Part shown: in pieces, positions 1 to 64,000 of the stretch
Layout of the letters: every line of letters starts with the position of its first letter
Numbering within the stretch: position 1 is the first letter of the stretch
Assembly: GCA_036630325.1 (NCBI GenBank)
Contig: CP142734.1
Location: 682,001-746,000 of the forward strand
DNA length: 64,000 bases
Origin: Vairimorpha necatrix
Lineage: Eukaryota
Direction of reading: 5' to 3'
Notes under the pieces: model-generated
The model's input: the letters and a program-made list of their open reading frames with translations, nothing else
Databases searched by the model: none
Told to the model about the DNA's origin: nothing
Translations under genes and position numbers: made by a program

Positions 1-1353
1 GCAACACAGCCGGTAACACTCTCCCCTCCTTAGAACAAGGCTTCACTTCCAGAGAAGAGGTTAAATCCTCCAATATATCGTCATCTTTATTATATACTAC
101 AAAATCGTTTCGGTTTATAGAGTGTTCTATTCCAACTTCAAGACTCCTTACTTCATAGGCTCCTTTTAGTTTGTTTTTCGTGACTATGTAGGGTCCTATA
201 TATATTTTATCCAATCTTTCATTTCTATATAATGTATGGTAAGACATTAGGAACTTTTTACGTGGCTTCTTGAAGATATTGTACGTTATTCTTTTTAACC
301 TTTTTCTCGAGTTATCTAATCCATAGGGGATGATATTCCACAGTAGTTTTCCTGTAAATTTCGGCCTAAAAACAACATCACTTTTTGGCACGATTGATGC
401 GTGAGCGCTTCGAGCGATCGTATCTTCCTCGCCCGCCACGCTTTTAAATGGTCGTATAGGGATTTCTTTATTTTCTTCATACCCACTTAATTCCTTTCTC
501 GTGGGTATCTGATAGTATCTATTTTCCAGGTCGAGCTGTTGGTTTATTTTCGTGCTACTTAGATAAGCCCAACGCGCAATTAATCCAGATTTTGCCTTGT
601 TGTACTTTGTTCTATTAAACTCTTTAAAATCTATGCATAGTTGCATACAGTCGACCCCTTCCGTTGCGATTACAGCGGGTGTTTGGTAGTATCGCTTTCC
701 CGGGTCGAGCTGGCGGTTCAATTTCACTGTACTCAAATATGTAAAAGATTCTTCAAACAACTGAGGTTGACATACTTCTTCAATCATGGTTTCTTTTGCT
801 TTTGTATCTTCATTGCATAGGCGCACACCATCGTCTCTTTTCGTTACGATCGAACTTAATGAGTCCTTGGTACTCGTATAGTCGTCTCTTCCCGCGCTTT
901 TATTTACTTGCGCATTGTTTGGGTTGTTTCCATCGTGTTTGAGTATGTTCTTTTGTAAGCAAACAATATGCCTGCTGGTCGATGCACTCATCTCGGTTAA
1001 TCTCAGATTTCGATACTGAAGTGGGGTCTGAGCTGTTTCTGTACTTGCTCTTTTTTTAATCCGCATATCTTCTTGTTTTGACACTCTTTTGTCTATACTC
1101 TGTGGATAGTTTCGAATGCAATGGCCTCCTTTAGCCCTTCTTAGTTTCTCTCTATTAACTAAGTTTTTATCAACAAATGAGTTGGATTCACCTGATCCCA
1201 GGCGCATTCTTACTACATCGCCATTAACGGTATCTTCAACTGTAGTATCGTTCGTGTCTCTTGACACCGGATCTGCCTCGATTAAAAACACCTCTATTTC
1301 CTCGTGTTTATTGCAGTCCTTAAGCAAGTGCTCACCTCCGCACTTATAGCATA

Positions 1354-2052
1354 CTACTTTTCTCGGACGCTCTTTCGTTCTTTAGTATCTGGCCTCGAAG
1401 TCCTTGCTTCCCTTGGCCTATTCTGTTCAGGTCTCTGCCTTGAACTCTCAATAAATTTACGATTTCTCTCGTAAATCTTTAGTACAACGTCCCATGGCGT
1501 TGCCTCTTCCACCTTTTCTTTTAGTGACGGTGGGAAATATCTGGCCAATTCCTCAGTGATTCCAGTCATGCTGACCTTAGCTTTCTTGTTTAGCTTTACC
1601 AGGTCGTAAATGAAGCTTTCAATCTTCCTAGATTGAGGTCCAGAGAAAAGTTTTTTGTAAAGCATTCTAGTATAGTCAATTCCTTCCTGGAACTCTTCTT
1701 TCCCATACTTTCTTAGGAAAATTTGTTTAAATTCCGTGTATGCTTCCACCTCGTCTTCAACCATAGCCTCATACCATTGGAGCGCTATATCCCCCAGGTA
1801 TCTCTTCGTATAGTTCAATAGTTTATTGTCACTCCATTCTCTCTCGAGATATTGGAATTGGTTAATCCAAACCCATGCATTCTCGCTTTGGGTCCCGTTG
1901 AATTTCACCATCGTGTTAGTTGATATTCCTAACTTATCTAGCAGGTGATCCAATTCGTTGGATTTCGAATAGTTGTCGCCAGTGTTACCAGAAGGAGAGC
2001 TGGTTATTGAAGAAGGCTTTTTATTAGAAGAAGAACTATATTTATTTGGCAT
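1354..2052 (-). CDS. gag: Retrotransposon Gag (ATG inside LTR; zinc knuckle CYKCGGEHLLKDC continues in another frame)
   Basis: 232-aa ORF with F.G....A..W and L.D.ALQWY capsid-like motifs; homologous to ORFs at 6447-6707 and 59755-59964. Confidence 0.8.
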   Translation of the reverse strand: MPNKYSSSSNKKPSSITSSPSGNTGDNYSKSNELDHLLDKLGISTNTMVKFNGTQSENAWVWINQFQYLEREWSDNKLLNYTKRYLGDIALQWYEAMVEDEVEAYTEFKQIFLRKYGKEEFQEGIDYTRMLYKKLFSGPQSRKIESFIYDLVKLNKKAKVSMTGITEELARYFPPSLKEKVEEATPWDVVLKIYERNRKFIESSRQRPEQNRPREARTSRPDTKERKSVREK

Positions 2053-2184
2053 CTTTAGTCTATTTAAGATTTCTTAAATAGTTTTAGTTTCGGATCTGAA
2101 ACATAGATGGTTTCAGATCATTATCAACTGTTTCATCTTTCAGTTTTAGTCTGATTATTCGCGTGTGCAACACAGCCGGTAACA
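1983..2184 (-). repeat. 5' LTR (~202 bp)
   Basis: Inverted termini TGTTACC/GGTAACA; first 18 nt repeated at 1-18; related LTR at 46573-46748. Confidence 0.85.
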
Positions 2185-2672
2185 GGAATGATAGAACGTT
2201 CTTTAAAACGAACTATAATAATTACGTATATTAAAAAAAGAGATACAAAAACACTTACTGACCTTTTATTAAAATATGTGAGCACGGAAAGTACTTTATA
2301 CAGCGATATGTGGAGGGCTTACCGTTCCTTGGGTAATGATTTCAAACAACATCACATGGTCAACCACTCATTACACTTTCGAGATCCTAACACTGGGGTT
2401 CATACCAATACCATAGAAGGTAATTGGAGATCACTCAAAAATTCTATACCTAATCGAAATAGGTCTGCAAATGGTGCCAAACTTTATTTGTTTAGGTATA
2501 TGCTTCGAAGAAATGCATTTAATTCTGTTTTTGATGCATTATTAAATTTATTGTTCAAATTTTTGTTTTTGTTCCTTCCTCATCATTTTCTCTCCTCCAT
2601 TTTTTAAAAAAAACGGCAAAAAAAAGAAAAAAACCCTATATGCATTTTTGTTAGCTAAATCTAACTTTAGCC
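2185..2672 (+). mobile_element. Merlin (ISXO2-like DDE) transposon, 3' half with right TIR
   Basis: ORF 2188-2607 with SDMWRAY, VNHS, HTNTIEGNW; ends ...CTTTAGCC like the other GGCTAA-type TIRs. Confidence 0.85.
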
Positions 2673-3077
2673 TTTAAATCAATTGGGGTTGTACAACACT
2701 GCACTGTTAACCATTCTCTTGGTTTTATAAATCCAGAGAATGGTGTTCATACTAACACGATTGAAGGGACATGGGCTGGTGTTAAAAGAGTGATTCCTGC
2801 CAGACATCGGACTTAAAAGGATATAAATCGTTATCTTAATTTATTTACTTTTAAAAGAAATAATCCTACAAATACGTTCGAAATGTTAATAATAAGGGCA
2901 TTTTCCTAATAAATCTTTTTTAAAATCAATTTTTGTATCTAAATTTATAATTAATTATTATTTTTACTATCATAAAGTTATAGTAAAAAATGTCCCCTTC
3001 CTGCTCCTCCTTTTTTTGCACTTCGTTTTGGGGTTCGAAAAAATAAAATTAACACCCCCAGAGGGGGTTTATTGGCC
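2673..3077 (+). mobile_element. Merlin transposon 3' fragment (second family)
   Basis: Translates to [24 protein letters not shown]; ends ...TTATTGGCC. Confidence 0.7.
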
Positions 3078-3243
3078 TGTTTAGCCCTAAATAATATGTT
3101 ATAACTGTTTTTTAAATATTATAACTTTTGTAAATTCATATTTTCATAAAAATATTGTTTTAAATATAATTTTAAGGGTTAAAAATATTTTTTTTATATA
3201 AATTTAATTGGTCAATGTAATTTTTTTTAGGGGGTGCGATTTT

Positions 3244-4260
3244 TTAAGTAGCGCCCAAGATTTTTGTCCCTGATAATCTGTTATAGTTTATTGCAGGGCT
3301 TAACCCTGCGATAGCAAGCTTTTTTTTGAGAGAAGAATCACTAGTATTCATATCCCACGTCACTACAATCTCCTTGTAGTTTCTTTTATCCTTCTCAATA
3401 CTTAGAAGGTTAATTACTTTACATAGTTTTTCGGCCTTTAACTCTCTCTCTTGTGGAACGTAAACATTGATTATTAAGACCTTTGTCCATCCCATACTAG
3501 TTTTGAATTCAACGACAGTTTGTAGAATATTGTCGTCATCCCCTTTTTTGGAACATCTTACTGCCCCGTCTTTTCTGACTAGAGTCATTAGACCCGGCCG
3601 ATACTTTCATATGGCTGGTGTCTCCACCACCATATACTTTTCTAGTCTCGTAGAACCTAAGGATTTCTTCCAAGTTTCTTGAAGACATAAGACTGTTGGC
3701 TTTTCCACTTTAAGGAGGTTTTCTAAGTCCTTCTTCTTGCCGTAGAAATGGTTGATGTTAAGACTATAGAGCTTGGCCTTTTCTATGGACTTGCATCTTC
3801 TTTTATTCTCCACCCTATCACAAGTTGGAATTTCTTTTAATATTTCTAGGCCAAGTATATCCATGGCTTCAGAAATTTCCTTTTTTCTTGACCTTCTGAC
3901 TACGCAGAAGGTGAAGTTAGCATCTTTTCTGCGATGCTTTCTGGTATAGATAAGAGAGTCCGATAATCCCGTTGACATTCTGGCTAACTGTTGTCGGAGT
4001 TCTTCTCCTTTGATATGGTTGGCCATTGTTTTAACTAGACACAACCCCTTTTGAATGCTTGTTCTCAGCATTCTAGCTTTTACCATGATATAGACATGAG
4101 ATTTAAATCTCAGTTTACATCCATTACTTTTATTAGTAAAGTTACTAATTTTTGGTGAATTGTTGGGTAGACAATAATTTTTGGTACAGCTAAGAAGCCG
4201 TATAACTTGTTTTTTATTAAAATTGTTGAGTCCCGAAGACATGTCTGTATTAAATTGCAT
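3244..4260 (-). pseudogene. Non-LTR retrotransposon (LINE) apurinic-endonuclease fragment, frameshifted and 3'-truncated
   Basis: APE motifs SLNIN, LCLQET, IINVYVP, WDMN (GDFN-like) in ORFs 3607-4260 and 3244-3588. Confidence 0.75.
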
Positions 4261-4394
4261 AATTTATTAGAATAAGTTTTCTTAAATAGTTTCAGTGAAA
4301 CATACGTTACAGATAATAGAAGATAACTGGTTTACGATGACTGAAACTGTCTGGTGTTTGAAACAAGATAGTACTTGTTTCATGTGTTACAACA
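4224..4394 (-). repeat. Probable solo LTR (~171 bp)
   Basis: TGTTG...CAACA termini, flanks AAAAT/AAAGT, shares TTTCTTAAATAGTTT with LTR 1983-2184. Confidence 0.5.
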
Positions 4395-5144
4395 AAAGTA
4401 ATTCTTATATCAGAGATTTTGGGATGTAATGTACAAAATGTAAGTTACACCCTAGATAAATTATATAAATTAAAAATTTATGATAAGTATTTGAACAAGC
4501 TGAAGCAGATAGGCGGACAAGATATCATTGTAGAAATAGATGAAAGTAAAATTGGCAAAAATAAGCATCATAGGAAAAGATTAGTCAAGGGGGTTTTGTG
4601 TTTCGGTATGGTGAAACGAACCGAAGCAAAGAAGATTATATTCGTAATTTTAAAGAAAAGAGACAGAGATACATTATTTCCAATCATGTTTAAGCATGTA
4701 AATTTTGAATCCGTAATTCATTCGGATATGTGGAGGACGTATGCAACGTTAAAAAATCATTATGCGGACCATAGGACTGTGAATCACAGTCAAACTTTTA
4801 GAGACAGAAAGACAGGTGTGCATACAAACACCATAGAAGGGAATTATAGGTCTAAAAGCTCCTGTACCGAATAAATGTAGGACTTATGAACTTGATGGGA
4901 TATATTTAGTTCTATATATGATTAAACAAAATGAGAGCATTGACATCATCAAAGCATTATTAAAATTATGTTTTTGATATATTTTCTTTTTTAAAGTTAA
5001 TTTTTATGCATTTTTACGTCTTAATCGTATTTTAGGTCTTTTTCTTCATTGCTCATCATTCCTTTCCTTTTTTAAAAAAGGGGCAATTTTTTAAAAATTT
5101 TGACCCCCCCCCCCAATTTTTTTACACAGATGCTGATTTTAGCC
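4395..5144 (+). mobile_element. Merlin transposon, 5'-truncated
   Basis: ORF 4419-4874 with VEIDESK, SDMW, HTNTIEG; right TIR ending ...GATTTTAGCC. Confidence 0.8.
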
Positions 5145-6790
5145 AAAACTGCTTATTTGATTTAGTGATGTACTATACACTCTCTACCTCTTCCTGAAAA
5201 AACTTTCGTTTAACGAGGCACAGTGGGTAGTTTCGTTTGCATATCACTCTCCGTTCGCTTAATTCAATTTTATGCTCGACTATTTGTTTTTTTCTTGAAC
5301 TTTCCAATTTCTTTAAATAGCATTAATTTGTAATTATTATAGTTCGTAGATCGATTAGTTATTATTGAGTATGTAGATTCCTTTTCAAGATTTAAAAGTC
5401 TAGAAGGCGCAATAGTTTTATTTTCAACTTTCACTGACTGATTCCCGTAGTCTATTCTAACTCCATGCTTCATCACAAAGTCTCTTCCTAATATTATGTC
5501 GCCTTCAAGATCTTCCACTACAAATCGCTTTGTCCTTTAGTTATACACATTAATTTTTATCTTAGTGTCTACTAAGTTTTCGATCTCAGTGCTTCCAAAC
5601 ACTGCTCTCGGGTTGACTCCTTGCACCGGCACAAGTCTTCATTTACGACTAGATCGTTGTTTTTAAAGGAGTTCAATGCTCTCGAATCAAATAGTATCTT
5701 CACTCTTTCTTCTTTGAGTGAACCTTCTACTGTATAAAAGTTTGTGTCCTCGGACACCGAACCTGCTTTTATAGATAACTATTTCTTTTCCTCGTGTTTG
5801 CAGTCTCTGAACAAGTGTCCACCTCCACACTTGAAACGCACTAACTGTCTTTTGGTATTGTTAGTTTTACTCTCGGAGCCTGACTTAGGATCATTTACTT
5901 CTCTTGGTCGTGATAAATCAATTCTTGTCTTTAATGTCTCAATTAATCTGTGGTATCCACCACTGAGGAAAGTATTTAAAATGATTTTATTTATTATTTT
6001 GTTTGTTCTTTCCATTACTCCGTACCCCTCTCCGGATAAATTGATTAAATAAATGTTGGAGGGAAAATTGGACGAATTTGGAGGGAAAGATTTTAGAAAT
6101 ATATTTTATGATATTTGGTATATCATATAATCTTATATTATAACTGTAGATTTTCAACAGTTCTTTCCACGACGTAGCGTCCTCCACTCTTTCTTTCGAG
6201 GATAATGGGAAATATTTGGGCAACTTAGCTATTATATCCGTGATATCAATTCTAGCTTTCTTATTATGCTTACTAAGCTCGTAATAAAACTCTATTATGT
6301 TCTGAGACTTGGGCCCGTATATAATTTTTTGTAAAATATTTGTACAGAATTGTTTCTTCTCGGAGCTCTTCATTCCCGTACTTGTTAAGAAATTCTTGTT
6401 TAAAATCTGCGAAGGCCAACACTTCATCTTCAACCATGGCCTCGTACTATAGCAATGCCGAATCTCTCAAGTACTTCTTTATGTACTTCATTAGTTTGAG
6501 ATCGATCCACTCACCCTCGAGGTAACTGAATTGGTTCAGCCATATCCAGGCATCTTTCCCAATTTCTCCTCGGGAATACAACATTCTGTTCGTTGTGATT
6601 CTCATTCTTTCCATCATACATTCCAGTTCGTTGGTTCTGGTCCCGTTGTCGCCAGTGTTACCAGCGAGAGAAGATTTGCTTTTATAAGTAGTAGGTTTAT
6701 TTGGCATTCTTATTTTTGGGGGTTATCCTTAAATACTTTTCTTTGTTTGTTTGTTTGTTTACATGACGAGCTATGACAGTAAACAAACAA
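5145..6790 (-). mobile_element. Non-autonomous gypsy element (degenerate gag + protease only)
   Basis: LTR end GGTAACA + PBS TGGCGACAAC at ~6656; gag pieces 6447-6707, 5987-6433, 5779-; protease LFDSRA / ILGRDF; PPT GGAAGAGGTAGAGAG at 5194-5180 followed by TGT. 5' boundary approximate. Confidence 0.7.
5949..6127 (-). repeat. Solo LTR inserted in gag
   Basis: TGTGGTAT...ATATCATA termini, perfect TSD TAATC; removal restores gag ...YNIRLIETLK... Confidence 0.85.
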
Positions 6791-6814
6791 TCAATAATGT
6801 TAAGGAAGGCACTT

Positions 6815-7051
6815 TGACATATCCCAATTCGAAATATGTCTCTAAAATATTTTTATTTACAATTTTTTATTTAGGTTTTTTAGCATGGGGTTCTTCCCTG
6901 ATATTGTTGTCTGTTTTTTCTGTCTGGTGTTCATCTTTTAAGTTGGTTGTGTATGGGTAAGGGCTGAAATTATATTTATAGTTTTATATGTTTGATCTTT
7001 AAACAAACAAACAATTATTCTTATGGATCTGTGCTGCACAAAGATACCACA
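6815..7051 (-). repeat. Solo LTR related to 9812-10077
   Basis: TGTGGTATC...TGTCA on minus strand, perfect TSD CACTT. Confidence 0.9.
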
Positions 7052-7208
7052 CACTTCAGCCTCATAACAAGCGGATCTGATATATTTAATAATAGTATGA
7101 CTTTTTATTGTTTTTAATTTGAATATACCCAAAAGTGCTTGGCTTCATTCTCATTGATTCTACTATTCTTCATACCCATCAAAGAAAAAACATTTATATA
7201 CTAAAATA

Positions 7209-8316
7209 GGTGCATCTTTAGTAACGTGCAGAAGGTAACACCCCCCCCCCCTTACAGAAAAAAATTTAACAAAATTTTGAATAAAAATATGAAAACGATA
7301 TAAAAATGCTTATTTAATTCATTAGTTTTTATAAAAGATTAACAAAACCCTTATAGAAGTCTACCATAACATCTTCTCGAAGCATAAATTTCCTATACAT
7401 AAATTCATCGAGCAATGTATCTATCTCCGACCGTTTTACTCCATGTTCTTTGGTCATTTCAGACTTCATTTGAGACCATACGTTCTCAATATTATTTGTA
7501 TGGATACCATCAGGAGATAAAAAACCTATAGAATGATTAACAACTTGATGACTTAGACATAAATTTTCTGACACCCCAGAATAACTAGGATGACCATCGC
7601 TATGTAAAACCGAACCTACACCAATTCTTCCCTCTAGAGCAGCAGTAAGGCACTCAATGGTTCTATTCTCTACCCTCGTAATGTAGAAGTTTGAAGGATT
7701 TTGAGCATCTATTATGCCCAAAATCCAAACGGTGTCCCTTATAAAGTCGTCCGAAGAGGTAGGAGATCTTATTTTACCCCCTCGGCACATAACAGACTCA
7801 TCTACTTGAACGACTTGCCCGGGTCCTCCGATTATAATTCTATGCATATCTTTATAGATCTTTCGGAGGCTGCTTTTTACGGCAGAGATTGTAGCTGTTG
7901 AAACGCCTAATCTTGCCATCAACTGAAAGTAAGAATATCTGCATAATATTCCAAATACAAGGTCACAGAATGTTTGAAGAGGGACCTTGCTGGGTTTATT
8001 AACAGCCAGCCTCGCACTGCATTTAAGTTCAAGCAGCGATATGCTACTCTTGTAACGATTTCTTTCTTGACAGGACCCAATCTCATGTTACATCCACATT
8101 TGGAACATGATTTTTGCTCCTTCAGCACTTCTAAGTCAATTAAAGCTTCTAAACAGGTGTCAATGTTATGGAAGAGCCTTTGTATATACACAAGTTTCAT
8201 TTTTGTGCTTTTCTTTAGTAACGTGCCGGAGTTTTCTAAATCTAAGTTTTCCATTTTAGGGGTAAAAAAATATTTTTTAAAAAAACAAAATCCCGGCACG
8301 TTACTAAAGATGCACC
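7209..8316 (-). mobile_element. Merlin transposon (copy A), frameshifted transposase
   Basis: TIR GGTGCATCTTTAGTAACGTGC; ORF 7329-7922 with VQVDES, SDGHPSY, HTNNIENVW; near-identical inverted copy at 23835-24939. Confidence 0.95.
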
Positions 8317-9053
8317 ATTTATTTTTACTGTCTCTTGGAGCCCTACAGTATCTGGATGCATGCATCGACTTTCCGCAATTGTAACAAGTAACTTGTTTTG
8401 GTTCCCGAACCTTCAAAGTCTTAAGTTGTGTTAAGATACTTTCCAGTTCTCTAATTTTCTCTTTAAGTTCAAGTTCCTTCTTTTCTAATTCCTTTTTTCC
8501 CTTTTTAATTTTTCTGCTTGATAAGTACCTTCTAACAGTCTAATGTCACTAAATAAAATTTCATTAACTACTTTACCTCTAATTGTTATTCTTTTTACAT
8601 CTGGGATCTCATACTTCATTCCCGCCAAGATAATTTTTTTTATATCTTCATTGTTTAGTTTATGAGCTCTGGCTCCTTCATCCACCAGTTTAATATAACA
8701 CAAATAGTCTCACCTGGTCCCTGTTTAAGACTTAACACATCTTTCATGCCTAATTTATTTGGAGAGCAAAATTCCTCCAATTCTTCCTTCCAACGACTCC
8801 AATTGAAAGCCGCTTTTCTCTGCTTCTGGTTGCAATACCAATCAATTATTTCAGGGCAAGCTCTGCTGATTATAAATTCCCTCTTCTGTTCATCACTCAT
8901 GCTTTTAAAATATGACAGTTTTCTAGTCTCTTGAGCTCTAGAGTAGCATTTTTATTGTAAGTTCTCTTGTCATGGGAATTACTTTTTCATTCCCCCCATT
9001 TTGTTTTCAAGCTCACTGTTCATAAAAATTAAGGGGTAAAAATTTAAATTTTT
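8317..9053 (-). pseudogene. gag: Gypsy gag (5' part of an element broken by inversion; continues at 24940)
   Basis: TACCCC..ATG at 9023, capsid-like ORFs 8655-8900 and 8485-8703, CYNCGKSMHASRYC zinc knuckle. Confidence 0.8.
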
Positions 9054-10094
9054 GGCTAAAGTCCACTTTAGCACGCAAAATTTGATATAGGGGTTTTTGT
9101 GTTTTTTTTGCTTCTTTTTAAAAATATGGAGGAGAGAATTTTGACGAGAGAAGAATTAGAAATCATATATAATGATTTAATGAGTAAGTTCTCGACTTAC
9201 CCCCACCCCTAAAAAAATAAAAAAAAATAAAAAAATAAATTATTTGACCCATAATGAGAATTAAAGAATTCAGAAAACTCATCTATAAAAAAATGAGTTA
9301 ATGCAATTTTTAATTGCAAAAAAAACATTTTGAGGGTTCCTATGTGCAATAAATGCAATATACCAATGACTCAAAATCGGACCAACACTGAAAACTATCG
9401 TTGTTATTCAAGACGTGAAGGTAAAAAATGTTCTAACAAAAGAACCATAATGAAACAAAGCGTTTTTAAGAACTCAAAATTGCCTATTGAGGATCTTTTA
9501 ATATTGCTTTGCGAATGGGTAAAGGGTTCAAGTAATTTGGCCGCCACGTTAGAACTTGATATAGGTAAATGTACGGTATCAAGATGGTTTACGCGTTTTA
9601 ATAACGCCGTGTACGTCTGCTATTCAACATATATAAACAATCAAACGATTGGCGGCGTCGGTTGTATTATTGAAATTGATGAAACTTTACTTGTAAAAAG
9701 TAAAAAACCATGCGGGAAGGGTTCTTCAATATCAAGTATGGGCAGTTGGAGGCGTTGTGAGAGGAAATGCGAATTCTTTTTTCTTTGAAATCGTAGAAAA
9801 TAGAACAAGAGTGATGTATCCCACTCTGAAATACGTCTCCAAAATACTTTTAGTAAAATTCAGTTTATTATTAATATTTTTATTGTTTAATCCAGGTCTG
9901 TCCCCGGTCGTTGTTCGGTCTGCTTCCTTAATTCTTTGTTGGTTGTTTTTCATCTTGTATTGTGGGTCAGGGCCAATTTTTATTTATAGCTTTAATTGTT
10001 TATTTGGTAAACAAACAAAACAAAACAAAACAAAACAAAATTAATAAATGTGTGGATCTTTAAGCAAGGATACCACAACCTGCCCTCTCCATTC

Positions 10095-10925
10095 TCAGGC
10101 CTGCAAATCAGTTGGTTTCGTTTTTATATTGTCAACATGTATCCACTCCTTCCTTTCGTTAATTTTTATCCAATTCTTTTTCTTACTCACTTCTGTAACC
10201 ATGTAAGGCCCAACGTAACAATCGTCAATCTTATTGCCTGTAAAATTCTCGACAAATATGGTATCTCCAACCTCTAAGGTGTTGTGCTCTTTGCTACTGA
10301 TATTTTCGGCCGCTCTGTCGCCTTTCTCGTCCGACCTTATTGTTATTTTAGGTTTATGATCTTTAGTTATTCTGTCCATGTCTAAGGCTGAATATCCTCT
10401 TAACACTGCATATGGTTGTTCTTGAATTCCCCTATGAAAATTTATATTTAGTCGTCTCATAATTAATTTTGTGACCAAATTTATTTCTTCGCCTTTATAC
10501 ATTCTGAGAACTTCGGCTATGGTCTGATTAAGCCTCTCGCTTATTCCGTTGGACGAAGGGTGATATGCTGGCGTCGCTATTTTCTTGATATTATTTTTTG
10601 TTAAGAATCGATCAAATTCCGCACTTGTATACTGCTTACCGTTATCGCAGATTAATGTTTGCTGGTAACCAAATTTCGTAAACCATTTCTCAAACTCTCT
10701 CGTCAGTTCTTTAGTGGTTGATTTCTCCAATAGTGTTACTCGCGTGTATCTACTGTATATATCTGTTATTGTCAGAAAGAATCCCCGTGTACTAAGTAAC
10801 GAATTTTCGTACTCTGCCAACTCGAAGGGACCAAAAATGTCTGTGCTAATCTTATCCATCAGCTTATCTGACTCAATTTTATACTTCTTCTTTTTCGTGT
10901 TTTCATCCTTTTGCATATTATGCAA
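10095..10925 (-). CDS. pol: Integrase core (frameshifted continuation of pol)
   Basis: DIFGP, CDNGKQY, SNGISERLN, GPY motif. Confidence 0.9.
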   Translation of the reverse strand: MHNMQKDENTKKKKYKIESDKLMDKISTDIFGPFELAEYENSLLSTRGFFLTITDIYSRYTRVTLLEKSTTKELTREFEKWFTKFGYQQTLICDNGKQYTSAEFDRFLTKNNIKKIATPAYHPSSNGISERLNQTIAEVLRMYKGEEINLVTKLIMRRLNINFHRGIQEQPYAVLRGYSALDMDRITKDHKPKITIRSDEKGDRAAENISSKEHNTLEVGDTIFVENFTGNKIDDCYVGPYMVTEVSKKKNWIKINERKEWIHVDNIKTKPTDLQA

Positions 10926-12694
10926 GTTTTACAATTTTTAACTGTTTCTGAAATCTTTCGTTTAATGTCTTTTATGTTATAGACATTTCTGATGTTCTGA
11001 TACATTACGGTTACTCCGGGATGAACAGTAAATTCATGTATTATCTTCAGAAATTCCTTAACGTTGTTGTCTTGTATTATATATCGATTATTCTCGTCTT
11101 TTAATTGTTTTCCATTTTCTTGTACTACCAACTTTTTCCTTATATATTTTTTTAGATCTTCCATGTCCTCGAATTTATCTATCATATAACAACGTGATAG
11201 TTTATCGGCTATGTGATTAGATGTTCCTTCAATCGTGGTCAGTTCTACATCGTATTCGTTTAGAATTAATTTCCATCGTTCGGTTCTTTTTGAAATTTCC
11301 TTATTTTCAAATATGCAATTTCTACTATCAGTCTGTAACTCTATCTTGTATCCCTGTATTAATGTTCTGTAAAATTCCAATGTTTTAACGATGGCAAACA
11401 TTTCTTTCTCTACAATCGTATAATTAAGCTCAGACTGCGAAAATTTTCTGCTATAATAGCCTATTATGCCGCGTTCTTGGAATAAGACTGCTCCCATCCC
11501 GTTATTTGACGCGTCGCATTGTATTGAGAACTTTTTGCTAAAGTCGGGCAGTCTTAGCTGTGCTGTAGTTTTGATCTCTTCTTTTATCTCTTTTAACGCC
11601 AAGTTTTGGGCGTCTCCCCATTTCTCTTTGCAATTTTTTTTCAATAGGCGCGATATACAAGAGACTCGCCTACTTACATCTGGTAAGAAATTGCGATACC
11701 AGGTGATTATTCCCATTATCTTCTGTATATCCTTTTTCCTGTATGGGATTGACTCTTCGTTTAATAGCTTATCGATATTTTTAGTATCTATTCTGATCCT
11801 GTCGTTTTCAATCACGTTTCCAAGTATTTCTAGTCTCTTGGTCGCAAACATGCTTTTTTCAAAATTTATTTTAACTCTGTAGTCCATTAGTCGGGTTAAT
11901 ACCTCTAGTAATTTCTCATTATGTTCTTTAGGAGTTGACCCATATATCACTATGTCGTCTATATAAACGATTATATTTTCGATTCCGTGTAATATATAAT
12001 TAATCGTCTTTTGGAATAATTTGGGTCCTGATTTTATTCCAAATGGTATTCGTTTATATCTGTATTGTTCTCCAAAAATCGTAAAGCTTGTAATGTCTCT
12101 GCTACTCTCTTCAAGTTCTAGTTGGTTAAACCCGTTTTTTAAATCAATTTTGCTGTAATAAGTGTTTCCTCCAAGTTTATATAAACTTTCAAAAATTTTT
12201 GGTATTATACATATTTCATCTTTTATAAATTTGTTAACTGTACGATAATCAACTACTAACCTCAGTTCCTTATTTTTCTTTTCGATAAAAAATGAAGGGC
12301 TAGCATAATAGTTTCTACCTCGTTCAATGATATCGTTAGTCAGTAACCTTGATATTTCCTTTCTAGCATCAGCCTCGTACTTTACTGGTACGGTATAGTA
12401 TTTAAGTTCCAGTCTATGGTCTCTAATTTTTTCATCAATATAAAGGCTTGGCGGTTCTACCTTAATTTTATCATGTTCTTCATTCTTTTTTATATATTCG
12501 GTCAATCTACGTGGTATATTCGTTTCATTTAAAATTTTCGATTCTTTTATTAATAAAATTCTGTCATATAGTATAGCATCTATTTCATCTGTTTCTATCT
12601 CTTCTGCGCCGATCATTGGTAAAATAGCGTTGTTTACAATGATTCTTTTGTTTTTATAGTCAAGTAACCAGCCGTTGTTTAGTAAAAAAATCAC
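10859..12694 (-). CDS. pol: Pol: reverse transcriptase, RNase H, integrase zinc finger
   Basis: LRLVVDYR, KIDLKNGF, YIDD, CDAS, ADKLSR, H-H-CC. Confidence 0.92.
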   Translation of the reverse strand: MIFLLNNGWLLDYKNKRIIVNNAILPMIGAEEIETDEIDAILYDRILLIKESKILNETNIPRRLTEYIKKNEEHDKIKVEPPSLYIDEKIRDHRLELKYYTVPVKYEADARKEISRLLTNDIIERGRNYYASPSFFIEKKNKELRLVVDYRTVNKFIKDEICIIPKIFESLYKLGGNTYYSKIDLKNGFNQLELEESSRDITSFTIFGEQYRYKRIPFGIKSGPKLFQKTINYILHGIENIIVYIDDIVIYGSTPKEHNEKLLEVLTRLMDYRVKINFEKSMFATKRLEILGNVIENDRIRIDTKNIDKLLNEESIPYRKKDIQKIMGIITWYRNFLPDVSRRVSCISRLLKKNCKEKWGDAQNLALKEIKEEIKTTAQLRLPDFSKKFSIQCDASNNGMGAVLFQERGIIGYYSRKFSQSELNYTIVEKEMFAIVKTLEFYRTLIQGYKIELQTDSRNCIFENKEISKRTERWKLILNEYDVELTTIEGTSNHIADKLSRCYMIDKFEDMEDLKKYIRKKLVVQENGKQLKDENNRYIIQDNNVKEFLKIIHEFTVHPGVTVMYQNIRNVYNIKDIKRKISETVKNCKTCIICKRMKTRKRRSIKLSQIS

Positions 12695-13937
12695 TTCCTA
12701 AGATCATTTTTTCTGGCAAATTCTTGAGAATATGTACATCTTCATAAGTCACTTTATTTAGTCCCGCAAGTCTTATTTCCACTCTGGCCTTTTTATTAGT
12801 CTTTCCTTTTGCTCCGTTCCCAAATATAAGTGATATTTCGTCAGTTTCTTGTGTCTTTATTTTTAACTTATCAGCTATTTCGGCACTCATAAAGCTCTTA
12901 TTCGCTCCGCTATCGATCATTATGTCAATTGGAGTTTCGTTGATGGATCCCCTTAATTGAGTCTTCTCAAAATTCTGAACGTTTTCCTTTATAAAGTACA
13001 CGTTTCTATTGTCTTTATTATCGTTATTTCTTTTGTAAAAATCTTTATCATATTTAGTGCATTCCTCAGTGGTGTGGTTAGAATATTTATGCAACTTGCA
13101 GTATTTGTCTTTTTTAAATTCTGAATGGTTATTATGCATTGGTCTATTATCATTACTATTGATGCTGCGAAATTCTCTAATCTCTTTAGCTCTTATCGAA
13201 ATTTTTATTTCTAAGCCCTTTAAAAATTCAAATGAAGCTTGGTAACTACCGAAGCCATATTCCAGTACTCTTCCGTACGTGAACTTCCCCAAGCCGGCAT
13301 GGAAAGCTTCCTCAAATAGTCTGTCAACCTCTTCATCCATTAGTTTTTCCATTGTCCTTACGATAGTTAGATTTTGTTTAATCGCGTCATAGTATTCTTG
13401 AATTTTCGTATAGTTTGTCTGGTGTATATTTAACAATTTTCTTCTGTAGTATCTTCGTTCCTCTAAAGGAAATTTTACCGAAATTAAATATTTCTTAATC
13501 TCATTCCATGTTTCATATTTATTGTAGTCCATAAGTTTATCGTCTTTTATCAGTTGTCTTAATATTGCTAACTGTATTCTTTTATCCCATTTGTTAACTT
13601 CTATTAATGTTTCAATTTCTTGGCACCATTTTAAGATGTCCAAACTGTCGATGTCTTCTATAATTTTTATTTCTTGGCTAAGTTTGTCTTCTAGTCCTTC
13701 TATCTTCATTGAGAAGGTTAGTGATTTAGTGTTAAATTGCTGTTCTTTTTTCTTCGTATCGTATTCTTTTGGGTTCTCGTCTTTTGAGCTCAAATTGATG
13801 TATCCCACTCTGAAATACGTCTCCAAAATACTTTTAGTAAAATTCAGTTTATTATTAATATTTTTATTGTTTAATCCAGGTCTGTCCCCGGTCGTTGTTC
13901 GGTCTGCTTCCTTAATTCTTTGTTGGTTGTTTTTCAT
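12660..13937 (-). CDS. gag: Gag + aspartic protease
   Basis: CKLHKYSNHTTEEC knuckle, IDSGA protease motif, ILGSDF; starts within the 5' LTR. Confidence 0.9.
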   Translation of the reverse strand: MKNNQQRIKEADRTTTGDRPGLNNKNINNKLNFTKSILETYFRVGYINLSSKDENPKEYDTKKKEQQFNTKSLTFSMKIEGLEDKLSQEIKIIEDIDSLDILKWCQEIETLIEVNKWDKRIQLAILRQLIKDDKLMDYNKYETWNEIKKYLISVKFPLEERRYYRRKLLNIHQTNYTKIQEYYDAIKQNLTIVRTMEKLMDEEVDRLFEEAFHAGLGKFTYGRVLEYGFGSYQASFEFLKGLEIKISIRAKEIREFRSINSNDNRPMHNNHSEFKKDKYCKLHKYSNHTTEECTKYDKDFYKRNNDNKDNRNVYFIKENVQNFEKTQLRGSINETPIDIMIDSGANKSFMSAEIADKLKIKTQETDEISLIFGNGAKGKTNKKARVEIRLAGLNKVTYEDVHILKNLPEKMILGSDFFTKQRLVT

Positions 13938-15178
13938 CTTGTATTGTGGGTCAGGGCCAATTTTTATTTATAGCTTTAATTGTTTATTTGGTAAACAAAC
14001 AAAACAAAACAAAACAAAACAAAATTAATAAATGTGTGGATCTTTAAGCAAGGATACCACAAAGAGCTACTCTTGTTAAATTAATCACAAGAAAAATTGC
14101 TCCGGGGACCACAATTGTGACAGATTGTTGGCGCGGCTATAGTGATATTCAAACAATCTGTGTAGAATATGAGTATCTACATTTGACTGTGAATCACAGC
14201 CAAAATTTTGTTGATAATATAACTGGTGCGCATACTCAGACTATAGAGGGAATGTGGTCGGTTCTTAAAAGAGAACTAAGAAAAAGCGGAACTAGTCATG
14301 GTACTATTATGAATCTTATAAGAAAGATTTACTATAATAGATTAAAATTAATATATCGTGAAAATCTATTAGATAAAATGTTAGAATTTTTTGAAATAGG
14401 TAATTTTAGTATTTTAGCATATAAAAGTATTCCTAAAATAGATTTTACAATTGTGGCATAATTTTTTTTTTAGGGGTGGGGGGTGTAGGTCAAGGACTTC
14501 ACCGATTTAATATAGAAATTTCAAAATAAAACTTGTGATATATGTTATGGTAGAATGAGGACAGAAAGAAAAGACAGTAGTATCTTAAAGTGTACTTGGG
14601 AAGATTGTAAAAAGTCAATTTCAATTTGGCATGATACGTTCAATGATAATTGTAAACTCAATCATATAACATGTTTACAGATACTTAACATGTGGGTTAT
14701 CGGTTATTCTCGGAAGCATATTTGTCAAATTTTAGGTTGTACGAAAAAATCAATATCTTCATTATTGAAAAAACTTAAGGAAATATGCATTTACGATAAA
14801 TATTTATCTACTCTGAACATGCTTGGTGAAGAAGGGATAATAGTTGAGATCGACGAATCAAAAATTGGAAAAAATAAATACAATAGAGGTAAATTAGTGA
14901 AAGGCTTCTGGTGTTTTGGCATGGTCGAACGAACCATAGAACGTAGAATCATAATGCTTCATATTAAAAAAAGGGATAAAGAAACACTTACTGATCTTTT
15001 GGTGAAATATGTAAGTAGAGATAGCATTGTATATAGCGATATGTGGAGAGCCTACAATTCTTTGGGGTACTACATTTAGCTAACATAATAAAATTAATCA
15101 TTCATTGTATTACAGGGACCCAAATACGGGAGTTCATACCAATACCATAGAAGGTAATTGGCGTTCCCTTGAAAATTC

Positions 15179-16389
15179 GGCGCTACTTCATTTTCTTGCC
15201 CCCCCTAAAAAAAACATACATAAAAAAATACAAAATCGTGTTATTTTTCAAATCTAAACATTTTTTTTTTGAGGGGGGCAAGAAAATGAAGTTAAGGTAT
15301 TTTTTGTCGATTTGAGAATTTTTAAATGCCTCCTTCAGATTCCTCATTAAGGGGTTAAAAAATTTTAATTTTTTAATCCTTAATAAGAAATTTAAAGGAA
15401 GCTATTCGGGAGCTAAATATCTGCGAAGATGCGTGCTTTAGGCACAATGAAGCAGTAATTGATTTTTTTAGATAATAGTCTTCTAAAAAGATCGATTGCT
15501 TGCAGACATTGTTCGACATCAGAACGAACTGTTCTTATGAACATTAATGGATGTTCCGGCTAAATTGACGGTAAAGCTTATCGTTGTGTTAATAAAAAGT
15601 GTAGTTCGAAGAGCTCACTTAAAAATGGTACGATTTTAAAGGGATAAGCGTTCAATTTCACAAAATTCTTAGAGCATTCTATGGCTGGGTATTAAATTAT
15701 ACTACTTACCAAGCAATATATCTTTGCAAAATATGTGAAAATTCATATATTAAAATCAAGAATACAGTGATGGAAGTCATTGCTTCTAAAAGCGATGATA
15801 GCTACCAAATATGAGGAACTTCTGTTTGTGTACAATTTGATTAAACCGCCATATGCAACGGGGAAATTGTATCCAATCCTCCTTCAACTTTGGATTCCAT
15901 GTCTGGAATTCAATGGATTATAGGCGGCATAGTAGAAGGTAACTGTAGAGAATTTGTTCTTGAATTGCTACCGAATCGACAATCTGGTACTATTGAAGAG
16001 TTTTTTAGACACAGAGTAAAACGTGGTTCTATTATAATTTCTGATGGATACCCTTTATGCCCCCAGCCTTTAGAAATTTTGGGAGTGAACATTACAAAGT
16101 AAATCAATCGCTTGGGTTTATAAATGCGGAAGGAGACCACACAAATAATATAGAAAATTTGTGGTCCCATTTGAAGAATGAATATAGATCGAGAATGGGG
16201 CTTAAAAGGCATAGGATAAATTTATTTCTAAAAGAATTCGCTTGGAAAAAAAATATCAATTATTTTAATAATGATGATCATAGTTGTGCTTATATAAAAA
16301 TTTTAAAACTTTGTAGGTTGGAATAAATAAAATTTCTTCTAAATAATTTTTTTTCTAGGGGGGGGGGGGCAAGAAAATGAAGTAGCGCC
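15179..16389 (+). mobile_element. Merlin transposon (decayed transposase) nested in 9054-16626
   Basis: TIR GGCGCTACTTCATTTTCTTGCCCCCCC, TSD GAAAATTC, SDGYP / HTNNIENLW motifs. Confidence 0.92.
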
Positions 16390-16626
16390 GAAAATTCTAT
16401 ACCTATAATAGAAATAGATCAGTTAATAGTGCAAAACTTTGTTTATTTAGGTATGTGCTCTAGAAAATAATTCTAATTCTGTTTTTGATGCATTATTAAA
16501 TTTATTGTTCTAATTTTAAATTTTGTTCCTTCCTCCACATTTTCTCTCCTACATTTTTTTAAAAAAAGGGCCAAAAAACACAAATAACCCTATATCGAAT
16601 TTTGCGTGCTAAAGTGGACTTCAGCC

Positions 16627-16998
16627 CCTGTTTCTATTATGATCTCTAATCAATGGGCAGCATATGAGGCCACATTAGACATGCAAAGAGATGGAGCACA
16701 GTACTACGAATCATCTCATCAATACTGTAACATTAAGCGATTCTGAGACACAATACCAAATAATTTAGTTAGTTTTGGCTCATTTCTAAAAGAATATTCG
16801 ATTTATACACGGAATAAACCAGGGAGAACACTATTAGCACCTTTTAAAGTTCCTCCGGGCGTTCCAAATTCCTAAAAATCACTGATAAATCGTCTTCTTT
16901 CATTATTTAAAATTAATAGTTAAGTCTCTTTTTTATAATTTTTTTTATTTTTCCCTTTTTTTGAATTTTCCAAAGCGGGTACCGCCGGTCATGTACCC
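16627..16998 (+). mobile_element. Degenerate Merlin 3' relic
   Basis: SNQWAAY- and TNH-like motifs; GC-rich putative end ...CATGTACCC. Confidence 0.4.
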
Positions 16999-17444
16999 AC
17001 AAAGTGCATTAAAAGCAAGTGTTAAGAGTATTAGATGAGGTTGGTTTAAATTTAAATGCGTCAAAATGTGAATAAAGAAAAGAAGAGCTAAGGATTTTGA
17101 GAGTAACAGTTGGGAATAATGATATTAGAATTAATGACGATAGGATTAAGCAAAATGTAGATATGCCTGTGCCCACGTCAATGAAAGATTTGGAATCGTT
17201 TTTGGGATTGATTAATTATTACAGTCGATTTTTGAAAAATGTATTTGAGCATAAAGAATATTTATATGTGTTATAGCCTGATGCTATGTCAAGAATTCTT
17301 GATATTTAATTTTTATCAAAAATTTCATTAATCATATTTTGTGTTTATTTTCCATAATGAGGGGTAAAAATAATAAGGATATATAACATCCCCCCTCCAA
17401 GACGGTAGTCTCATACTAGAACTCATTAATCCCAAGCAGATCTT

Positions 17445-18977
17445 TTAAATCATAATGCCGCTTTTCACGATCCTACCATTTTCCAAACTAACTAAGTACG
17501 AGTCACCTCCGCAAATTTCCTTGATAACACCATATCCTAAAAACCTTCCTTTCTCATACTTACTACAACCCGATAAGTTCTCTTTCTTCGCTACCCTAAC
17601 TCTCTGACCTTTATAGAATTTCTCTCTTTTGCGAGCCACAAACCTCCTACTATAAAATCCTTCAGGTCCATTCTCGATCATAACATGGCCCGTTTCGTCT
17701 CTTGAGGCCTCAAACGGTGTACATCTCAACCCTTCATGATAGCTGTTATTATAACGCCATATACATCTATTAACCTTGGCTTCAAAATCCACAGCATCAT
17801 CTTTCAATATTCCTTCTCTTATGGTTCCTATTACCCTTTCCACTCTTCCATTACTTCTATGACTTTCTACGCTTACTTTCCTATGTAATACATTTTCCTC
17901 TGAACACCAATTCCTCATATATTCATTACTAAATTCTTTACCGTTGTCAGTAATTATTTCTACCGGGTTCATTCCTGATCCACACAACTGTTTTAAAAAT
18001 CCTACAACCGAGCTTCCGCGTTTGTCCTCTATTACTTTTCCCCAAACGATCCTAGTATAATAATCAATCACGACCAACACATATTTCCCTAAATCTCTAA
18101 ACTCAATCAAATCCAAAGCAACCTTTTCAAAATAAAATCTTGAACTAACAAAATTACAACCACCACTCTTTTTCCTATTATGTATTTGGCAAACTTCACA
18201 CTTCTTTAAAACATCCTCGATATCCTTCTTCATACCCGGCAAATAAAATTCAAACTTCATTGCATAGTACACTGGTCCTAAACTTCTATGTCCCAAATTT
18301 TCATGAGCATTGACAATTAAACCTTCACGCAATTCTTTCTTTGGAATCTCCGCTTCTCTACCAGAGTCAAATACCCAAATTTCCTTTCCATCAACAACTT
18401 TAACATGCTTGTCCCATTTACCCTGTGCCTGTTTAATACTTCTCTCCTTATTCATTAGCGTTTTCTCATTTTCATGTACCCTACTCAGTGCATCTGCTAC
18501 AACCATGGTACTAGGCTCTCTATATTCAATACTAAAGTCGAACTCTTGAATCTTTTCAATCCACCTGTTAATTCTATTATTGTTAAATGCTGGTTTATTT
18601 CTAATCTCGATCAATGCCTTATGATCAGTTTCTACCCTAAATCTTCTTCCGCGTAGTTCATATTCAAACTTTTTAATTCCCCAAAAGACTGCATACATCT
18701 CCTTCTCACTGATTCCATATCTCTTTTCCGTAGGCGTAAACTTTTTTGATGCCCACTGTACTGGTACCCAATTACCTTGATCATCTTCCTGCATTAAAAC
18801 AGCACCCATTCCAACATTACTCGCATCCGTGCGTAACAAAAATTCCTTATTATAATTAACAATTGCTAAACCTTTTAAATCCCTAATCACTTCCCTTAAA
18901 CTAATATATTCTTTTTCCATTTCTTCTGTCCATTTCCAATTACTTCCTCGTCCTTTAAGAGAATCCGTCAACGCCAA
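17445..18977 (-). CDS. pol: RNase H + integrase
   Basis: TDAS, TDHKAL, ADALSR, HHCC, TDNGKEF, SNGRVER. Confidence 0.92.
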   Translation of the reverse strand: MALTDSLKGRGSNWKWTEEMEKEYISLREVIRDLKGLAIVNYNKEFLLRTDASNVGMGAVLMQEDDQGNWVPVQWASKKFTPTEKRYGISEKEMYAVFWGIKKFEYELRGRRFRVETDHKALIEIRNKPAFNNNRINRWIEKIQEFDFSIEYREPSTMVVADALSRVHENEKTLMNKERSIKQAQGKWDKHVKVVDGKEIWVFDSGREAEIPKKELREGLIVNAHENLGHRSLGPVYYAMKFEFYLPGMKKDIEDVLKKCEVCQIHNRKKSGGCNFVSSRFYFEKVALDLIEFRDLGKYVLVVIDYYTRIVWGKVIEDKRGSSVVGFLKQLCGSGMNPVEIITDNGKEFSNEYMRNWCSEENVLHRKVSVESHRSNGRVERVIGTIREGILKDDAVDFEAKVNRCIWRYNNSYHEGLRCTPFEASRDETGHVMIENGPEGFYSRRFVARKREKFYKGQRVRVAKKENLSGCSKYEKGRFLGYGVIKEICGGDSYLVSLENGRIVKSGIMI

Positions 18978-19070
18978 TGTACGTTTTGCATAATTATCAA
19001 TATGATTTCTAAACCATCCAGCCAGCCCAAGAAACTTCCTAACATCTGATACACACTCCGGTTTGGGAAA

Positions 19071-19508
19071 TTATAACGCTTCATTTTGCTTTATTTCAGA
19101 TGGCAGTATCTCCTTGCCATTAACTGTTACTCCTAACAACATCACCTCTCGTTTACATAATTGAACCTTAGCCAAATTAATTTTCATATTATTCTCCTCT
19201 AATATATCCACAGCCTCTTTCGACAATTTGTCGTGACCCTCTCTTGTCTTACTATGAATCACAATATCGTCCATATAAATTTCGATTCCCTTACCAATAA
19301 ATTTTTCAAAAATCCCATTCATTATTCTTTGTAATATCTGCGGAGAGTTTTTAAACCCCATGACCATCGAATTCCACTCGTATACCTTTTTATTAAACTC
19401 AAAAGCCGTCTTAAACCTTTCCTTCTCTTCAATCTCAATACTATAAAACCCCTCCTTTAGATCTATCACGGTAAAAAAATTCAGATCCCTGTGTACTTCT
19501 AATAACAT
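19071..19508 (-). CDS. pol: Reverse transcriptase core (frameshifted piece)
   Basis: IDLKEGF, MGFKNSP, YMDD. Confidence 0.88.
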   Translation of the reverse strand: MLLEVHRDLNFFTVIDLKEGFYSIEIEEKERFKTAFEFNKKVYEWNSMVMGFKNSPQILQRIMNGIFEKFIGKGIEIYMDDIVIHSKTREGHDKLSKEAVDILEENNMKINLAKVQLCKREVMLLGVTVNGKEILPSEIKQNEAL

Positions 19509-20490
19509 CTCTTATCCTAGTTAACTCATAAGGGTCCTTCTCTACAATGTCATTAAGAGCAATTAAATTACTTACTAATCTTATATCACCATTCGGTTTC
19601 TCAATCGCTCTAATGGGATTTCTCCAGTCAGATGTCGACCTTCTAATTATCTTTCTTCTTTCCAAACTATTAATATAATCTTCCGTCTTCTTCAACAAAG
19701 CCTGAGCTATAGCCTGCCCTTTTTTAACAACTTTCTTGCCTTCTTGAGTCTTGATAATATATTTTTCAACCTTACAAAAACTAATATCTTCATCCTCTCT
19801 TCCTCCTACCCGTGAAATAATCTCCTCTAAATACGCGATGCCTCTTACATCCCTTCTCAACAGAACTCTCTTATTATTGTCCCTTTTGCTATAATCTTGT
19901 ATATCCCCTAAATTTTTCTTCTTACGTTTTCCACCATCAACATTATAATAATCACATTTGTCCGAATTGGAATCGTCATCACATTTACCCTCTAAGTCTA
20001 ATTGCACTTTACATTTACCAACATAATTAAAACTACTTTTATTTCTTCTGTCTTCAGAATCTTGCCTCATTCCCCTACAAAATCTAACACTATGGCCTAA
20101 CTTCCCACAATTGTAGCAACGCATATTCTTTTTATTTTCCCCACGAGACAACTTATTCTTCTCCTCAAATTTAGCCCATAACGCTAGGGACAACTCTTCA
20201 AATTCTTTTTTTCTCACTTGTTCCTTTTCCTCCTGAATAGCTAGCAACTCTAATTTTTCCTCAATTTCCTTCCAACTACCCTCTTGCGAGATCCTCTCAA
20301 CAATAAAATTTCTCAATAAAATAGAACCTCTCCTAAAAATTTCTAACTTAAATCCACACTCATCAATTTTCTCTAAAAACAACTCATAAACAATCCTTTT
20401 AACCTCTTTTAATAATATTCTAGCCTCTTGGCCACGGTCCTCCTTTGTAGACCCATTTTCTGGTATCGCCCCCATGTGTTTATTTTCCAT
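19441..20490 (-). CDS. gag: Short Gag (CCHC) fused directly to RT N-terminus
   Basis: CYNCGKLGHSVRFC then WRNPIRAIEKPNGDIRLVSNL; ATG inside LTR. Confidence 0.85.
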   Translation of the reverse strand: MENKHMGAIPENGSTKEDRGQEARILLKEVKRIVYELFLEKIDECGFKLEIFRRGSILLRNFIVERISQEGSWKEIEEKLELLAIQEEKEQVRKKEFEELSLALWAKFEEKNKLSRGENKKNMRCYNCGKLGHSVRFCRGMRQDSEDRRNKSSFNYVGKCKVQLDLEGKCDDDSNSDKCDYYNVDGGKRKKKNLGDIQDYSKRDNNKRVLLRRDVRGIAYLEEIISRVGGREDEDISFCKVEKYIIKTQEGKKVVKKGQAIAQALLKKTEDYINSLERRKIIRRSTSDWRNPIRAIEKPNGDIRLVSNLIALNDIVEKDPYELTRIRDVIRSTQGSEFFYRDRSKGGVL

Positions 20491-20712
20491 AATGAGGGGT
20501 AAAAATAATAAGGATATATAACATATTTTACAAAAAATATTTAAATAAAAGTTTTAAAAGAAGGATAAGATAAAATGAGAAGAGAAACATTTGATCAAGA
20601 GAGGGCCATACTAGGACAAGGGCCAAGGTACAATGAATATAACAATATTAAAAATAAAAGCATTATAAGTATAATTGAAATCTGTTTTAAAGACGGGTGT
20701 TTTCCCCGTGGG

Positions 20713-21810
20713 GGCGCTAGGGCCTATTCCCGTGTAATGAACGTAAAAAAACGGCATTTCCCGGAAATAGGCCCTAAACTGCGAAATTTTTACAACCCCC
20801 AAAAATGAATAATTTTGAAGAAGAACCAAAAAATTCGAGATCTGACATTTTTTCTTCAAATAAAGCTGCCATGGCCTTTATTCAAAGGCATGACTTACTT
20901 GAAGAATTTAAAACATGCTCGAAATGTTATGAGAGCATGGTTTTGGAACATGATATTTCTTATTCGAACGGTTTTCGATTCAGATGTACTAACTTATTTT
21001 GTAGAAAATCCAAATCAGTTTTTGAGGTGCTAAAAATTTCAAGTCCAAAGATAGACACAACCGAATACTTATTCATAATATATTCATGGCTCAAAAAAAA
21101 TTATGAATATAATATTAATAAAAAAAACTTCGGTTTTTAAATACTATAAAAAGAATTAAAAGGAATATTATAGAAGTATTAACTGAAGATAATAAGAATA
21201 CATGGGAGAAATTGAGGCCAGAGCACCCAATACAAGTGGATGAGAGTGTTATAATAAAAGGAAAACTTATTAAGTCAACATCTGAAATGTATGATTCAAT
21301 TAGTAAAGCTACTTTGATAATTGGCGCAGTAGAAAAAAAAAACTAGAAACTAGTTCTTAAAGTTTTACCAAACAGACAAAAAGAAACTTTCTTCGACCTT
21401 TTCTCTGAAAATATTAGTCCTATGTCTGTAATAAAAACAGATGGGCGTAGATCCTACCCATACGCTGTTGCTGGGATTGGTGGAGTACATAAAATCGTGA
21501 ACTATGTGGAAGGATTCACCAATTCTGATGGAGACCACACTAATTTAATAGAATGTGAGTGGTCTCATTTCAAATCGGACATCAAAACGAGGAAAGGAAT
21601 ACCAGGTTATTCAATGCCAGGGTATATAGAAGAATATGTTTGGAGGAGAAGAAATTTAGTTACCCATGATTCCAAAGCCTATAAAGACGCCTTTTTAACT
21701 CTCTTAAAACTTTTAATTTGAAATATATAATTGAGTTTTTTTTCTTTAATTTTTTGTTAAAGGGTCCCCCCTTTAAACAAAAAAATTACCCGGGAATAGG
21801 CCCTAGAACC
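20713..21810 (+). mobile_element. Merlin transposon
   Basis: TIR GG..CTAGGGCCTATTCCCG, TSD CCCGTGGG, transposase pieces 20805-21140 and 21422-21721 (TDG, HTNLIECEW). Confidence 0.9.
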
Positions 21811-22808
21811 CCCGTGGGCATGACAATATGGTTTACTGAAGAAGGGAAATGAAGGAAAGTTTAAGACGATTGAGGATGATGAGAAGAACAAGAAATCAAT
21901 ATAGAATTGAAGTTAGAAGTTAGGAAAACAACATGGTTGGCGTTGCTCTGAAGGAGAGGGAAATTTATTTTATACACGGACGCTTCTGACATAGAGAGTG
22001 GGGCGATTTTGACACAGATACAGGATGGAGAAGAGAAAATTGTTAGGTTTTTTTTAGTAAAGTTCATTAATGGGAAATGAACTATTCTGCTACAGAAAAG
22101 AAATGTTGAATGTAATTAAGGCATTGACAGAGTTAAGATCGGATTTAATTTGGATGAGTTTGAGCTTCGAACGGATCATAAGGCATTGCTGTGGTTGTTT
22201 TCGTTACGAAATATGAACGGAAGATTAGCAAGATGGTCATTACTGTTACAAGAATATGATTTTGAAATAAAACACATTAAAGGTGAAGAAAATCCAGCGG
22301 ATGTATTAAGTAGAACTGCTTGTATTGATGCAGTATTAGAGGTTTAGGAAGTGTCAGTAGAAAAGGGCTTTAAGAAACATGAGATGTTAGCGCATGGTTC
22401 AGCAAAGGCAGTTTGTTATGGTTTGAAAGGTGATTAAAGAGAGATATCAAAAGTAAAAGTAAGAGATATACTTAAGAATTGTGGGGTTTGTAAACAGATG
22501 GGCGTTTTAAAATTTAATAGATCAAATAATAGTATTCAATCATTAGGTACTTTTAAATTATGGGAGATTGATTTAATGGGTCCATTGAGATTGGTTTCAG
22601 AAGAAAACAAGTTTATTTTAACAATGAATGATCATTGGACAAGATGTTTGAGTGTGTAGGGGTGAAGGCAAAAGATATGGGAGTTATTGTTGAAGCAGTT
22701 GAACGATGCATATTGAAAAAATATGGCATACGGGGGAAGATTTTGTCGGATAACGGTAAAGAGTTCAGGAACAGAATTACGGCGGAATTGGCCAATAAGT
22801 ATGGATTT

Positions 22809-23109
22809 TGTAGTATTATAAATGCCACAAATTATTTATTTTTTATTTTATCAATTTTCCCTTTTTGGAATAGACCATTCGACCGGTCTATTCCAAAAAT
22901 CAAAATTATTTCCTTTTTGCCCCGACCCCCCACAAAATCATGAGACAAGATAAAGATCATTACCCTTGGAATCTACGACCAAGGAAGGGCCTCAGAGCCA
23001 GGGACCAGTATCCCATTACGGATGCCCTACGAGGCTTTAATCAACTAAATGAAGTAAAAAATCTAATCGAACTATATTTGTCCAGAGGTAGCTTCTCTGG
23101 ATTGCGTCA
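22809..23109 (+). repeat. Solo LTR in integrase
   Basis: TG...CA termini, TSD GATTT, homologous to 35950-36274. Confidence 0.9.
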
Positions 23110-23834
23110 GATTTAAATGGGGGTTTACATCTCCTTATTCTCCGAGAACTACAGGTTTAATAGAGAGATTCAATGGTACGTTCATTAGGAAGTTAAGGAA
23201 ATTGTGTAGATTCGGTTCGTTGGATTGAGGAGAGCAGCTAGAAAAAGCAAGACCAGGATATTTAAATTCATATCATAGAATCATAAAATGTACACCATTG
23301 GTAAAACGCATGATGGAACAGGAAGAGAACTTTTTGGAGCAATCGAAGGCGGGGAAAATTTTAGCTAAAGAAAGCAGGTTTATGAGTTAATGGTCCAAAC
23401 ACAAGGTGGGTGATTTTGTTATGTTTAATAATAAGTCAGTAAGTAGGGATAAATTAGATCCAAAATATACTCATAAGGGGAATTCTAGAGAAAATGTTCG
23501 AGTCAGCTAGACTGAAATTAAATGATGGAAGAGTAGTTGTTTCAAATGTAAGACAGTTAGAATTTTTTTGGTAAGGGGAGGGGGAAGCGTGGTATGTACC
23601 ATTCTGTAATATTTATTCCTTATTTTTTTTCTCAATTTAAATTAATGTTAACAGACAATAACAATAAATAGAGAATCAAATTGCATTGTTAATACTAACA
23701 ATGTTTTAGTTTTTTTTATTTTCTAAAATTCAATAAAATGTCACATTAACCAATGATATTTAACTAATTGTTTTTTGTTAATAAAGAAATTTTAATTAGT
23801 ATTGCTCTGAATTGATTTTTTTATTGTATTTTAG

Positions 23835-24939
23835 GGTGCATCTTTAGTAACGTGCCGGGATTTTGTTTTTTTTAAAAAATATTTTTTTACCCCTAAAATG
23901 GAAAACTTAGATTTAGAAACTCCGGCACGTTACTAAAGAAAAGCACAAAAATGAAACTTGTGTATATACAAAGGCTCTTCCATAACATTGACACCTGTTT
24001 AGAAGCTTTAATTGACTTAGAAGTGCTGAAGGAGCAAAAATCATGTTCCAAATGTGGATGTAACATGAGATTGGGTCCTGTCAAGAAAGAAATCGTTACA
24101 AGAGTAGCATATCGCTGCTTGAACTTAAATGCAGTGCGAGGCTGGCTGTTAATAAACCCAGCAAGGTCCCTCTTCAAACATTCTGTGACCTTGTATTTGG
24201 AATATTATGCAGATATTCTTACTTTCAGTTGATGGCAAGATTAGGCGTTTCAACAGCTACAATCTCTGCCGTAAAAAGCAGCCTCCGAAAGATCTATAAA
24301 GATATGCATAGAATTATAATCGGAGGACCCGGGCAAGTCGTTCAAGTAGATGAGTCTGTTATGTGCCGAGGGGGTAAAATAAGATCTCCTACCTCTTCGG
24401 ACGACTTTATAAGGGACACCGTTTGGATTTTGGGCATAATAGATGCTCAAAATCCTTCAAACTTCTACATTACGAGGGTAGAGAATAGAACCATTGAGTG
24501 CCTTACTGCTGCTCTAGAGGGAAGAATTGGTGTAGGTTCGGTTTTACATAGCGATGGTCATCCTAGTTATTCTGGGGTGTCAGAAAATTTATGTCTAAGT
24601 CATCAAGTTGTTAATCATTCTATAGGTTTTTTATCTCCTGATGGTATCCATACAAATAATATTGAGAACGTATGGTCTCAAATGAAGTCTGAAATGACCA
24701 AAGAACATGGAGTAAAACGGTCGGAGATAGATACATTGCTCGATGAATTTATGTATAGGAAATTTATGCTTCGAGAAGATGTTATGGTAGACTTCTATAA
24801 GGGTTTTGTTAATCTTTTATCTAAACTACTGAATTAAATAAGCATTTTTATATCGTTTTCATATTTTTATTCAAAATTTTGTTAAATTTTTTTCTGTAAG
24901 GGGGGGTGTTACCTTCCGGCACGTTACTAAAGATGCACC
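23835..24939 (+). mobile_element. Merlin transposon (copy B)
   Basis: TIR GGTGCATCTTTAGTAACGTGCCGG; ORFs 23951-24232 and 24229-24837; inverted near-identical copy of 7209-8316. Confidence 0.95.
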
Positions 24940-25221
24940 AAATAAATCATTTAAAAGAATAAATGAAGTTGTTGAAGATGCCGAGAAGAAAGTGCAAGAT
25001 TTTTATGTAAAATAATTCTGTTTATATTAATGGGTTATTATTCGAGGCTACTCTAAATACAGGTTCTGGAGCTTTCCCACTTTAGTCCCCCTTACATATA
25101 TAAATATCAATTTTTAAAAAATATCCCCTTTTTTCGAAAACCAAAATGGAAAAAAAGGAGGAGAAAAAAATAAAAAAAAAGTACCATATAAATAATCGAA
25201 TATACAAAAAAAATAAATATT

Positions 25222-26495
25222 TGTGGTATTTCTCAGTGGGACCTTCCCCGAGCTGAAAAAACTCTCTACTATATTTGTTATAGTTTTATAATTTTGTTTA
25301 ATATAAGTTTTGTAGGGCTAATGTCGGCTTTAGGAGAAAATTTTCGATATAGGGTTTTTTTGCCCCTTTTTTTCAAAAATGGAGGAGAAAAAATGTGGAG
25401 GAAGAAACAAAAATAAAAATGAAAACAATAAATTTATTAATGCTTCAAACACAGAACTAGAAGAATTTCTTTGAAGCATATACCTGAATAAATAAAGTTC
25501 CGCACTCCGAACTGATCTATTTCTATTTGGTATAGAATTTTTTAAAGATCGCCAATTACCTTCTATGGTATTGGTATGAACTCCAGTAAGTGGGTCTCTA
25601 AAGTGTAGAGAATGATTTACCATTAGATGTTGGTTAAATATTAAGCCTAAATTACGGTAGGCTCTCCACATATCGCCATAAATTATACTATTTCTGTCTA
25701 CATATTTTAACAAAAGATTAGTTAGCGTTATTTGGTCTCTTTTCTTAATATATATAAATATAATTCGGCGGTGTATGGTACGTTCGACCATACCAAAACA
25801 CCAGAAACCTTTCACAATTCTACCTCTATTATTCTTATTCTTGCCAATCTTTTCTCATCGATTTCCACTACTGTATTTTCACCGCCTATAACGCCAATAC
25901 TAGATAAATATTTTTCATAAATATCCAATTCTTTTAACTTTTTTAGTATAAATGACACAGATTCCGCTAAACAACCCAAAATTTGACAAATAGATTTACC
26001 GGATATCCTAGAATCCACATATTAAGTATTTGTAATACTGTAATATGGTTAAGTCTAGAATCTTGGAATAAAGTACCTTTCCATATTGAAACTGTTTTTT
26101 TACAAGTACTCCATTTACACTTCAAGATAAGTTTTTGTTTATTCTTTATTATCATCTGAGCATCACATAATTCACAATTCTTTATTTTATTTTTGGTTAT
26201 TAATGCATTATATATGTTTTCTAATTGCTCTCTTGTTTGAATTTTCTCCTCCATTTTTGAAAAAAATGGGCAAAAAAAACAAAAAAAACCCTATATCGAA
26301 AATTTTCTCCTAAAGCCGACATTAGCCGTTTTGTAGTTGCTAACATATTTATTGTTGTTTTTGTTGTTGTTCATTCTTCTTGAAATACTTGCCCCTAAAC
26401 GAATTATTTTTATTTATACAAAAATAATTTCTAGAAAATTCGTTGAGATTATTGACATCTCAATATGTCAATAATCTCATGTGGTTAATACCAAA
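25222..26495 (-). repeat. Solo LTR interrupted by a Merlin
   Basis: TGTGGTATT...AATACCAAA, TSD ATATT; 15-bp-stem hairpin at 26444-26479. Confidence 0.75.
25316..26327 (-). mobile_element. Merlin transposon
   Basis: Perfect ~40-bp TIR GGCTAATGTCGGCTTTAGGAGAAAATTTTCGATATAGGG, 9-bp TSD GTTTTGTAG, transposase in 3 frames 26254-25330. Confidence 0.95.
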
Positions 26496-27705
26496 ATATT
26501 GTCAATTTTATTATAAAAATGTAATTTATATTTTTTTAATTTATCATGTGCTTTATTTTTTCATTTAAAATTTTAATTTTACAAAAAATAATACTTAAAC
26601 AAAATCTTCTATAAATTCATTTGTTATACTTCTTTCAGACATTTATCATGATAAATGATTTTTTAGTAAACTTAGTAACACTGATAAAGAACCTTTTATT
26701 TTATACCCTATTTCATGCTTAACAATGAAGAAATACACGAAGCATATCATAAAATAAAAGAAAAACTGCGTTTAATAAAATGCTTTAATTGCGGGAAAGA
26801 AGTCAAAATAAGACAGCAAAAACCGAATGTCGTCAGATGCATTGGCAAAAAATGCCAAAAAGAGAGGAGTCTTTTTGCAAATACAATATTTGCAAAAACA
26901 CACATGGATCATATTGATATGTTAAAGATTCTGAACCTCTGGCTTACAAAAATCTCACCTCTTCACATTGCCAAATTGTTAGGTATTTCCTCTAGTGCAA
27001 TTTCGAGGTCCCTTCAGCAGTTTTTGTTGCACGAAATTTATCACAAATACATGGAAAAAGCAAAAGAAACACTAGGAGGTAAGGACATTATAGTTGAAAT
27101 TGACGAAAGCAAATTTGGAAAACGTAAATACGACGTTGGAAAAAAGTAGAAGGTATGTGGGCATTTGGGATGGTCTTACGGACTATAGAAAGAAAAATTT
27201 TATTTGTACCTGTCCCAAATAGATGCAAAAGTACATTACAAAATCTTATTTCCACATATATAAATAAACAATCAACAGTTATTCTGATATGTGGAAAGGA
27301 TATACGAAAATGGAATCTATAATTGCTAATCATTGTACAGTTAACCATAGTAAATGGTTTAAAGATCCTATTACTGGTGTTCATATCAACACCATAGAAG
27401 GTAATTGGTCTGCGGTAAAACGTCAAACACCACTAAGATGTAAAACAAAAACTTTAATTTCCCCTTATTTATTAAGATTTATGTTACTTAGAAACTCTAA
27501 AGACAATTATTATGATGTTTTATTAAATTTACTATTTTAAGTTTTTTCTTCTTCATTTTTTTCAATTTTGGTTTTCGAAAAAGGGATATATTTTAAAAAT
27601 TGATATTTATTTATGTAAGGGGGGACTAAAGTGGTTTTTGCCCAGGTTCTACCTAGAATTTTATATAGGAGGCAGTTAAAACAAAAAATAACCATCAGAA
27701 AATGA

Positions 27706-28991
27706 GGCCAATTTTCACTTTATCCCCCCTTACCAATAAAAATAAAGAATTTTTTATTTTTATCCCTGATTTTCGAAATTCAAAATGGAAAAAACGAGAA
27801 GGAGAAAAACTCGAAAAAAAATTAAGCAAATATAATTTATTAAATATGTTAAAGAATTATCTTTAAAATTTCTTAAAAGCATATATCTAGACAAATGTGG
27901 CAAAATTAGATTCTTAGTCCTACATCTAACAGGAGTTCGATGTTTAATTTCTGTCCAATTTCCTTCTATTGTATTAGTGTGTACCTTACTTATAGGATCT
28001 TTGAAAAAATTGCTATGGTTTACAGTGGCATGTTTCTTGATGTACTCTTCCATTTCAGAGTACCCTTTCCACATGTCAGAGTGCACTGTGGAATCCTTAT
28101 TAATATATATCATTATTAACTTTTTAAGTATTTCTTTCGATCTATTTGGAACAGGAAGTAAATTTATTCTCCTTTCTAGTATCTTTTCAACCATTATAAA
28201 AATCCAGACTCCTTCAACTTTATGACCTACGTTATATTTACGCTTCCCAAATTTACTTTCATCGATTTCGACTACTATATTCAGACCACCGACTATAGTT
28301 GTTGTTGTTTTTTTCATGTATTTTAAATAAGCTAGATTCAGTTTGAATTAACGAAGACATCTAGTAACAACACGTGGATTGATGTATAACAACTTGGCGA
28401 TAAGTATCGGCGGAAATTTTAGTCATCTATAAGTTTAGGATCTTTATCATTAAGATATGGTCTAGGTGCGTTTTGGCAAAAACTGAATTTTCAAAAAGAC
28501 TTCTTTCCTTTTGGCATTTTTTATTTATGCATCTTACAGCATTTTTCTTGTTTATCCTAAGTTTTATTTGATAAAAACATTTACTACATGGTTTTTGAAG
28601 TAGTTTGCATTTTATTGTTTCGTATAAATTAATAATTTCATCGTCATTTAACATAAGTAGGGCGTTTCTAAGAGCATTTATATAATAGATAGATAGTAAA
28701 TATAAAAATTATAAAACTTCAAAAATCAAATTTTAAACCATAATAAGGTTTTTGATAAATTAAAATTTTTCATTCAAATAATAAGGTTTGGAAGTTATAA
28801 TTGTAAAATATTATTGTTTAGAGACAAAATAAATACATAAAATTCTTAAGTCGTTTATGTAATGAACTTTTATTGCGACTTTTTTTCGAGTTTTTCTCCT
28901 TCTCGTTTTTTCCATTTTAAATTTCGAAAATCAGGGAAAAAATAAAAAATTCTGTATTTATATTTGTAAGGGGATAAAGTGAAAATGCTCC
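27706..28991 (-). mobile_element. Merlin transposon with ~110-bp TIRs
   Basis: TIR core ATTTTCACTTTATCCCC, TSD GAAAATGA/GAAATGA, ORFs 28427-28654 and 27760-28317. Confidence 0.88.
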
Positions 28992-29430
28992 GAAATGACT
29001 TTCAACACATGTTTGGATGAGCCTATTATCATCGAAAAGCATGTTTTTCTAGAAATTGAATACCGAGGAAATATTTTAAGAGAAAAGTTTTACATTTTAT
29101 CCAAAGTAGGGGCAGAGAAAATAATTGTTGGAAGAGAAACAATAAAAATTTTAGGGGAAGAAAAGAGTGTTAACCAAGCAGAAATAAAAACGAAAGAGGG
29201 TATTAAAGTTGTGGGAAAGATTTATGATTTGCCCTGAAAAATTGAGGCAGGGATTGATAAGCAGTAAACGAATTGTTAAAGAAAGGATATATTTCAGATT
29301 CTAAATCCACGTGGTTGAATAATATCAGACCAGTTATTAAACCAAATGGAAGCATTCGAGTTACAACTAATCTTGTTGTATTAAATAAATTAGTAGAGCA
29401 AGATCGATATTTTTTGCCCAATATAAATAC

Positions 29431-32400
29431 TGTCGTGGCCGATCAAATACTGGCCAATCATATTCTACACATGGACAGATTTGATTGGCTACAAAAAGTA
29501 TTTAAAAACATTTCCAAAGGGGGATGGAAAATGTAAATAAACTTATTGACATGGCGACAAAGCCAAAGAATGTCGAGTACTTCTCAGGAGAAGCAGTGAG
29601 GACATAACCACCTGGATAGGGAACATGATGTTGGTAGGCGAAGTTTCTAAATGGACCAATGAACAATTTAAGATTGCATTGGCCAGTAAGCTCAAAGGAA
29701 AAGCTTTATCGTGGGCTTCCCAAACATTAGGTGGGAAAATGGAAACAATGGGTGTGGACGAGGTAATCCAATTACTAAAGAAAAGAATTGGGTCACATAA
29801 AGACAACGATATAACACTGAGTAGGTTTCTTTTAATAACAGTCCCAGAGACTAAGAAAGATTATTCTCAAATGTTGAAGGAAGCAACGGTGATATTTGAG
29901 CGATTACTCATCAATTTAGATGCTCTATGCCAAATGGTCATAAGCAAATCGTCCATTGAGATAAAAGCCCTTCTATACCAGACTGCCACTACAGTTCAGA
30001 CTTGGCAAGGATTTATTCAGAAGGCCGTGGACATATCGTGGATTCCGTATACCGATAAGATGTTAGCGAGAACAAAGCTGAATGACAACGCGTGTAGAGG
30101 ACCCAGCACTTCAAATAACTACGAGGGAGGATTCAAAAAATAACCAATGAGAAACCGCAACGATATAACAATAAACGTTGTACACTTCATGGGGAATGTA
30201 ATAATTCCACAAGAGAGTGCAAAGCATTAACTATAATACTCAATAGAGAAAGAAACAATATTAAAAAAATATATATAAATTCACTAGAGAACTGTGAAAG
30301 GTAAGAAGAATCTACTACTAATAAAGGGAATGAATTTTATTTGCATCATATACCGAATAGTCATAATTCATTTTTTGTTCAAAGCTGTTTATTTAATAAA
30401 AATATGAAAGTACTACTGGATACCGGGGCCGATGTATCCGTCATAAACTACAAGGACATTCCGCCAAAAGAACGAAATAAGATTTTAGATATAATGGTGT
30501 CGTAAGAGGTTTAGGTAAGGAAATATTAAAAACAGAAGGCCATATGAAAGATTTGAAAATTGAAATTACGGAAAGGACGTGATTTTCTTACTATTGATAA
30601 TCAAAGATATAAAATATGTTATAATAGGAGCAAGTGTGATATGTAAAAATAGAAAATTGATTTTAGACATTATAAATACATCCAAAAATAGAATCAACCA
30701 AGTGTCAAGTTCCACATATGGCCCAGAAGAAAATAAAATTGTGAAAGAGTTCGAAGACGTTTTTAAAACAGAATTAAGCGACTATAACCTCCGCACAGCA
30801 GGTAAACACCGAATACTGACAAATAACCCTAAAATAATTTGTCAAAGAACGGCAGAATAACGGTATCTCAGGAAGAAGCAGTTAACGCAGAAATAAACAA
30901 ACTTTTAAAACTCGGGAAATTGAGGGAGAGCAGAAGCCCCCTTTGTAGCAGAATACTTATGGTACCTAAACCAGATAAAACGTGGAGAATGTGCTTAGAT
31001 TCCAGAGGACTAAATAGCATGACGGCCAAGGACGCATACATGACTCCCAGAGTAGACGAAATTTTCGATAGCTTATCAAATGCAACAATTTTCACTGTAC
31101 TTGACGCAACTAGCGGGTTTCATAAATCCCTTTACATGAAGAGGATAAAGAAAAGACAGCGTTCTCGTATAAAGGACAATTGTACAAATTTAATCGCATG
31201 CCATTCGGTCTTTGTAATGCCCTGCAACATTTCAAAGGGCGATGGACAATATATTTAGGAAAGAAAATGATAATTTTGTGATCCCATACTTGGATGACAT
31301 TATAATATATTCTAAAAACAGGGAAGAATATAAGAAACATGTTGAAATTATACTAGGGAAAATAAGAGCGGCAAATTTATCGCTAAATAAAAAAAAATAA
31401 TTTTATTATGTCCAAAAATAAAGATTTTAGGGAATGTCATAGGCAATGGAAAAATCAAGGTAGATGAAACACGAATCAAAGACATACTGGCGTATCCGAT
31501 CCCTACTACTTTGAAAGAATTAAGAAGCTTCTTAGGAATGGCATACTATTGCAGAGACTTTGTTTCAAAAATGGCGGAAGTCACAGGACCTCTGTACGAT
31601 TTACTCAAAGGCGGAAAGCAGACCTCCAATAAAAAGCTATCACTTACGGAGCAACAATTAAAAACATTTAAAAACGTCAAAATAGTATTAAGTCAAAATA
31701 CTATACGCGCACAGAGTAATTTTAATGCTCCATTCATACTTGTCACAGGCGCAATCGAAACAGGAATCTGAGCAGTCCTTCTACAAAAGAACAAAGGCGG
31801 AGCCGAAAAAAAAGATAGCTGCCTTTAGCAAGAGGCTAAACAATTGCCAGAAAATTACTCTGTAACAGATAAAGAACTCCTCGGTACGGTTAAAGGAATA
31901 GAGCATTTTAGACATTATCTTTTAGGAAGAAAATTTAAGCTTAGAACAGACCATAAGGCTTTAATCTACCTCTGGACAGTAAAGGATCCAACAAGTATGA
32001 TTCTCCGGTGGGCACTCAAATTAGCGGAGTACCAATTTGAATTAGAATATATAAAAGGGAGAATAACATAGCAGATGGTTTTAGTAGATTCCACCAAGAG
32101 TGTGAAACATGTGATATCAATACACATCAATTATCGGACAGTAACATTAATAATATACTTGAAGAGTATCATAAAATCTCAGGACACGGGTCGACGAACA
32201 CAATGAAATTTATGATTTCACAATCACATATGTGGAAAAACATGTGTTACCGCCAACACTTGCGGCACCAATAAAGGACTGAAACAAGATATTTCAAACG
32301 TTTCATCTCAACCTGAAACATGATTGTTTCGGGCTGAGAATAAAACTATATAAAAAAATTATATAAATAAATATTATGTCTCTTAAAAAGAATTCTTTTT

Positions 32401-33471
32401 CAAATACCAAGCCTCAGACTACCCCATCTTCGTTTTCAGGTAACAATATGTATTGAGACGTAGCTAATTTGTAAATAATTGTAAAACATGCTTACGCTCT
32501 GGATATCGACACATCAAAACAAAGAACAAAGTCATACTTTAAGAAAAACCAAATCAACTGTGAGAATTCGATCCTCTAGGAAAGCTTACCGACAATAGTG
32601 GAAGTGGCTACATACATGTAGAGATCGATCACTACTCTAAATGGATAGAAACCAAGATTTTGAGAAGCAAGAGGGGCTGTGAAATATACAAGGCAATCGA
32701 GGAATTAATTATTGGTAAGCACGGTATACCAGAAAGAATATTAACGGACAATGGTTTAGAGTTTGATAACTCAGAGGTACAAGCATTAGAGACAAGTATA
32801 ACATATCGTGGGAATTTTGTTCGCCGTATCATCATCAGACTACAGGCGCAGTGGAGAGGGCCATACAAACAATAACGAACAAAATTAAAAAACTATCTAA
32901 TTATGGAGAAATCAGCTGGAAAAAAATCGTTAAGGAAGCTACATTGTACACAAATCTGTAGTTTAATCGGCCAATGGGAACTTCGCTGTATATTTTAAGG
33001 TTCGGTCAACAAATAACAACAACTGTAGATGAGAGAATTGAGATTACCCCTACGACTTATTCGAAACAAGGGCTGTTACGTAAGCGGGACTCGAACTTCA
33101 AAAAGTACAGTAAATACACTGTCAAGGGAAAGAGAGACATCAAACAAAAATTTAGAATAGGAGAAGACGTTTTTGTTTACAGGGATTACCCAGGAAGTGG
33201 AAAATTAGAAGCTAAATGGTCACCTGGTTTTATTATTGTCGAAATTCTAAGTGAAGACGCATTTCTGGTAAAAAGAAAAAATTTAACGGGCGAATTGAGA
33301 GTTAACATAAGTCATATTAAGAAGGACTCGTCAAAGACTGATCGAGGGGGTGTCGTGGCCGATCAAATACTGGCCAATCATATTCTACAAATGGACAGAT
33401 TTGATTGGCTACAAAAAGTATTTAAAAACATTTCCAAAAGGGGATGGAAAATATAAATAAACTTATTGATA
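29431..33471 (+). mobile_element. Full-length decayed gypsy retrotransposon
   Basis: 121-bp LTRs 29431-29551 and 33351-33471, TSD AATAC, PBS TGGCGACAAAG, gag 29625-30143, LDTGA, YLDD, TDHKAL, TDNGLEF. Confidence 0.95.
32245..32445 (+). repeat. Solo LTR of the 57573-60090 family
   Basis: TGTTACC...GGTAACA, TSD ACATG/ATATG, reverse complement of 57573-57773. Confidence 0.9.
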
Positions 33472-34151
33472 AATACTATCTTAGTAAATTTAAAAATATG
33501 AAATATTTTAGTAAAATTGATTTAAAAGATGGTTTCTTCCAAATTCCATTGGCTAAAGAAGACAGGCACAAAACTGCTTTCCGTGCTAGACATAGATTAT
33601 ACGAATGGAATGTAATGCCCATGGGTTTTAGAAATGCCCCGGCCATATTTTCAAAGGCACATGGATAGAGTTTTGGCCGATGAAATAGGGAAATCATGTA
33701 TTGTTTACGTGGATGATATTTTGATTTTAGTAAAGATGAAACATAACATGAAGCAGTTTTTAGAAATATTGTCGATTTTTTAGAGAGAAACAAGTAGAGC
33801 CAAATGTAGAAAAGACAATCTATAAACAAGGAAAGATCGAATTCTTAGGCCATATAATCAGTCACAATAAAGTTTATCCAAAGAATTCTGTTACACGGGG
33901 CATTGACAATACGGCCACTTCCCATGTTAGAAAGCTATTACAAGAATTCTTGGGTCTTATTAATTATTGTCGAGCGCCCAACGAGCGACCGCGCCCAGTG
34001 CGCGACCGTATTTTTCCCCAATTTTTTAAACCTAACTACAATTTTTAACATTTGAAATTGGGTTATTTGTAATTTACAACTATGTATATATGTATATTAA
34101 CTATTTATGATTTATTCAACTAATTTTTTTTACTGACCCCTAAATAAATTT

Positions 34152-34224
34152 TAAACACGAAAGGATTCGAACCTACGACCTTCAAAATAACGGATGACCA
34201 TAACAACCACTGTGGCAAGCTGGT
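34152..34224 (-). promoter_or_regulatory. tRNA-derived Pol III A/B-box cassette inside Ginger copy A
   Basis: A-box-like TGCCACAGTGG and canonical B box GGTTCGAATCC at tRNA spacing; acceptor and anticodon stems do not pair. Confidence 0.6.
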
Positions 34225-35949
34225 TGACTAAAATATTTTGCAATTAATTATAGTAAAGATTCATCATTTTAAAAAAAATTTTATTTTTACCCTCTATGAA
34301 AGAAGTAAAAGACCAAGTTGAGTATGATCGGCCTGTCCAAATACTCAAAGAAGACGAGGTTATCCAACAATGTGACAAACATTTGAAATATGGGCTAAAG
34401 AAGAAATTAAAAGTTTTTTCTTGTGGATAACATTCTTTTCTTGAAGGATGTGGGGGGGCTGGCACAAAAGAGTATTTGTGAGAACTATGATCCAAGCTAT
34501 GAAAAAAGAGGTCCAAGTACTTCATCGGCAGCAAAATGGCGCGAATTGTTCTATGATAAGTGTAAAGAACAATACTACAGTATACCTAGGTGTATTGAAA
34601 TGGAGGCTTGCAGTGAATCCATTATATGCATGACAGCACAACCTTTTAGAACTAAAGAAAAGTAGAAGCACATCGTCGCTAAAAGACCTTTTGAAGATTT
34701 ATTATTGATATTGTTGATATGAGGACTTATAGTGATGAAAATGATGGTTTTAGTTGAATACACACAGCAATAGATGTATTTTCTAAACATTCTTTTATTT
34801 CTGCTTTAGAAACTAAAACCGCCGTTGAGGTCGTATCACAGTTAGAATACAAATTTCAAACGTCAGGCTTTCCTGCTATACTTCAATGCGACAACGGCAA
34901 AGAGTTTAAAATGAAACATTAGTTGGAATTTGTAAACAAAATAAAATAATGCTTATTCATGGCAGACCTCGTCATCCCAAGAGTCAAGGACAAGTCGAGA
35001 GGTTTAATCAAACCCTTACTCGTTGCCTGCAAAAACATCTTTGTGAAAAGGTTTTAACAATAAGAACTGGCTAGCGGTTATTAATAAAGTTGTTTATGGC
35101 TATAATACCGCTGTACATTCTGCTTTAAAGAAGTCTCCCTATAAGTTATGGTATGGAAGCTTTGGATACAATACATGTCTAAGGGAGAATGATGTTGATT
35201 GCACTGATAAGGATGAAACAACTGTAAACACGATTCCAGGAAGTGATGCAGTGAGTAATGAGAAATATTTGGCTCGAATGAACGAAAAATGTGTTCATAA
35301 TTCCATCAACGATTTTTCTATTGGTGATTTAGTGGTTGTAAAAAAAATCTCGACACTAATACGAAAACAAAAAAACTAAAATTGAGTTCTTTTTATAGTG
35401 AGCCACGAGAAATAATAGAAATTTTATTGAATAACCGATTAAGGTTAAAATACGAATGTAAGGAGGAAATTATATCAATGAATCTGGTTATAAAATTGAA
35501 TAAATGATCTTTCAGATAAATTTTACTATTTGTTTTATTATAAATTTTAGTTGTTTACTATCTTTTTATATTATTTATACATTGAAAACTGCATTTAATG
35601 TTTTATTCATGAAAATTGTATGTTTTTGAATTAAAAAAGTTATCTGTGTAAAAAGATATCATTAATCAGTTTTTTTAATATAATCCATTTTATAATATAT
35701 ATATGATGTGCGATATTTCAAGGAAAAGTGTAAAAATGCAAATACCAACGTACTAGAAATATAATATTCATATGACCTTCGTAGACTATTTATTGAACGT
35801 GCGTCTAAAATGTAATCTCTACACAGCTATGGGTACCTAATTAGCTAAAATGAATTTTTGTGATCTCAAATTTAGGTTTTTTTCTAAAACTTTGTATATG
35901 AGCACAGCATCATATTTTTATTTTTTATTTTATTAATTTTTTTTCCAAG

Positions 35950-36274
35950 TGTGGTATTATAAATACCACAAATTATTTATTTTTATTTTATCAATTTTCC
36001 CTTTTTGGAAAATAGACCATTCGACCGGTCTATTCCAAAAATCGACTATTTATTTAAATTTATTTCTCACCCCCACAATTCGAAGGATGACAACACACTT
36101 TAACAACAAACATCCTAATTACCATTACCCTTGTAACCCAATGACAAGGAAGAGCAACCAAGCTAGGGAAGACTTAATGCCCCGTACTAATGGCCCAACG
36201 AGCCACAACAATAATAAAATTATTAATATCATAGAATTGTATTTGCTCAGAGGCAGCTCCTCTGGGTTTCGTCA
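35950..36274 (+). repeat. Solo LTR inside the Ginger element
   Basis: TGTGGTAT...CGTCA, TSD CCAAG. Confidence 0.9.
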
Positions 36275-36841
36275 CCAAGATAAGCAATACTTGAGTTAAG
36301 AGTTTTTAATGTAATAAAAAAAATTACTTTAGTTTATATATAAAATCCTCTTTTAATTTATTTTTATTGTTTATAAAAATTTTTATAAATTGAAGTTTAA
36401 TTAAATTCTAAGAATCTTCTGAGCTGATCTAGAAAAATCAAACCATAAAATATGGCTATTTGAGTATTATGAAAAGAAGTAATGGAATACAATGTACCCA
36501 TAAATTTGTAATTTTTTTTATGTATATGTATAAAAATAAATAGCTTAATGAATCATCCGATATCAGCTCTTTGTTATAATTTTAATGCGCTTATAAAATC
36601 ACAAAGAGCATAACCCAATTTGACGAAAACTACCTTTAATTTGAAAAATCTTGTATTATGTGTATATGTTCATGATGTAAGTGGAAGTTAGTAAAGTGTT
36701 ACTACACAAATATGATCTTTTTTATATAACCTTGTTTATAATACACTTTTAATCCTCAAATATGAAGTTAGATTGAACATACTCTATGCTTATGCATAAT
36801 TTATTCACGAATTCTTCCGGCCGCGCACTGGGCGCGCGACA

Positions 36842-38336
36842 TTAATTAAATTTTTTAACCAGATTCAATGAGATTATTTTCTCTTTACATTCGTATTTTA
36901 ACCTTAATCGGTTATTCATTAAAATTTCTATTTTTTCCTTGGCTCACTATAAAAAGAACTCAATTTTGGTTTTTTTGTTTTCGCATTAGTGTCGAAATCT
37001 TTTTTTACAACCACTAAATCCCCAATAGAAAAATCGTTGATGGAATTATGAACACATTTTTCGTCCATTCGAGCCAAATATTTCTCATTACTCACTGCGT
37101 TTCTTCCCGGCATCGTGTTTACAGTTGTTTCATCCTTTTCAGTTTAACCATCATCATTCTCCCTTAGACATGTATTGTATCCAAGGCTTCCGTACCATAA
37201 CTTATAGGATGGCTTCTTTGTAGCAGAATGTATCGCGGTATTATAGTCATAAACAACTTTATTAATGACCGCTAGCCACTTCTTATTGTTAAAACCTTTT
37301 TCGTAAAGATGTTTTTGCAGGTAACGAGTAAGGGGTTGATTAAACCGCTTGACTTGGGGGATGACGAGGTCTGCCATGAATAAGCATTATTTTATTTTGT
37401 TTGCAAATTCCAACTAATGTTTCATTTTAAACTCTTTGCCGTTGTCGCATTGAAGTATAGCAGGAAAGCCTAACGTTTGAAATTTGTATTCTAACTGTGA
37501 TACGACTCCAACATCGGTTTTAGTTTTTAAAGCAGAAATAAAAGAATGTTTAGAAAATACATCTATTGCTGTGAGTATCAAACATAAAGATCATTTTCAT
37601 CACTATAAGTCCTCATATCAACAAGATCAATAATAAATCTTTCAAAAGGTCTTTTAGCGACGATGCGCTTCTACTTTTCTTTAGTTTTAAAAGGTTGTGC
37701 TGTCATGCATATAATGGATTCACTGCAAGCCTCCATTTCAATACACCTAGGTATACTGTAGTATTGTTCTTTACACTTATCATAGAACAATTCGCGCCAT
37801 TTTGCTGCCGATGAAGTACTTGGACCTCTTTTTTCATAGCTTGGATCATAGTTCTCACAAATACTCTTTTGTGCCAGCCCCCCCACATCCTTCAAGAAAA
37901 GAATGTTATCCACAAGAAAAAACTTTTAATTTCTTCTTTAGCCCATATTTCAAATGTTTGTCACATTGTTGGATAACCTCGTCTTCTTTGAGTATTTGGA
38001 CAGGCCGATCATACTCAACTTGGTCTTTTACTTCTTTCATAGAGGGTAAAAATAAAATTTTTTTAAAATGATGAATCTTTACTATAATTAATTGCAAAAT
38101 ATTTTAGTCAACCAGCTTGCCACAGTGGTTGTTATGGTCATCCGTTATTTTGAAGGTCGTAGGTTCGAATCCTTTCGTGTTTAAAATTTATTTAGGGGTC
38201 AGTAAAAAAAATTAGTTGAATAAATCATAAATAGTTAATATACATATATACATAGTTGTAAATTACAAATAACCCAATTTCAAATGTTAAAAATTGTAGT
38301 TAGGTTTAAAAAATTGGGGAAAAAATAGGTCGCGCG
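36842..38336 (-). mobile_element. Ginger-like transposon copy B, truncated at both ends
   Basis: Inverted homologue of ~33992-35490; ORFs 37906-38097, 37671-37913, 37144-37377, 36928-37113. Confidence 0.8.
38111..38183 (+). promoter_or_regulatory. tRNA-derived A/B-box cassette in Ginger copy B
   Basis: A box 38118-38128, B box GGTTCGAATCC 38162-38172. Confidence 0.6.
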
Positions 38337-41300
38337 AAAATAATAAACCCATGTTTTCACTCCAACAATTTGGCGACAAGGACAAGAACTTTCTTATTAT
38401 CAGAAATGAAGGGGATGACGACCCACAGCAGTTCCTAGGAGACTTGCTAGAGGTGGGGACGTTGTAGGAGCACAGCGAGGGTAACCTTAACCACTTTTTT
38501 AAAATCTCTCTAAAAGAAGAGGCAAGGGACTTGATTAACTCCCAACCAATGGGACTTGGGCTTGATAAATTGATCGAGCGATTCGAGGAAGGCTTTTAGT
38601 AATATACAACTAAAAATATTATTGGCAAACTTTCTTCGTTAAGATATCAGGGGTTCCTTATTAAATTATTTGGATAAGATGGCGGGATTGGCACATAAAG
38701 TGAATACCCGGAGTGTGTATTGGTAGCCTTTGCATTAAAAGGACTGCCTAATGACTTAACAAACATTGTGTCAATAAACAAAAAGGATTCTTCATCGGGG
38801 AGTAAATCTACAGAGCTTTAAGTAATGTGAAGTGCGAATGTACCAAGATATACAGAGGTAGTGCGAGGAGAGCCAATGAAGGTAGATGCAATGAGGGAAA
38901 GGTATCTCAGAAAGAGAATCGGAAAACGGAGAAGGAAAGAAAAAATTGGTGTTTTATTTGCAGAAAAGGGCCACATAGTTGTTCAATGCAGATTTAATAG
39001 AAGCCGAAAGATTGTTAGAGGAATAGAGAAAATGAAAGAGGAAGAAGATGAAGAATGTAATTTCAATTTATAATCTTTAACTATTCCCTTTTAAGATCTA
39101 ATGACACTAAAGTAATATTTAAGGCCGCTTCATTGAATAATTCTGAGGCAAAATTTAAAGTCCTGATCGACACAGGGGCAGATTTAAATCTGATTAGACC
39201 AGAGCTTTTGCCAAACAACCCCGTTGTTAATCAGCTAAACAACAGCCTTGGGCAGACAATGGATCGAAAATAAAGATCTTTAAAGCAAACAAAATTATAA
39301 TAAAGATTGATGGGATGATATCTGAAAATAAATTTTTTATAACAAGAGGTATTACTATTCCATATATCATAGGACATGCGTTACTGGATAAATACAAAAT
39401 AAATTTAAGATCTGGGGATAATAAAATGGAAAGCGAATCCGGGTTAGTAGCAAAGCGTAAAGCAATAGGTTACCACAAGATCATCACAAAAGATGATAAA
39501 CCAATACTTATACAGTTATACAAGTTAGGTGGCACAAAGAAAACATGGCCTCTAATAGTAAAAGAATAATTGAATTTGGAAATCATAAGACCTAGTTAAA
39601 GTGCATGGAGAAGTCCAATAATAATTGTTTAAAAAAGAATGGAGATCGGCGGTTATGTGTAGACTATAGAAGATTGAATGATGCGACTATTGAAGATGCA
39701 TACCCAATTCAACGAGTAGAAAAATTTATTAATCATTAGAGGGCGCTACTTACTTCACAAAATTGGACGCAGAATTTGGATATCATCAAATTGATAGGGC
39801 ACTGTGTTATATCGGAAAACAACCTTAGCCTTTAAAGAAGTGTTATTTTGATTTTACGAAAATGCCATTTGGGCTTTCAATGAATCTGCTGCTTTTCAGC
39901 GGGGGATGAATAACATTTTAAAAGAATCTTTATTCAAATTTGTTGAAGTATATATGGATGATATACTTATTTATAATAAAATGGAAGAAGATCATAGGAG
40001 AGGCGTCAAAAGGGTACTAGAAAAGCTTAATTCAGTGGGTTAAACTTAATAAGGAGAAGTGGGAATTCAATAAGACCCACTTAAAAATTTTAGGTCATGT
40101 TATGTCAAAGGAGGGAATAAGTGTTGATGAGGAAAGAGTTAAAAGCATTTCAGGATTACCAATTCTTAAAAGTAAGGAAAAATTACAATCCTTGTTGGGA
40201 ATATACAACTATTGCTCCAAGTTTATTAAAAACTATTTCACTACTGAGCAAGAGTTGCTAGCAGTTATAAAATCAATTCAATACTTCAGAATATATTTTT
40301 GGGGAAATTTACACTAAAAACGGATCATCGGGCTTTGAAATTTTTGTTTAAGTCTAGGAGTGTAAAAGCTAGGTTGGCTAGATGCTTATACTGCTACAAG
40401 AATATGATTTCGATATTGAATACATTACGGGACCATCAAACTATACAGATCACCTAAACAGAGATTTTCAAAAACATGTGGAGACTGTTTTAGAAATAAT
40501 TATAATACAAAAGAAAAAAATTAAAACAGATAGGATGTTAGTATTATTAAAGTTTTTTATGATTTATTGGGGCATAGATCAAAACAGAATATGAAATATA
40601 ATATTGGTCGGAAATTTACTTGGAAGAATATAGACAGCTACATGGGAAATTACGAAGATAATTGTGAAATTTTATAAAAAGAAAAGCCTCGGGGTAAATG
40701 TAGAGGTATAGTATCATTAGTAACAAAGACAATAGGAGAGATTTGCGAAATAGACATAGTAGGGCCCTTGAGAGAAAGCGAGCAAGGATATAAATTCTTA
40801 TTGACAACGATTGACCACATTTCGAAAGTTTCTGAGGTGGTGCCGATTTATACAAAAGACAGAACGCGGTTATTTATTTAGTAGATAAACATATACTTAG
40901 GAAGTATGGTATTCCAACGGCCATTTTATTGATAATTTCAAAGAATTCAAAAATAATATATGTGAGGAATATGCGAAGACCTAAAAATTCCTATGGAAAT
41001 GTGGCTTCTTTTATAAACCCACATTCATGGACCTTGTTGAGAGGTTTAATAGATCAATGGCCATAAAATTAAGGAAGGTTACAGAATTTGTGAAATTTGA
41101 TTGGGCAAAATGTGTCTCTAAAGTAGTCAGGGCCTATATGCAATAATATCATAGGGCTATAGGTGTGCACCAATAGAACTCTTAACAAGAATAGTTCCTA
41201 AAAGATAGATATACAAGAAGGAATGCATCTCACAAAAGATAAGAAAGAGTTTCAGGAGCAAGCGATTAAAAACTTGGACGTTTACAGGCGAGAATACGAC

Positions 41301-41451
41301 ACTAGTAAAAAAGCTATTTCCGACGATAAGGATGCCATTTAGGTGGGAGATGGGGTTTGGTATTATTTAATTCTACCGTTTAGAGAGTAACTCGAACTAA
41401 AAGGGGAAGAAAAAGGAACGGTTGTAGAACTGCGATTCAATTCATTAAAGT
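38337..41451 (+). mobile_element. Heavily decayed gypsy element (5' LTR truncated)
   Basis: LTR end CAACA 38367, PBS TGGCGACAAG 38371, LIDTGA ~39165, YMDD ~39950, TDHRAL, integrase relics. Confidence 0.8.
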
Positions 41452-44400
41452 TGTTGATAGATTTTTTAATATTTTATACGTTACCCCTAATTTTATGAAG
41501 AATAATAAACATATTAACACGGTTGAGAATGAGATAGAAACCATGAATAAAGAGATTATAGAGAGAATATTTTAAATGAGATACGAGGACTTGAGTTTAT
41601 GTCCTTCTTTAAGAATATGGAGAACGAAAGAGAGATTGATTGGATTGTGGTTAGAGCCAGTTACAATTTGATCGATTGGCACTACGAGACTATTGAAGAT
41701 CGTAAAAAAATTAGCTATGTGAAATAATACAGATGGTTATAGGGGCATTCGGAAGTAAAACATTGTCTTTGGCAAAACTTTATCGAATGAAGCAGGACAA
41801 GACGAAAGCATTAAACAGTACATCGAGAATGCAAAGTCTTCATCGCAGCTGTTTAATCTTAAACAAGAAGAAGTAATTGAGATTATTATAGGTGGGATAA
41901 AAGACGAATTTGGAAGAGTCAAACATTTTTTAGAAAAAAGTGGATCTTTAGTTGAAAAAAAAATTTTAAAATTGTAAAATTATCGAAGAGAATGTTTAGA
42001 AGAAATTAAGAGAAAACAGAAGATGAATGTTTTACTCAAAAAACTTTAAATTTTAAAAATTTAAACAAATAAACAAGTAATTAAATGCTACAATTGTAAA
42101 AAAGTAGAACATGTTGCAAGAAACTGTCGTATATAAACCAATTACAATCAACAAAGAAGTAAGAAAGTAGATGAATTTACCACTGAACTATCAGACATTA
42201 TTTAAAATAAAAAAAATTTAGTTTATTTTTATGGACAAGAGGTTCCTGTTACTTTTGACACTGGATCAACTTACAACTTTATCAGTAACGCGGTAGCTGC
42301 AAAGTTTAATCTACCATTTCAATGGAGTTCTAAAGAAATGTAATTTAAGACCTGCCTTGAAGAGCCTTTCATATTAAACAAACATACATTTATTGAATTG
42401 ACGTATAAAGACCAAGATTATCGTTTAAAATTTTTTATTTTACCTAAAGTGAGAATCAAAAAAATATTGATCGGTAAAAATGGGATGAGGGAGATGATGG
42501 AAACAGAAGATGAAGTATATGTGTGCAAAATCAAGGCGGAAGCGGGCAAAAAAGTAGCAGAGCTTGTATAATCATCGTCAAAGAACATGGAAGAAGGCGT
42601 TGAAATAGCGATTCAGAAGCTTTTAAGCAAGGGATATATTCAGGAGTCTATGTCTACTTGGCTTAAAAATCTTCGGCCGGGAATAAAATCAGATGGTTCT
42701 ATTCGAGTGACAACATATTTAGTAGCGTTAAATAAAATAGTTGAACTTGATAGGGGTTCCCTCCTCATAATGGACGAGATTTTATGTAATTTGCGTGGAA
42801 TGAAATTTCCCCAAAGTTAGATTGAAAGATGGTTTTGAAATATAGTTGGTGGAAAGAGATAGATTCAAGACGGCATTTAGATTCAAACATAGACTGTACG
42901 AATGGAAGGTGATGCCACAAGGATTCAAAAATTCTCTTGCTATATTCCAGGGGTTCGTGGATTTTGCACTCAAAGAAGAAATAGGAAAGAGTTGTTTCTG
43001 TTATGTGGATGATATTTTAATTTTTGGCAGAGATGAAAGGGAACATGACGAGGCATATAAAAGAATTATAGAAGCTTTAGATAGAAACAAGCTTAAAATA
43101 AATGAAGATAAATCAAGTTCTAGATGGCGTAAAATCGACTTTTAGGACACCATATAGAAGAAGGTAAGATATTCCCGTTAATTAATAAATTACAAGGAAT
43201 GAAGAATTTAAAATCACCAAGGGATAAGCAACAGTTGCAGGATTTTTAGGAGCTATTAACTATTATAGAAAATTTATTAAAGACTGCTCCGGTTCATGTA
43301 GTCCACTGTATGAATTATTAAAAGACAATAAAACTTCATTTGGATAGAGAAAGAAGAGAAACTTTTTAGGAAGATCAACAAGATTCTCAAAATGAACACA
43401 GGATTATTCCAGCCAGATTATACTAAAGATTTTATTTTGACAACGGACGCTTCTAAGTATGGAATCGCAGCAGTACTTTGTCAAATTATTGATGAAGAGG
43501 AGATTCTTATTGCATTGCTTCTAGAAAAACAAAAAGATCATGAAATTAATCACGGTATTAGTGAGAAAGAGTGTTTGGCCATGTTATGGGGCATGAAAAA
43601 TTTTAATTACTTTTTATATGGTGCGAAATTTGAGGTAATTACAGATTATAAAGCAATAGAAGTGCTTAATAAAGGTGAAATAAATTCCCCGAGAATTCGA
43701 AGATGGTTAGATAGAATGTCTAGATATTGCTTTAAGGTGACGTACAGACAAGGCAAAGACATGCCTCACGTAGATTGTTTGAGCAGAAATTTTGATTACG
43801 TTGAAGACGAGGAAATGAAGGATGATAGTAAACAACTGGAAGAAGACAAAGAAAACAGGAAGGATATAGAAATCAAGAATTATAAGGTTATGAAAAGAAA
43901 TTGTGCAAGCTATTCATTAAGAACTATTACATAGAGGGAAACAATAATTAAAGTATGAAATTACAAAAAGAGGACTCGAAATTAATAATGTAGAAAACTA
44001 GTTTAGATATTAGTAAATGAATGTGAGATATGTTGTCAATATAATTCAAAAAAGAAAAAAATGTTTATTTTTGTTGCGGCGTTTGGAAGAGGAGAAAAGG
44101 TTGCGGTGGATATAATAGGCCCAATAGGGAAGCAAAATGTTATATCGGCTATTGAATATTTTACTTCAGAAAGCTTTGCAAAGTTCTTAGTTTAAGAAAA
44201 TATGAAAAGATAGTAAGGTTTATAGAAGAAGTCAATGAAAATTTAAGATAAAAACACTTTTATTAGATCAGTCAAATAAAAATTTCCGTTCAAGGCCGTC
44301 AATTTTTGTAAGCACTATAATATTAAGTTACATTATACGTCTCCCTACCATCATAAATCCAATGGTAGAGTAGAGAGATTTATTAGGACACTACAAGATC

Positions 44401-44867
44401 TAATCTTTAAGATTAAGGAAGACAGTTTTTTAAAAACGAAGTTAAAAAGAGCTATAGAGATTTATAACAACATATTTAATACTGGAATCTTAATGGCTTT
44501 CCAAGAAGCACCCTTGTTTAATGAACAAGACAAACGTAAATTGATTTAAATGGAAAATATAATAACATACACTAAAAAGAATGGATAAGGTGAAGAATAT
44601 CATTTTTTAGACTAGGGGAGGTTGTGTTAAATAGACAAGAAGGGAATAGAGGAAAATGTAGCCCCAAGTTGAAGGTTCGAAGATGTGTTTATTTTGCTTT
44701 AAAAAATATGCGTATATAATCAAAATAGAAAAAAGGAAAATAAAAAGACGCGCTTCTCAGTTAAAGCTTTTAGTTGATGAACCAACTTTGTACATGGAGA
44801 TGTTGATAGGTATAAGATATTTTATATGTTACTCCCAATTTTATGAATAATAATAAACATATTAACA
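41452..44867 (+). mobile_element. Decayed gypsy element with ~68-bp LTRs
   Basis: Diverged TGTTGATAG...ATTAACA repeats 41452-41519 and 44801-44867; CCHC, FDTGS, YVDD, TDAS, SNGRVER; TSD poorly preserved. Confidence 0.85.
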
Positions 44868-45449
44868 AGATTGTAAAAAAGATTACGGGGCTATTTGGTA
44901 CTCACTTCAGACACATGAGCCTCCCCGCTTACAATAAAATGGCTTGTGAAACGGACAAACCAGAGTTTAGTAGGTAAGTAATGAAGGCGGCGAGGGTTTT
45001 TAGAGCCAGTGGGATGGGTATTTACCGTTTGTAATTATGTGTACGAGGTATTCATATCATAAAATCGCATATGTCTCTATTCGAAATGCTATGGCAGGAA
45101 GTCGTACTACTTAGCACAATCGACGAACTACAGAGCGATTTTGAAATGTTGTTTATAAACACGGCTTATTTTCTGATCGAACGCACAAGACTCAACAACA
45201 AAATAAGAGAATTTACATGATGAAAGAATGTTGAAGATATCAGAAAATATGAAGAGCAGAAATCGAGAAAACTATCCGCCGACGATGGAAAAGAATGAAC
45301 ATTAATGTTCATCAGCATTAGGTATATGACTAGCAAACTTGATAAAATACATCGGTCTCTACATAGTCACGAAAAAAAGAGATTATTGGTGTATACGACA
45401 TATTATTTTGTATAATACGCCCTAAAAATATTTTTATTATGCCTCTAAA

Positions 45450-46330
45450 ATTGAAAATGAATCATCAAGATTGTACAAATTCTAAGAATAAAAGCTTTGA
45501 AGTAGAGCATGTGATCGAGATTTCAGAAGAAAGAAACTTATTTTTTAATTGTTTAAAGTGTAAGATTATTGTTTAAATATTTTTCCGATAAGGGTAAATA
45601 AGATGTAATTTATAAAAGAACTTTGGGTTATATAATTCTAATTATTTCATAGCATTTTCGGTTTAAAGCGTACGACTAACTCTTTACTATTTAAATTGAG
45701 TCTATTTTACGTCTTAATCGTTAAATAATGTAGTTGAAAAATAAAAATATAATATTAGATGTCAATAGTCATTGAATTGATTGAAAAAATGTTTCTAAAT
45801 TGTAGTTTTGGGGTTCTAGTTTCAAAAAGTTTTATATAACTCTGTTTTGTTAAGACTAACGAAAATTGTATGCCAAGTGATTGAATCATTATTTCACTTC
45901 AAACAAATATGTCATATTGGTATGGATTCAAATCATCAAGTGTAATTTGCGGTATTGTCGATACCACCTTATACCGGCAAAAGAACATTTGAGAGCCGTA
46001 ACTAATAGATCTGAGGAAAATTTGTTACCTATTATTAAAAATGTTTGTAAAAATAGGACTTTTTTGTACAGCGATTTATGGACCATCTACAAAAAAAAAT
46101 ATTGGAAAAAAAGAGTCAGACTTCGATAGTATATCATTCTCTCAATTTTATGAATCTTAACACAGGAGTCTCTACTCAACATGTAGAATAATACGGGGCT
46201 AAGCAAAAATTTCCATCAATAATGAAAGGTATAAAAAAGAAATATTGCAAAATTATTTTATAGAAATTGAGTTTTGTGATCGATATAGAAGATGCGATAA
46301 CAATTTTACTTAGGTTGTTGAATATTTTTA
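45450..46330 (+). pseudogene. Degenerate Merlin transposase
   Basis: NRSEENLLPII, YSDLW, GVSTQHVE-like motifs; boundaries approximate. Confidence 0.55.
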
Positions 46331-46572
46331 ATATGCATCTTGATCATTTAAAGGTCTTTTTGTTTCTTAGTCTGCCAAATCTTTATTTTTATATATATCG
46401 TATAATACTCATTATCCAAAAAAACTTAAAGGAGCCTATGAATTAAGGAGTATTGGGGCAGATTGGAACATTTTATTAACAAAAATGTTCTTGTAATATA
46501 CAAACGGTTGATAATCTACTGGAAATATAACATCATTTCAGGAAGTGAAGCCTTGTTCTGAGGCGGGGAGAG

Positions 46573-46748
46573 TGTTACCGGCTGCATTGCACACGCAAAA
46601 AATCAGACTGAGATTGAAAGATGAAACAGTTGCTATTGATTTAAAACTAAACTATTTAAGAAATCTTCAACAAAGTATAATTCCAATAAATACAGTTCTC
46701 ATTCTATTAAAAATACTTCTTAAATAATTAGCTCTTCTTCTGGTAACA
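46573..46748 (+). repeat. 3' LTR relic with PPT (family of 1983-2184)
   Basis: GGCGGGGAGAG PPT then TGTTACCGGCTG...TGGTAACA. Confidence 0.8.
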
Positions 46749-46789
46749 GTCTTTTTAAGATTAAAAATCAAAGAGAGTATCTTGGAAAT

Positions 46790-47725
46790 GAATATCTGTG
46801 AAGATATGTACTTTAAGAACATTGAAGCAACAATAAAACTTTTTAGTTAAGGATCTTCTAAACGATTGACTGCTTTCAGACATTGTTCGACTTCGTAACG
46901 ACTTGTTCTTATAAACGTTGAGGGATGTTCCAGCTTTACTGACAGTAAAGCTTATCATTATGTTAATGAAAAGCGTAATTTAAATAGGGAATTTCTTAGG
47001 GACAATCTACCCATTTCACAAACTTCTCAGAGCATTCTATTGCTAGGTATTGAATTATATACTTAATAATCAATAGATTTTTGCAAAATATGTATTAATT
47101 CATCTGATAAAATCAAGAATACAGTGATTGAAGTAATTGATCTGCATAGTGAAGCTAGCTACTAAATTGGAGGTCCTTCTGTTTGAGTACAATTTGATGA
47201 ATTCGCCATATGCAACAAGATCATTGATCTAATTCTTCTTTAACTTTGAATTCTATACACGAATTCAATGGTTCTTAGGCGTTATTATAAATTATAAAAA
47301 ATTGTTCTTAATTTCTTCAAAATCGACAATCTACTACTATTGAAGATTTTTTTGAACTTAGAGTAAAAGCTAGCCTGTTACTGATTACCGTTAATTTTCT
47401 TTTTATTGTTCAGCGTCAGGAAATTTCGTAAGCGAACACTACATAGTAAATCACTCGCTTGGCTTTATAGAGGCAAAAGAAGACAACACAAATTATATAA
47501 AAAATTTGTGGTACCATAAGAAAACGAATATAGATCAAGATGAGGGTTGACAGGAAAAGATTGATTATTAATAGGTGAATTTGTATGAAAAAAAGAAATA
47601 TCAACCAGTCAAATAATGAATCATTATATTTTTAATCAAAATTGAACTTTGTAGGTTAGATTGAATAATAAACTTCTTGTGAATAAAATTTTTCTGTAAG
47701 AGGACAAGAAAATGAAGTAACGGCT
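46790..47725 (+). mobile_element. Old degenerate copy of the 15179-16389 Merlin family
   Basis: Colinear similarity (e.g. AAAATCAAGAATACAGTGAT); TIR relic CAAGAAAATGAAGTA. Confidence 0.75.
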
Positions 47726-47799
47726 ATTAATATTATATTGGCAATTAATTATAGTGATATAGTTATCATATAGTTATAATAGTTACATCTTAAATAGTA

Positions 47800-48300
47800 G
47801 ATAACGATATATGAGAAAACAATAGCAGTAAGTAAATTTGGCCTTAGAAAACTAACTGGTTTAATAAAAGAACCGAAATTTGGGTTCATGAGATAATTAA
47901 AATTCAGTAATGTAAAAGGTTTTGGATGATACTATGTCGATTGTGTCTAGAAGTTGGTAATGGAAGTGAGAACTTGCGCATGAAGAATTATAATTGACTC
48001 CTGAAGTAACAGATAAAAGTTCTCCTGAAATTTTTTAAAAAATCATGTGTGCTCTGATTCATTGTGCAACAAAACCTTTTTAATTCTTGATTTTGCTTAA
48101 AAAGATAATTTGTTTTGGTATAAACTATTACTTTACAAAGATTTTTTATGAAAATCTAATACTTGCGGTACTAATGCTGTAAAATAAAGTTTGTACGAAG
48201 CAAAAAAGAAGACTTAGGTTAGACACAAAAAAGATTTAAACTTCAGCCTCGCTAACATGATTAATGTTAAAATATAAATTGTAAAAGTGTTTATATTCTT
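47800..48300 (+). pseudogene. Very degenerate Merlin transposase relic
   Basis: SKFG and GFW-like motifs only. Confidence 0.3.
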
Positions 48301-51300
48301 TGGCTTTTGGTTTTATTATTACTTTTGTTCCCGTCTAAATTTTAAAAAGACATCTTTAAAACTAATGTTATTGTGCGAGCGAACGTTGATTTCTCTTCAG
48401 AACGTACAAAAATAATAAATAGAAAGAACATGAATACATTAATAATTGATTGTTTTGTATTAAACGGTTTTAAGACTAGATATAGTGAAAATCTCTGTAT
48501 CTTCTTTAGTTTTACAATTCACTCTGTTGTTTATGAGAATTTCTGCAATCGTAACTTCTTTAGAAAAAAACAACGATAATTTTAGTTTTTTGGTTTTGAT
48601 ATTATTATCAAGTCTTTAGTTAAAATGACCTCGTCACCCATTTCAAGTGTATATTGAGATATGGACCTAAGAAATACGATCCATATATGCAAGGTAGATT
48701 AAAGTTTCTAACACAGTTTGAATTGTTCTCCAAGAACATTTTCGACACATCTCTTTTATTTTCTGTCTCAAGTCAAAATTCTATTTTTTTTCAGACTATA
48801 ATTCAGAGACTCGTTCTAATCATGCGTAAAAACGAAATTAAATCCTGGTATTTTGTTTGAAAAAAATAAATGAATTTGTTTTATCGCACTATGATTGTAT
48901 AAATTTAATTTGTAAAGAACTTTATAGAATGTTTAAGCCATTCATTTTTATTTTCGGTTCTAGAATTGTCAAGGGAAAGCAAATCCTCTATAAAAACATG
49001 TTCTTAAATAGTACTAATATTCGTTGGTTAAATCTTTCTATTTACCAATTTGATTGTGAGTGATGGGGCACACTATGTTTTTGATCAATAAAAAAGTCTG
49101 CAAAGTTTATTTATATGTAAATTATAGAATTTTCATTCATTATTGCTTTAAAGAATCTTGGAGAGACCAGTTATATTGTAAAATAAATAGTAGGTTTTCT
49201 ATAACCTCTCCTCCCGTTTTACTTTTTTTTGGAAAGGCCCAGTTAAACTTACAATACACATTAATATTGTTAAAATTCAACAATTCTCATTGTCAAATTT
49301 TTTATAGTGCTTAATAGCGATTAAATCGATCATATTAGCTTCATCGGTTTAGAGGCCGTTATATAGACTTGGCTATTACTGTTTACAGACGCGATTGTAT
49401 ACATACAATGCATTCGAAAAGAACTTTTATAATATTGTCCCTAGGGATTTTCAGAGAAACCTTATTTCATGATGACTTAAATCTGTTAACGCCTTTGTTA
49501 CGAGACTGGTGGAAGCTCAACATTTGACTTCGATGGCTTCAAGATGTTTACTATAAAAACCGGTAGGTGGTTTCATATGTCTCATACCTTAAATATAGTG
49601 CCTCATCTACAAGAAGGAAATTGGCAGCCTTTTGTTTTTACTGTTTTTTGTCGCTTTTCTAAAACAACTTTATTATCTTTGCCTCGTAAGATTAATGTTA
49701 AATTTTCGTGTTCAACATCTTTTCTGAGAGAAAGAATATTTTTAGATGGGAAAATTTATTTTGGCCAAAATGTTATTATGCCAGTATATTCTTTTTGAAA
49801 AATTTTATAAATAAAATTCAATGTTCTGGTTGTATACTAACGAGTTTTCGCACGAGTCGTGGATTCGAATCCAGTTTGAAGTGTTAATTAATCTAAATGA
49901 GATATGATTCGGACAGGGCCTTTCGTAATGAAAACTCAGGGACAATGCTTGAACAAGGCAGAAATCCTAAGGAATCAACGCTCGCGCGCCATATTAACTA
50001 GCTTAAATTGTGAGTATTTATTTAAAAGTGCTTTATGTAGATAAGTTATAATCTTTCTTCGTATCGTTTTTCTTTATTTCTAGAGTTCAAAAACTGATTG
50101 AGAAGAAAATATTCATTTAATTTAAATTCAACGAAACAAAAGTGAAAATAAGCATTATGAGATGAAAAATAGATGTAATAAATGGATAAAAAACGTATGA
50201 GTTTGAAGCTAATAAAAAGGGGATGGAATATGAAGCAACTGAAAGAATTAGAAGAATATCCGAACCACTAGAAATAATATCTAGAGTCAATAAAGCAATC
50301 TTAGATCTGCGTGTTTTTTTTAATTTATCATGCTATACAATACTTTTTTGATATTTTGGGGAAATATAAGGCCGATGTATGGATGATAGTAAATAGTCTT
50401 ACAAAAAAAAATTCTAGATATTTTGGAATTGATATAGAGAATAGTTAAATTATAACAAGTGATTTAAGCTTAAATTGTAAATTCAAAAAAATTGACAATT
50501 TAATAAACTCCGTTTTTATGTGGGCTAATATGTTGAAGTGTATACAAAAGATTCTTATAATGTTCTTAAAAACGAGGAACATAAACTAACAGACACTATG
50601 AATTTAGGAAAATAGTAGTTAAGTATATTTATAGGAGAGGGTATCGCATAGGGAGAGGCATTGTTATTTTATGTTTAACCCTTATTCATTTAATAGCAAT
50701 ATTTAATTAGATGTTACAGCGAAACAACCTTAATTAACGTCGCTATGATTTAATAAAATTATAAATAAAGCAAAATGTTACAGTTTAATATTAGTGCGAG
50801 CATACTTTAACATCTATATAAAATTTAAATCATATATAGGTATTGAATTTATCAAAAAAAAAATTTTAGCTTTTGGTTCACACAAAAAATACGTTCTAAT
50901 ATTATACTTAGCATATATAAAAAATTGAAATTTCAATAAGAAAATAAGTTCTATGGCAGCCCTAATCATAAACAACGCTCAGATAGTCAAAAGGTTTTTT
51001 ATAAGGGTCTAATATTTTAATTGTTTGTTAATCTGAATTTTTTTAATGTATGCTTGAAGTTGCTTACAGCTAATTTTTGTTTCGTAAACTGCGTTTAAGT
51101 TTTTTTTATAATAGTGCTAATTCCCAGTTTCGAAATATCATGAAATTATCTTTGTAGATTTCTAACTTTGTCAGTTTTGTAGACATCTATTAGAGCAACT
51201 CATAAAGTCATTTACAAATGGCAAACATACAATTAAAAACCATAGTTAAATGTTTTTTGCTTAATAAACAAATAGTCTTTAATGACAAATCAAAACAATT

Positions 51301-52369
51301 ACGCCTCAGAAATCTAGACTAGCGCAATACCATGCTCCTTCAAGAAAATCACCCTCATACATATACTATAAAATATCCTAATCATTGCACACATGACACT
51401 AGCTTCTTTTTATATTAAATTTAGCAAATTACTATATTTTTTAGGTTCTTGTTTTGTTAAAAAGATTCTTAGATAGGTTTTTGGTAAATTAGATATCAAT
51501 TAAACATTTAATTCAAAAACAGCTTATGTCTATGAGGTATACATAGTTCTACACACAAAAAATATTTAGTTCGTGTATGATATTGATCTTTGAAATACTT
51601 ATTCTGCATAATGTTAGTTTCGATTTCGTCATGTTTGTTTATTTTATTTACTGTGGTGCCAGAAACATTATCGGTGAGTAAAAAAAAACTCTACTGTTTT
51701 TTACACAATTTTGTAAAAACTCATCTGTATTGACTTCTAATTTCCATTTCTTTCATTTGGTTTTTTTTGTTCCCTTCTTTCTAAGAAAAATGTTTGTAAA
51801 AATTAATTTTATATAACAATTCAATTTCTAATAAAAATGAGAAAATTGACATGTCGTAGAATTGCAGTCCTTAAAATTTACACAATTATAAATGTTTGTA
51901 ATCTTCATTAGTTCTTTTGCACTGTAAAGCAGTGACTGACCTATCATGTCTTGCTTTACATAAATAATTTTTTACCCTTAAAAAAATTATTCATCCAATT
52001 TGATATTATATCATTTTTTAAGTATATTATGCCAAACATAAATATTCAACCAAACAATAACAAGAAAATCAAAGAAAGAATTATTCTTTATATTCTTTCC
52101 AGTCGATTGAATATTTTGTTCATTAAAGGTGTTTGTTTATGCGCAAATTGGTCCGAAGCGCTATTTAAAAATTGTTACTCGTTTACATTTTTTTGCTTAA
52201 AAATGCCTAAAGGCTGTCATGTCTACATGATTCATATAAACATTTACTTATTGATATAAATTTTGTATTTAAAAAGAAGAAATTTATATAAAAAAGGATT
52301 TGTTTAGTTTTATTACTCATATTTTTCTATTATTTGTAATTGTGTCTCTAATATATTTGTTTTTTGCCT

Positions 52370-53705
52370 ATTTTTTAATAGTATGGTGGTGAATATGACC
52401 ATATTGAAACAATTAGATATTTTTTCTGCCGTGTTTACTCTCATGTGTTATTGTAAATATCTTTTTAAGTTATTATATTCGTAAAACACAGTTTCAAAAT
52501 AAGTATTAGAATCGTTTTTAGAATTTATTAAACCTTTTAAAAATTGAAAAAAACTTTATAACCATCGAAAAATGAAAACGCAAAGATGTATAAGCGAAAA
52601 TGAACTTTTAATGATTGTTTGAAAACATTCGTACAGTATTTTATTTGCGATTTAAATTTTATTTGAATATTGATATGTTCTTAGAAGTACTTTTTAAATA
52701 TCATTTTTTTTAAGGTCAATCTTGTGTTCGGATTTTGTCAATGATAATGCGTGTATGCGGTAAGTGAAAAGGGGGGGATGCTTTAAAAAACTTCTTATGT
52801 TTTGAACTATATATATATTATAAATTATATTTTTTTGTGTTTTTTAATTTAAATCGATGTTCTTTTTTATATAGTTACTAACATATATTACTTTCATCAA
52901 TTATATTTTCATTAGTATGGGAATAAATTCAAAAGTATAATTGATGATGGTGTTATATACGTCATATAATAAAGATAAAAGATAATCGTTATATAGAAAA
53001 TAAACACAAAAAATATAATTTATTGTATATATATAGAAAAAAAAGATTATAGATATAGATATATAGAGAAAAAGATTATAGATATATACAGAAAAAGATT
53101 ATAGATACATACGAAAAGATTATAGATATATTATACAAACAAGAAATTTGATTCTGTGGATATATAAAATAAGATTTAAGATATATAAGAATGGATAATG
53201 AATATTATCAATTAGATACAAAAGATACGATAGATGGCCATTGTAATTAATAGATATAAACCAGACAAATATTGATTATGAATATAAGGAGGGGTTTATG
53301 GTATCATTCTTCTTACTTTACTCATACACGCATTAATATTAACAAAATCCGAACACAAGATTGACATTACAAAAACATGATATTTAGAAAGTACTTCTAA
53401 GCAACATATCAATAATCAAATAAAATTAAAATCATAAATTAAATACAATACAATGATTTCAAACAAAAATTTAAAAGTTCATTGTTTGATCAATACATTT
53501 TTGCATTTTTCGATGGTTAAATGTTTATTCAATTTTTGTTACGGTTTAAAAAATTCTAAAAACATTTTTATACTATTTTAAAACTGTGTTTTTACAAAGG
53601 TAATATTTTAAAAACATATTTACAATAATACATGATAGTAGATACAAACAAAAGAATATCTGTTGGTTATATTATGGTCATATATATTTCTACACTATTA
53701 AAAAA
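52370..53705. repeat. Large imperfect inverted repeat (foldback/MULE-like non-autonomous element)
   Basis: Arms ~52370-52770 and ~53310-53705, e.g. GTCAATCTTGTGTTCGGATTTTGT vs ACAAAATCCGAACACAAGATTGAC; inner IR 52810-52845 vs 53002-53037. Confidence 0.8.
53035..53130. repeat. Tandem repeat of AAAAGATTATAGAT-core units (4 copies)
   Basis: Direct reading of the sequence. Confidence 0.8.
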
Positions 53706-55597
53706 ACTATGTAAAAAGTAAGTAAAAGATTGCTTACAACCCCAAAAAACATTGTATATTGACTTAGAAAATAGTAGTTGAAAGATATTAATGACAAAGC
53801 ATAACCATTCACTCGCATAAAATCATTTTTTCCTCGTATAACTTATAATGCTTGCTAAAATTATTTTTTTCTGACAGCTGACATTATTACGTTTTTTCCA
53901 TATTTAACCCTTAGATCAAGATTAGTCACTAATAATTCTGTGCTATATTGCAAGCTCTTAAGCTTTTTATTTTTTTCTTCCTATTAAGATGAGTGATTAT
54001 TATTTTTTAGCTTTATAAAAACAATTACTGTATCTGATTCGACTATAAATTTTAATAAACATATATTCCTTTGTAATATTTCTACATATATAACCTAACT
54101 GACGTTAACGCTAGGTACTTTGCTCATTTTTAATAGTTTTTAAATAATTTTTTATTGAAGGCGACGGCTCCCCTGGCATGCATTGGTCTTTGTTTAGTTT
54201 TGACCCGTCATAGCTTTGCTATGCATTTCTCCTCTCGCAGCTAATACCCTTCTTTTCTAAAATATGCATTTATAAAAAATAAAATTCTAGAAAATTCATT
54301 TTTTGAGAAAAGTTTTTGTAAGAAAAAATAATTTTTTTAACATGTGGATAATACCACAGTTATAAATCTATATTCTAATCGTCTGTCAAAATAGCCAAAA
54401 CTGATGACCCTCGATATAAACTTAATTCTTTTAAATATTGAATTAGCCGTTTCGACTTAATTCAGCTGTTTTTGATCGTTCTCATCGTGTTACCTTTACC
54501 TGGTTTTGTATTATATCTTCTGTAGTCGGATTATCACTTGATAATCTCTATATTCTTTATAGTGTCTATAATACTTCATCAATTTTTTTTTAACTCCGTT
54601 ATTGCTTTTTCCACTTTTCTCTTAACATCCTTAATCCAAAGTAACTAAACTCAAATATTAGCTCGTAATCGTTAATGATAGTTTCTCCCCATTTTCTATC
54701 CTTATATAAAATCGTAACACGATCTTCTTTTCTAAAATTCTCTTTTAGATGTTTTTTATCAAAATGGGAAAGCGGTATTCCTTTCATGCGTCGTACAAGA
54801 TCTCCCTTAGTTTTTGTCTATTGTAAGCGTTCGTGTGTTTCAATTATAGCCGTATCTACTTTGTCTAAGGTTTCTTCAATCCTTTCCTCGTCCGTTAAGG
54901 ATTTAAAATTCATCTTCCTGTATAGTTTTAAAAGTAGCTTTGTGGGGTTGCCACCAGATGAAAGGCCATACGGAAATATCACTCTATATGTTCCTTTCTG
55001 CATTATTATTTTTTATTATTGTTGTAAACAGTTTATAATTCTGTGAGACTCCTCATTCATCTTCCTTATTTTGATTGTTTAAAGCAGAGGTGGGCAAAAG
55101 CTGGGCCGCGGGACGAATCCGGGCCTTTTGCTAATTTTATCCGGCCCGCTGAATAATTCTAACGCAATTTTTTAAAAACTCTTTGTGAGATTTTGTTGAC
55201 TAAACATTATTAGTATGCGAACTGTATATATAATAGGCGAAATAAAATAACCGTTTGGCCGATTACACTAGTGTGAACGATGCGGGTCGCTTGCGACAAT
55301 CGCTCTCATGGTGGGGTTTTTATCGAACACAAAGTAGATCGCGCTAGGTTTAAAATGCATGTGTGGACAACATATGCTGCACTCCTCTCAGCCTCTCAAT
55401 GTTTGGGGGACGATAGTTCGCAGCCCAGGTATTGTTAATTATTATTTTATTCTGATCGCATACTCTTTTTTAGTTCGAATCTACCATTGGTTTGCATATA
55501 TAAAATTGAAAAAGTGGACTTTTTGTAAGTAAATTTTTAAAACTTTGGTGTTTTTTTATTGTTTTTATTTAACTTATTTTTTTGTAGTCCTTTTAAA

Positions 55598-57409
55598 ATG
55601 AGAGAAACTAAGAAAAGAAAAGTTGATTTGGAATGCAGAAACTTCAATGAAGCTTGGACGGTAAAATTTCTTTTTTCAAACATTAATAAGAAAGCGATTT
55701 GTTTAGTTTGTCAGGAAACAATTGCTGTTTTCAAAGAAAACAATTTAAGCAGGCATTTTACAACAAAACATCCAAAATATGCAAATATTTACTAACAAAA
55801 ACTTCAAAACATAGCTGAAAACTTAACAAAAAACTTGAATCAGTAACAAAAAATTTTTAACAAACGAATTAATATTGTAAAATCTACTACAAAAGCAAGT
55901 TATGCTGTCGCACACAAAATTGCTAAGTTCTGTAAGCCGTTTTCAGAAGCAGAATTTGTTATACAATGCATCGTACAAGTGTCGGAGATATGTTGTCCTG
56001 AAAAGAAACATATTTTTGAAAATCTAAGCCTTTCGAGAAGAACAATAGTACATCGGATTGAAAATATTTCAGGAAACTTACTTGACCAGCTAAGCAGAAA
56101 AATTGCTGATTTTACCTATTGTTCTCTGGCTTTAGATGAGTCCTGAGATATAACTGAAACAAGTCAATTATTAATATTTATTCGCGGCATTAATAAGAAA
56201 TGTGAATTTAGCGTGGAACTTCTTAGTGTGCATCCAATGAAAAATACAATTACTGGTAAAGACTTTTTTCTTGCTGTTGAAGAGTGTTTAGTTAAAGTTA
56301 GTTTAACTTGGAATAAAATAGTAAGCGTCACTACGGATGGCTGTCCTAGTTTAACAGGGCAAATATAGGCTTACTTAAACGAATTCGCGACAAAGTAAAA
56401 AAAGTTACAACCAGAACACGATATATTATTTTTGCACTGCATTATTCACCAAGAAATGCTATGCAGAAAAGTTTTGAAATTAAATCACGTCGTTACTGTT
56501 GTGACCAAATCTGTAAATTTTATCCGAGGACGTGCCTTAAATCATCGACAGTTTCTTGAATTTTTGAAAAAAATTGAAAGTGACTACTACGAAATTCCCT
56601 ATTACACTGAAGTGAGATGGCTTAGCATTGGTAAAGTTTTACATAGTTTAAAAAATTTGCTTGATGAAATAGTATCATTCTTGTCGATAAAAGAAAAACT
56701 ACAAGATTTTCTTGAATTGCAAAATGAGGCTTGGCTAAACGATTTCTCGTTTTCAGTAGATATAGTAAAATATTTGAATGAACTAAATATAAATCTACAA
56801 GGTAAAAACCAATTCGCTTTCAATATGCTTCAAACGTCAAAGCATTTATGTAAAACTCAATTTATTTGCTGAAAACTTCAATAATAAATTATTAATTTAT
56901 TTCTACTCATTGCAAGCACGGCGAGAATCATTAAAAAATACAGATTTTTTTAAATATAGTGCAATAACACAAGACCTGCATTCTAAATTCCAAAAAAGAT
57001 TTTAAGATTTCAAAGATATTGAAAAACCTTTATCATTAATTAGCCATCCTTTCAATTTCGACGTGCAAGAAGCCCTGTTGAAATTCAACTAGAACTAAAT
57101 GACTTACAATCAAAAAATTTACTAAAAGAAAATTTTTACTCAAACGAATTGAGTGCTTTCTATGGCGCGTTAAATAATGAACATTTCAAACATTTTTTGA
57201 ACTATGCTCAGAAAAATCTTGTTTTATTTGGTTCGACTTATATTTGTGAAAGAACTTTTTCTTTAATGGTTTCCACGAAAAATAAGTATCGATCACAAAT
57301 TACTGACGAAAATCTACACTCGGTATTAAGGATTGCTACAAGTGATTTAGAACCAAAAAATGAAGAAATAATGTCGGATGAACATTCGACATTTCAAGTT
57401 TCACATTAA
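55598..57409 (+). pseudogene. hAT transposase, disrupted
   Basis: BED-like ICLVC...LSRHFTTKH, SLALDES, TTDG, HCIIHQ, EVRWLS, FGSTYICERTFS. Confidence 0.9.
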
Positions 57410-57572
57410 CATTAAATATTTATTTTAACGTTTGATGTTTTTTTTCTTTTTTGAATTTTTTTTACTATTATATTTAGAGATGCAATATAAATGTTAAATT
57501 GTAATAACCATGTGTCAATATAAATAATAAAAAATCGTTAAGACATAAATAAGTAACAAAATAAAATTTTTT

Positions 57573-60090
57573 TGTTCCCTGAAGGCAAAGATGGGGCAGT
57601 CTGAGGCTTGGTATTTGAAAAAGAATTCTTTTTAAGAGACATAATATTTATTTATATAATTTCTTTATATAGTTTTATTCTCGGCCCGAAACAATCATGA
57701 TTCAGGTTGAGATGAAACGTTTGAAATATCTTGTTTCAGTCCTTTATTGGTGCTGCAAGTGATGACGGTAACACTCTTCCCTCTTCTAATTGGAGCTGTC
57801 CGTCTAAGATCGACTGGGCATTCTCTGACAAATTTTCTTCTGTCTTGAATGTTACGAAATCACTGCGGTTAATGTGATGTTCTGTGTCATCCTTCAAACT
57901 TTTGATTAGATACGAGCCTTCCGTTTTCCTCCATATTGTTATGTATAGTCAAATGTAGATCATGTTGAGTTCACTGCTATTCATTATAACTATAGTATCT
58001 TTAGCATTAACAACATGCCTATCATCTCTCGTAGATCGCCTTTCCCCCTTTGTAAAGTGTTCTCTATTCCGTGTGTTGATTATTTCCAGATTTTCCTCGG
58101 TTTTTAGTCTTTTTAAAGCTAAATACTCTAATGGGATTGTAAATAACATTTTGAAGTAGATTGTCAAGACGTGTATCATATTTAGTAAAACTGGTTTTGT
58201 ATCATTTAGTATTTCTAATGAAGACATTCCGAGTTTTCCGTTCGGTAACAGGCGGTAGTGAAGAAGGCCAAGAGACAAGACATTGTCCCAGTGACTTGAG
58301 TAATTAAACATAAATTTAGATGGTTCTACTAAAAGACTCTGATTTGTTCTCTCCTCTATTATCCCTTTTTCTAGGTCGAGTTGGGTGTATATCTTCGCAC
58401 CGCTCAGATATGTTAAACATTCTTCGATCAGAGGTGGCTGACATACTTCCTTTCCCGTAATCTCGTTAAGTTCTCTGAAATCTATACACAATCGTTTCTT
58501 ACCATCTCGTTTTGGGGCCACTACTATTGGGAAACTCCATCTACTAGTACTATCCTCTATGATACCTTCTTCTAAAAGACGTGATACTTCCTCCTGAACA
58601 AAATTCCTCTCGTCTATACTTAATGAATAATTTCTATTACACACTATCTTAGGTGTGTTTAATTGTATCTTATGTTCAACAAAGTTCGCAGGGGATTTAC
58701 ATGTCAAGTAATTTGATTCATATTCGTGTAAAAGCTTCTGTTTAACGAATATTTTCTTATCCGAAGGCAATCTTTTTAAAAGGCTACTGAGATATAAGTT
58801 TTTGGAAAGAGTACGACTTAATAACTTTATTATTAATCACAATTATTTGGTCGTCGTAGTTCATTCGTATTCCGTGGGTCCTCATAAAATCTCTTCCCAC
58901 AATGACGTCGAAGTTAAGGTCATTTACCACAAGCAAGTCGGCTTTATAGTGGTTTCCTTTCATCCTACATCTTTTTTTTATTTCATCGATCCGAGAATAG
59001 GAGGTGGCGGTTGTTAGTACGGATTCCTCAGTTTTCTTTACAGTTCTGTTTCCTATCAGCCGTCTGTTTATGAAAGAATGAGACGCACCGCTATCGAATA
59101 GTATTCTCACAGGGGTAGTAGTATTGAGGTGCCATTTGATCGTGGTAAATTCTTTGTCTTCTTGAGACTGAATGTCTTCTATTGACATTACCTTCTTGGG
59201 ATTATTTTTAAAGCAATCCTTATACAAATGTTCTCCGCCCCACTTGAAGCAATTAAGTTTCTTTCTTTCGTTGTCTTCTGTTTTGGAAGGGGGAGCCCTT
59301 TGTCTGATCGGCCCACTACTCTCTGTTATCGTCCTCGCCATTTTCGAATGTGACGTCTCATTGGATTGTTGATTTCTCTCGTACCAGTCGAGGAGTTCTT
59401 CCCAAGATTCTGTTGCTTCAGCCCTTTCTCTCAAGGCCAACGGAAAGTGTTTTGCTATTTCCTCGATTGGGTCTTTGACTTCAATATTCGCCCTCTTGTT
59501 CAAAATCATCAGATAGTGTATAAAATCTTCAATGCTTCCTTGCATTGGACCTTCATAAACTTTCTTATAGATAATTTTAATTAGATTCGCGTTTTGCTTC
59601 AGCTCTTCTTTCCCATATTTATTTAGAAATTTTAATTTAAATTCCGCAAAAGAAGTACTGTTATCTTCGATTACGGCTTCGAATCATTTTAGTGCTGATT
59701 CAGAAAGAAAATTTTTAGCATAAGCGAGCATTTTCTCATCCTTCCATTCACCTTCTAAGTATTTGAATGATTTATCCATGGCCATGCATTGTTGTTTGAT
59801 TTGCCATTGTAGGATATCATTCTGAGTCCAGTGTTAACTCCAGGTTTTTCTAATAAATGTTCCATTGTCGTTGGATTCGCAAAGTTGTCGCCAGTGTTAC
59901 CTGAAGGCGAAGATGGGGTAGTCTGAAGCTTGGTATTTGAAAAAGAATTCTTTTTAAGAGACATAATATTTATATAATTTCTTTAAATATTTTATTCTCA
60001 GCCTGAAACAATCATGTTTCAGGTTGAGATGAAACGTTTGAAATATCTTGTTTCAGTCCTTTATTGGTGCTGCAAGTGATGACGGTAACA
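57573..60090 (-). mobile_element. Internally deleted gypsy element
   Basis: LTRs 57573-57773 and 59895-60090, PBS TGGCGACAAC, gag/PR (LFDSGA) 58784-59545; ORF 57949-58770 fuses RT N-terminus (to LDLEKG) to integrase tail, with no YxDD or RNase H. Confidence 0.92.
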
Positions 60091-60828
60091 CTTTTATTGT
60101 GTGGTTTATCTAATAGTCATTTATTTATAATAATAATATTTCTTTAAAAGGTACTTGACATGTTTTATTCTAATTGAATTGATACTTAATATTTTTGTTA
60201 AAAAATGGGCAGGGAAAAAACATCCAAAATTTCCGCTTGTGTAAAGCAAAGCCGAAATAGTCCTCCGGCCCGGGAGACATTTTAAAAAATTCATTTTGGC
60301 CCACAGCTTTATGTATTTGACCACCTCTGGTTTATAGTGTGGGCAAAATAGAGTAAAATGTTTATAACAAATTATTTTCTATAAAAAACATTTATAGGAA
60401 AAACAAAATTAAATAAAGTGGTCATTAATACTGTGAGGCTGGCTTCTGCCGCCTGCTTTAAGTGCTTTTAATTCAAAATGATTTTATTGTTACTTGGTGG
60501 CGTGGAGTTTTCCATCTCCGATTCTTTCCTTAGCTTCATCCTCTCGAAGGTGATTTTGCTTAAATAATTAAGAATGACCGTTTTGACATGTTTGGCAACT
60601 GAGGTCGTGCACAGGGATGTGTCCCGTCCTGAGGTAGTTCTCTAGGATGCTGTGGCACTTGGATACATCGATCCCTGTAATATAATCCTTAGTTGGAAAA
60701 GATTTATTTATTTTCTCTTGATTGCTCTTGAAAGGCATGGGGTTAAAAAATTATTTCTTTTTATATTTTTGAGGAACAAAATATTTGAAAGATGATTTTA
60801 CGTGTGGTAATACCACATTCTGCCTCTC

Positions 60829-61938
60829 CTATAATTTGACGTCCATTATGTGCGTCATGTGGCGGTCTCCTTCTAGTCTAATCCACCTTCCCTTCCGTCC
60901 TATCTCCGTGACTCGTTTCTTCCTTTTAAATTTCTTATCTAGTTTTTTGGCGTGATGGTCTTTGGCGTATACTAAATCTCCTATGTTGACTTTGCATGGT
61001 GGAATGATGTATGGTCGCGATTTTACCGTGGTTTTGTTGTGTAGGGGATCGAATACAGAGAACTGCTTGATGGCTGCAAGGGGCGATGTTCCTATGGTGC
61101 GATTATGGTTCATGTTTATTGTATCCTCGATGTCGGCGAGGATTGTCTGAATGTTTCTTTTCTTGTTTATTGCTAAGATAAACGCAATGGTTTTGTTTAA
61201 AGATTCAGATATTCCATTGGATCTCGGACTGTAGGTTGGAATTAGTGAATGAGTGATCTTTGCATTGTCTAAGTATGTTTTAAGTTCTCTACCAATGTAC
61301 TGTTTTCCGTTATCAGATATGATTTGTTTTGGTTTGCCGTAATCTCTTTCCCATTGGGTTAAGGCCTCTATGACTTTATTTGCTCCAACATTGTAATAGA
61401 AGTATAATCTTGTAAATCTAGAATATATGTCTGTGATGGACAAGATATATCCTGCCTCCTTTTTCCCTTTATGAATGTAGTCATTTAATTTAAAAGGTCC
61501 GAAAATGTCGCTGCTTATTTTTTCAAATTTATGGTTGGCAGATATATGGGGTCCTTTAGTCTCTATTCCGTTATTTCGTGGTTTATATCTTTTACAAGTT
61601 TCACATTTTGATATTATATCCTTTAAGTTTTGAATGACGTTTTTTACGTAGACTATATTTTTCAAGTTGTTATACATCGTGGTAATGCCCCGATGACCAA
61701 ATAACACGTGATTGTTCTTTAAAAACATTTTTGTTTCGGCATCCTTTAGGATGATTCTACCCTTTGAGTCCAGTAAATATTCTCCGTCTCTGTAGTGGCT
61801 TGCCCTTTGCAAACTTGCGATGTATTCTTTTATTTTAGGGGTTTCCTCTTCAGTGATTGCAAAGCATCTTGATAAGTTGTCGGCTATTACATTTTCTTTG
61901 CCATCTACGTGAAAAAGGTCGTAATCAAATTCATTCAT
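60829..61938 (-). CDS. pol: Integrase
   Basis: ADNLSR, HHCC, DIFGP, SDNGKQY, SNGISE. Confidence 0.9.
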   Translation of the reverse strand: MNEFDYDLFHVDGKENVIADNLSRCFAITEEETPKIKEYIASLQRASHYRDGEYLLDSKGRIILKDAETKMFLKNNHVLFGHRGITTMYNNLKNIVYVKNVIQNLKDIISKCETCKRYKPRNNGIETKGPHISANHKFEKISSDIFGPFKLNDYIHKGKKEAGYILSITDIYSRFTRLYFYYNVGANKVIEALTQWERDYGKPKQIISDNGKQYIGRELKTYLDNAKITHSLIPTYSPRSNGISESLNKTIAFILAINKKRNIQTILADIEDTINMNHNRTIGTSPLAAIKQFSVFDPLHNKTTVKSRPYIIPPCKVNIGDLVYAKDHHAKKLDKKFKRKKRVTEIGRKGRWIRLEGDRHMTHIMDVKL

Positions 61939-61947
61939 GTTTAGCTT

Positions 61948-62754
61948 TTATCTTAGTATTCTTGAAGTTTCTTTATTGCATCCCATTACACAGTTTTTAC
62001 TGTCTGTGTAGACTTCTATGTAAGATCCCTGTGTAATTTTTCTAAAGTGAATCATTGATAGCAATATTGAGAGATACTCTTTTTCTACTATTGTATAGTT
62101 AAGTTCCGGTCCTCCAAATTTTTTGCTATAATAGCCTATGATTCTATCTTCTTGGTACAATACACTTCCCATTCCCAACTCACTAGCATCGCAGTTGAGT
62201 TTAAATTTCTTTTTAAAATTGGGAAAACATAATTTATGATTTTGGCGGATATGTAGTTTCATCCTTTCAATCTCTAATTTCATTTCTTGGGTGAGTGCTT
62301 TGTTTTTGTTTTCTTTCTTTAGTAGATCACTAATTGCATGTAGTTTCATTGACAAATCAGGTAGAAATTTCCTGTACCAGTTCATGACTCCTAATAGTTT
62401 TTGTACATCTTTTAGTGTTTTGATTTCCTTGTAGAAGATTTTGTTTTCTAGATAAGACTGTTTTGGGTAAATTCCATCACTTTTTACGACGTATCCTAAT
62501 ACTTCTACTTCTGATTGAAAGAATTTTGATTTTTCAAAATTAATTTTAATGTGGTGTTCAAATAGTCGTTGAAGTACTTGTAATAGGGTCGCAGTATGTT
62601 CTTCTTTGGTCTTGTTGAAAATAATTATGTCGTCAATGTACACAAAGATGTTACTTATTTCTTCTAGCATGTTTGAGATTTTTCTTTGGAAGATTTTCGG
62701 GCCCGGTTTTATCCCAAAAGATATTCTTTTATATTGGTATTGTTTTCCTAACAA
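61948..62754 (-). CDS. pol: RT/RNase H piece
   Basis: YIDD, CDAS, YTDS. Confidence 0.88.
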   Translation of the reverse strand: MLGKQYQYKRISFGIKPGPKIFQRKISNMLEEISNIFVYIDDIIIFNKTKEEHTATLLQVLQRLFEHHIKINFEKSKFFQSEVEVLGYVVKSDGIYPKQSYLENKIFYKEIKTLKDVQKLLGVMNWYRKFLPDLSMKLHAISDLLKKENKNKALTQEMKLEIERMKLHIRQNHKLCFPNFKKKFKLNCDASELGMGSVLYQEDRIIGYYSKKFGGPELNYTIVEKEYLSILLSMIHFRKITQGSYIEVYTDSKNCVMGCNKETSRILR

Positions 62755-62813
62755 GAAAAATGACGTGTACTTTTTGCTATTTTCTTCTAAAAGAATTTGG
62801 TTAAACCCATTTT

Positions 62814-63998
62814 TTAAATCAATTTGACTAAAATATAAATTTCTCCCATGAGTGTAATTGAGTCTTCAATATTTGGAATGTTCCATATGTCGTCTCCAAT
62901 GTATTTGTTTATCTCTCGATAATCTACGACCAGTCGTAGTTCATTAGTCTTCTTTTTTTCCTTGAAAAAGGCCGGACTCGTGATATGTGATTCGCTTTTC
63001 TCTATTATGTTTTCTTTAAGTAGTCTATTTACTTCGTCTTTGGCCCTTTCCAGAAATTTAAACGGAACGCTGTAATTTTTTGGCTTCATATTTTTCGGTT
63101 CCTTTATTATTTTAAACTCTACTTTTAAGTTGTTAATGTGACTAAAATTGTTGTTGTTCTGTTGGTAAAACTTTAAATATTTAATTATTTCATCTTCTTG
63201 AACGACACTACATATATTGTCCATTAACCTATCCTCTAGTATTTCGTCGATGTTTTTTCTCGCATTTTTTAGAACTACGATGTCGTTATCCAGCACGATT
63301 GTACGATCCTTATAATTTAAAATAGCATTGTATGAAGTAAGAAATTCGTTTCCTAACAAAAATTCTATCGGTGCATTGTCTAATATCTTAAAGTTAATAT
63401 GGTAATTTTTTCTGTTTGGTAGAGTGACGTTGATTAAAGCTTGTTTGCTTATGATCCTGTGAGTACCATCTCCAAATGTAGTTCTTAGTGGCTTGCAGTC
63501 CTCTACTGATAGATCAAGGCTTTTTATTACATCACTTCGTACATAGTTGCGGTGTGATTCAGAATCGATTAATAGATTTATGTTGTTTCCTTGGGTAGTA
63601 CCTTCTAATATCAGTTCTAAGGGTTCATGTTCGTTCTCTTCACGTAATATCATTGTTTTGTTTTCTTTTTCCTTAATGCCTTTATTGTTGTTAAGGAAAT
63701 AGCAATCTTTACTATTGTGGGTATTATTTCTATGGTGAGTGCACCATTTAGTACTTGAAAGTGGAGCTTTAGTTTGGGGTGTTTTTTGAGGTAGCATCAT
63801 TTTCTTACTTCTCTCACTATGCACTAAGAGTCCCGATTCTATTCTTTCTAGGTGAAGAATAATCTCTCGTAGTGTTTTATTGTGTATCCCGGCTTTATAT
63901 AGTTCCATGTCGGTGTATGGCTCTAACCCTCGTAAGAAGATTTCTTCTGTTCTTCTATCAGTTTCGACTTTGCTCATGTGTCCCAGAAAGCTATACAC
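62814..63998 (-). CDS. gag: Gag C-terminus, protease (IDSES), RT N-terminus
   Basis: CTHHRNNTHNSKDC, LLGNEF, LRLVVDYR. Confidence 0.85.
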   Translation of the reverse strand: MYSFLGHMSKVETDRRTEEIFLRGLEPYTDMELYKAGIHNKTLREIILHLERIESGLLVHSERSKKMMLPQKTPQTKAPLSSTKWCTHHRNNTHNSKDCYFLNNNKGIKEKENKTMILREENEHEPLELILEGTTQGNNINLLIDSESHRNYVRSDVIKSLDLSVEDCKPLRTTFGDGTHRIISKQALINVTLPNRKNYHINFKILDNAPIEFLLGNEFLTSYNAILNYKDRTIVLDNDIVVLKNARKNIDEILEDRLMDNICSVVQEDEIIKYLKFYQQNNNNFSHINNLKVEFKIIKEPKNMKPKNYSVPFKFLERAKDEVNRLLKENIIEKSESHITSPAFFKEKKKTNELRLVVDYREINKYIGDDIWNIPNIEDSITLMGEIYILVKLI

Positions 63999-64000
63999 CT

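Follow-up and report, generated by a model that had tools for sequence, protein, structure and literature searches.

A microsporidian Ty3/gypsy clade whose LTRs appear to encode the start of Gag and a conserved helical peptide

Results

Intact element and related LTRs

The window analyzed is a 64,000-nt stretch of Vairimorpha necatrix DNA (assembly GCA_036630325.1, contig CP142734.1, positions 682,001 to 746,000 of the forward strand; coordinates below are those of the window). It contains one intact element, A, together with seven further LTRs (B, C, D', E, F, G and H) that encode a similar peptide near their 3' ends. The features are as follows.

13796..14061, minus strand: 5' LTR of element A (266 nt, TGTGG...ATCA; 100% identical to the 3' LTR)
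13935..13937, minus strand: gag start codon of A, within the 5' LTR, 142 nt short of its end at 13796
13803..13835, minus strand: motif KSILETYFRVG of A, Gag residues 35-45 (second copy at 9819-9851 in the 3' LTR)
13783..13794, unstranded: perfect 12-nt palindrome TTTGAGCTCAAA of A, 1 nt beyond the LTR end, at the PBS position
10095..13937, minus strand: coding part of A (ORFs and Pfam)
12660-13937, minus strand: gag-protease of A (ORF)
10859-12616, minus strand: RT-RNase H of A (ORF)
10095-10916, minus strand: integrase of A (ORF)
9812..10077, minus strand: 3' LTR of A, preceded by the purine tract gagaatggagagggcagg
6815..7051, minus strand: solo LTR B (237 nt; TSD AAGTG in element orientation; motif 6822-6854)
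5949..6127, minus strand: solo LTR C (179 nt; TSD GATTA; degenerate start TATGATAT; ATG 6013-6015; motif 5956-5988)
17269..21825, plus strand: solo LTR D' (262 nt of LTR; TSD ATATG; ATG 20575-20577; motif 20665-20697)
22809..23109, plus strand: solo LTR E (301 nt; TSD GATTT; ATG 22940; motif 23057-23089)
35950..36274, plus strand: solo LTR F (325 nt; TSD CCAAG; ATG 36087; motif 36222-36254)
25222..26495, minus strand: solo LTR G (253 nt of LTR; TSD AATAT; ATG 26372-26374; motif 25246-25275)
60608..60817, minus strand: 3' LTR H (ATG 60736-60738; motif 60622-60654; 3' boundary uncertain, 60608 or 60615)

Element A is flanked by a 5-bp TSD (CTCTT, AAGAG on the plus strand; script check), and its empty site is represented by a contig in run X1 that connects 9806 with 14062. 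Pfam matches along the coding part (RVT_1, RT_RNaseH, Integrase_H2C2, rve and gag-asp_proteas, with Retrotrans_gag weak and below the cut-off) give the order gag-PR-RT-RH-IN from 13937 to 10095 on the minus strand, integrase following RT-RNase H. Besides the gag ATG and the motif, the 5' LTR contains a TATAAA box, a pair of CCC runs and, in frame, two AATAAA hexamers. With the ATG at 13937 and the LTR end at 13796, Gag residues 1-47 are encoded by the LTR, as the preliminary description had proposed for the intact element. A stop 10 codons above this ATG, still within the LTR, closes the frame, so that initiation would have to lie in the LTR; the first in-frame Met past the LTR comes about 30 codons beyond it, at about residue 79. 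Variant copies of A in runs X1 and X2 carry changes at residues 3-34, including an in-frame 3-nt deletion, and among the differences listed for these copies the motif is untouched.

The reading of the repeats as LTRs holds for all eight: A, B, C, D', E, F and G have TG..CA-type ends and matching 5-bp TSDs (7/8; script check), and H, near the window edge, is a 3' LTR that follows an integrase ORF and a purine tract and whose parent element extends past the window end (gag C-terminus at 63651-63995). Because the window does not include the 5' partner of H, the exact end of H is uncertain; we place it at 60608, where 60615 had been given before. Several of the LTRs are nested among other elements. 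LTR B sits within the LTR of a different gypsy lineage and LTR E in an integrase gene, and with LTR C taken out in silico the flanking sequence is again collinear with a related gag at 1234-1991. Two insertions interrupt D', a gypsy element at 17340-20523 (TSD TATTT) and, at 20713-21809, a Merlin transposon with the 9-bp TSD CCCCGTGGG; G is interrupted by another Merlin transposon (25316-26327, 9-bp TSD). Starts resembling TGTGGTAT are common to all eight. Relatedness is seen between A and B (0.77, permissive global alignment) and between E and F (92% identity across the first ~105 nt). What had been described as eight dissimilar families would really be a single clade, made up of about six independent families and two close relatives.

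All eight peptides of the preliminary description were recovered at their places, and in every one of the eight LTRs the motif site lies 7-24 nt from the 3' end. In seven of them a frame of 22-62 codons, free of stops, leads from an in-LTR ATG through the motif to the LTR end, in D' and G once the later insertions are read across; of the 2203 ATGs in the window, which is rich in ORFs, 14% attain 45 open codons. The exception is B, where the upstream ATG is out of frame and a TAA interrupts 5 codons upstream of the motif.

Start codons within LTRs and host context

The ATG is preceded, at a distance of 24-44 nt, by a TATA-like box, and a CCC or GGG run often separates the two; among the 13 LTR families having an ATG, 10 have such a run no more than 30 nt before it, vs 25% of random 30-nt windows. 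Microsporidian 5'UTRs of <7 nt, and CCC-like and GGG-like motifs before start codons, are described in PMC2803860. In-LTR ATGs are not special to the motif clade in this genome, since three further LTR lineages in the window (D, with a 49-nt LTR, J/Z and I) have one whose frame exits the LTR end and, in D and J/Z, goes on into gag-like sequence; these too fit very short microsporidian 5'UTRs. In seven of the eight motif LTRs AATAAA is read in frame as Asn-Lys within the Asn-Lys stretch, 3-90 nt upstream of the motif. In A and in the related elements L006, L007, L060 and L085 the LTR carries an ATG from which the frame stays open past the LTR end and the primer-site position; published Anncaliia consensus sequences have the same layout.

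Gag relatives and predicted structure

A library search returned 156 Gag relatives at E<=0.001, including Vairimorpha, Nosema and Dictyocoela proteins, and many of the matches listed (150 of the 156) have the same N-terminal module. The profile search of Gags suggested earlier finds the motif N-terminally in relatives from other microsporidia: 88 HMM-alignment rows span the N-terminal region, most with S-phi-phi-x-x-Y-phi-x-x-G (by eye), and the hydrophobic i, i+1, i+4, i+5 pattern is kept in proteins at 20-30% identity. In the closest subfamily 9 of 13 invariant columns fall in residues 38-51, the motif being the most conserved stretch, and the alignment with a Dictyocoela muelleri protein (39% identity overall) begins exactly at the motif. 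The best protein match among those listed, 98% identical and annotated in Vairimorpha necatrix, begins at the homologous Met. The relative L060 and the Anncaliia consensus sequences retro_BB and retro_BP have short N-termini in which the helix motif is slight or absent, and the helix is therefore not indispensable to the clade.

In an AlphaFold2 model of the Gag of A, residues 1-29 have pLDDT<50, a helix occupies residues 37-44 (block pLDDT 79-85) and a helical, putatively capsid-like domain follows; pLDDT is high over 101-261 and low for residues 51-70, which limits what the model says on packing of the helix. Foldseek matches to the capsid-like domain are weak, the best being the PNMA2 capsid (E 0.034, prob 0.99), then copia, Arc and HIV CA. 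The Gag of these elements also has a zinc knuckle. On this model the conserved peptide is best explained as an amphipathic helix, ended by Gly, with which the folded part of Gag begins; its role is most likely in particle assembly, which is a guess.

A palindrome at the position of the primer-binding site

At all five DNA junctions available (A, L006, L007, L060, L085) the CA of the LTR is followed by 1 nt and a perfect 12-nt palindrome, nnTGAxyTCAnn, whose pair cells are complementary in 30 of 30 cases with compensatory changes between elements. A TGG, as in a tRNA-type PBS, is absent within 30 nt past the LTR end in A, L006, L007 and L060 and occurs at +16 in L085; TGG-type sites are present in other gypsy lineages of the same window. 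The site lies inside gag and is consequently also read as a conserved L/M-[N/S/I/T]-S, in A as (N)-L-S-S. This L-N-S tail of the N-terminal module, beyond the LTR, is most likely conserved by way of the nucleic-acid palindrome and not of the protein.

As a best guess, the palindrome would pair two genomic RNAs, giving dimerization and probably priming of reverse transcription too. No palindrome piece of at least 8 nt occurs in the 300 nt upstream (LTR) in any of the five elements, so any self-priming must use palindrome-to-palindrome pairing; nor is there a second palindrome copy of at least 8 nt within 100 nt downstream (the longest is 6 nt in one element, with none in the other four). A tentative scheme, which we consider somewhat doubtful, is that the clade abandoned host tRNA priming: co-packaged RNAs would be paired through the palindrome, RNase H would cut at the 3' edge of the duplex, in the manner of Tf1 with its fold-back, and the 5' fragments would prime the partner's minus strand, amounting to dimer-dependent self-priming in trans.

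Constraint on the motif and alternative readings

That the motif is a product of chance, a loose hydrophobic pattern chosen post hoc from AT-rich sequence, is suggested by the AT-rich codons of Ile, Leu, Phe, Tyr, Asn and Lys and by the three of 12 loose matches that fall outside the motif LTRs (two in a duplicated Merlin copy, where a stop codon interrupts the match, and one at 16336). However, the strict pattern I[LIV]E.[YF][LF]..G has 6 matches in the six-frame translation of the window vs 0.05 expected from 100 second-order Markov simulations, and the 12 loose matches compare with 0.68 expected from the same simulations. The constant position near verified LTR ends and the N-terminal recurrence in relatives make chance a negligible candidate. 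Conservation of the motif as nucleic acid is also improbable, if less extremely so; the motif would then be a U5 cis element (for integrase or RT recognition, 3'-end formation or an RNA hairpin) and the peptide likeness a by-product. The last two motif codons of A, B and C do overlap the LTR terminal inverted repeat GGATAC..CA, short inverted repeats or small hairpins overlap the motif end in D', E, F, G and H (by eye), the region is U-rich and shortly 3' of AATAAA, and the adjoining L-N-S tripeptide is apparently dictated by a nucleic-acid palindrome. Against this stands the codon periodicity, with nucleotide identities of 0.65/0.61/0.35 at codon positions 1/2/3 (the third near random); Gly is encoded by GGA, GGG, GGT or GGC, and Ser by AGT in the window and TCT in L007. 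In the gag frame pS is 0.80 vs a pN of 0.37 (summed over 28 pairs, which are non-independent comparisons of just 11 codons with pS saturated), whereas in the +1 and +2 frames pS is 0.34-0.42 and pN 0.46-0.51, and the signal is absent. With the two close relatives dropped, the six families give 0.65/0.60/0.32 and the result is unchanged; the other two sense frames contain stops in 6-7 of the 8 sequences. The survival of the hydrophobic pattern in distant proteins points the same way, and the R-U5 fold of element A does not significantly exceed shuffles in stability (z = -1.89).

An open but unused LTR frame, with translation from the post-LTR Met and the LTR ORFs as young undecayed sequence, would suit the youth of the solo LTRs and the in-frame Met about 30 codons past the LTR of A. 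This too is unlikely, marginally more so than a nucleic-acid element: the conserved, codon-constrained segment is located upstream of the LTR end, and purifying selection acts on the motif and on residues 48-78, all upstream of that Met; elements of other genera have the same arrangement; and a microsporidian start-codon context precedes the LTR ATG. Judged from the codon comparisons, the motif is conserved at the protein level, and the view that the LTR-borne motif is kept by protein-level selection while the remaining LTR drifts is supported. The motif region may secondarily contribute to 3'-end formation or act as a U5 structure. The synonymous excess in the gag frame, together with the N-termini of relatives, supports the earlier proposal of a gypsy clade with protein-coding LTRs in which an amphipathic helix is under selection.

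Discussion

The best explanation of the whole, to which we assign a probability of roughly 0.85, is a single clade of microsporidian Ty3/gypsy elements in which the gag start and a selected helix lie in the LTR, in a layout that the host would have forced. The LTR would be promoter, 5' coding exon and polyadenylation region together, and the gag frame from its ATG would traverse R and U5, pass the LTR end and enter the capsid domain. The first roughly 10-45 Gag residues would form a disordered, rapidly changing Asn/Lys-rich spacer holding the in-frame AATAAA, followed by the helix peptide that protein selection would maintain. The layout was probably imposed by the host: since microsporidian mRNAs leave just a few bases for the 5'UTR, an extended untranslated leader of R, U5 and PBS would be excluded, and the leader would have become coding. 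Transcription start, start codon used, translation, and the roles of helix and palindrome are in this account deduced from sequence. Additions to the preliminary description are the in-LTR ATG in three more lineages, the in-frame AATAAA, the palindrome replacing the tRNA site and the Anncaliia layout.

Because every LTR lineage seen in the window has an in-LTR ATG, and the undegraded frames continue into gag, one sequence appears to combine a promoter, a coding exon, a polyadenylation region and an end for integration, in a mobile element shaped by its host. For annotation this means that gene callers and TE tools that assume non-coding LTRs will truncate such Gags, and that solo LTRs are ready promoter-plus-ATG modules beside host genes. 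The palindrome, with its compensatory variation across several genera, points to a reverse-transcription start or genome-pairing route not yet worked out.

Comparison with known systems

The elements resemble Ty3/gypsy (Metaviridae) in gene order, 5-bp TSD, TG..CA LTRs, and a putatively capsid-like Gag with zinc knuckle, aspartic protease, RT, RNase H and integrase. In Ty3 the 5' PBS segment adjoins an untranslated 5' leader and binds tRNA-iMet, as described in PMC4974528, whereas here gag begins in the LTR and a palindrome takes the place of the tRNA site. With Ty1, whose GAG start codon is located in the 5' LTR, they share a largely coding R-U5 leader. The Ty1 primer-binding site is described as lying inside the GAG reading frame (PMC4974528). 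Ty1 differs in being copia-type and in using initiator tRNA-Met via a TGG-type PBS, where the present elements have the gypsy PR-RT-RH-IN order and lack a tRNA-type PBS; membership of Ty1/copia (integrase before RT) is ruled out by the position of integrase after RT-RNase H in A.

Self-priming is described for Tf1/Sushi and predicted for the Tcn1 and TAR lineages (PMC6317226, PMC5445492). The likeness to Tf1/sushi lies in the missing tRNA primer and in the element's own RNA as the likely primer; Tf1, however, needs the first transcript bases (~11 nt) to be complementary to the PBS, and the 300 nt upstream contain no palindrome piece of at least 8 nt in any of the five elements here. Retroviral dimerization initiation sites such as the HIV-1 DIS, and the Ty1 PAL sequences, are short 5' palindromes in hairpin loops, variable between lineages yet self-complementary. 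Dimerization of Ty1 is described in PMC6844567. Like these, the present palindromes are short, in the 5' region, and differ by lineage while remaining self-complementary; those of HIV-1 and Ty1 lie in hairpin loops beside a tRNA PBS, whereas here the palindrome fills the PBS position and no other PBS is visible.

The palindrome also ties in with a published, unexplained observation in fungal copia elements. GalEa elements are described by Donnart et al. (2017; PMC5445492) as being without a tRNA-type PBS and as having a Conserved Hairpin Site right after the 5' LTR, the palindrome CTGATCAGT or CTAATTAGT, which includes the last A of the LTR, varies at paired positions and forms a hairpin with a complementary second sequence 12-41 bp later; in that account no known priming model fits. 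As in GalEa, a palindrome straight after the 5' LTR replaces the tRNA PBS, here at five of five junctions. GalEa differs in being a copia lineage with a downstream hairpin partner, whereas the present elements are gypsy and their palindrome is 12 nt long, set off by a 1-nt spacer, translated, and without a downstream partner. If the tentative scheme of dimer-dependent self-priming is true, it could also account for the palindromic site of GalEa.

The motif-bearing sites are LTRs

All eight peptides reported in the preliminary description (KSILETYFRVG in element A, the intact gypsy element; general pattern I-[LIV]-E-x-[YF]-[LF]-x-x-G) were recovered in place, and six-frame translation of the window gives 6 occurrences of the strict pattern where 0.05 are expected and 12 of the loose pattern where 0.68 are expected. 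The window is AT-rich (G+C 23-40% in 2-kb bins) and filled by nested mobile elements, namely Ty3/gypsy retrotransposons, Merlin/IS1595-type DNA transposons and other fragments; no tRNA genes were found by ARAGORN in its 64 kb.

Mobile elements of the window
9812-14061, minus strand: element A, bounded by LTRs of 266 nt that are identical to each other, with a purine tract and a 5-bp duplication
17340-20523, minus strand: element D, a small complete gypsy element of 3184 bp with LTRs of 49 nt and target-site duplication TATTT
59895-60093, 57573-57778 and 32244-32446 (reverse complement), also about 6640-6710 (minus strand): LTR family J/Z, another gypsy lineage
29431-33471, plus strand: element I, a further gypsy lineage, with 121-nt LTRs (97% identical), target-site duplication AATAC and a tRNA-type primer site, TGGCGACAAAGCC
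25316-26327; 20713-21809; 7209-8316 / 23835-24939: Merlin/IS1595-type transposons of three different families

Element A has the gene order gag-PR-RT-RH-IN, and a contig from the public sequencing run X1 joins its flanks (9806/14062) with a 5-base overlap, representing the empty site, so that the insertion is polymorphic between samples and recent. Matching 5-bp duplications flank the solo LTRs B, C, E and F. The start of D' at 17269, as originally proposed, is correct: D' is a solo LTR ending at 21825 with the duplication ATATG. Two insertions divide it, element D (17340-20523) and a Merlin transposon, both flanked by a duplication of their own. An earlier reading of D' as sequence preceding the Merlin gene was given up. 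G is likewise a solo LTR, interrupted by a Merlin element with a 9-bp duplication, and H is the 3' LTR of an element that extends beyond the window. The sequence following LTR H (60595-60608, minus strand) was considered as an element junction and assigned instead to the flank, reading H-D-L-S and not being palindromic; in the gag frame these residues resemble the family sequence H-D-x-L-N-S, by chance or as the remnant of a tandem arrangement.

An ATG within the LTR, upstream of the peptide, had been described for the whole set; in seven of the eight it opens a stop-free frame of 22-62 codons that takes in the motif and reaches the final LTR base, and in B the frame is broken. In element A the ATG (13937) lies 142 nt upstream of the LTR end, so that Gag residues 1-47 are indeed LTR-encoded.

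The LTRs and their neighbors show several further features. The U3 start is 92% identical between LTR E (22809-22911) and LTR F (35950-36055), and their coding R-U5 parts are much more diverged, a pattern that suggests either LTRs made chimeric by recombination or a rate of change that is very uneven from one end of the LTR to the other. In several LTRs the opening 15-21 nt make up a self-inverted repeat (TGTGGTAT..ATACCACA), for example in F (36254-36274) and H (60797-60817), and ATACCACA recurs at the LTR 3' ends of C and G. Solo LTR B is hosted by the LTR of a J/Z-type element. Within its 49 nt each LTR of element D accommodates the gag ATG and AATAAA as well as a TATATA box and a CCCC run, and a TGG-type primer site, TGGGGGCGATACC, comes immediately after; such LTRs would rank among the shortest known. 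The coding region of element I has many stops, and its LTR start, TGTCGTG, is common to L006, L007 and L060 (related loci from genome contigs). Target duplications of 9 bp were verified for two of the three Merlin/IS1595-type families, and the 99% identity of one copy pair suggests that activity was recent. A match to TTGAATTCAA at 3503 was dismissed as due to chance; it sits in an APE-like endonuclease-coding stretch ('LCLQET') that is probably a non-LTR retroelement, and the adjoining ORF has a weak Pfam Exo_endo_phos match.

Codon-level constraint on the encoded peptide

When the eight sequences are aligned on the motif, identity at codon positions 1, 2 and 3 is 65%, 61% and 35%, and these values persist without the close relatives B and F (0.65/0.60/0.32). 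Summed over the 28 pairs in the gag frame, pS is 0.80 and pN 0.37, compared with pS of 0.34-0.42 and pN of 0.46-0.51 for the same bases read 1 or 2 out of frame; the synonymous excess sought by the codon-level test that had been proposed is thus present. As the pairs are non-independent and the stretch is short, this signal is strong but not quantitative. Stops occur in 6-7 of the eight sequences in each of the other two sense frames, and the antisense codon-aligned frame has a lower score and one stop. All four GGN codons are used for the motif glycine; the motif serine is AGT or AGC within the window and TCT in one relative. Variant copies in the public runs X1 and X2 change freely at residues 3-34, with one in-frame 3-nt deletion, and none of their listed differences alters the motif. 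An RNA fold was also considered for element A, in which the 5' end of the putative R-U5-PBS pairs with the motif codons; it gives a z of only -1.89 and by eye has no equivalent in LTR E, and was dropped for these reasons.

The motif in Gag relatives

Element A Gag is 98% identical to an annotated Vairimorpha necatrix protein, and further annotated relatives occur in Nosema granulosis and Dictyocoela muelleri, which places the origin of the window in a microsporidian close to these. An initial word-based protein search returned 2 matches only; a protein library search with Gag residues 1-320 returned 156 proteins at E<=0.001, and for many of the 150 listed the match begins at query residues 21-36, at the motif. 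An iterated HMM alignment covers the N-terminal region with 88 rows, most of which by eye carry S-[IL]-[FLY]-x-x-Y-[FL]-x-x-G, followed by Y-[IV]-N-L-S-S or the longer R-x-P-x-x-[HY]-[DN]-x-L-N-S. The profile search suggested at the outset therefore does place the motif at the N-terminus of many relatives, and in the closest subfamily residues 38-51 hold 9 of the 13 columns that are invariant across Gag.

AlphaFold2, given an alignment of 29 rows, predicts disorder for residues 1-29 (pLDDT<50) and a helix at residues 37-44 (block means 85 and 79); beyond these come a linker of low confidence, a beta hairpin and a confidently modelled helical domain with weak capsid matches. The hydrophobic spacing of the motif (i, i+1, i+4, i+5) is consistent with the amphipathic helix first postulated.

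Of the 77 genome-contig loci, the Gag HMM identified only L006, L007, L008 and L060 as family members; L008 lacks the N-terminus, and L087 and L089, from a follow-up search, lack the junction. L006, L007, L060 and L085 (in one MAG) and L008 (in another) are full-length retrotransposons of the microsporidian-type family filed under the bacterial names Clostridium sp. and Anaerovoracaceae, presumably through eukaryotic contamination of the bins. A degenerate DNA pattern for the motif has no match in viral contigs, and its three metagenome-contig matches proved unrelated once translated, two identical ones resembling an ORF for a bacterial membrane protein and stop codons interrupting the frame of the third. 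A polyprotein alignment search of viral contigs gave two distant loci only (27% identity), which were left out.

A palindrome occupies the primer-site position

Element A lacks a TGG-type primer site; its LTR end is followed by 1 base and then by a perfect 12-nt palindrome, TTTGAGCTCAAA, read as L-S-S. Four further junctions were obtained from L006, L007, L060 and L085, the contaminant contigs in bacterial MAGs, with the palindromes TATGACGTCATA, GCTGATATCAGC, GATGAATTCATC and ATTGAATTCAAT, so that 5/5 junctions have LTR-CA, 1 nt and a perfect 12-nt palindrome; such palindromes number 44 in the 64-kb window (~7 per 10,000 positions). All 30 pair cells across the five junctions are complementary: three pairs (TGA/TCA) are invariant, and the other three vary only on both sides (9 cells). 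The covariation score was matched by 0/500 shuffles, and sliding the partner abolishes the signal.

The central dinucleotide is AT, GC, TA or CG, giving a middle codon AAT, AGC, ATA or ACG, and its self-complementarity predicts the tripeptide L/M/V-[N/S/I/T]-S. This tripeptide lies within 22 residues after the motif in 52 of 121 helix-motif relatives (10.1 expected), with offsets peaking at 3 and 8. The simplest reading of this prediction and excess is that the conserved N-terminal module ends in a nucleic-acid signal that is translated.

The same layout is seen by eye in Anncaliia algerae consensus sequences, in 9 of the 11 passages of PMC4202319 Supplementary File S1 that match six palindromic words, the other two being unrelated: a frame opens at an ATG, in most cases includes a helix-like motif, and leads to CA, a single base and a palindrome that is perfect over at least 12 nt. 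One of these elements has the identical TTTGAGCTCAAA, and two have the palindrome in a different frame, reading T-E-F-S and S-E-F-R. Six further palindromic words matched only RT (YxDD-region) and Merlin sequences in the portion of the supplement searched, and no junctions; the terms 'PBS' and 'primer binding' are absent from the PMC4202319 main text.

Coding LTRs and their proposed cause

The remaining LTR lineages of the window also have an ATG near the LTR end. In element D it lies 16 nt before the end, and the frame continues across the TGG-type primer site to form a gag of 349 codons; in J/Z the distance is 70 nt, and the frame includes a tRNA-type primer site, TGGCGACAAC, read as T-G-D-N; in lineage I the distance is 28 nt, the element is degraded and its frame has no continuation. 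A TATA-like box is found 24-44 nt upstream of the ATG in 11 of 13 ATG-bearing LTR families (lineage J has an additional one at -12), and a CCC/GGG run in the 30 nt preceding the ATG in 10 of the 13, compared with 25% of random windows. Microsporidian 5'UTRs are reported to be <7 nt, with CCC-like or GGG-like motifs of just this kind ahead of start codons (PMC2803860). Near-leaderless host mRNAs would require a coding R-U5-PBS leader, and the combined layout is apparently imposed by host mRNA architecture. The Asn/Lys-rich stretch remarked on in the preliminary description includes an in-frame AATAAA (Asn-Lys) in 7 of 8 LTRs and is at least partly a translated polyadenylation signal.

Discussion

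Both the observation of a conserved LTR-encoded peptide and its interpretation are supported, with the amendments described. The likeliest role of the palindrome would be pairing of two genomic RNAs. The palindrome differs between elements yet always self-pairs, so its partner cannot be a common host RNA. Priming of the Tf1 type needs a complement in the LTR, and a GalEa-type hairpin needs one downstream; unlike these, the palindrome of the motif clade has no such copy, neither an LTR complement nor a second hairpin arm downstream being found in the five elements. Such RNA pairing could plausibly extend to priming on the partner RNA once RNase H has cut, a reading put forward tentatively and as less likely than not.

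LTR-encoded gag starts have a precedent in Ty1. For microsporidian elements of the gypsy type, the literature searched describes neither such starts nor palindromic primer sites, and within that scope the combination of an LTR-encoded gag start with a palindrome, gag read-through and a gypsy clade across microsporidia appears undescribed. The palindrome has its nearest precedent in the fungal GalEa copia family, in which a palindromic site stands in place of the primer site and for which the authors had no model (PMC5445492).

What the first reader, a model, noticed from the sequence alone, without database searches (positions are those of the whole stretch)
7201..24947. 15.5-kb inversion between two inverted Merlin copies, shown by swapped TSDs
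Seen: copy A flanks are CTAAAATA (7201-7208) and ATTTATTT (8317-8324). Copy B flanks are TATTTTAG (23827-23834) and AAATAAAT (24940-24947), the reverse complements. Flipping 8317-23834 restores both 8-bp TSDs. It also rejoins the gypsy gag (...RAPRDSKNK, minus strand at 8317) to its continuation (SFKRINEVV... then protease at 24948, plus strand). Both copies share the same transposase frameshift. Inference: ectopic recombination between two insertions, or intramolecular replicative-type transposition as known for bacterial IS26, which would be unexpected for Merlin.
Basis: partly seen in the sequence, partly recalled or inferred. Interest (0 to 1): 0.75.

Follow-up and report, generated by a model that had tools for sequence, protein, structure and literature searches.

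The report
Transposon-bounded 15.5-kb inversion in a microsporidian
Two near-identical copies of a small Merlin jumping gene, lying in opposite directions in a transposon-filled part of a Vairimorpha-like insect parasite genome, bracket 15.5 kb of DNA that has been flipped, a clean but textbook kind of repeat-driven rearrangement.

Summary
Copy A (7209-8316, minus) and copy B (23835-24939, plus) are Merlin/IS1595-type elements that differ in 11 of 1110 aligned columns. Their 8-bp flanks are exact reverse complements in the crossed pattern, and only at length 8. Flipping 8317-23834 restores two direct 8-bp duplications. It also puts a gypsy gag zinc knuckle back in frame with its tail and protease motif. 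Three other Merlin-type elements in the window carry ordinary direct 8-9-bp duplications.

The most likely cause (about 0.6) is homologous recombination between two earlier inverted insertions. It does not need IS26-like replication, because hybrid element insertion by cut-and-paste elements gives the same pattern (PMC2775673, passages).

No read or allele from the source organism was available, so neither mis-assembly nor the parental arrangement could be tested. The inverted segment is all transposon debris.

This is a new example of a known kind of event. This scan has noted similar swapped-duplication inversions on other DNA. Interest is low to moderate.

The parts
7201..7208 (.). Outer flank of copy A: CTAAAATA, one copy of target site X
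   Evidence: It is the exact reverse complement of 23827-23834.
7209..8316 (-). Merlin copy A (1108 bp). It has 24-bp GG-initiated terminal inverted repeats and a transposase on the minus strand. It carries the shared 1-nt frameshift at residue 77, a private stop near the C-terminus, and a private change in the outer terminal repeat.
   Evidence: Pfam DDE_Tnp_IS1595 was tested on the copy B frame only. For copy A the match is inferred (92% identity to P0001). One search gives the ends and the differences.
8317..8324 (.). Inner flank of copy A: ATTTATTT, the reverse complement of target site T
8317..23834 (.). Inverted segment (15,518 bp), made up entirely of transposon sequence
   Evidence: Pfam hits are gag, protease, RT, RNase H, integrase and IS1595-type transposase only.
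8318..9050 (-). 5' part of a decayed gypsy gag (three frames), ending in the zinc knuckle CYNCGKSMHASRYC and ...RAPRDSKNK
   Evidence: translation; weak zf-CCHC, E 0.0057; paralogous gag aligns to 8398-8318.
9812..14061 (-). Nested LTR retrotransposon with identical 267-bp LTRs by repeat finding. By eye the ends are TG..CA, and it has a 5-bp duplication AAGAG. Open frames cover gag-PR, RT-RH and IN.
   Evidence: A contig of run X2 joins 9806 to 14062, which is the empty site in a related sequence.
15179..16388 (+). Merlin-type element with perfect 20-nt GG ends and an ordinary direct 8-bp duplication GAAAATTC
   Evidence: The Pfam IS1595 hit is weak (E 0.0028). tblastn with P0001 gives 2e-14.
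17340..20524 (-). Shortened gypsy element bounded by 50-nt direct repeats
   Evidence: A 3165-nt contig of run X2 covers 17360-20524 with 22 differences.
20713..21809 (+). Merlin-type element with a direct 8-bp duplication CCCGTGGG
   Evidence: Pfam IS1595 E 1.9e-10.
23827..23834 (.). Inner flank of copy B: TATTTTAG, the reverse complement of X
23835..24939 (+). Merlin copy B (1105 bp). It has perfect 24-bp terminal repeats, the shared frameshift at residue 77, and a private 1-nt deletion near codon 7.
   Evidence: (DDE_Tnp_IS1595, E 2.5e-12).
24940..24947 (.). Outer flank of copy B: AAATAAAT, target site T
24948..25091 (+). Continuation of the gypsy: gag tail SFKRINEVVEDAEKKVQDFYVK then a stop, followed in another frame by a protease-like motif ...LLFEATLNTGSGAFPL
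   Evidence: The spacing and motif match a paralogous gypsy at about 42.1-42.3 kb, where the knuckle is followed after about 40 aa by FDTGS.
25316..26327 (-). A second Merlin family, with perfect 46-nt terminal repeats and a direct 9-bp duplication GTTTTGTAG
   Evidence: (E 4.1e-15).

Best explanation
Two copies of one defective Merlin family inserted separately. One went in at CTAAAATA. The other went into the gag gene of an old gypsy element at AAATAAAT, in the opposite orientation and about 15.5 kb away. Each insertion made its own direct 8-bp duplication. Homologous recombination with crossing-over inside the shared ~1.1 kb then flipped the DNA between them. Each copy was left with one flank from each original site, and the gypsy gag was split onto opposite strands. 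The exchange, or later gene conversion between the inverted copies, made the central ~900 bp identical and left differences only near the element ends.

What is shown: the inverted copies, the exchanged duplications, and the gag frame restored by un-flipping. What is inferred: that two copies existed before the flip, and that recombination rather than transposase made the joint.
For: 1. The copies lie in opposite orientation and have exactly exchanged 8-bp flanks, matching only at length 8. The chance of this is about 3e-9.
2. Un-flipping puts the gag knuckle and its tail in one frame for 24 further codons. A paralogous gag reads ...RRNKSSFNYVG across the equivalent point. A second paralogue shows the same knuckle-to-protease spacing on one strand.
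3. Three other Merlin-type elements in the window have direct 8-, 8- and 9-bp duplications, so direct duplications are the normal state.
4. There is no footprint, deletion or duplication at any of the four junctions. This is as expected for homologous exchange.
5. All 4 substitutions between the copies lie in 100 nt at copy A's outer end, and the central ~900 columns are identical. The scan probability is 0.003 if the changes are independent.
6. Where the direction of change can be judged, the derived state is always in copy A's outer end. This holds for its terminal repeat, compared with the other three ends, and for its stop and L-to-M change, compared with copy B and P0001. Under the recombination model, these changes and copy B's private N-terminal frameshift all map to one older parental element.
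7. The same three criteria were used for Galileo inversions in Drosophila (PMC2775673, passages).
Against: No uninverted allele was seen, and no allele with either target site empty. Chimerism of the two copies, which is the criterion that separates recombination from one-step models, cannot be shown because no third copy of the family was available. The window holds only these two.

The copies are nearly identical, which is what one-step models predict at origin. The clustering of differences loses significance if neighbouring changes are counted as two events (P 0.16). Three of the 7 indel columns (the two single-base ones and the polyC run) lie in homopolymers and could be sequencing error.

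The model needs two independent insertions of the same defective family within 15.5 kb.
Confidence: 0.6

Rival explanations
1. Hybrid element insertion (aberrant cut-and-paste transposition). A single Merlin sat at one of the two sites. After replication, transposase supplied in trans paired the left end of the copy on one sister chromatid (or homologue) with the right end of the copy on the other. It inserted the pair into the second site 15.5 kb away. This produced the inversion, the second copy and the exchanged duplications in one step.
For: [quoted passage not shown] Here the copies differ in only 11 of 1110 columns, and about 900 central columns are identical. Only one prior insertion of this family is needed, and the window holds no third copy. 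An intact 315-aa relative that could supply transposase exists in Vairimorpha necatrix (P0001, 92% identity).
Against: The copies are not identical. All 4 substitutions and a terminal-repeat deletion sit at one end of one copy. That is an odd outcome for even decay after a recent one-step event, although the significance is weak. Both copies encode a broken transposase. Nothing shows Merlin activity of this kind in any organism; I searched only for the replicative question.
Confidence: 0.17
2. IS26-like intramolecular replicative transposition 'in trans'. A single Merlin attacked a target on the same molecule, and replication through the strand-transfer product duplicated the element and inverted the interval.
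For: The footprint is the same as for IS26 and Tn4401: two copies in opposite orientation flanked by identical 8-bp repeats that are inverted relative to each other (PMC4471558, passages). Merlin is related to bacterial IS1016/IS1595 elements (PMC8101967, passages).
Against: Merlin is classed among eukaryotic elements that excise by double-strand breaks (PMC8101967 introduction). I found no report of replicative movement for Merlin or IS1595: one search returned 5 papers, and I read passages of one. The objection from the uneven differences applies here as it does to hybrid element insertion. Nothing here calls for this model over hybrid element insertion.
Confidence: 0.05
3. Assembly artefact or unfixed flip. 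The interval was placed in the wrong orientation between two 1.1-kb repeats, or both orientations coexist among the nuclei or haplotypes and the assembly shows one of them.
For: Two inverted repeats with about 900 identical bases are the classic place for an orientation error or for flip-flop recombination. No read from the source organism could be laid: the two runs found hold only related sequence (word shares 0.19 and 0.44), and none of the 16 contig pieces listed (1351 more were not shown) bridges a Merlin copy.
Against: The window is 64 kb of dense repeats with no N, which points to a long-read assembly. If it is the published V. necatrix assembly, the reads were PacBio HiFi from ~18-kb fragments (PMC10759460, passages). 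Such reads span a 1.1-kb repeat many times over. A wrong orientation would leave the two elements with direct duplications in reality, so the elements and sites would still be real.
Confidence: 0.08
4. Transposase cut the two inner ends of two existing copies, and the freed 15.5-kb fragment was re-ligated backwards by end joining.
For: Both breakpoints lie exactly at element ends. The two inner ends are the same kind of end, with identical terminal repeats.
Against: All four junctions are exact to the base, with no footprint. Two precise end-joinings would be unusual; this point is inference. Homologous exchange explains the precision without extra assumptions.
Confidence: 0.04

Closest known systems
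Galileo-mediated inversions of Drosophila buzzatii (2z3, 2j, 2q7) by ectopic recombination (Delprat et al. 2009, PMC2775673; abstract and passages read)
   Same: Two copies of one cut-and-paste transposon lie in opposite orientation at the two breakpoints. Their target-site duplications are exchanged as reverse complements. There is no deletion or duplication at the junctions, and other transposons are nested nearby.
   Different: In that work the non-inverted chromosome was sequenced and both copies were shown to be chimeric against reference copies. Neither test was possible here. This case involves a Merlin element with 8-bp duplications in a microsporidian, a 15.5-kb interval with no host gene, and no known population polymorphism.
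Hybrid element insertion and reversed-ends transposition of P, hobo and Ac/Ds elements (as summarised in PMC2775673, passages; the primary papers were not read)
   Same: Hybrid element insertion from one site gives an inversion flanked by two inverted copies with the same exchanged-duplication pattern.
   Different: It predicts identical copies at origin and a single ancestral insertion. Here there are 11 differing columns, all near the ends. Reversed-ends transposition between two separate elements does not fit. By my own working-through of the joints (inference), it would not make copy B's inner flank the complement of copy A's outer flank.
IS26 / Tn4401 intramolecular replicative transposition in trans (He et al. 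2015, PMC4471558; passages read)
   Same: Two inverted copies are flanked by identical 8-bp repeats that are inverted relative to each other, and a disrupted resident element is split by the inversion. There it was ISSwi1; here it is a gypsy gag.
   Different: IS26 belongs to the IS6 family, which is known to transpose replicatively. Merlin is related to IS1016/IS1595 and is classed with excising eukaryotic elements. Nothing here shows that the second copy was made in the event.
Merlin superfamily elements of microsporidia (PMC8101967 passages read; PMC4202319 and PMC4405373 seen in a search listing only)
   Same: A DDE_Tnp_IS1595 domain, 24-bp terminal repeats starting GG, 8-bp duplications, and a transposase of about 315 aa. 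The best relative is a V. necatrix protein at 92% identity.
   Different: These two copies are frameshifted and do not carry direct duplications in the present arrangement.

Membership tests
Merlin superfamily (criteria as stated in PMC8101967, passages) | Transposase with the DDE_Tnp_IS1595 catalytic domain | tested here: met
   PF12762, E 2.5e-12, 47.5 bits against a cutoff of 27, for the copy B frame; both copies are 92% identical to an intact 315-aa IS1595-domain protein over residues 78-315.
Merlin superfamily (criteria as stated in PMC8101967, passages) | Terminal inverted repeats of 24 bp or more beginning 5'-GG | tested here: met
   The repeat GGTGCATCTTTAGTAACGTGCCGG is perfect at three ends. 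Copy A's outer end has one deletion and one substitution at positions 21-23.
Merlin superfamily (criteria as stated in PMC8101967, passages) | 8- or 9-bp target-site duplication | tested here: met
   The duplication is not direct as the sequence stands. Exact 8-bp duplications appear for both copies once 8317-23834 is conceptually flipped.
Transposon-mediated inversion by ectopic recombination (criteria of PMC2775673) | Two copies of one family in opposite orientation at the two breakpoints | tested here: met
Transposon-mediated inversion by ectopic recombination (criteria of PMC2775673) | Exchanged target-site duplications | tested here: met
   both pairs match as reverse complements at length 8 only.
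Transposon-mediated inversion by ectopic recombination (criteria of PMC2775673) | Both copies chimeric relative to parental or reference copies | tested here: inconclusive
   No third copy was available. The private derived changes (copy A's outer end, copy B's inner end) would map to one parent under the model. There are too few independent changes to test this.
Transposon-mediated inversion by ectopic recombination (criteria of PMC2775673) | The non-inverted chromosome carries one copy of each target sequence | not testable with these tools
   No genome is held, and no run of the same organism was found.
IS26-type intramolecular replicative transposition | Inverted copies flanked by identical 8-bp repeats that are inverted relative to each other | tested here: met
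   The pattern is as described in PMC4471558.
IS26-type intramolecular replicative transposition | The ancestor had a single copy, and the second copy arose in the event | not testable with these tools
   No ancestral or sister allele was available.
IS26-type intramolecular replicative transposition | A transposase known to move replicatively (cointegrate formation) | not tested
   No report was found for Merlin or IS1595 in one search (5 papers, passages of one read).
Hybrid element insertion | The two flanking copies are identical | tested here: inconclusive
   11 of 1110 columns differ, all within about 125 nt of one end or about 85 nt of the other. Later mutation or sequencing error could account for them.

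The most novel reading that the evidence does not exclude
The second Merlin copy did not exist before the flip. A single defective Merlin, driven by transposase from an intact relative, made the inversion and its own duplicate in one aberrant step. That step would be either hybrid-end insertion between sister chromatids or homologues of a tetraploid, two-nucleus parasite, or true replicative transposition inherited from its IS1595-like ancestry. Merlin would then be a direct engine of copy gain and rearrangement in microsporidian genomes.
Probability: 0.2. Interest if true: 0.55.

Novelty: new member of a known kind. Interest (0 to 1): 0.3.

Why it matters
It is a base-exact record that repeats rearrange the transposon-rich half of a Vairimorpha-type genome. 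It also marks a place where the two orientations, or the parental state, may still differ between the haplotypes of a polyploid parasite. That makes it a cheap test case for how much mitotic or meiotic recombination between dispersed repeats occurs in microsporidia. It would also show whether Merlin elements only supply homology or take an active part.

No host gene is touched, so no phenotype is expected. If only recombination is involved, the case adds an example and no new principle.

Tried and rejected
**Whole-genome census.** No genome is held for this window. TSD-swapped pairs could therefore not be counted genome-wide.

**Reads.**
- One run search gave two runs with word shares of 0.19 and 0.44. 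Both are kept as contigs and are labelled as other organisms.
- Laid on 6000-25999, they show related copies with a few per cent of differences.
- None of the 16 listed pieces crosses a Merlin copy with 31 or more letters on both sides; 1351 more pieces were not shown.
- One X2 contig runs 15 letters past copy B's outer end and then carries 15 letters that do not fit. That is too short to count as a bridge, and I draw nothing from it.
- No joint between 7208/23826 or 8317/24948 was among the 15 listed joints; 2 more were not shown.

**Other searches that found nothing.**
- A metagenome scan with the 24-nt terminal repeat gave 0 matches.
- A protein search with the gag piece 8318-8539 against longer proteins gave no hit at E <= 0.01. 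Gag continuity therefore rests on paralogues within the window.
- Earlier-findings look-ups for look-alike stretches found none.

**Readings rejected.**
- Chance: see observation check.
- A larger inverted duplication: the flanks beyond 8 bp do not match.
- A composite transposon insertion: the outer flanks CTAAAATA and AAATAAAT are not a direct repeat.
- Reversed-ends transposition between two separate elements: the orientation and flank pattern do not fit (inference).

**Test that gave no decision.** The clustering test on the differences depends on how changes are grouped: P 0.003 for 4 independent substitutions and P 0.16 for two events. I use it only as a hint.

**Errors.** One search was an error of mine (frames with stop codons) and was resent as without those frames.


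Full report
**What is there**

Copy A occupies 7209-8316 and copy B occupies 23835-24939.
- Both begin and end with GGTGCATCTTTAGTAACGTGC. Those four ends are the only matches in the 64-kb window at up to three mismatches, with none expected by chance.
- The copies lie in opposite orientation. They align over 1110 columns, of which 11 differ.
- The flanks are CTAAAATA and ATTTATTT for A, and TATTTTAG and AAATAAAT for B.
- The crossed reverse-complement match holds for both pairs at length 8 and fails at every other length from 6 to 12.
- Random 8-mers from this AT-rich window (32% G+C) are reverse complements of each other with frequency 5.5e-5. Two fixed matches are therefore about a 3e-9 event.
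- Sequence beyond the 8 bp does not match, so this is not a larger inverted duplication.

**What the elements are**

- The long frame of copy B hits Pfam DDE_Tnp_IS1595 (E 2.5e-12).
- The best database relative is an intact 315-aa 'DDE-TNP-IS1595 domain-containing protein' named by its source as Vairimorpha necatrix, at 92% identity.
- tblastn with that protein shows that both copies change frame at residue 77.
- Copy A also has a private stop five codons from the end (LL*KLMN where copy B and the relative read LLSKLLN). Copy B has a private one-base loss near codon 7 that breaks the start of the frame, which copy A keeps.
- With 24-bp GG-initiated terminal repeats and 8-bp duplications, the elements meet the stated Merlin criteria (PMC8101967, passages).
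- Earlier notes of this scan call the genome Nosema/Vairimorpha-like, and one names V. necatrix. My only check on this is the 92% protein match.

**Independent support for an inversion**

- On the minus strand a decayed gypsy gag ends in a zinc knuckle and ...RAPRDSKNK at 8318, with one base left over.
- On the plus strand, the frame that starts inside the 8-bp site at 24941 reads NK, then SFKRINEVVEDAEKKVQDFYVK, then a stop. A protease-like ...LNTGSGAFPL follows in another frame. Counting the 8 bp once keeps the frame.
- A paralogous gag at 19441-20553 aligns to 8398-8318 and reads ...RRNKSSFNYVG across the same point.
- A further paralogue near 42.1 kb has the knuckle followed after about 40 residues by FDTGS on one strand. 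The split gypsy would have the same order and spacing once un-flipped.
- A database search for a closer gag relative found nothing, so this support is moderate rather than strong.

**Normal insertions nearby**

Three other Merlin-type elements in the window have ordinary direct duplications (domain support):
- 15179-16388, with GAAAATTC
- 20713-21809, with CCCGTGGG
- 25316-26327, with GTTTTGTAG

The exchanged pattern of A and B is therefore the exception.

The 15.5-kb interval holds only transposon sequence: gypsy gag, protease, RT, RNase H and integrase, plus further IS1595-type fragments. It includes an LTR element at 9812-14061 with identical LTRs and a 5-bp duplication.

**What could not be tested**

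- No genome is held for the window.
- The single run search returned two runs of other, related organisms (word shares 0.19 and 0.44).
- Their contigs show related transposon copies, but no listed piece bridges either Merlin copy and no listed joint links the breakpoints (most pieces and 2 joints were not shown).
- A metagenome scan with the terminal repeat found nothing.
- The parental arrangement, the correctness of the assembly and the rest of the family are therefore all unseen.
- The window has no N across 64 kb of repeats, which suggests long reads. If it belongs to the published V. necatrix assembly, that was built from PacBio HiFi reads of ~18-kb fragments and resolved four pseudo-haplotypes (PMC10759460, passages). 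An orientation error at a 1.1-kb repeat would then be unlikely.

**Mechanism**

The literature gives a ready framework. For Galileo in Drosophila, opposite orientation plus exchanged duplications is 'consistent with ectopic recombination'. Hybrid element insertion is an aberrant cut-and-paste event that uses the two ends of copies at the same site on sister chromatids or homologues. It gives a 'strikingly similar' outcome, and differs only in that its copies are identical at origin rather than chimeric (PMC2775673, passages). IS26 and Tn4401 give the same footprint by intramolecular replicative transposition (PMC4471558, passages).

Evidence bearing on the choice:
- All four substitutions and a one-base deletion in the terminal repeat lie at 7228-7330, at copy A's outer end. 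A 4-base polyC length difference sits there too.
- The only other differences are two single-base homopolymer indels near the inner ends. About 900 central columns are identical.
- Where polarity can be judged, the derived state is always in copy A's outer end.
- This fits an older, more decayed copy at the CTAAAATA site recombining with a younger copy in the gypsy gag, with the exchange or later conversion erasing differences in the middle. Under that model copy B's private frameshift also comes from the older parent.
- The statistics are weak: P is 0.003 if the four substitutions are independent, and 0.16 if they are grouped as two events. Continuing conversion between inverted repeats would produce end-biased differences under any origin.

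My weights are: recombination 0.6, hybrid element insertion 0.17, true replicative transposition 0.05, artefact or unfixed flip 0.08, and precise end-joining after double cleavage 0.04.

**Comparison and verdict**

This works like the Galileo, hobo and IS-bounded inversions and meets two of the three sequence criteria used for them. The third criterion, chimerism, and the parental allele remain untested.

I found no report of such an event in microsporidia. One search combined microsporidia, inversion, transposable elements and ectopic recombination. It returned 6 papers, none about microsporidia judging by title and abstract start. That is a thin basis for a claim of priority.

The same scan has already logged copia- and IS-bounded inversions with swapped duplications in other genomes. 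The event touches no host gene.

It is a well-documented new example of a known kind. Its main use is as a handle on repeat-driven recombination, or aberrant Merlin transposition, once the sister haplotypes are compared.

Noticed in passing
window 34000-38335: A palindrome-like structure: two inverted arms of about 1.5 kb (34000-35506 and 36840-38335, 94.8% identical overall) around a spacer of about 1.3 kb. Identity is graded, at 98-99% in the outer parts and 84-92% towards the centre. GG-initiated 20-nt inverted ends at 35271 and 37074, next to the palindromic 8-mer AAATATTT, lie inside the arms. It is unclear whether this is a long-TIR element or an inverted duplication.
   Followed up: partly
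window 9812-14061: An LTR retrotransposon with 100% identical 267-bp LTRs, a 5-bp duplication AAGAG, and open gag-PR, RT-RH and IN frames. It looks like a very recent insertion. A contig of the related run X2 joins 9806 to 14062, which is the empty site in a related copy of the host repeat.
   Followed up: partly
window 17340-20524: A shortened gypsy (gag, part of RT, RNase H, integrase; no protease hit) bounded by identical 50-nt direct repeats. It is present almost unchanged, with 22 differences over 3165 nt, as one contig in run X2, which is labelled as a different organism.
   Followed up: no
window 14048-16627: Merlin nested in Merlin. The element at 15179-16388, with its own 8-bp duplication, interrupts a copy of the second Merlin family. 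The flanking parts of that copy match 25316-26327 at 73-84%.
   Followed up: partly
window 7209-8316 and 23835-24939: Each element carries an internal near-copy of the inner half of its terminal repeat (CTTTAGTAACGTGCCGGAG, for example 8212-8230) just upstream of the transposase start. The start codon lies about 60 nt inside the end.
   Followed up: no
window 6810-7051: A contig of run X2 skips 242 bases here. The stretch resembles the LTR of the element at 9812-14061 at about 66%, so it may be a solo LTR of a related family, just left of copy A.
   Followed up: no

Follow-up and report, generated by a model that had tools for sequence, protein, structure and literature searches.

How short can the long terminal repeats (LTRs) of a retrotransposon be? 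The question is raised by a locus in Vairimorpha necatrix contig CP142734.1, which we analyzed within a stretch of 64 kb (the window). All element coordinates given here are window positions, and the element is read on the minus strand. A preliminary description of this locus had proposed an LTR retrotransposon whose repeats measure only 49 nt and amount to little more than a promoter and the start of gag. In our view, the locus is probably one defective copy of a multi-copy Ty3/gypsy-type family, belonging to a Nosema/Vairimorpha-like microsporidian, in which the natural LTR is only 49 nt long.

Anatomy of the element

The element comprises 3184 bp (17340-20523, minus strand) and is bounded by two identical 49-nt direct repeats of the form TG..CA (Table 1). 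A repeat search of the window returned an exact direct repeat of 50 nt, at 17340-17389 and 20475-20524, of which the TG..CA unit takes up 49 nt in the minus-strand reading. The 50th matching base belongs to the purine tract at one end, as its final A, and to the flank at the other, as its first base. By blastn, the 49-nt repeat has just two copies across the window, and the next-best match is 13 nt. The 5-nt match between the flanks has a chance of 0.0018 at window composition. The identical repeats, the TATTT duplication, and the adjoining primer-like site and purine tract, all of which had been described before, were thus confirmed in the sequence. Like Ty3/gypsy elements, the window element has TG..CA direct terminal repeats, a duplication in the range of 4–6 bp, and a polypurine tract next to the 3' LTR.

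Table 1. Positions of the element's features in the window, with the LTR pairs of relatives
Feature	Position	Strand	Basis
5' LTR, TGTTAT...AACACA	20475..20523	-	exact repeat, 49 nt
3' LTR, same 49 nt	17340..17388	-	exact repeat
Target-site duplication beside 5' LTR, TATTT on +	20524..20528	.	sequence
Target-site duplication beside 3' LTR, TATTT on +	17335..17339	.	sequence; X1 contig skipping the element and one duplication
Primer-binding-site-like stretch TGGGGGCGATACCAG, directly inside 5' LTR	20460..20474	-	position and sequence
Polypurine tract GGAGGGGGGA, abutting 3' LTR	17389..17398	-	position and sequence
TATATA, LTR nt 4-9	20515-20520	-	5' LTR copy
CCCC, LTR nt 25-28	20496-20499	-	5' LTR copy
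gag ATG, LTR nt 34-36, then four further codons	20488-20490	-	5' LTR copy
AATAAA, LTR nt 40-45	20479-20484	-	5' LTR copy
Second in-frame ATG, last A of LTR and TG of primer site	20473-20475	-	junction CA/TGG
Gag and N-terminal RT, polyprotein residues 1-339, no protease	19474..20490	-	tblastn of P0121, 98% identity, frame -2
Zinc knuckle CX2CX4HX4C	about 20077-20118	-	motif; Pfam zf-CCHC 18.7 bits, under the 20.8 cut-off
Rest of polyprotein: RT remainder, RNase H, integrase	17463..19478	-	tblastn of P0121, 97% identity, frame -3
RT remainder	about 19122-19493	-	Pfam
RNase H	about 18540-18932	-	Pfam
Integrase zinc and core domains	about 17880-18341	-	Pfam
Lesion 1: frame change in homopolymer run, mid-RT domain	19473..19480	-	frames -2 and -3 meet
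Lesion 2: in-frame stop inside RT	19071..19073	-	stop opposite P0121 residue 473
Lesion 3: frame change near 17461, and C-terminal 15 codons	17416..17462	-	P0121 alignment ends at residue 1009/1024
L084 LTR pair, 67 nt			100% identical repeats
L086 LTR pair, 58 nt			100% identical repeats
Second, decayed element, LTRs of 68 and 67 nt	41452-41519 and 44801-44867		

The repeat ends in other sequencing runs

For comparison, we used Logan contigs of four public runs (X1, X2, X3 and X15), none of which is on record as RNA. Seven contigs (six listed rows), coming from three of the four runs, enter unrelated sequence exactly at 17339/17340, 17390, 20474/20475 or 20525. Similarity extending past 49 bp would have been a sign of longer LTRs; in these contigs the similarity stops at the repeat ends. 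One X1 contig, with a depth of 3.19 and a shorter side of just 37 nt, joins 17332 to 20522; it skips 3189 nt, equal to the 3184-nt element plus the 5-nt duplication. An X1 flank piece of equal depth, presumably from that contig, shows 9 differences over 64 flank bases, so the empty-site contig represents a related site and not the same locus. X1 and X15 each yielded a contig of 3165 nt, which corresponds to 3135 nt (one LTR plus interior) and a further 30 nt, as in a cycle with k probably equal to 31. These data show that the family is multi-copy and its boundaries are exact, and that 49 nt is the natural LTR and not a truncation. Together with the short LTRs of relatives (see below), the contig boundaries bear out the earlier claim of a true LTR retrotransposon.

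The window and all three junction contigs listed from other insertion sites for the side in question (X1 at 20525, X2 at 17390 and 20525) agree in the base that adjoins the repeat. This agreement could mean that the repeat measures 50 nt and the duplication 4 bp, or else that the target site is biased.

Coding content and lesions of the window copy

The encoded domains run from RT through RNase H to integrase, the order of Ty3/gypsy elements (Pfam E-values: RVT_1, 1.1e-27; RT_RNaseH, 3.9e-33; Integrase_H2C2, 1.5e-11; rve, 3e-10). Among 442 protein homologues the nearest were microsporidian, with the best matches in Nosema granulosis (77%) and Vairimorpha necatrix (61%); the nearest annotated proteins come from these two species, V. 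apis and Pseudoloma. Some homologues are automatically named 'Tf2 polyprotein'. A single-sequence AlphaFold model of the Gag region had a mean pLDDT of 36.3, too low to judge the capsid fold.

An intact homologue, P0121, is 1024 aa long, 97–98% identical, and begins with MENKYM at the ATG inside the LTR. Its intact Gag-RT-RNase H-integrase ORF led us to reject a TRIM/LARD-type non-autonomous element. In the intact form, 3075 nt of 3184 bp (97%) would be ORF; the homologue's frame closes with a TAG (17416-17418) that is separated from the purine tract by 17 nt. The window copy departs from P0121 at three places (Table 1). At lesion 1, one base of the window copy is missing from the contigs of all four runs, at 19473 or 19480. 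At lesion 2, contigs of three of the four runs have a different base at 19073, X3 being without cover there. At lesion 3, one extra base stands behind 17461 in contigs of three of the four runs. With two frameshifts and one stop, the window copy cannot be autonomous.

The 49/49 identity of the repeats had earlier been read as a mark of recent mobility. This does not follow, because 98 compared bases say little about age, and the window copy itself bears the lesions just described. A stronger case for recent activity can be made for the family than for the window copy, given several insertion junctions in other runs and the intact 1024-aa homologue.

Short LTRs in distant relatives

Three relatives at 31–35% Pol identity have LTRs of 58 (L086), 67 (L084) and about 68 nt (a second, decayed element in the window) and the same layout. 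Thus, where longer LTRs were looked for, the relatives carry repeats of 58–68 nt, which are not long. All four LTR pairs, including that of the window element, start with TGTT, end with ACA and contain CCC, and in three of them an ATG lies 5–7 nt past the CCC run. AATAAA is found in three pairs and ATTAAA in the fourth; the chance of AATAAA per LTR, from shuffling, is 0.06–0.25. In the L086 LTR, AATAAA comes before CCC. The purine tract GAGGGGGGA / GGAGGAGGGGA precedes TGTT in L084 and L081 too. The junction CA/TGG yields an in-frame ATG in the window element, L084, L086 and L083, and the N-terminus of P0011 (MIQVNHMA) fits this pattern. Judged from sequence, these comparisons show a short-LTR layout common to distant relatives.

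No matching duplications were present in the flanks of L084 and L086, which derive from repeats assembled out of metagenomes and could be chimeric. In L081 and L083, putative LTRs (38 and 47 nt) were read from one end only, no second LTR was found on either contig, and we did not count them as evidence. A metagenome Pol-alignment scan returned no close relative, the 80 loci retained out of 499 relatives all being generic gypsy elements (24–38% identical), and a scan of viral contigs returned just weak integrase-core matches (25–29% identity). The decayed element in the 64-kb window is L086-like. A further element in the window, with LTRs of 267 bp, also starts gag inside its LTR.

A clade without a recognisable protease

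An aspartic protease is a usual component of Pol, which we did not treat as defining for Ty3/gypsy. Pfam found no protease in the window copy or in any of four clade proteins (the L081 ORF, P0002, P0005 and P0011). In seven clade members that cover the region, 104–151 aa separate the zinc knuckle from the RT anchor, and D[TS]G is absent from this interval in all seven. L084 and L086, by contrast with this clade as relatives that bear a protease, have a DTG and weak gag-asp_proteas matches. In the accessible part of PMC2474625, elements of N. bombycis are reported to hold Gag, protease, RT, RNase H and integrase in 'nearly all' cases. The clade of the window element, by contrast, has no protease that can be recognised, so even its intact copies may not be autonomous.

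Could the family be real yet non-autonomous, having lost its protease and being copied with the aid of helper gypsy families or a host protease? The short LTR would then be part of a parasitic, stripped-down lifestyle. The absence of D[TS]G and of Pfam protease matches speaks for such dependence, as does the existence of potential partners: protease-bearing relatives are known, and the decayed L086-like element lies in the same window. However, long intact ORFs that lack a protease occur across several sources and species, P0121 among them, which suggests selection on the family's own coding capacity. Nor does a helper account for the shortness of the LTRs, since L084 and L086 bear a protease and yet have short LTRs as well. 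We regard helper dependence as rather unlikely; it is in any case compatible with, and not opposed to, the reading of the locus as a copy of a family with natural 49-nt LTRs.

Signals in the LTR and a putative primer site

Packed into the LTR are what look like an integrase end, a core promoter of microsporidian type (an AT-rich stretch followed by CCC), the gag start codon and a hexamer of the poly(A) type; a T-rich run lies between TATATA and CCCC. The positions of CCCC and ATG (Table 1) agree with the earlier characterization of the LTR as a CCC promoter with the gag start and hardly anything else. According to the accessible text of PMC2803860, mRNA 5' ends in E. cuniculi lie 1–7 nt before the AUG, and a CCC motif stands just upstream, behind an AAATTT-like signal. 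Ribosomal-protein upstream sequences of N. ceranae given there include AACTATTTTTACCCTTCAAA, to which TTATTTTTACCCCTCATT of the LTR is similar, and the available portion of PMC2685015 describes CCC enrichment near N. ceranae start codons. Because the junction CA/TGG builds an in-frame ATG, the primer site is predicted to be coding and to lie inside the gag frame. AATAAA is 4 nt from the LTR end; the RNA would therefore have to extend into the flanking DNA, unless cleavage takes place unusually close to the hexamer.

TGG starts directly after the 5' LTR, within the predicted primer-binding-site-like stretch. The first 7 nt of this stretch appear to match a tRNA-Pro type of site. Neither a tRNA gene nor an Rfam match reaching the gathering score was present in the 64-kb window. 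Reverse complements of four primer sites, searched in three contaminated MAGs with related contigs, hit the elements themselves or gave chance matches (one set was judged chance by inspection), and ARAGORN found no tRNA in 10 of the new MAG loci. Self-priming of the Tf1 type, which requires pairing of the RNA 5' end with the primer site, was also considered and rejected: the longest complementarity between the LTR and the following 25 nt was 5 nt, a length reached by 1303 of 2000 shuffles. Tf1/sushi-type elements resemble the window element in their single gag-pol ORF and gypsy-type Pol.

Proposed replication

We infer a transcription start, poly(A) site, U3/R split and primer tRNA, as well as present-day activity, in the following scheme. 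U3 would extend from LTR nt 1 to about nt 30, comprising the integrase-recognition end TGTTAT, which overlaps TATATA, then the T-rich run and CCCC; it would be a short core promoter of the form known before microsporidian genes. Transcription would start 1–7 nt before the ATG at nt 34, and R would be the remaining 16–22 nt to the LTR end. U5 would be very short or absent, and AATAAA would direct formation of the RNA 3' end to the terminus of the 3' LTR or past it. The first Gag codons would be read from the TGG... site, on which a host tRNA would act as primer. The minus-strand strong-stop DNA, only about 16–22 nt, would be transferred to the copy of R in the 3' LTR, the purine tract would prime the plus strand, and integrase would insert the DNA with a 5-bp duplication.

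A strong-stop DNA this small invites the thought that true 49-nt LTRs are replicated without a classical R-mediated first strand transfer, for example from a read-through RNA template of tandem or one-LTR circular copies, or by transfer on a few bases' homology. If transcription starts just before the ATG, as the accessible part of PMC2803860 would lead one to expect, at most about 22 nt are left for R and U5. The position of AATAAA before CCC in L086 leaves still less. One-LTR circles or tandems would also give the self-closing LTR-plus-interior contigs of X1 and X15, but these cycles prove nothing, because any multi-copy LTR element yields them in a de Bruijn graph. Moreover, retroviral R regions of about 15–21 nt are known to work, and the duplication, exact ends and purine tract fit ordinary integration of linear two-LTR DNA. 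We therefore consider replication without the classical transfer improbable. That the repeats are remnants of longer LTRs deleted in the window copy, or a product of chance or assembly, is very improbable indeed: the window holds a single copy and the evidence base is the window plus assembled contigs, but independent contigs of three of the four runs break at the same two boundaries, the X1 and X15 cycles share a 3135-nt period, three further elements have LTRs of 58–68 nt with the same internal layout, and the exact 50-nt repeat, with its duplication (0.0018) and adjoining TGG site and purine tract, rules out chance.

Comparison with known elements

Microsporidian Ty3/gypsy elements (Nbr of Nosema bombycis, Anncaliia algerae families) are like the window element in RT/RNase H/integrase order and by homology, and its TG..CA LTRs, 5-bp duplication and purine tract are in keeping with them. 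Microsporidia-specific gypsy clades are described in the accessible part of PMC4202319. The available portions of PMC4202319, PMC2474625, PMC13174016 and PMC2685015 state no LTR length for any microsporidian element; the searchable part of the PMC4202319 supplement has no mention of LTR lengths, and its remainder may give those of Anncaliia algerae. No prior description of a microsporidian element with 49-nt LTRs was found in the literature searched.

The Metaviridae plan consists of LTR, primer site, gag-pol, purine tract and LTR, with a single gag-pol ORF allowed, a tRNA-type priming site next to the 5' LTR and about ten purines before the 3' LTR; U3 is 200–1200 nt, U5 75–250 nt, the LTRs are non-coding, and the interior is 3 to over 15 kb (PMC7879559). 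The window element follows this plan in overall order, the position of its putative priming site, purine tract and single-ORF form. It differs in that its 49-nt LTR holds a start codon and 5 codons, its primer site is predicted to be coding, and it measures 3184 bp. Since the LTR is non-canonical in size and in being coding, we regard the element as a variant and not as an ordinary member of Ty3/gypsy.

Yeast Ty1, a copia-type element whose LTRs exceed 300 bp, has its gag start in the 5' LTR and its primer site in gag. A start codon in the LTR and a coding primer site (predicted in the window element) are common to both, but the window element's start codon stands 16 nt before the end of the LTR, and the CA of this LTR joins the TGG of the primer site to build a second ATG. 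To our knowledge, the shortest LTRs listed for Metaviridae are those of mag of Bombyx mori, at 77 bp; a literature search for this value and for the shortest LTR found nothing relevant. The Mag A group has the end motifs TGTTRKR...AACA, and modelled Mag groups have mean LTRs of 174 and 213 nt (PMC3601003). Mag is thus also a Ty3/gypsy element with unusually short LTRs, and Mag A ends resemble TGTTATA...AACACA of the window element, but the window LTR is shorter still.

Implications

The 49-nt LTRs, together with the similarly short LTRs of relatives, show how little sequence such an element may need. The LTR would still carry every signal that can be named: integrase ends, a host-type minimal promoter, a start codon and a poly(A)-type hexamer. 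As a natural element, it makes testable how short R, U3 and U5 can be with both strand transfers. Genome compaction appears to have hit a selfish element as it has microsporidian host genes, leaving a tiny 5' UTR, a coding primer site (and, in some members, a coding purine tract) and a sequence that is 97% ORF if intact.

The preliminary description had warned that standard LTR finders would pass over the element, and a 100-bp minimum is indeed an LTRharvest setting given in the accessible text of a preprint (10.1101/137141). Annotation with such a minimum would miss elements of this kind or label them LTR-less, and missed short LTRs affect repeat counts and insertion dating in microsporidian genomes.

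It is possible, although we advance this only tentatively, that a whole microsporidian Ty3/gypsy clade is active and that its LTRs, at 49–68 nt and possibly 38, are shorter than those of every other known retroelement. In such LTRs a core promoter of about 30 nt would make up U3, R would not exceed about 22 nt and U5 would be missing. A single ORF would begin in the 5' LTR and cross the primer site, in some members continuing over the purine tract into the 3' LTR; and one subclade would lack a protease, raising the question of how its Gag-Pol matures. If this is true, tools with a 100-bp minimum systematically underestimate the LTR-element content of microsporidian genomes, and the family marks a natural lower bound on the sequence needed for reverse transcription and integration.

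A 49-nt repeat bounds the element

The window element, an LTR retrotransposon of Ty3/gypsy type, ends in two identical 49-nt repeats, TGTTATATATCCTTATTATTTTTACCCCTCATTATGGAAAATAAACACA, and the preliminary description was right to see these as its bounds. TATTT flanks both sides (table); the chance of a 5-nt flank match is 0.0018 at window composition (32% G+C). Directly after the 5' repeat lies TGGGGGCGATACCAG, and directly before the 3' repeat GGAGGGGGGA. The repeat search matched 50 bases between the two ends, against an LTR of 49 nt; the 50th belongs at one end to the purine tract, as its final A, and at the other to the flank. Neither the repeat nor the interior recurs within the 64-kb window, where the best other repeat match is 13 nt.

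We compared the element with public sequencing runs. Of 24 listed runs, 20 contain part of the stretch and three contain at least half of its words; four (X1, X2, X3 and X15) were compared, all as Logan contigs. X1 and X15 each yielded one 3165-nt contig, 30 nt longer than the LTR-to-LTR period of 3135 nt, as expected for a cycle of one LTR plus interior in a graph of presumed k = 31. At least seven contigs (six listed rows) change to unrelated sequence precisely where the repeats end; they represent other insertion sites that share the boundaries of the window element. Similarity extending beyond 49 nt had been named as evidence against so short an LTR; contigs from three of the four runs leave at the repeat ends. 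Beyond the matches listed, the run contigs have 40 further loose ends; loose ends at 17361 and 17373 represent variant LTRs of related subfamilies. The base adjoining the LTR (20524, 17389) agrees with the window in all three other-site junction contigs on that side among the matches listed; either a biased target site or a 50-nt repeat with a 4-bp duplication would account for this. One X1 contig (depth 3.19, 37 nt on its shorter side) joins 17332 to 20522, skipping 3189 nt, the element plus one duplication. An X1 flank piece of equal depth, presumably belonging to this contig, has 9 mismatches in 64 flank bases, so the contig represents an empty related site at a different locus.

Positions of features of the window element, its relatives and its surroundings
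Feature	Source	Position	Strand or frame	Detail
Whole element	window element	20523–17340	minus	3184-bp unit
5' LTR	window element	20475–20523	minus	49 nt
3' LTR	window element	17340–17388	minus	49 nt
TATTT flanks	window	17335–17339, 20524–20528	plus	
P0121 residues 1–339	window element	20490–19474	−2	tblastn
P0121 residues 338–1009	window element	19478–17463	−3	tblastn
Stop opposite P0121 residue 473	window element	19071–19073		tblastn
Protease-less stretch	window element	19708–20076		
RVT_1	window element			Pfam 1.1e-27
RT_RNaseH	window element			Pfam 3.9e-33
Integrase_H2C2	window element			Pfam 1.5e-11
rve	window element			Pfam 3e-10
CCC run	window element	nt 25–28 of 49		
CCC run	decayed element	nt 33–36 of 68		
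CCC run	L084	nt 44–46 of 67		
CCC run	L086	nt 37–39 of 58		
Decayed gypsy element	window	41452–44867	plus	
LTRs	decayed element	41452–41519 (68 nt), 44801–44867 (67 nt)	plus	about 85% identity
Gypsy element with long LTRs	window	9812–14062	minus	CTCTT duplication
LTRs	long-LTR element	9812–10078, 13796–14062	minus	267 nt, identical
Junction to unrelated sequence	X1	20525		
Junction to unrelated sequence	X2	17390, 20474, 20475, 20525		two contigs at 20474
Junction to unrelated sequence	X15	17339		
Gypsy Pol fragment, RT part	window, left	17013–17273	plus	older
Gypsy Pol fragment, RNase H–integrase part	window, right	21907–22644	plus	older
Inverted repeat pair	window	20698–20738, 21785–21825		41 nt, 80% complementary, 1046 nt apart
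71-nt repeat family	window	2350, 2697, 4770, 14180, 15084, 27331		six copies of coding motif (...GVHTNTIEG)
ORF	window	4362–4874	plus	Pfam DDE_Tnp_IS1595, 1e-14

Related elements also carry short LTRs

A search of prokaryote genome contigs with a Pol alignment returned seven loci, on contigs of microsporidian character that had been binned into gut MAGs. The four longest were searched for repeats, and both ends were present in two. L084, at 35% Pol identity, carries 67-nt repeats 3463 nt apart and L086 (31%) carries 58-nt repeats 3306 nt apart, 100% identical in each case. No matching duplications were found at either locus; the flanking sequences there are metagenome assemblies of repeated DNA, possibly chimeric. 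Another short-LTR gypsy element, now decayed and closest to L086, lies in the window itself. CCCC, ATG and AATAAA follow one another in its LTRs as they do in the window element; its interior is full of stops, and CGG takes the place of TGG after the 5' LTR. Longer LTRs in other copies were the second observation that had been named against the 49-nt reading, and the relatives carry 58–68 nt. The long-LTR gypsy element in the window has an LTR containing TATAAATA...CCC...ATG, from which an open frame continues into the interior. The sequence after its 5' LTR does not begin with TGG.

LTR layout and translation of the putative primer site

The layout was compared in four LTR pairs, those of the window element, the decayed element, L084 and L086. 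All start with TGTT, end with ACA, are 76–81% A+T and have CCC inside. In three, the polyprotein frame begins at an ATG 5–7 nt past the CCC run; in L086, the LTR's final A and the TG of the adjoining TGG together make up the first ATG. The reading frame also takes in this junction ATG in the window element (M-E-N-K-H-M-G), L084 (M-T-H-I-N-M-A) and L083, a decayed metagenomic locus, so the putative primer-site position is translated. The N-terminus of a database homologue, P0011 (M-I-Q-V-N-H-M-A), also fits a junction ATG. AATAAA occurs in three pairs and ATTAAA in the fourth; with a shuffling chance of 0.06–0.25 per LTR for AATAAA, its occurrence as a signal is suggestive at most.

At the other end (3505–3552 in L086), the L086 Pol ORF covers the sequence preceding the 3' LTR and terminates 15 nt into that LTR. 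The Pol frame of L081, another metagenomic locus, likewise crosses the corresponding sequence and stops inside the 3' LTR (region 2700–2737). Such frames leave the interior without any non-coding base. The C-termini of L081 (...EEGMLGY) and of the homologue P0016 (...GGGMLDPI) are the translated purine tract plus TGTT...

A proposed promoter and a very short R

According to PMC2803860, E. cuniculi mRNA 5' ends lie 1–7 nt before AUG; a CCC motif sits immediately upstream and is itself preceded by an AAATTT-like or A/T-rich signal. The same source describes a loose use of AAUAAA, about 20 nt ahead of cleavage, and gives AACTATTTTTACCCTTCAAA and AATTTTTTTTACCCCACAA as examples of sequence upstream of N. 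ceranae ribosomal-protein genes. CCC is enriched beside N. ceranae start codons (PMC2685015). The CCTTATTATTTTTACCCCTCATT-ATG of the window-element LTR has the same form as these gene upstream sequences, and TATATA lies about 25 nt further upstream.

With the parts of the window element and their order established, U3 would be about nt 1–30, comprising the integrase end and core promoter. Transcription would start at LTR nt 27–33, leaving the remaining 16–22 nt as R. U5 would be about zero, because AATAAA (nt 40–45) should cause the RNA to end where the LTR does or beyond it, in flanking DNA. Minus-strand strong-stop DNA would then be only 16–22 nt plus primer. Retroviral R regions of 15–21 nt are known, and a classical first transfer could therefore take place. 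As a lead only, the first 7 nt of the candidate primer site coincide with a primer site of the tRNA-Pro type. Self-priming of the Tf1 type found no support, the longest LTR/primer-site complementarity being 5 nt, a length reached in 1303 of 2000 shuffles.

A broken copy of an intact family

Three reading-frame pieces cover the interior. Domains run in Ty3/gypsy order: zinc knuckle, RVT_1, RT_RNaseH, Integrase_H2C2, rve. The zinc knuckle scores 18.7 bits in Pfam, below the 20.8 cut-off, with the CX2CX4HX4C motif present. The best of 442 homologues carry annotations from Nosema granulosis (77% identity), Vairimorpha necatrix (61%), V. apis, Pseudoloma, Enteropsectra and Nematocida, which makes the host a microsporidian of Nosema/Vairimorpha type. 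P0121, from a 3797-bp contig, is an uninterrupted 1024-aa homologue with 97–98% identity to the pieces.

Relative to P0121, the window copy has frame changes and an in-frame stop, and the last 15 residues match in yet another frame. The run contigs depart from the window exactly at these lesions: a homopolymer at 19473 or 19480 is one base shorter in all four runs, position 19073 has a different base in three (X3 lacks cover there), and one extra base follows 17461 in three. Judged by sequence, the window copy is broken but the family is not, and 'recently mobile', as the element had been called, is too strong for this copy. Both indels may be sequencing errors in the window assembly, since both sit in homopolymers. 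An intact form would have an ORF from the ATG at LTR nt 34 (20490) to TAG at 17416–17418, taking up 3075 of 3184 nt.

Only 104–151 aa separate the zinc knuckle from the RT anchor (W.NP) in the clade, and this region is unconserved in the alignment. D[TS]G is absent from it in all seven members covering the region (P0121, P0002, P0005, the L081 ORF, P0008, P0011 and P0016), and a Pfam search for a protease was negative for the window copy, the L081 ORF, P0002, P0005 and P0011. The more distant L084 and L086 carry DTG, at residues 228 and 225 respectively, with weak gag-asp_proteas matches. The subclade of the window element has thus lost its protease, and several of its sources retain long open frames. 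Modelling the Gag region from its single sequence gave a structure too poor for use (mean pLDDT 36.3).

A transposon-rich setting

Older gypsy Pol fragments lie on either side of the window element, which apparently inserted into an older retroelement. The inverted repeat pair beside it could represent the termini of a small DNA transposon. The 71-nt repeat family and the ORF with the DDE_Tnp_IS1595 match are Merlin/IS1595-type DNA transposons, which makes the window a transposon-rich island.

Comparison with known elements

The shortest listed LTR is, as far as is known, the 77 bp of Bombyx mag. In yeast Ty1, the gag start lies inside the LTR and the primer site is coding. The literature consulted gave no LTR length for any microsporidian element; a prior description, in Repbase for instance, is possible. 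For Metaviridae, the ICTV profile gives non-coding LTRs with a U3 of 200–1200 nt and a U5 of 75–250 nt (PMC7879559), and modelled animal gypsy groups have mean LTR lengths of 174–695 nt (PMC3601003). The end motifs of the animal groups (e.g. TGTTRKR...AACA, PMC3601003) resemble those of the window element and its relatives. The core of the preliminary description stands: the element is a true LTR retrotransposon, and its LTR consists of a minimal promoter and the start of gag. Given the short LTRs of L084, L086 and the decayed element, the condition is a trait of this microsporidian gypsy group; it is not genome-wide, as a gypsy element with 267-nt LTRs lies in the same window.
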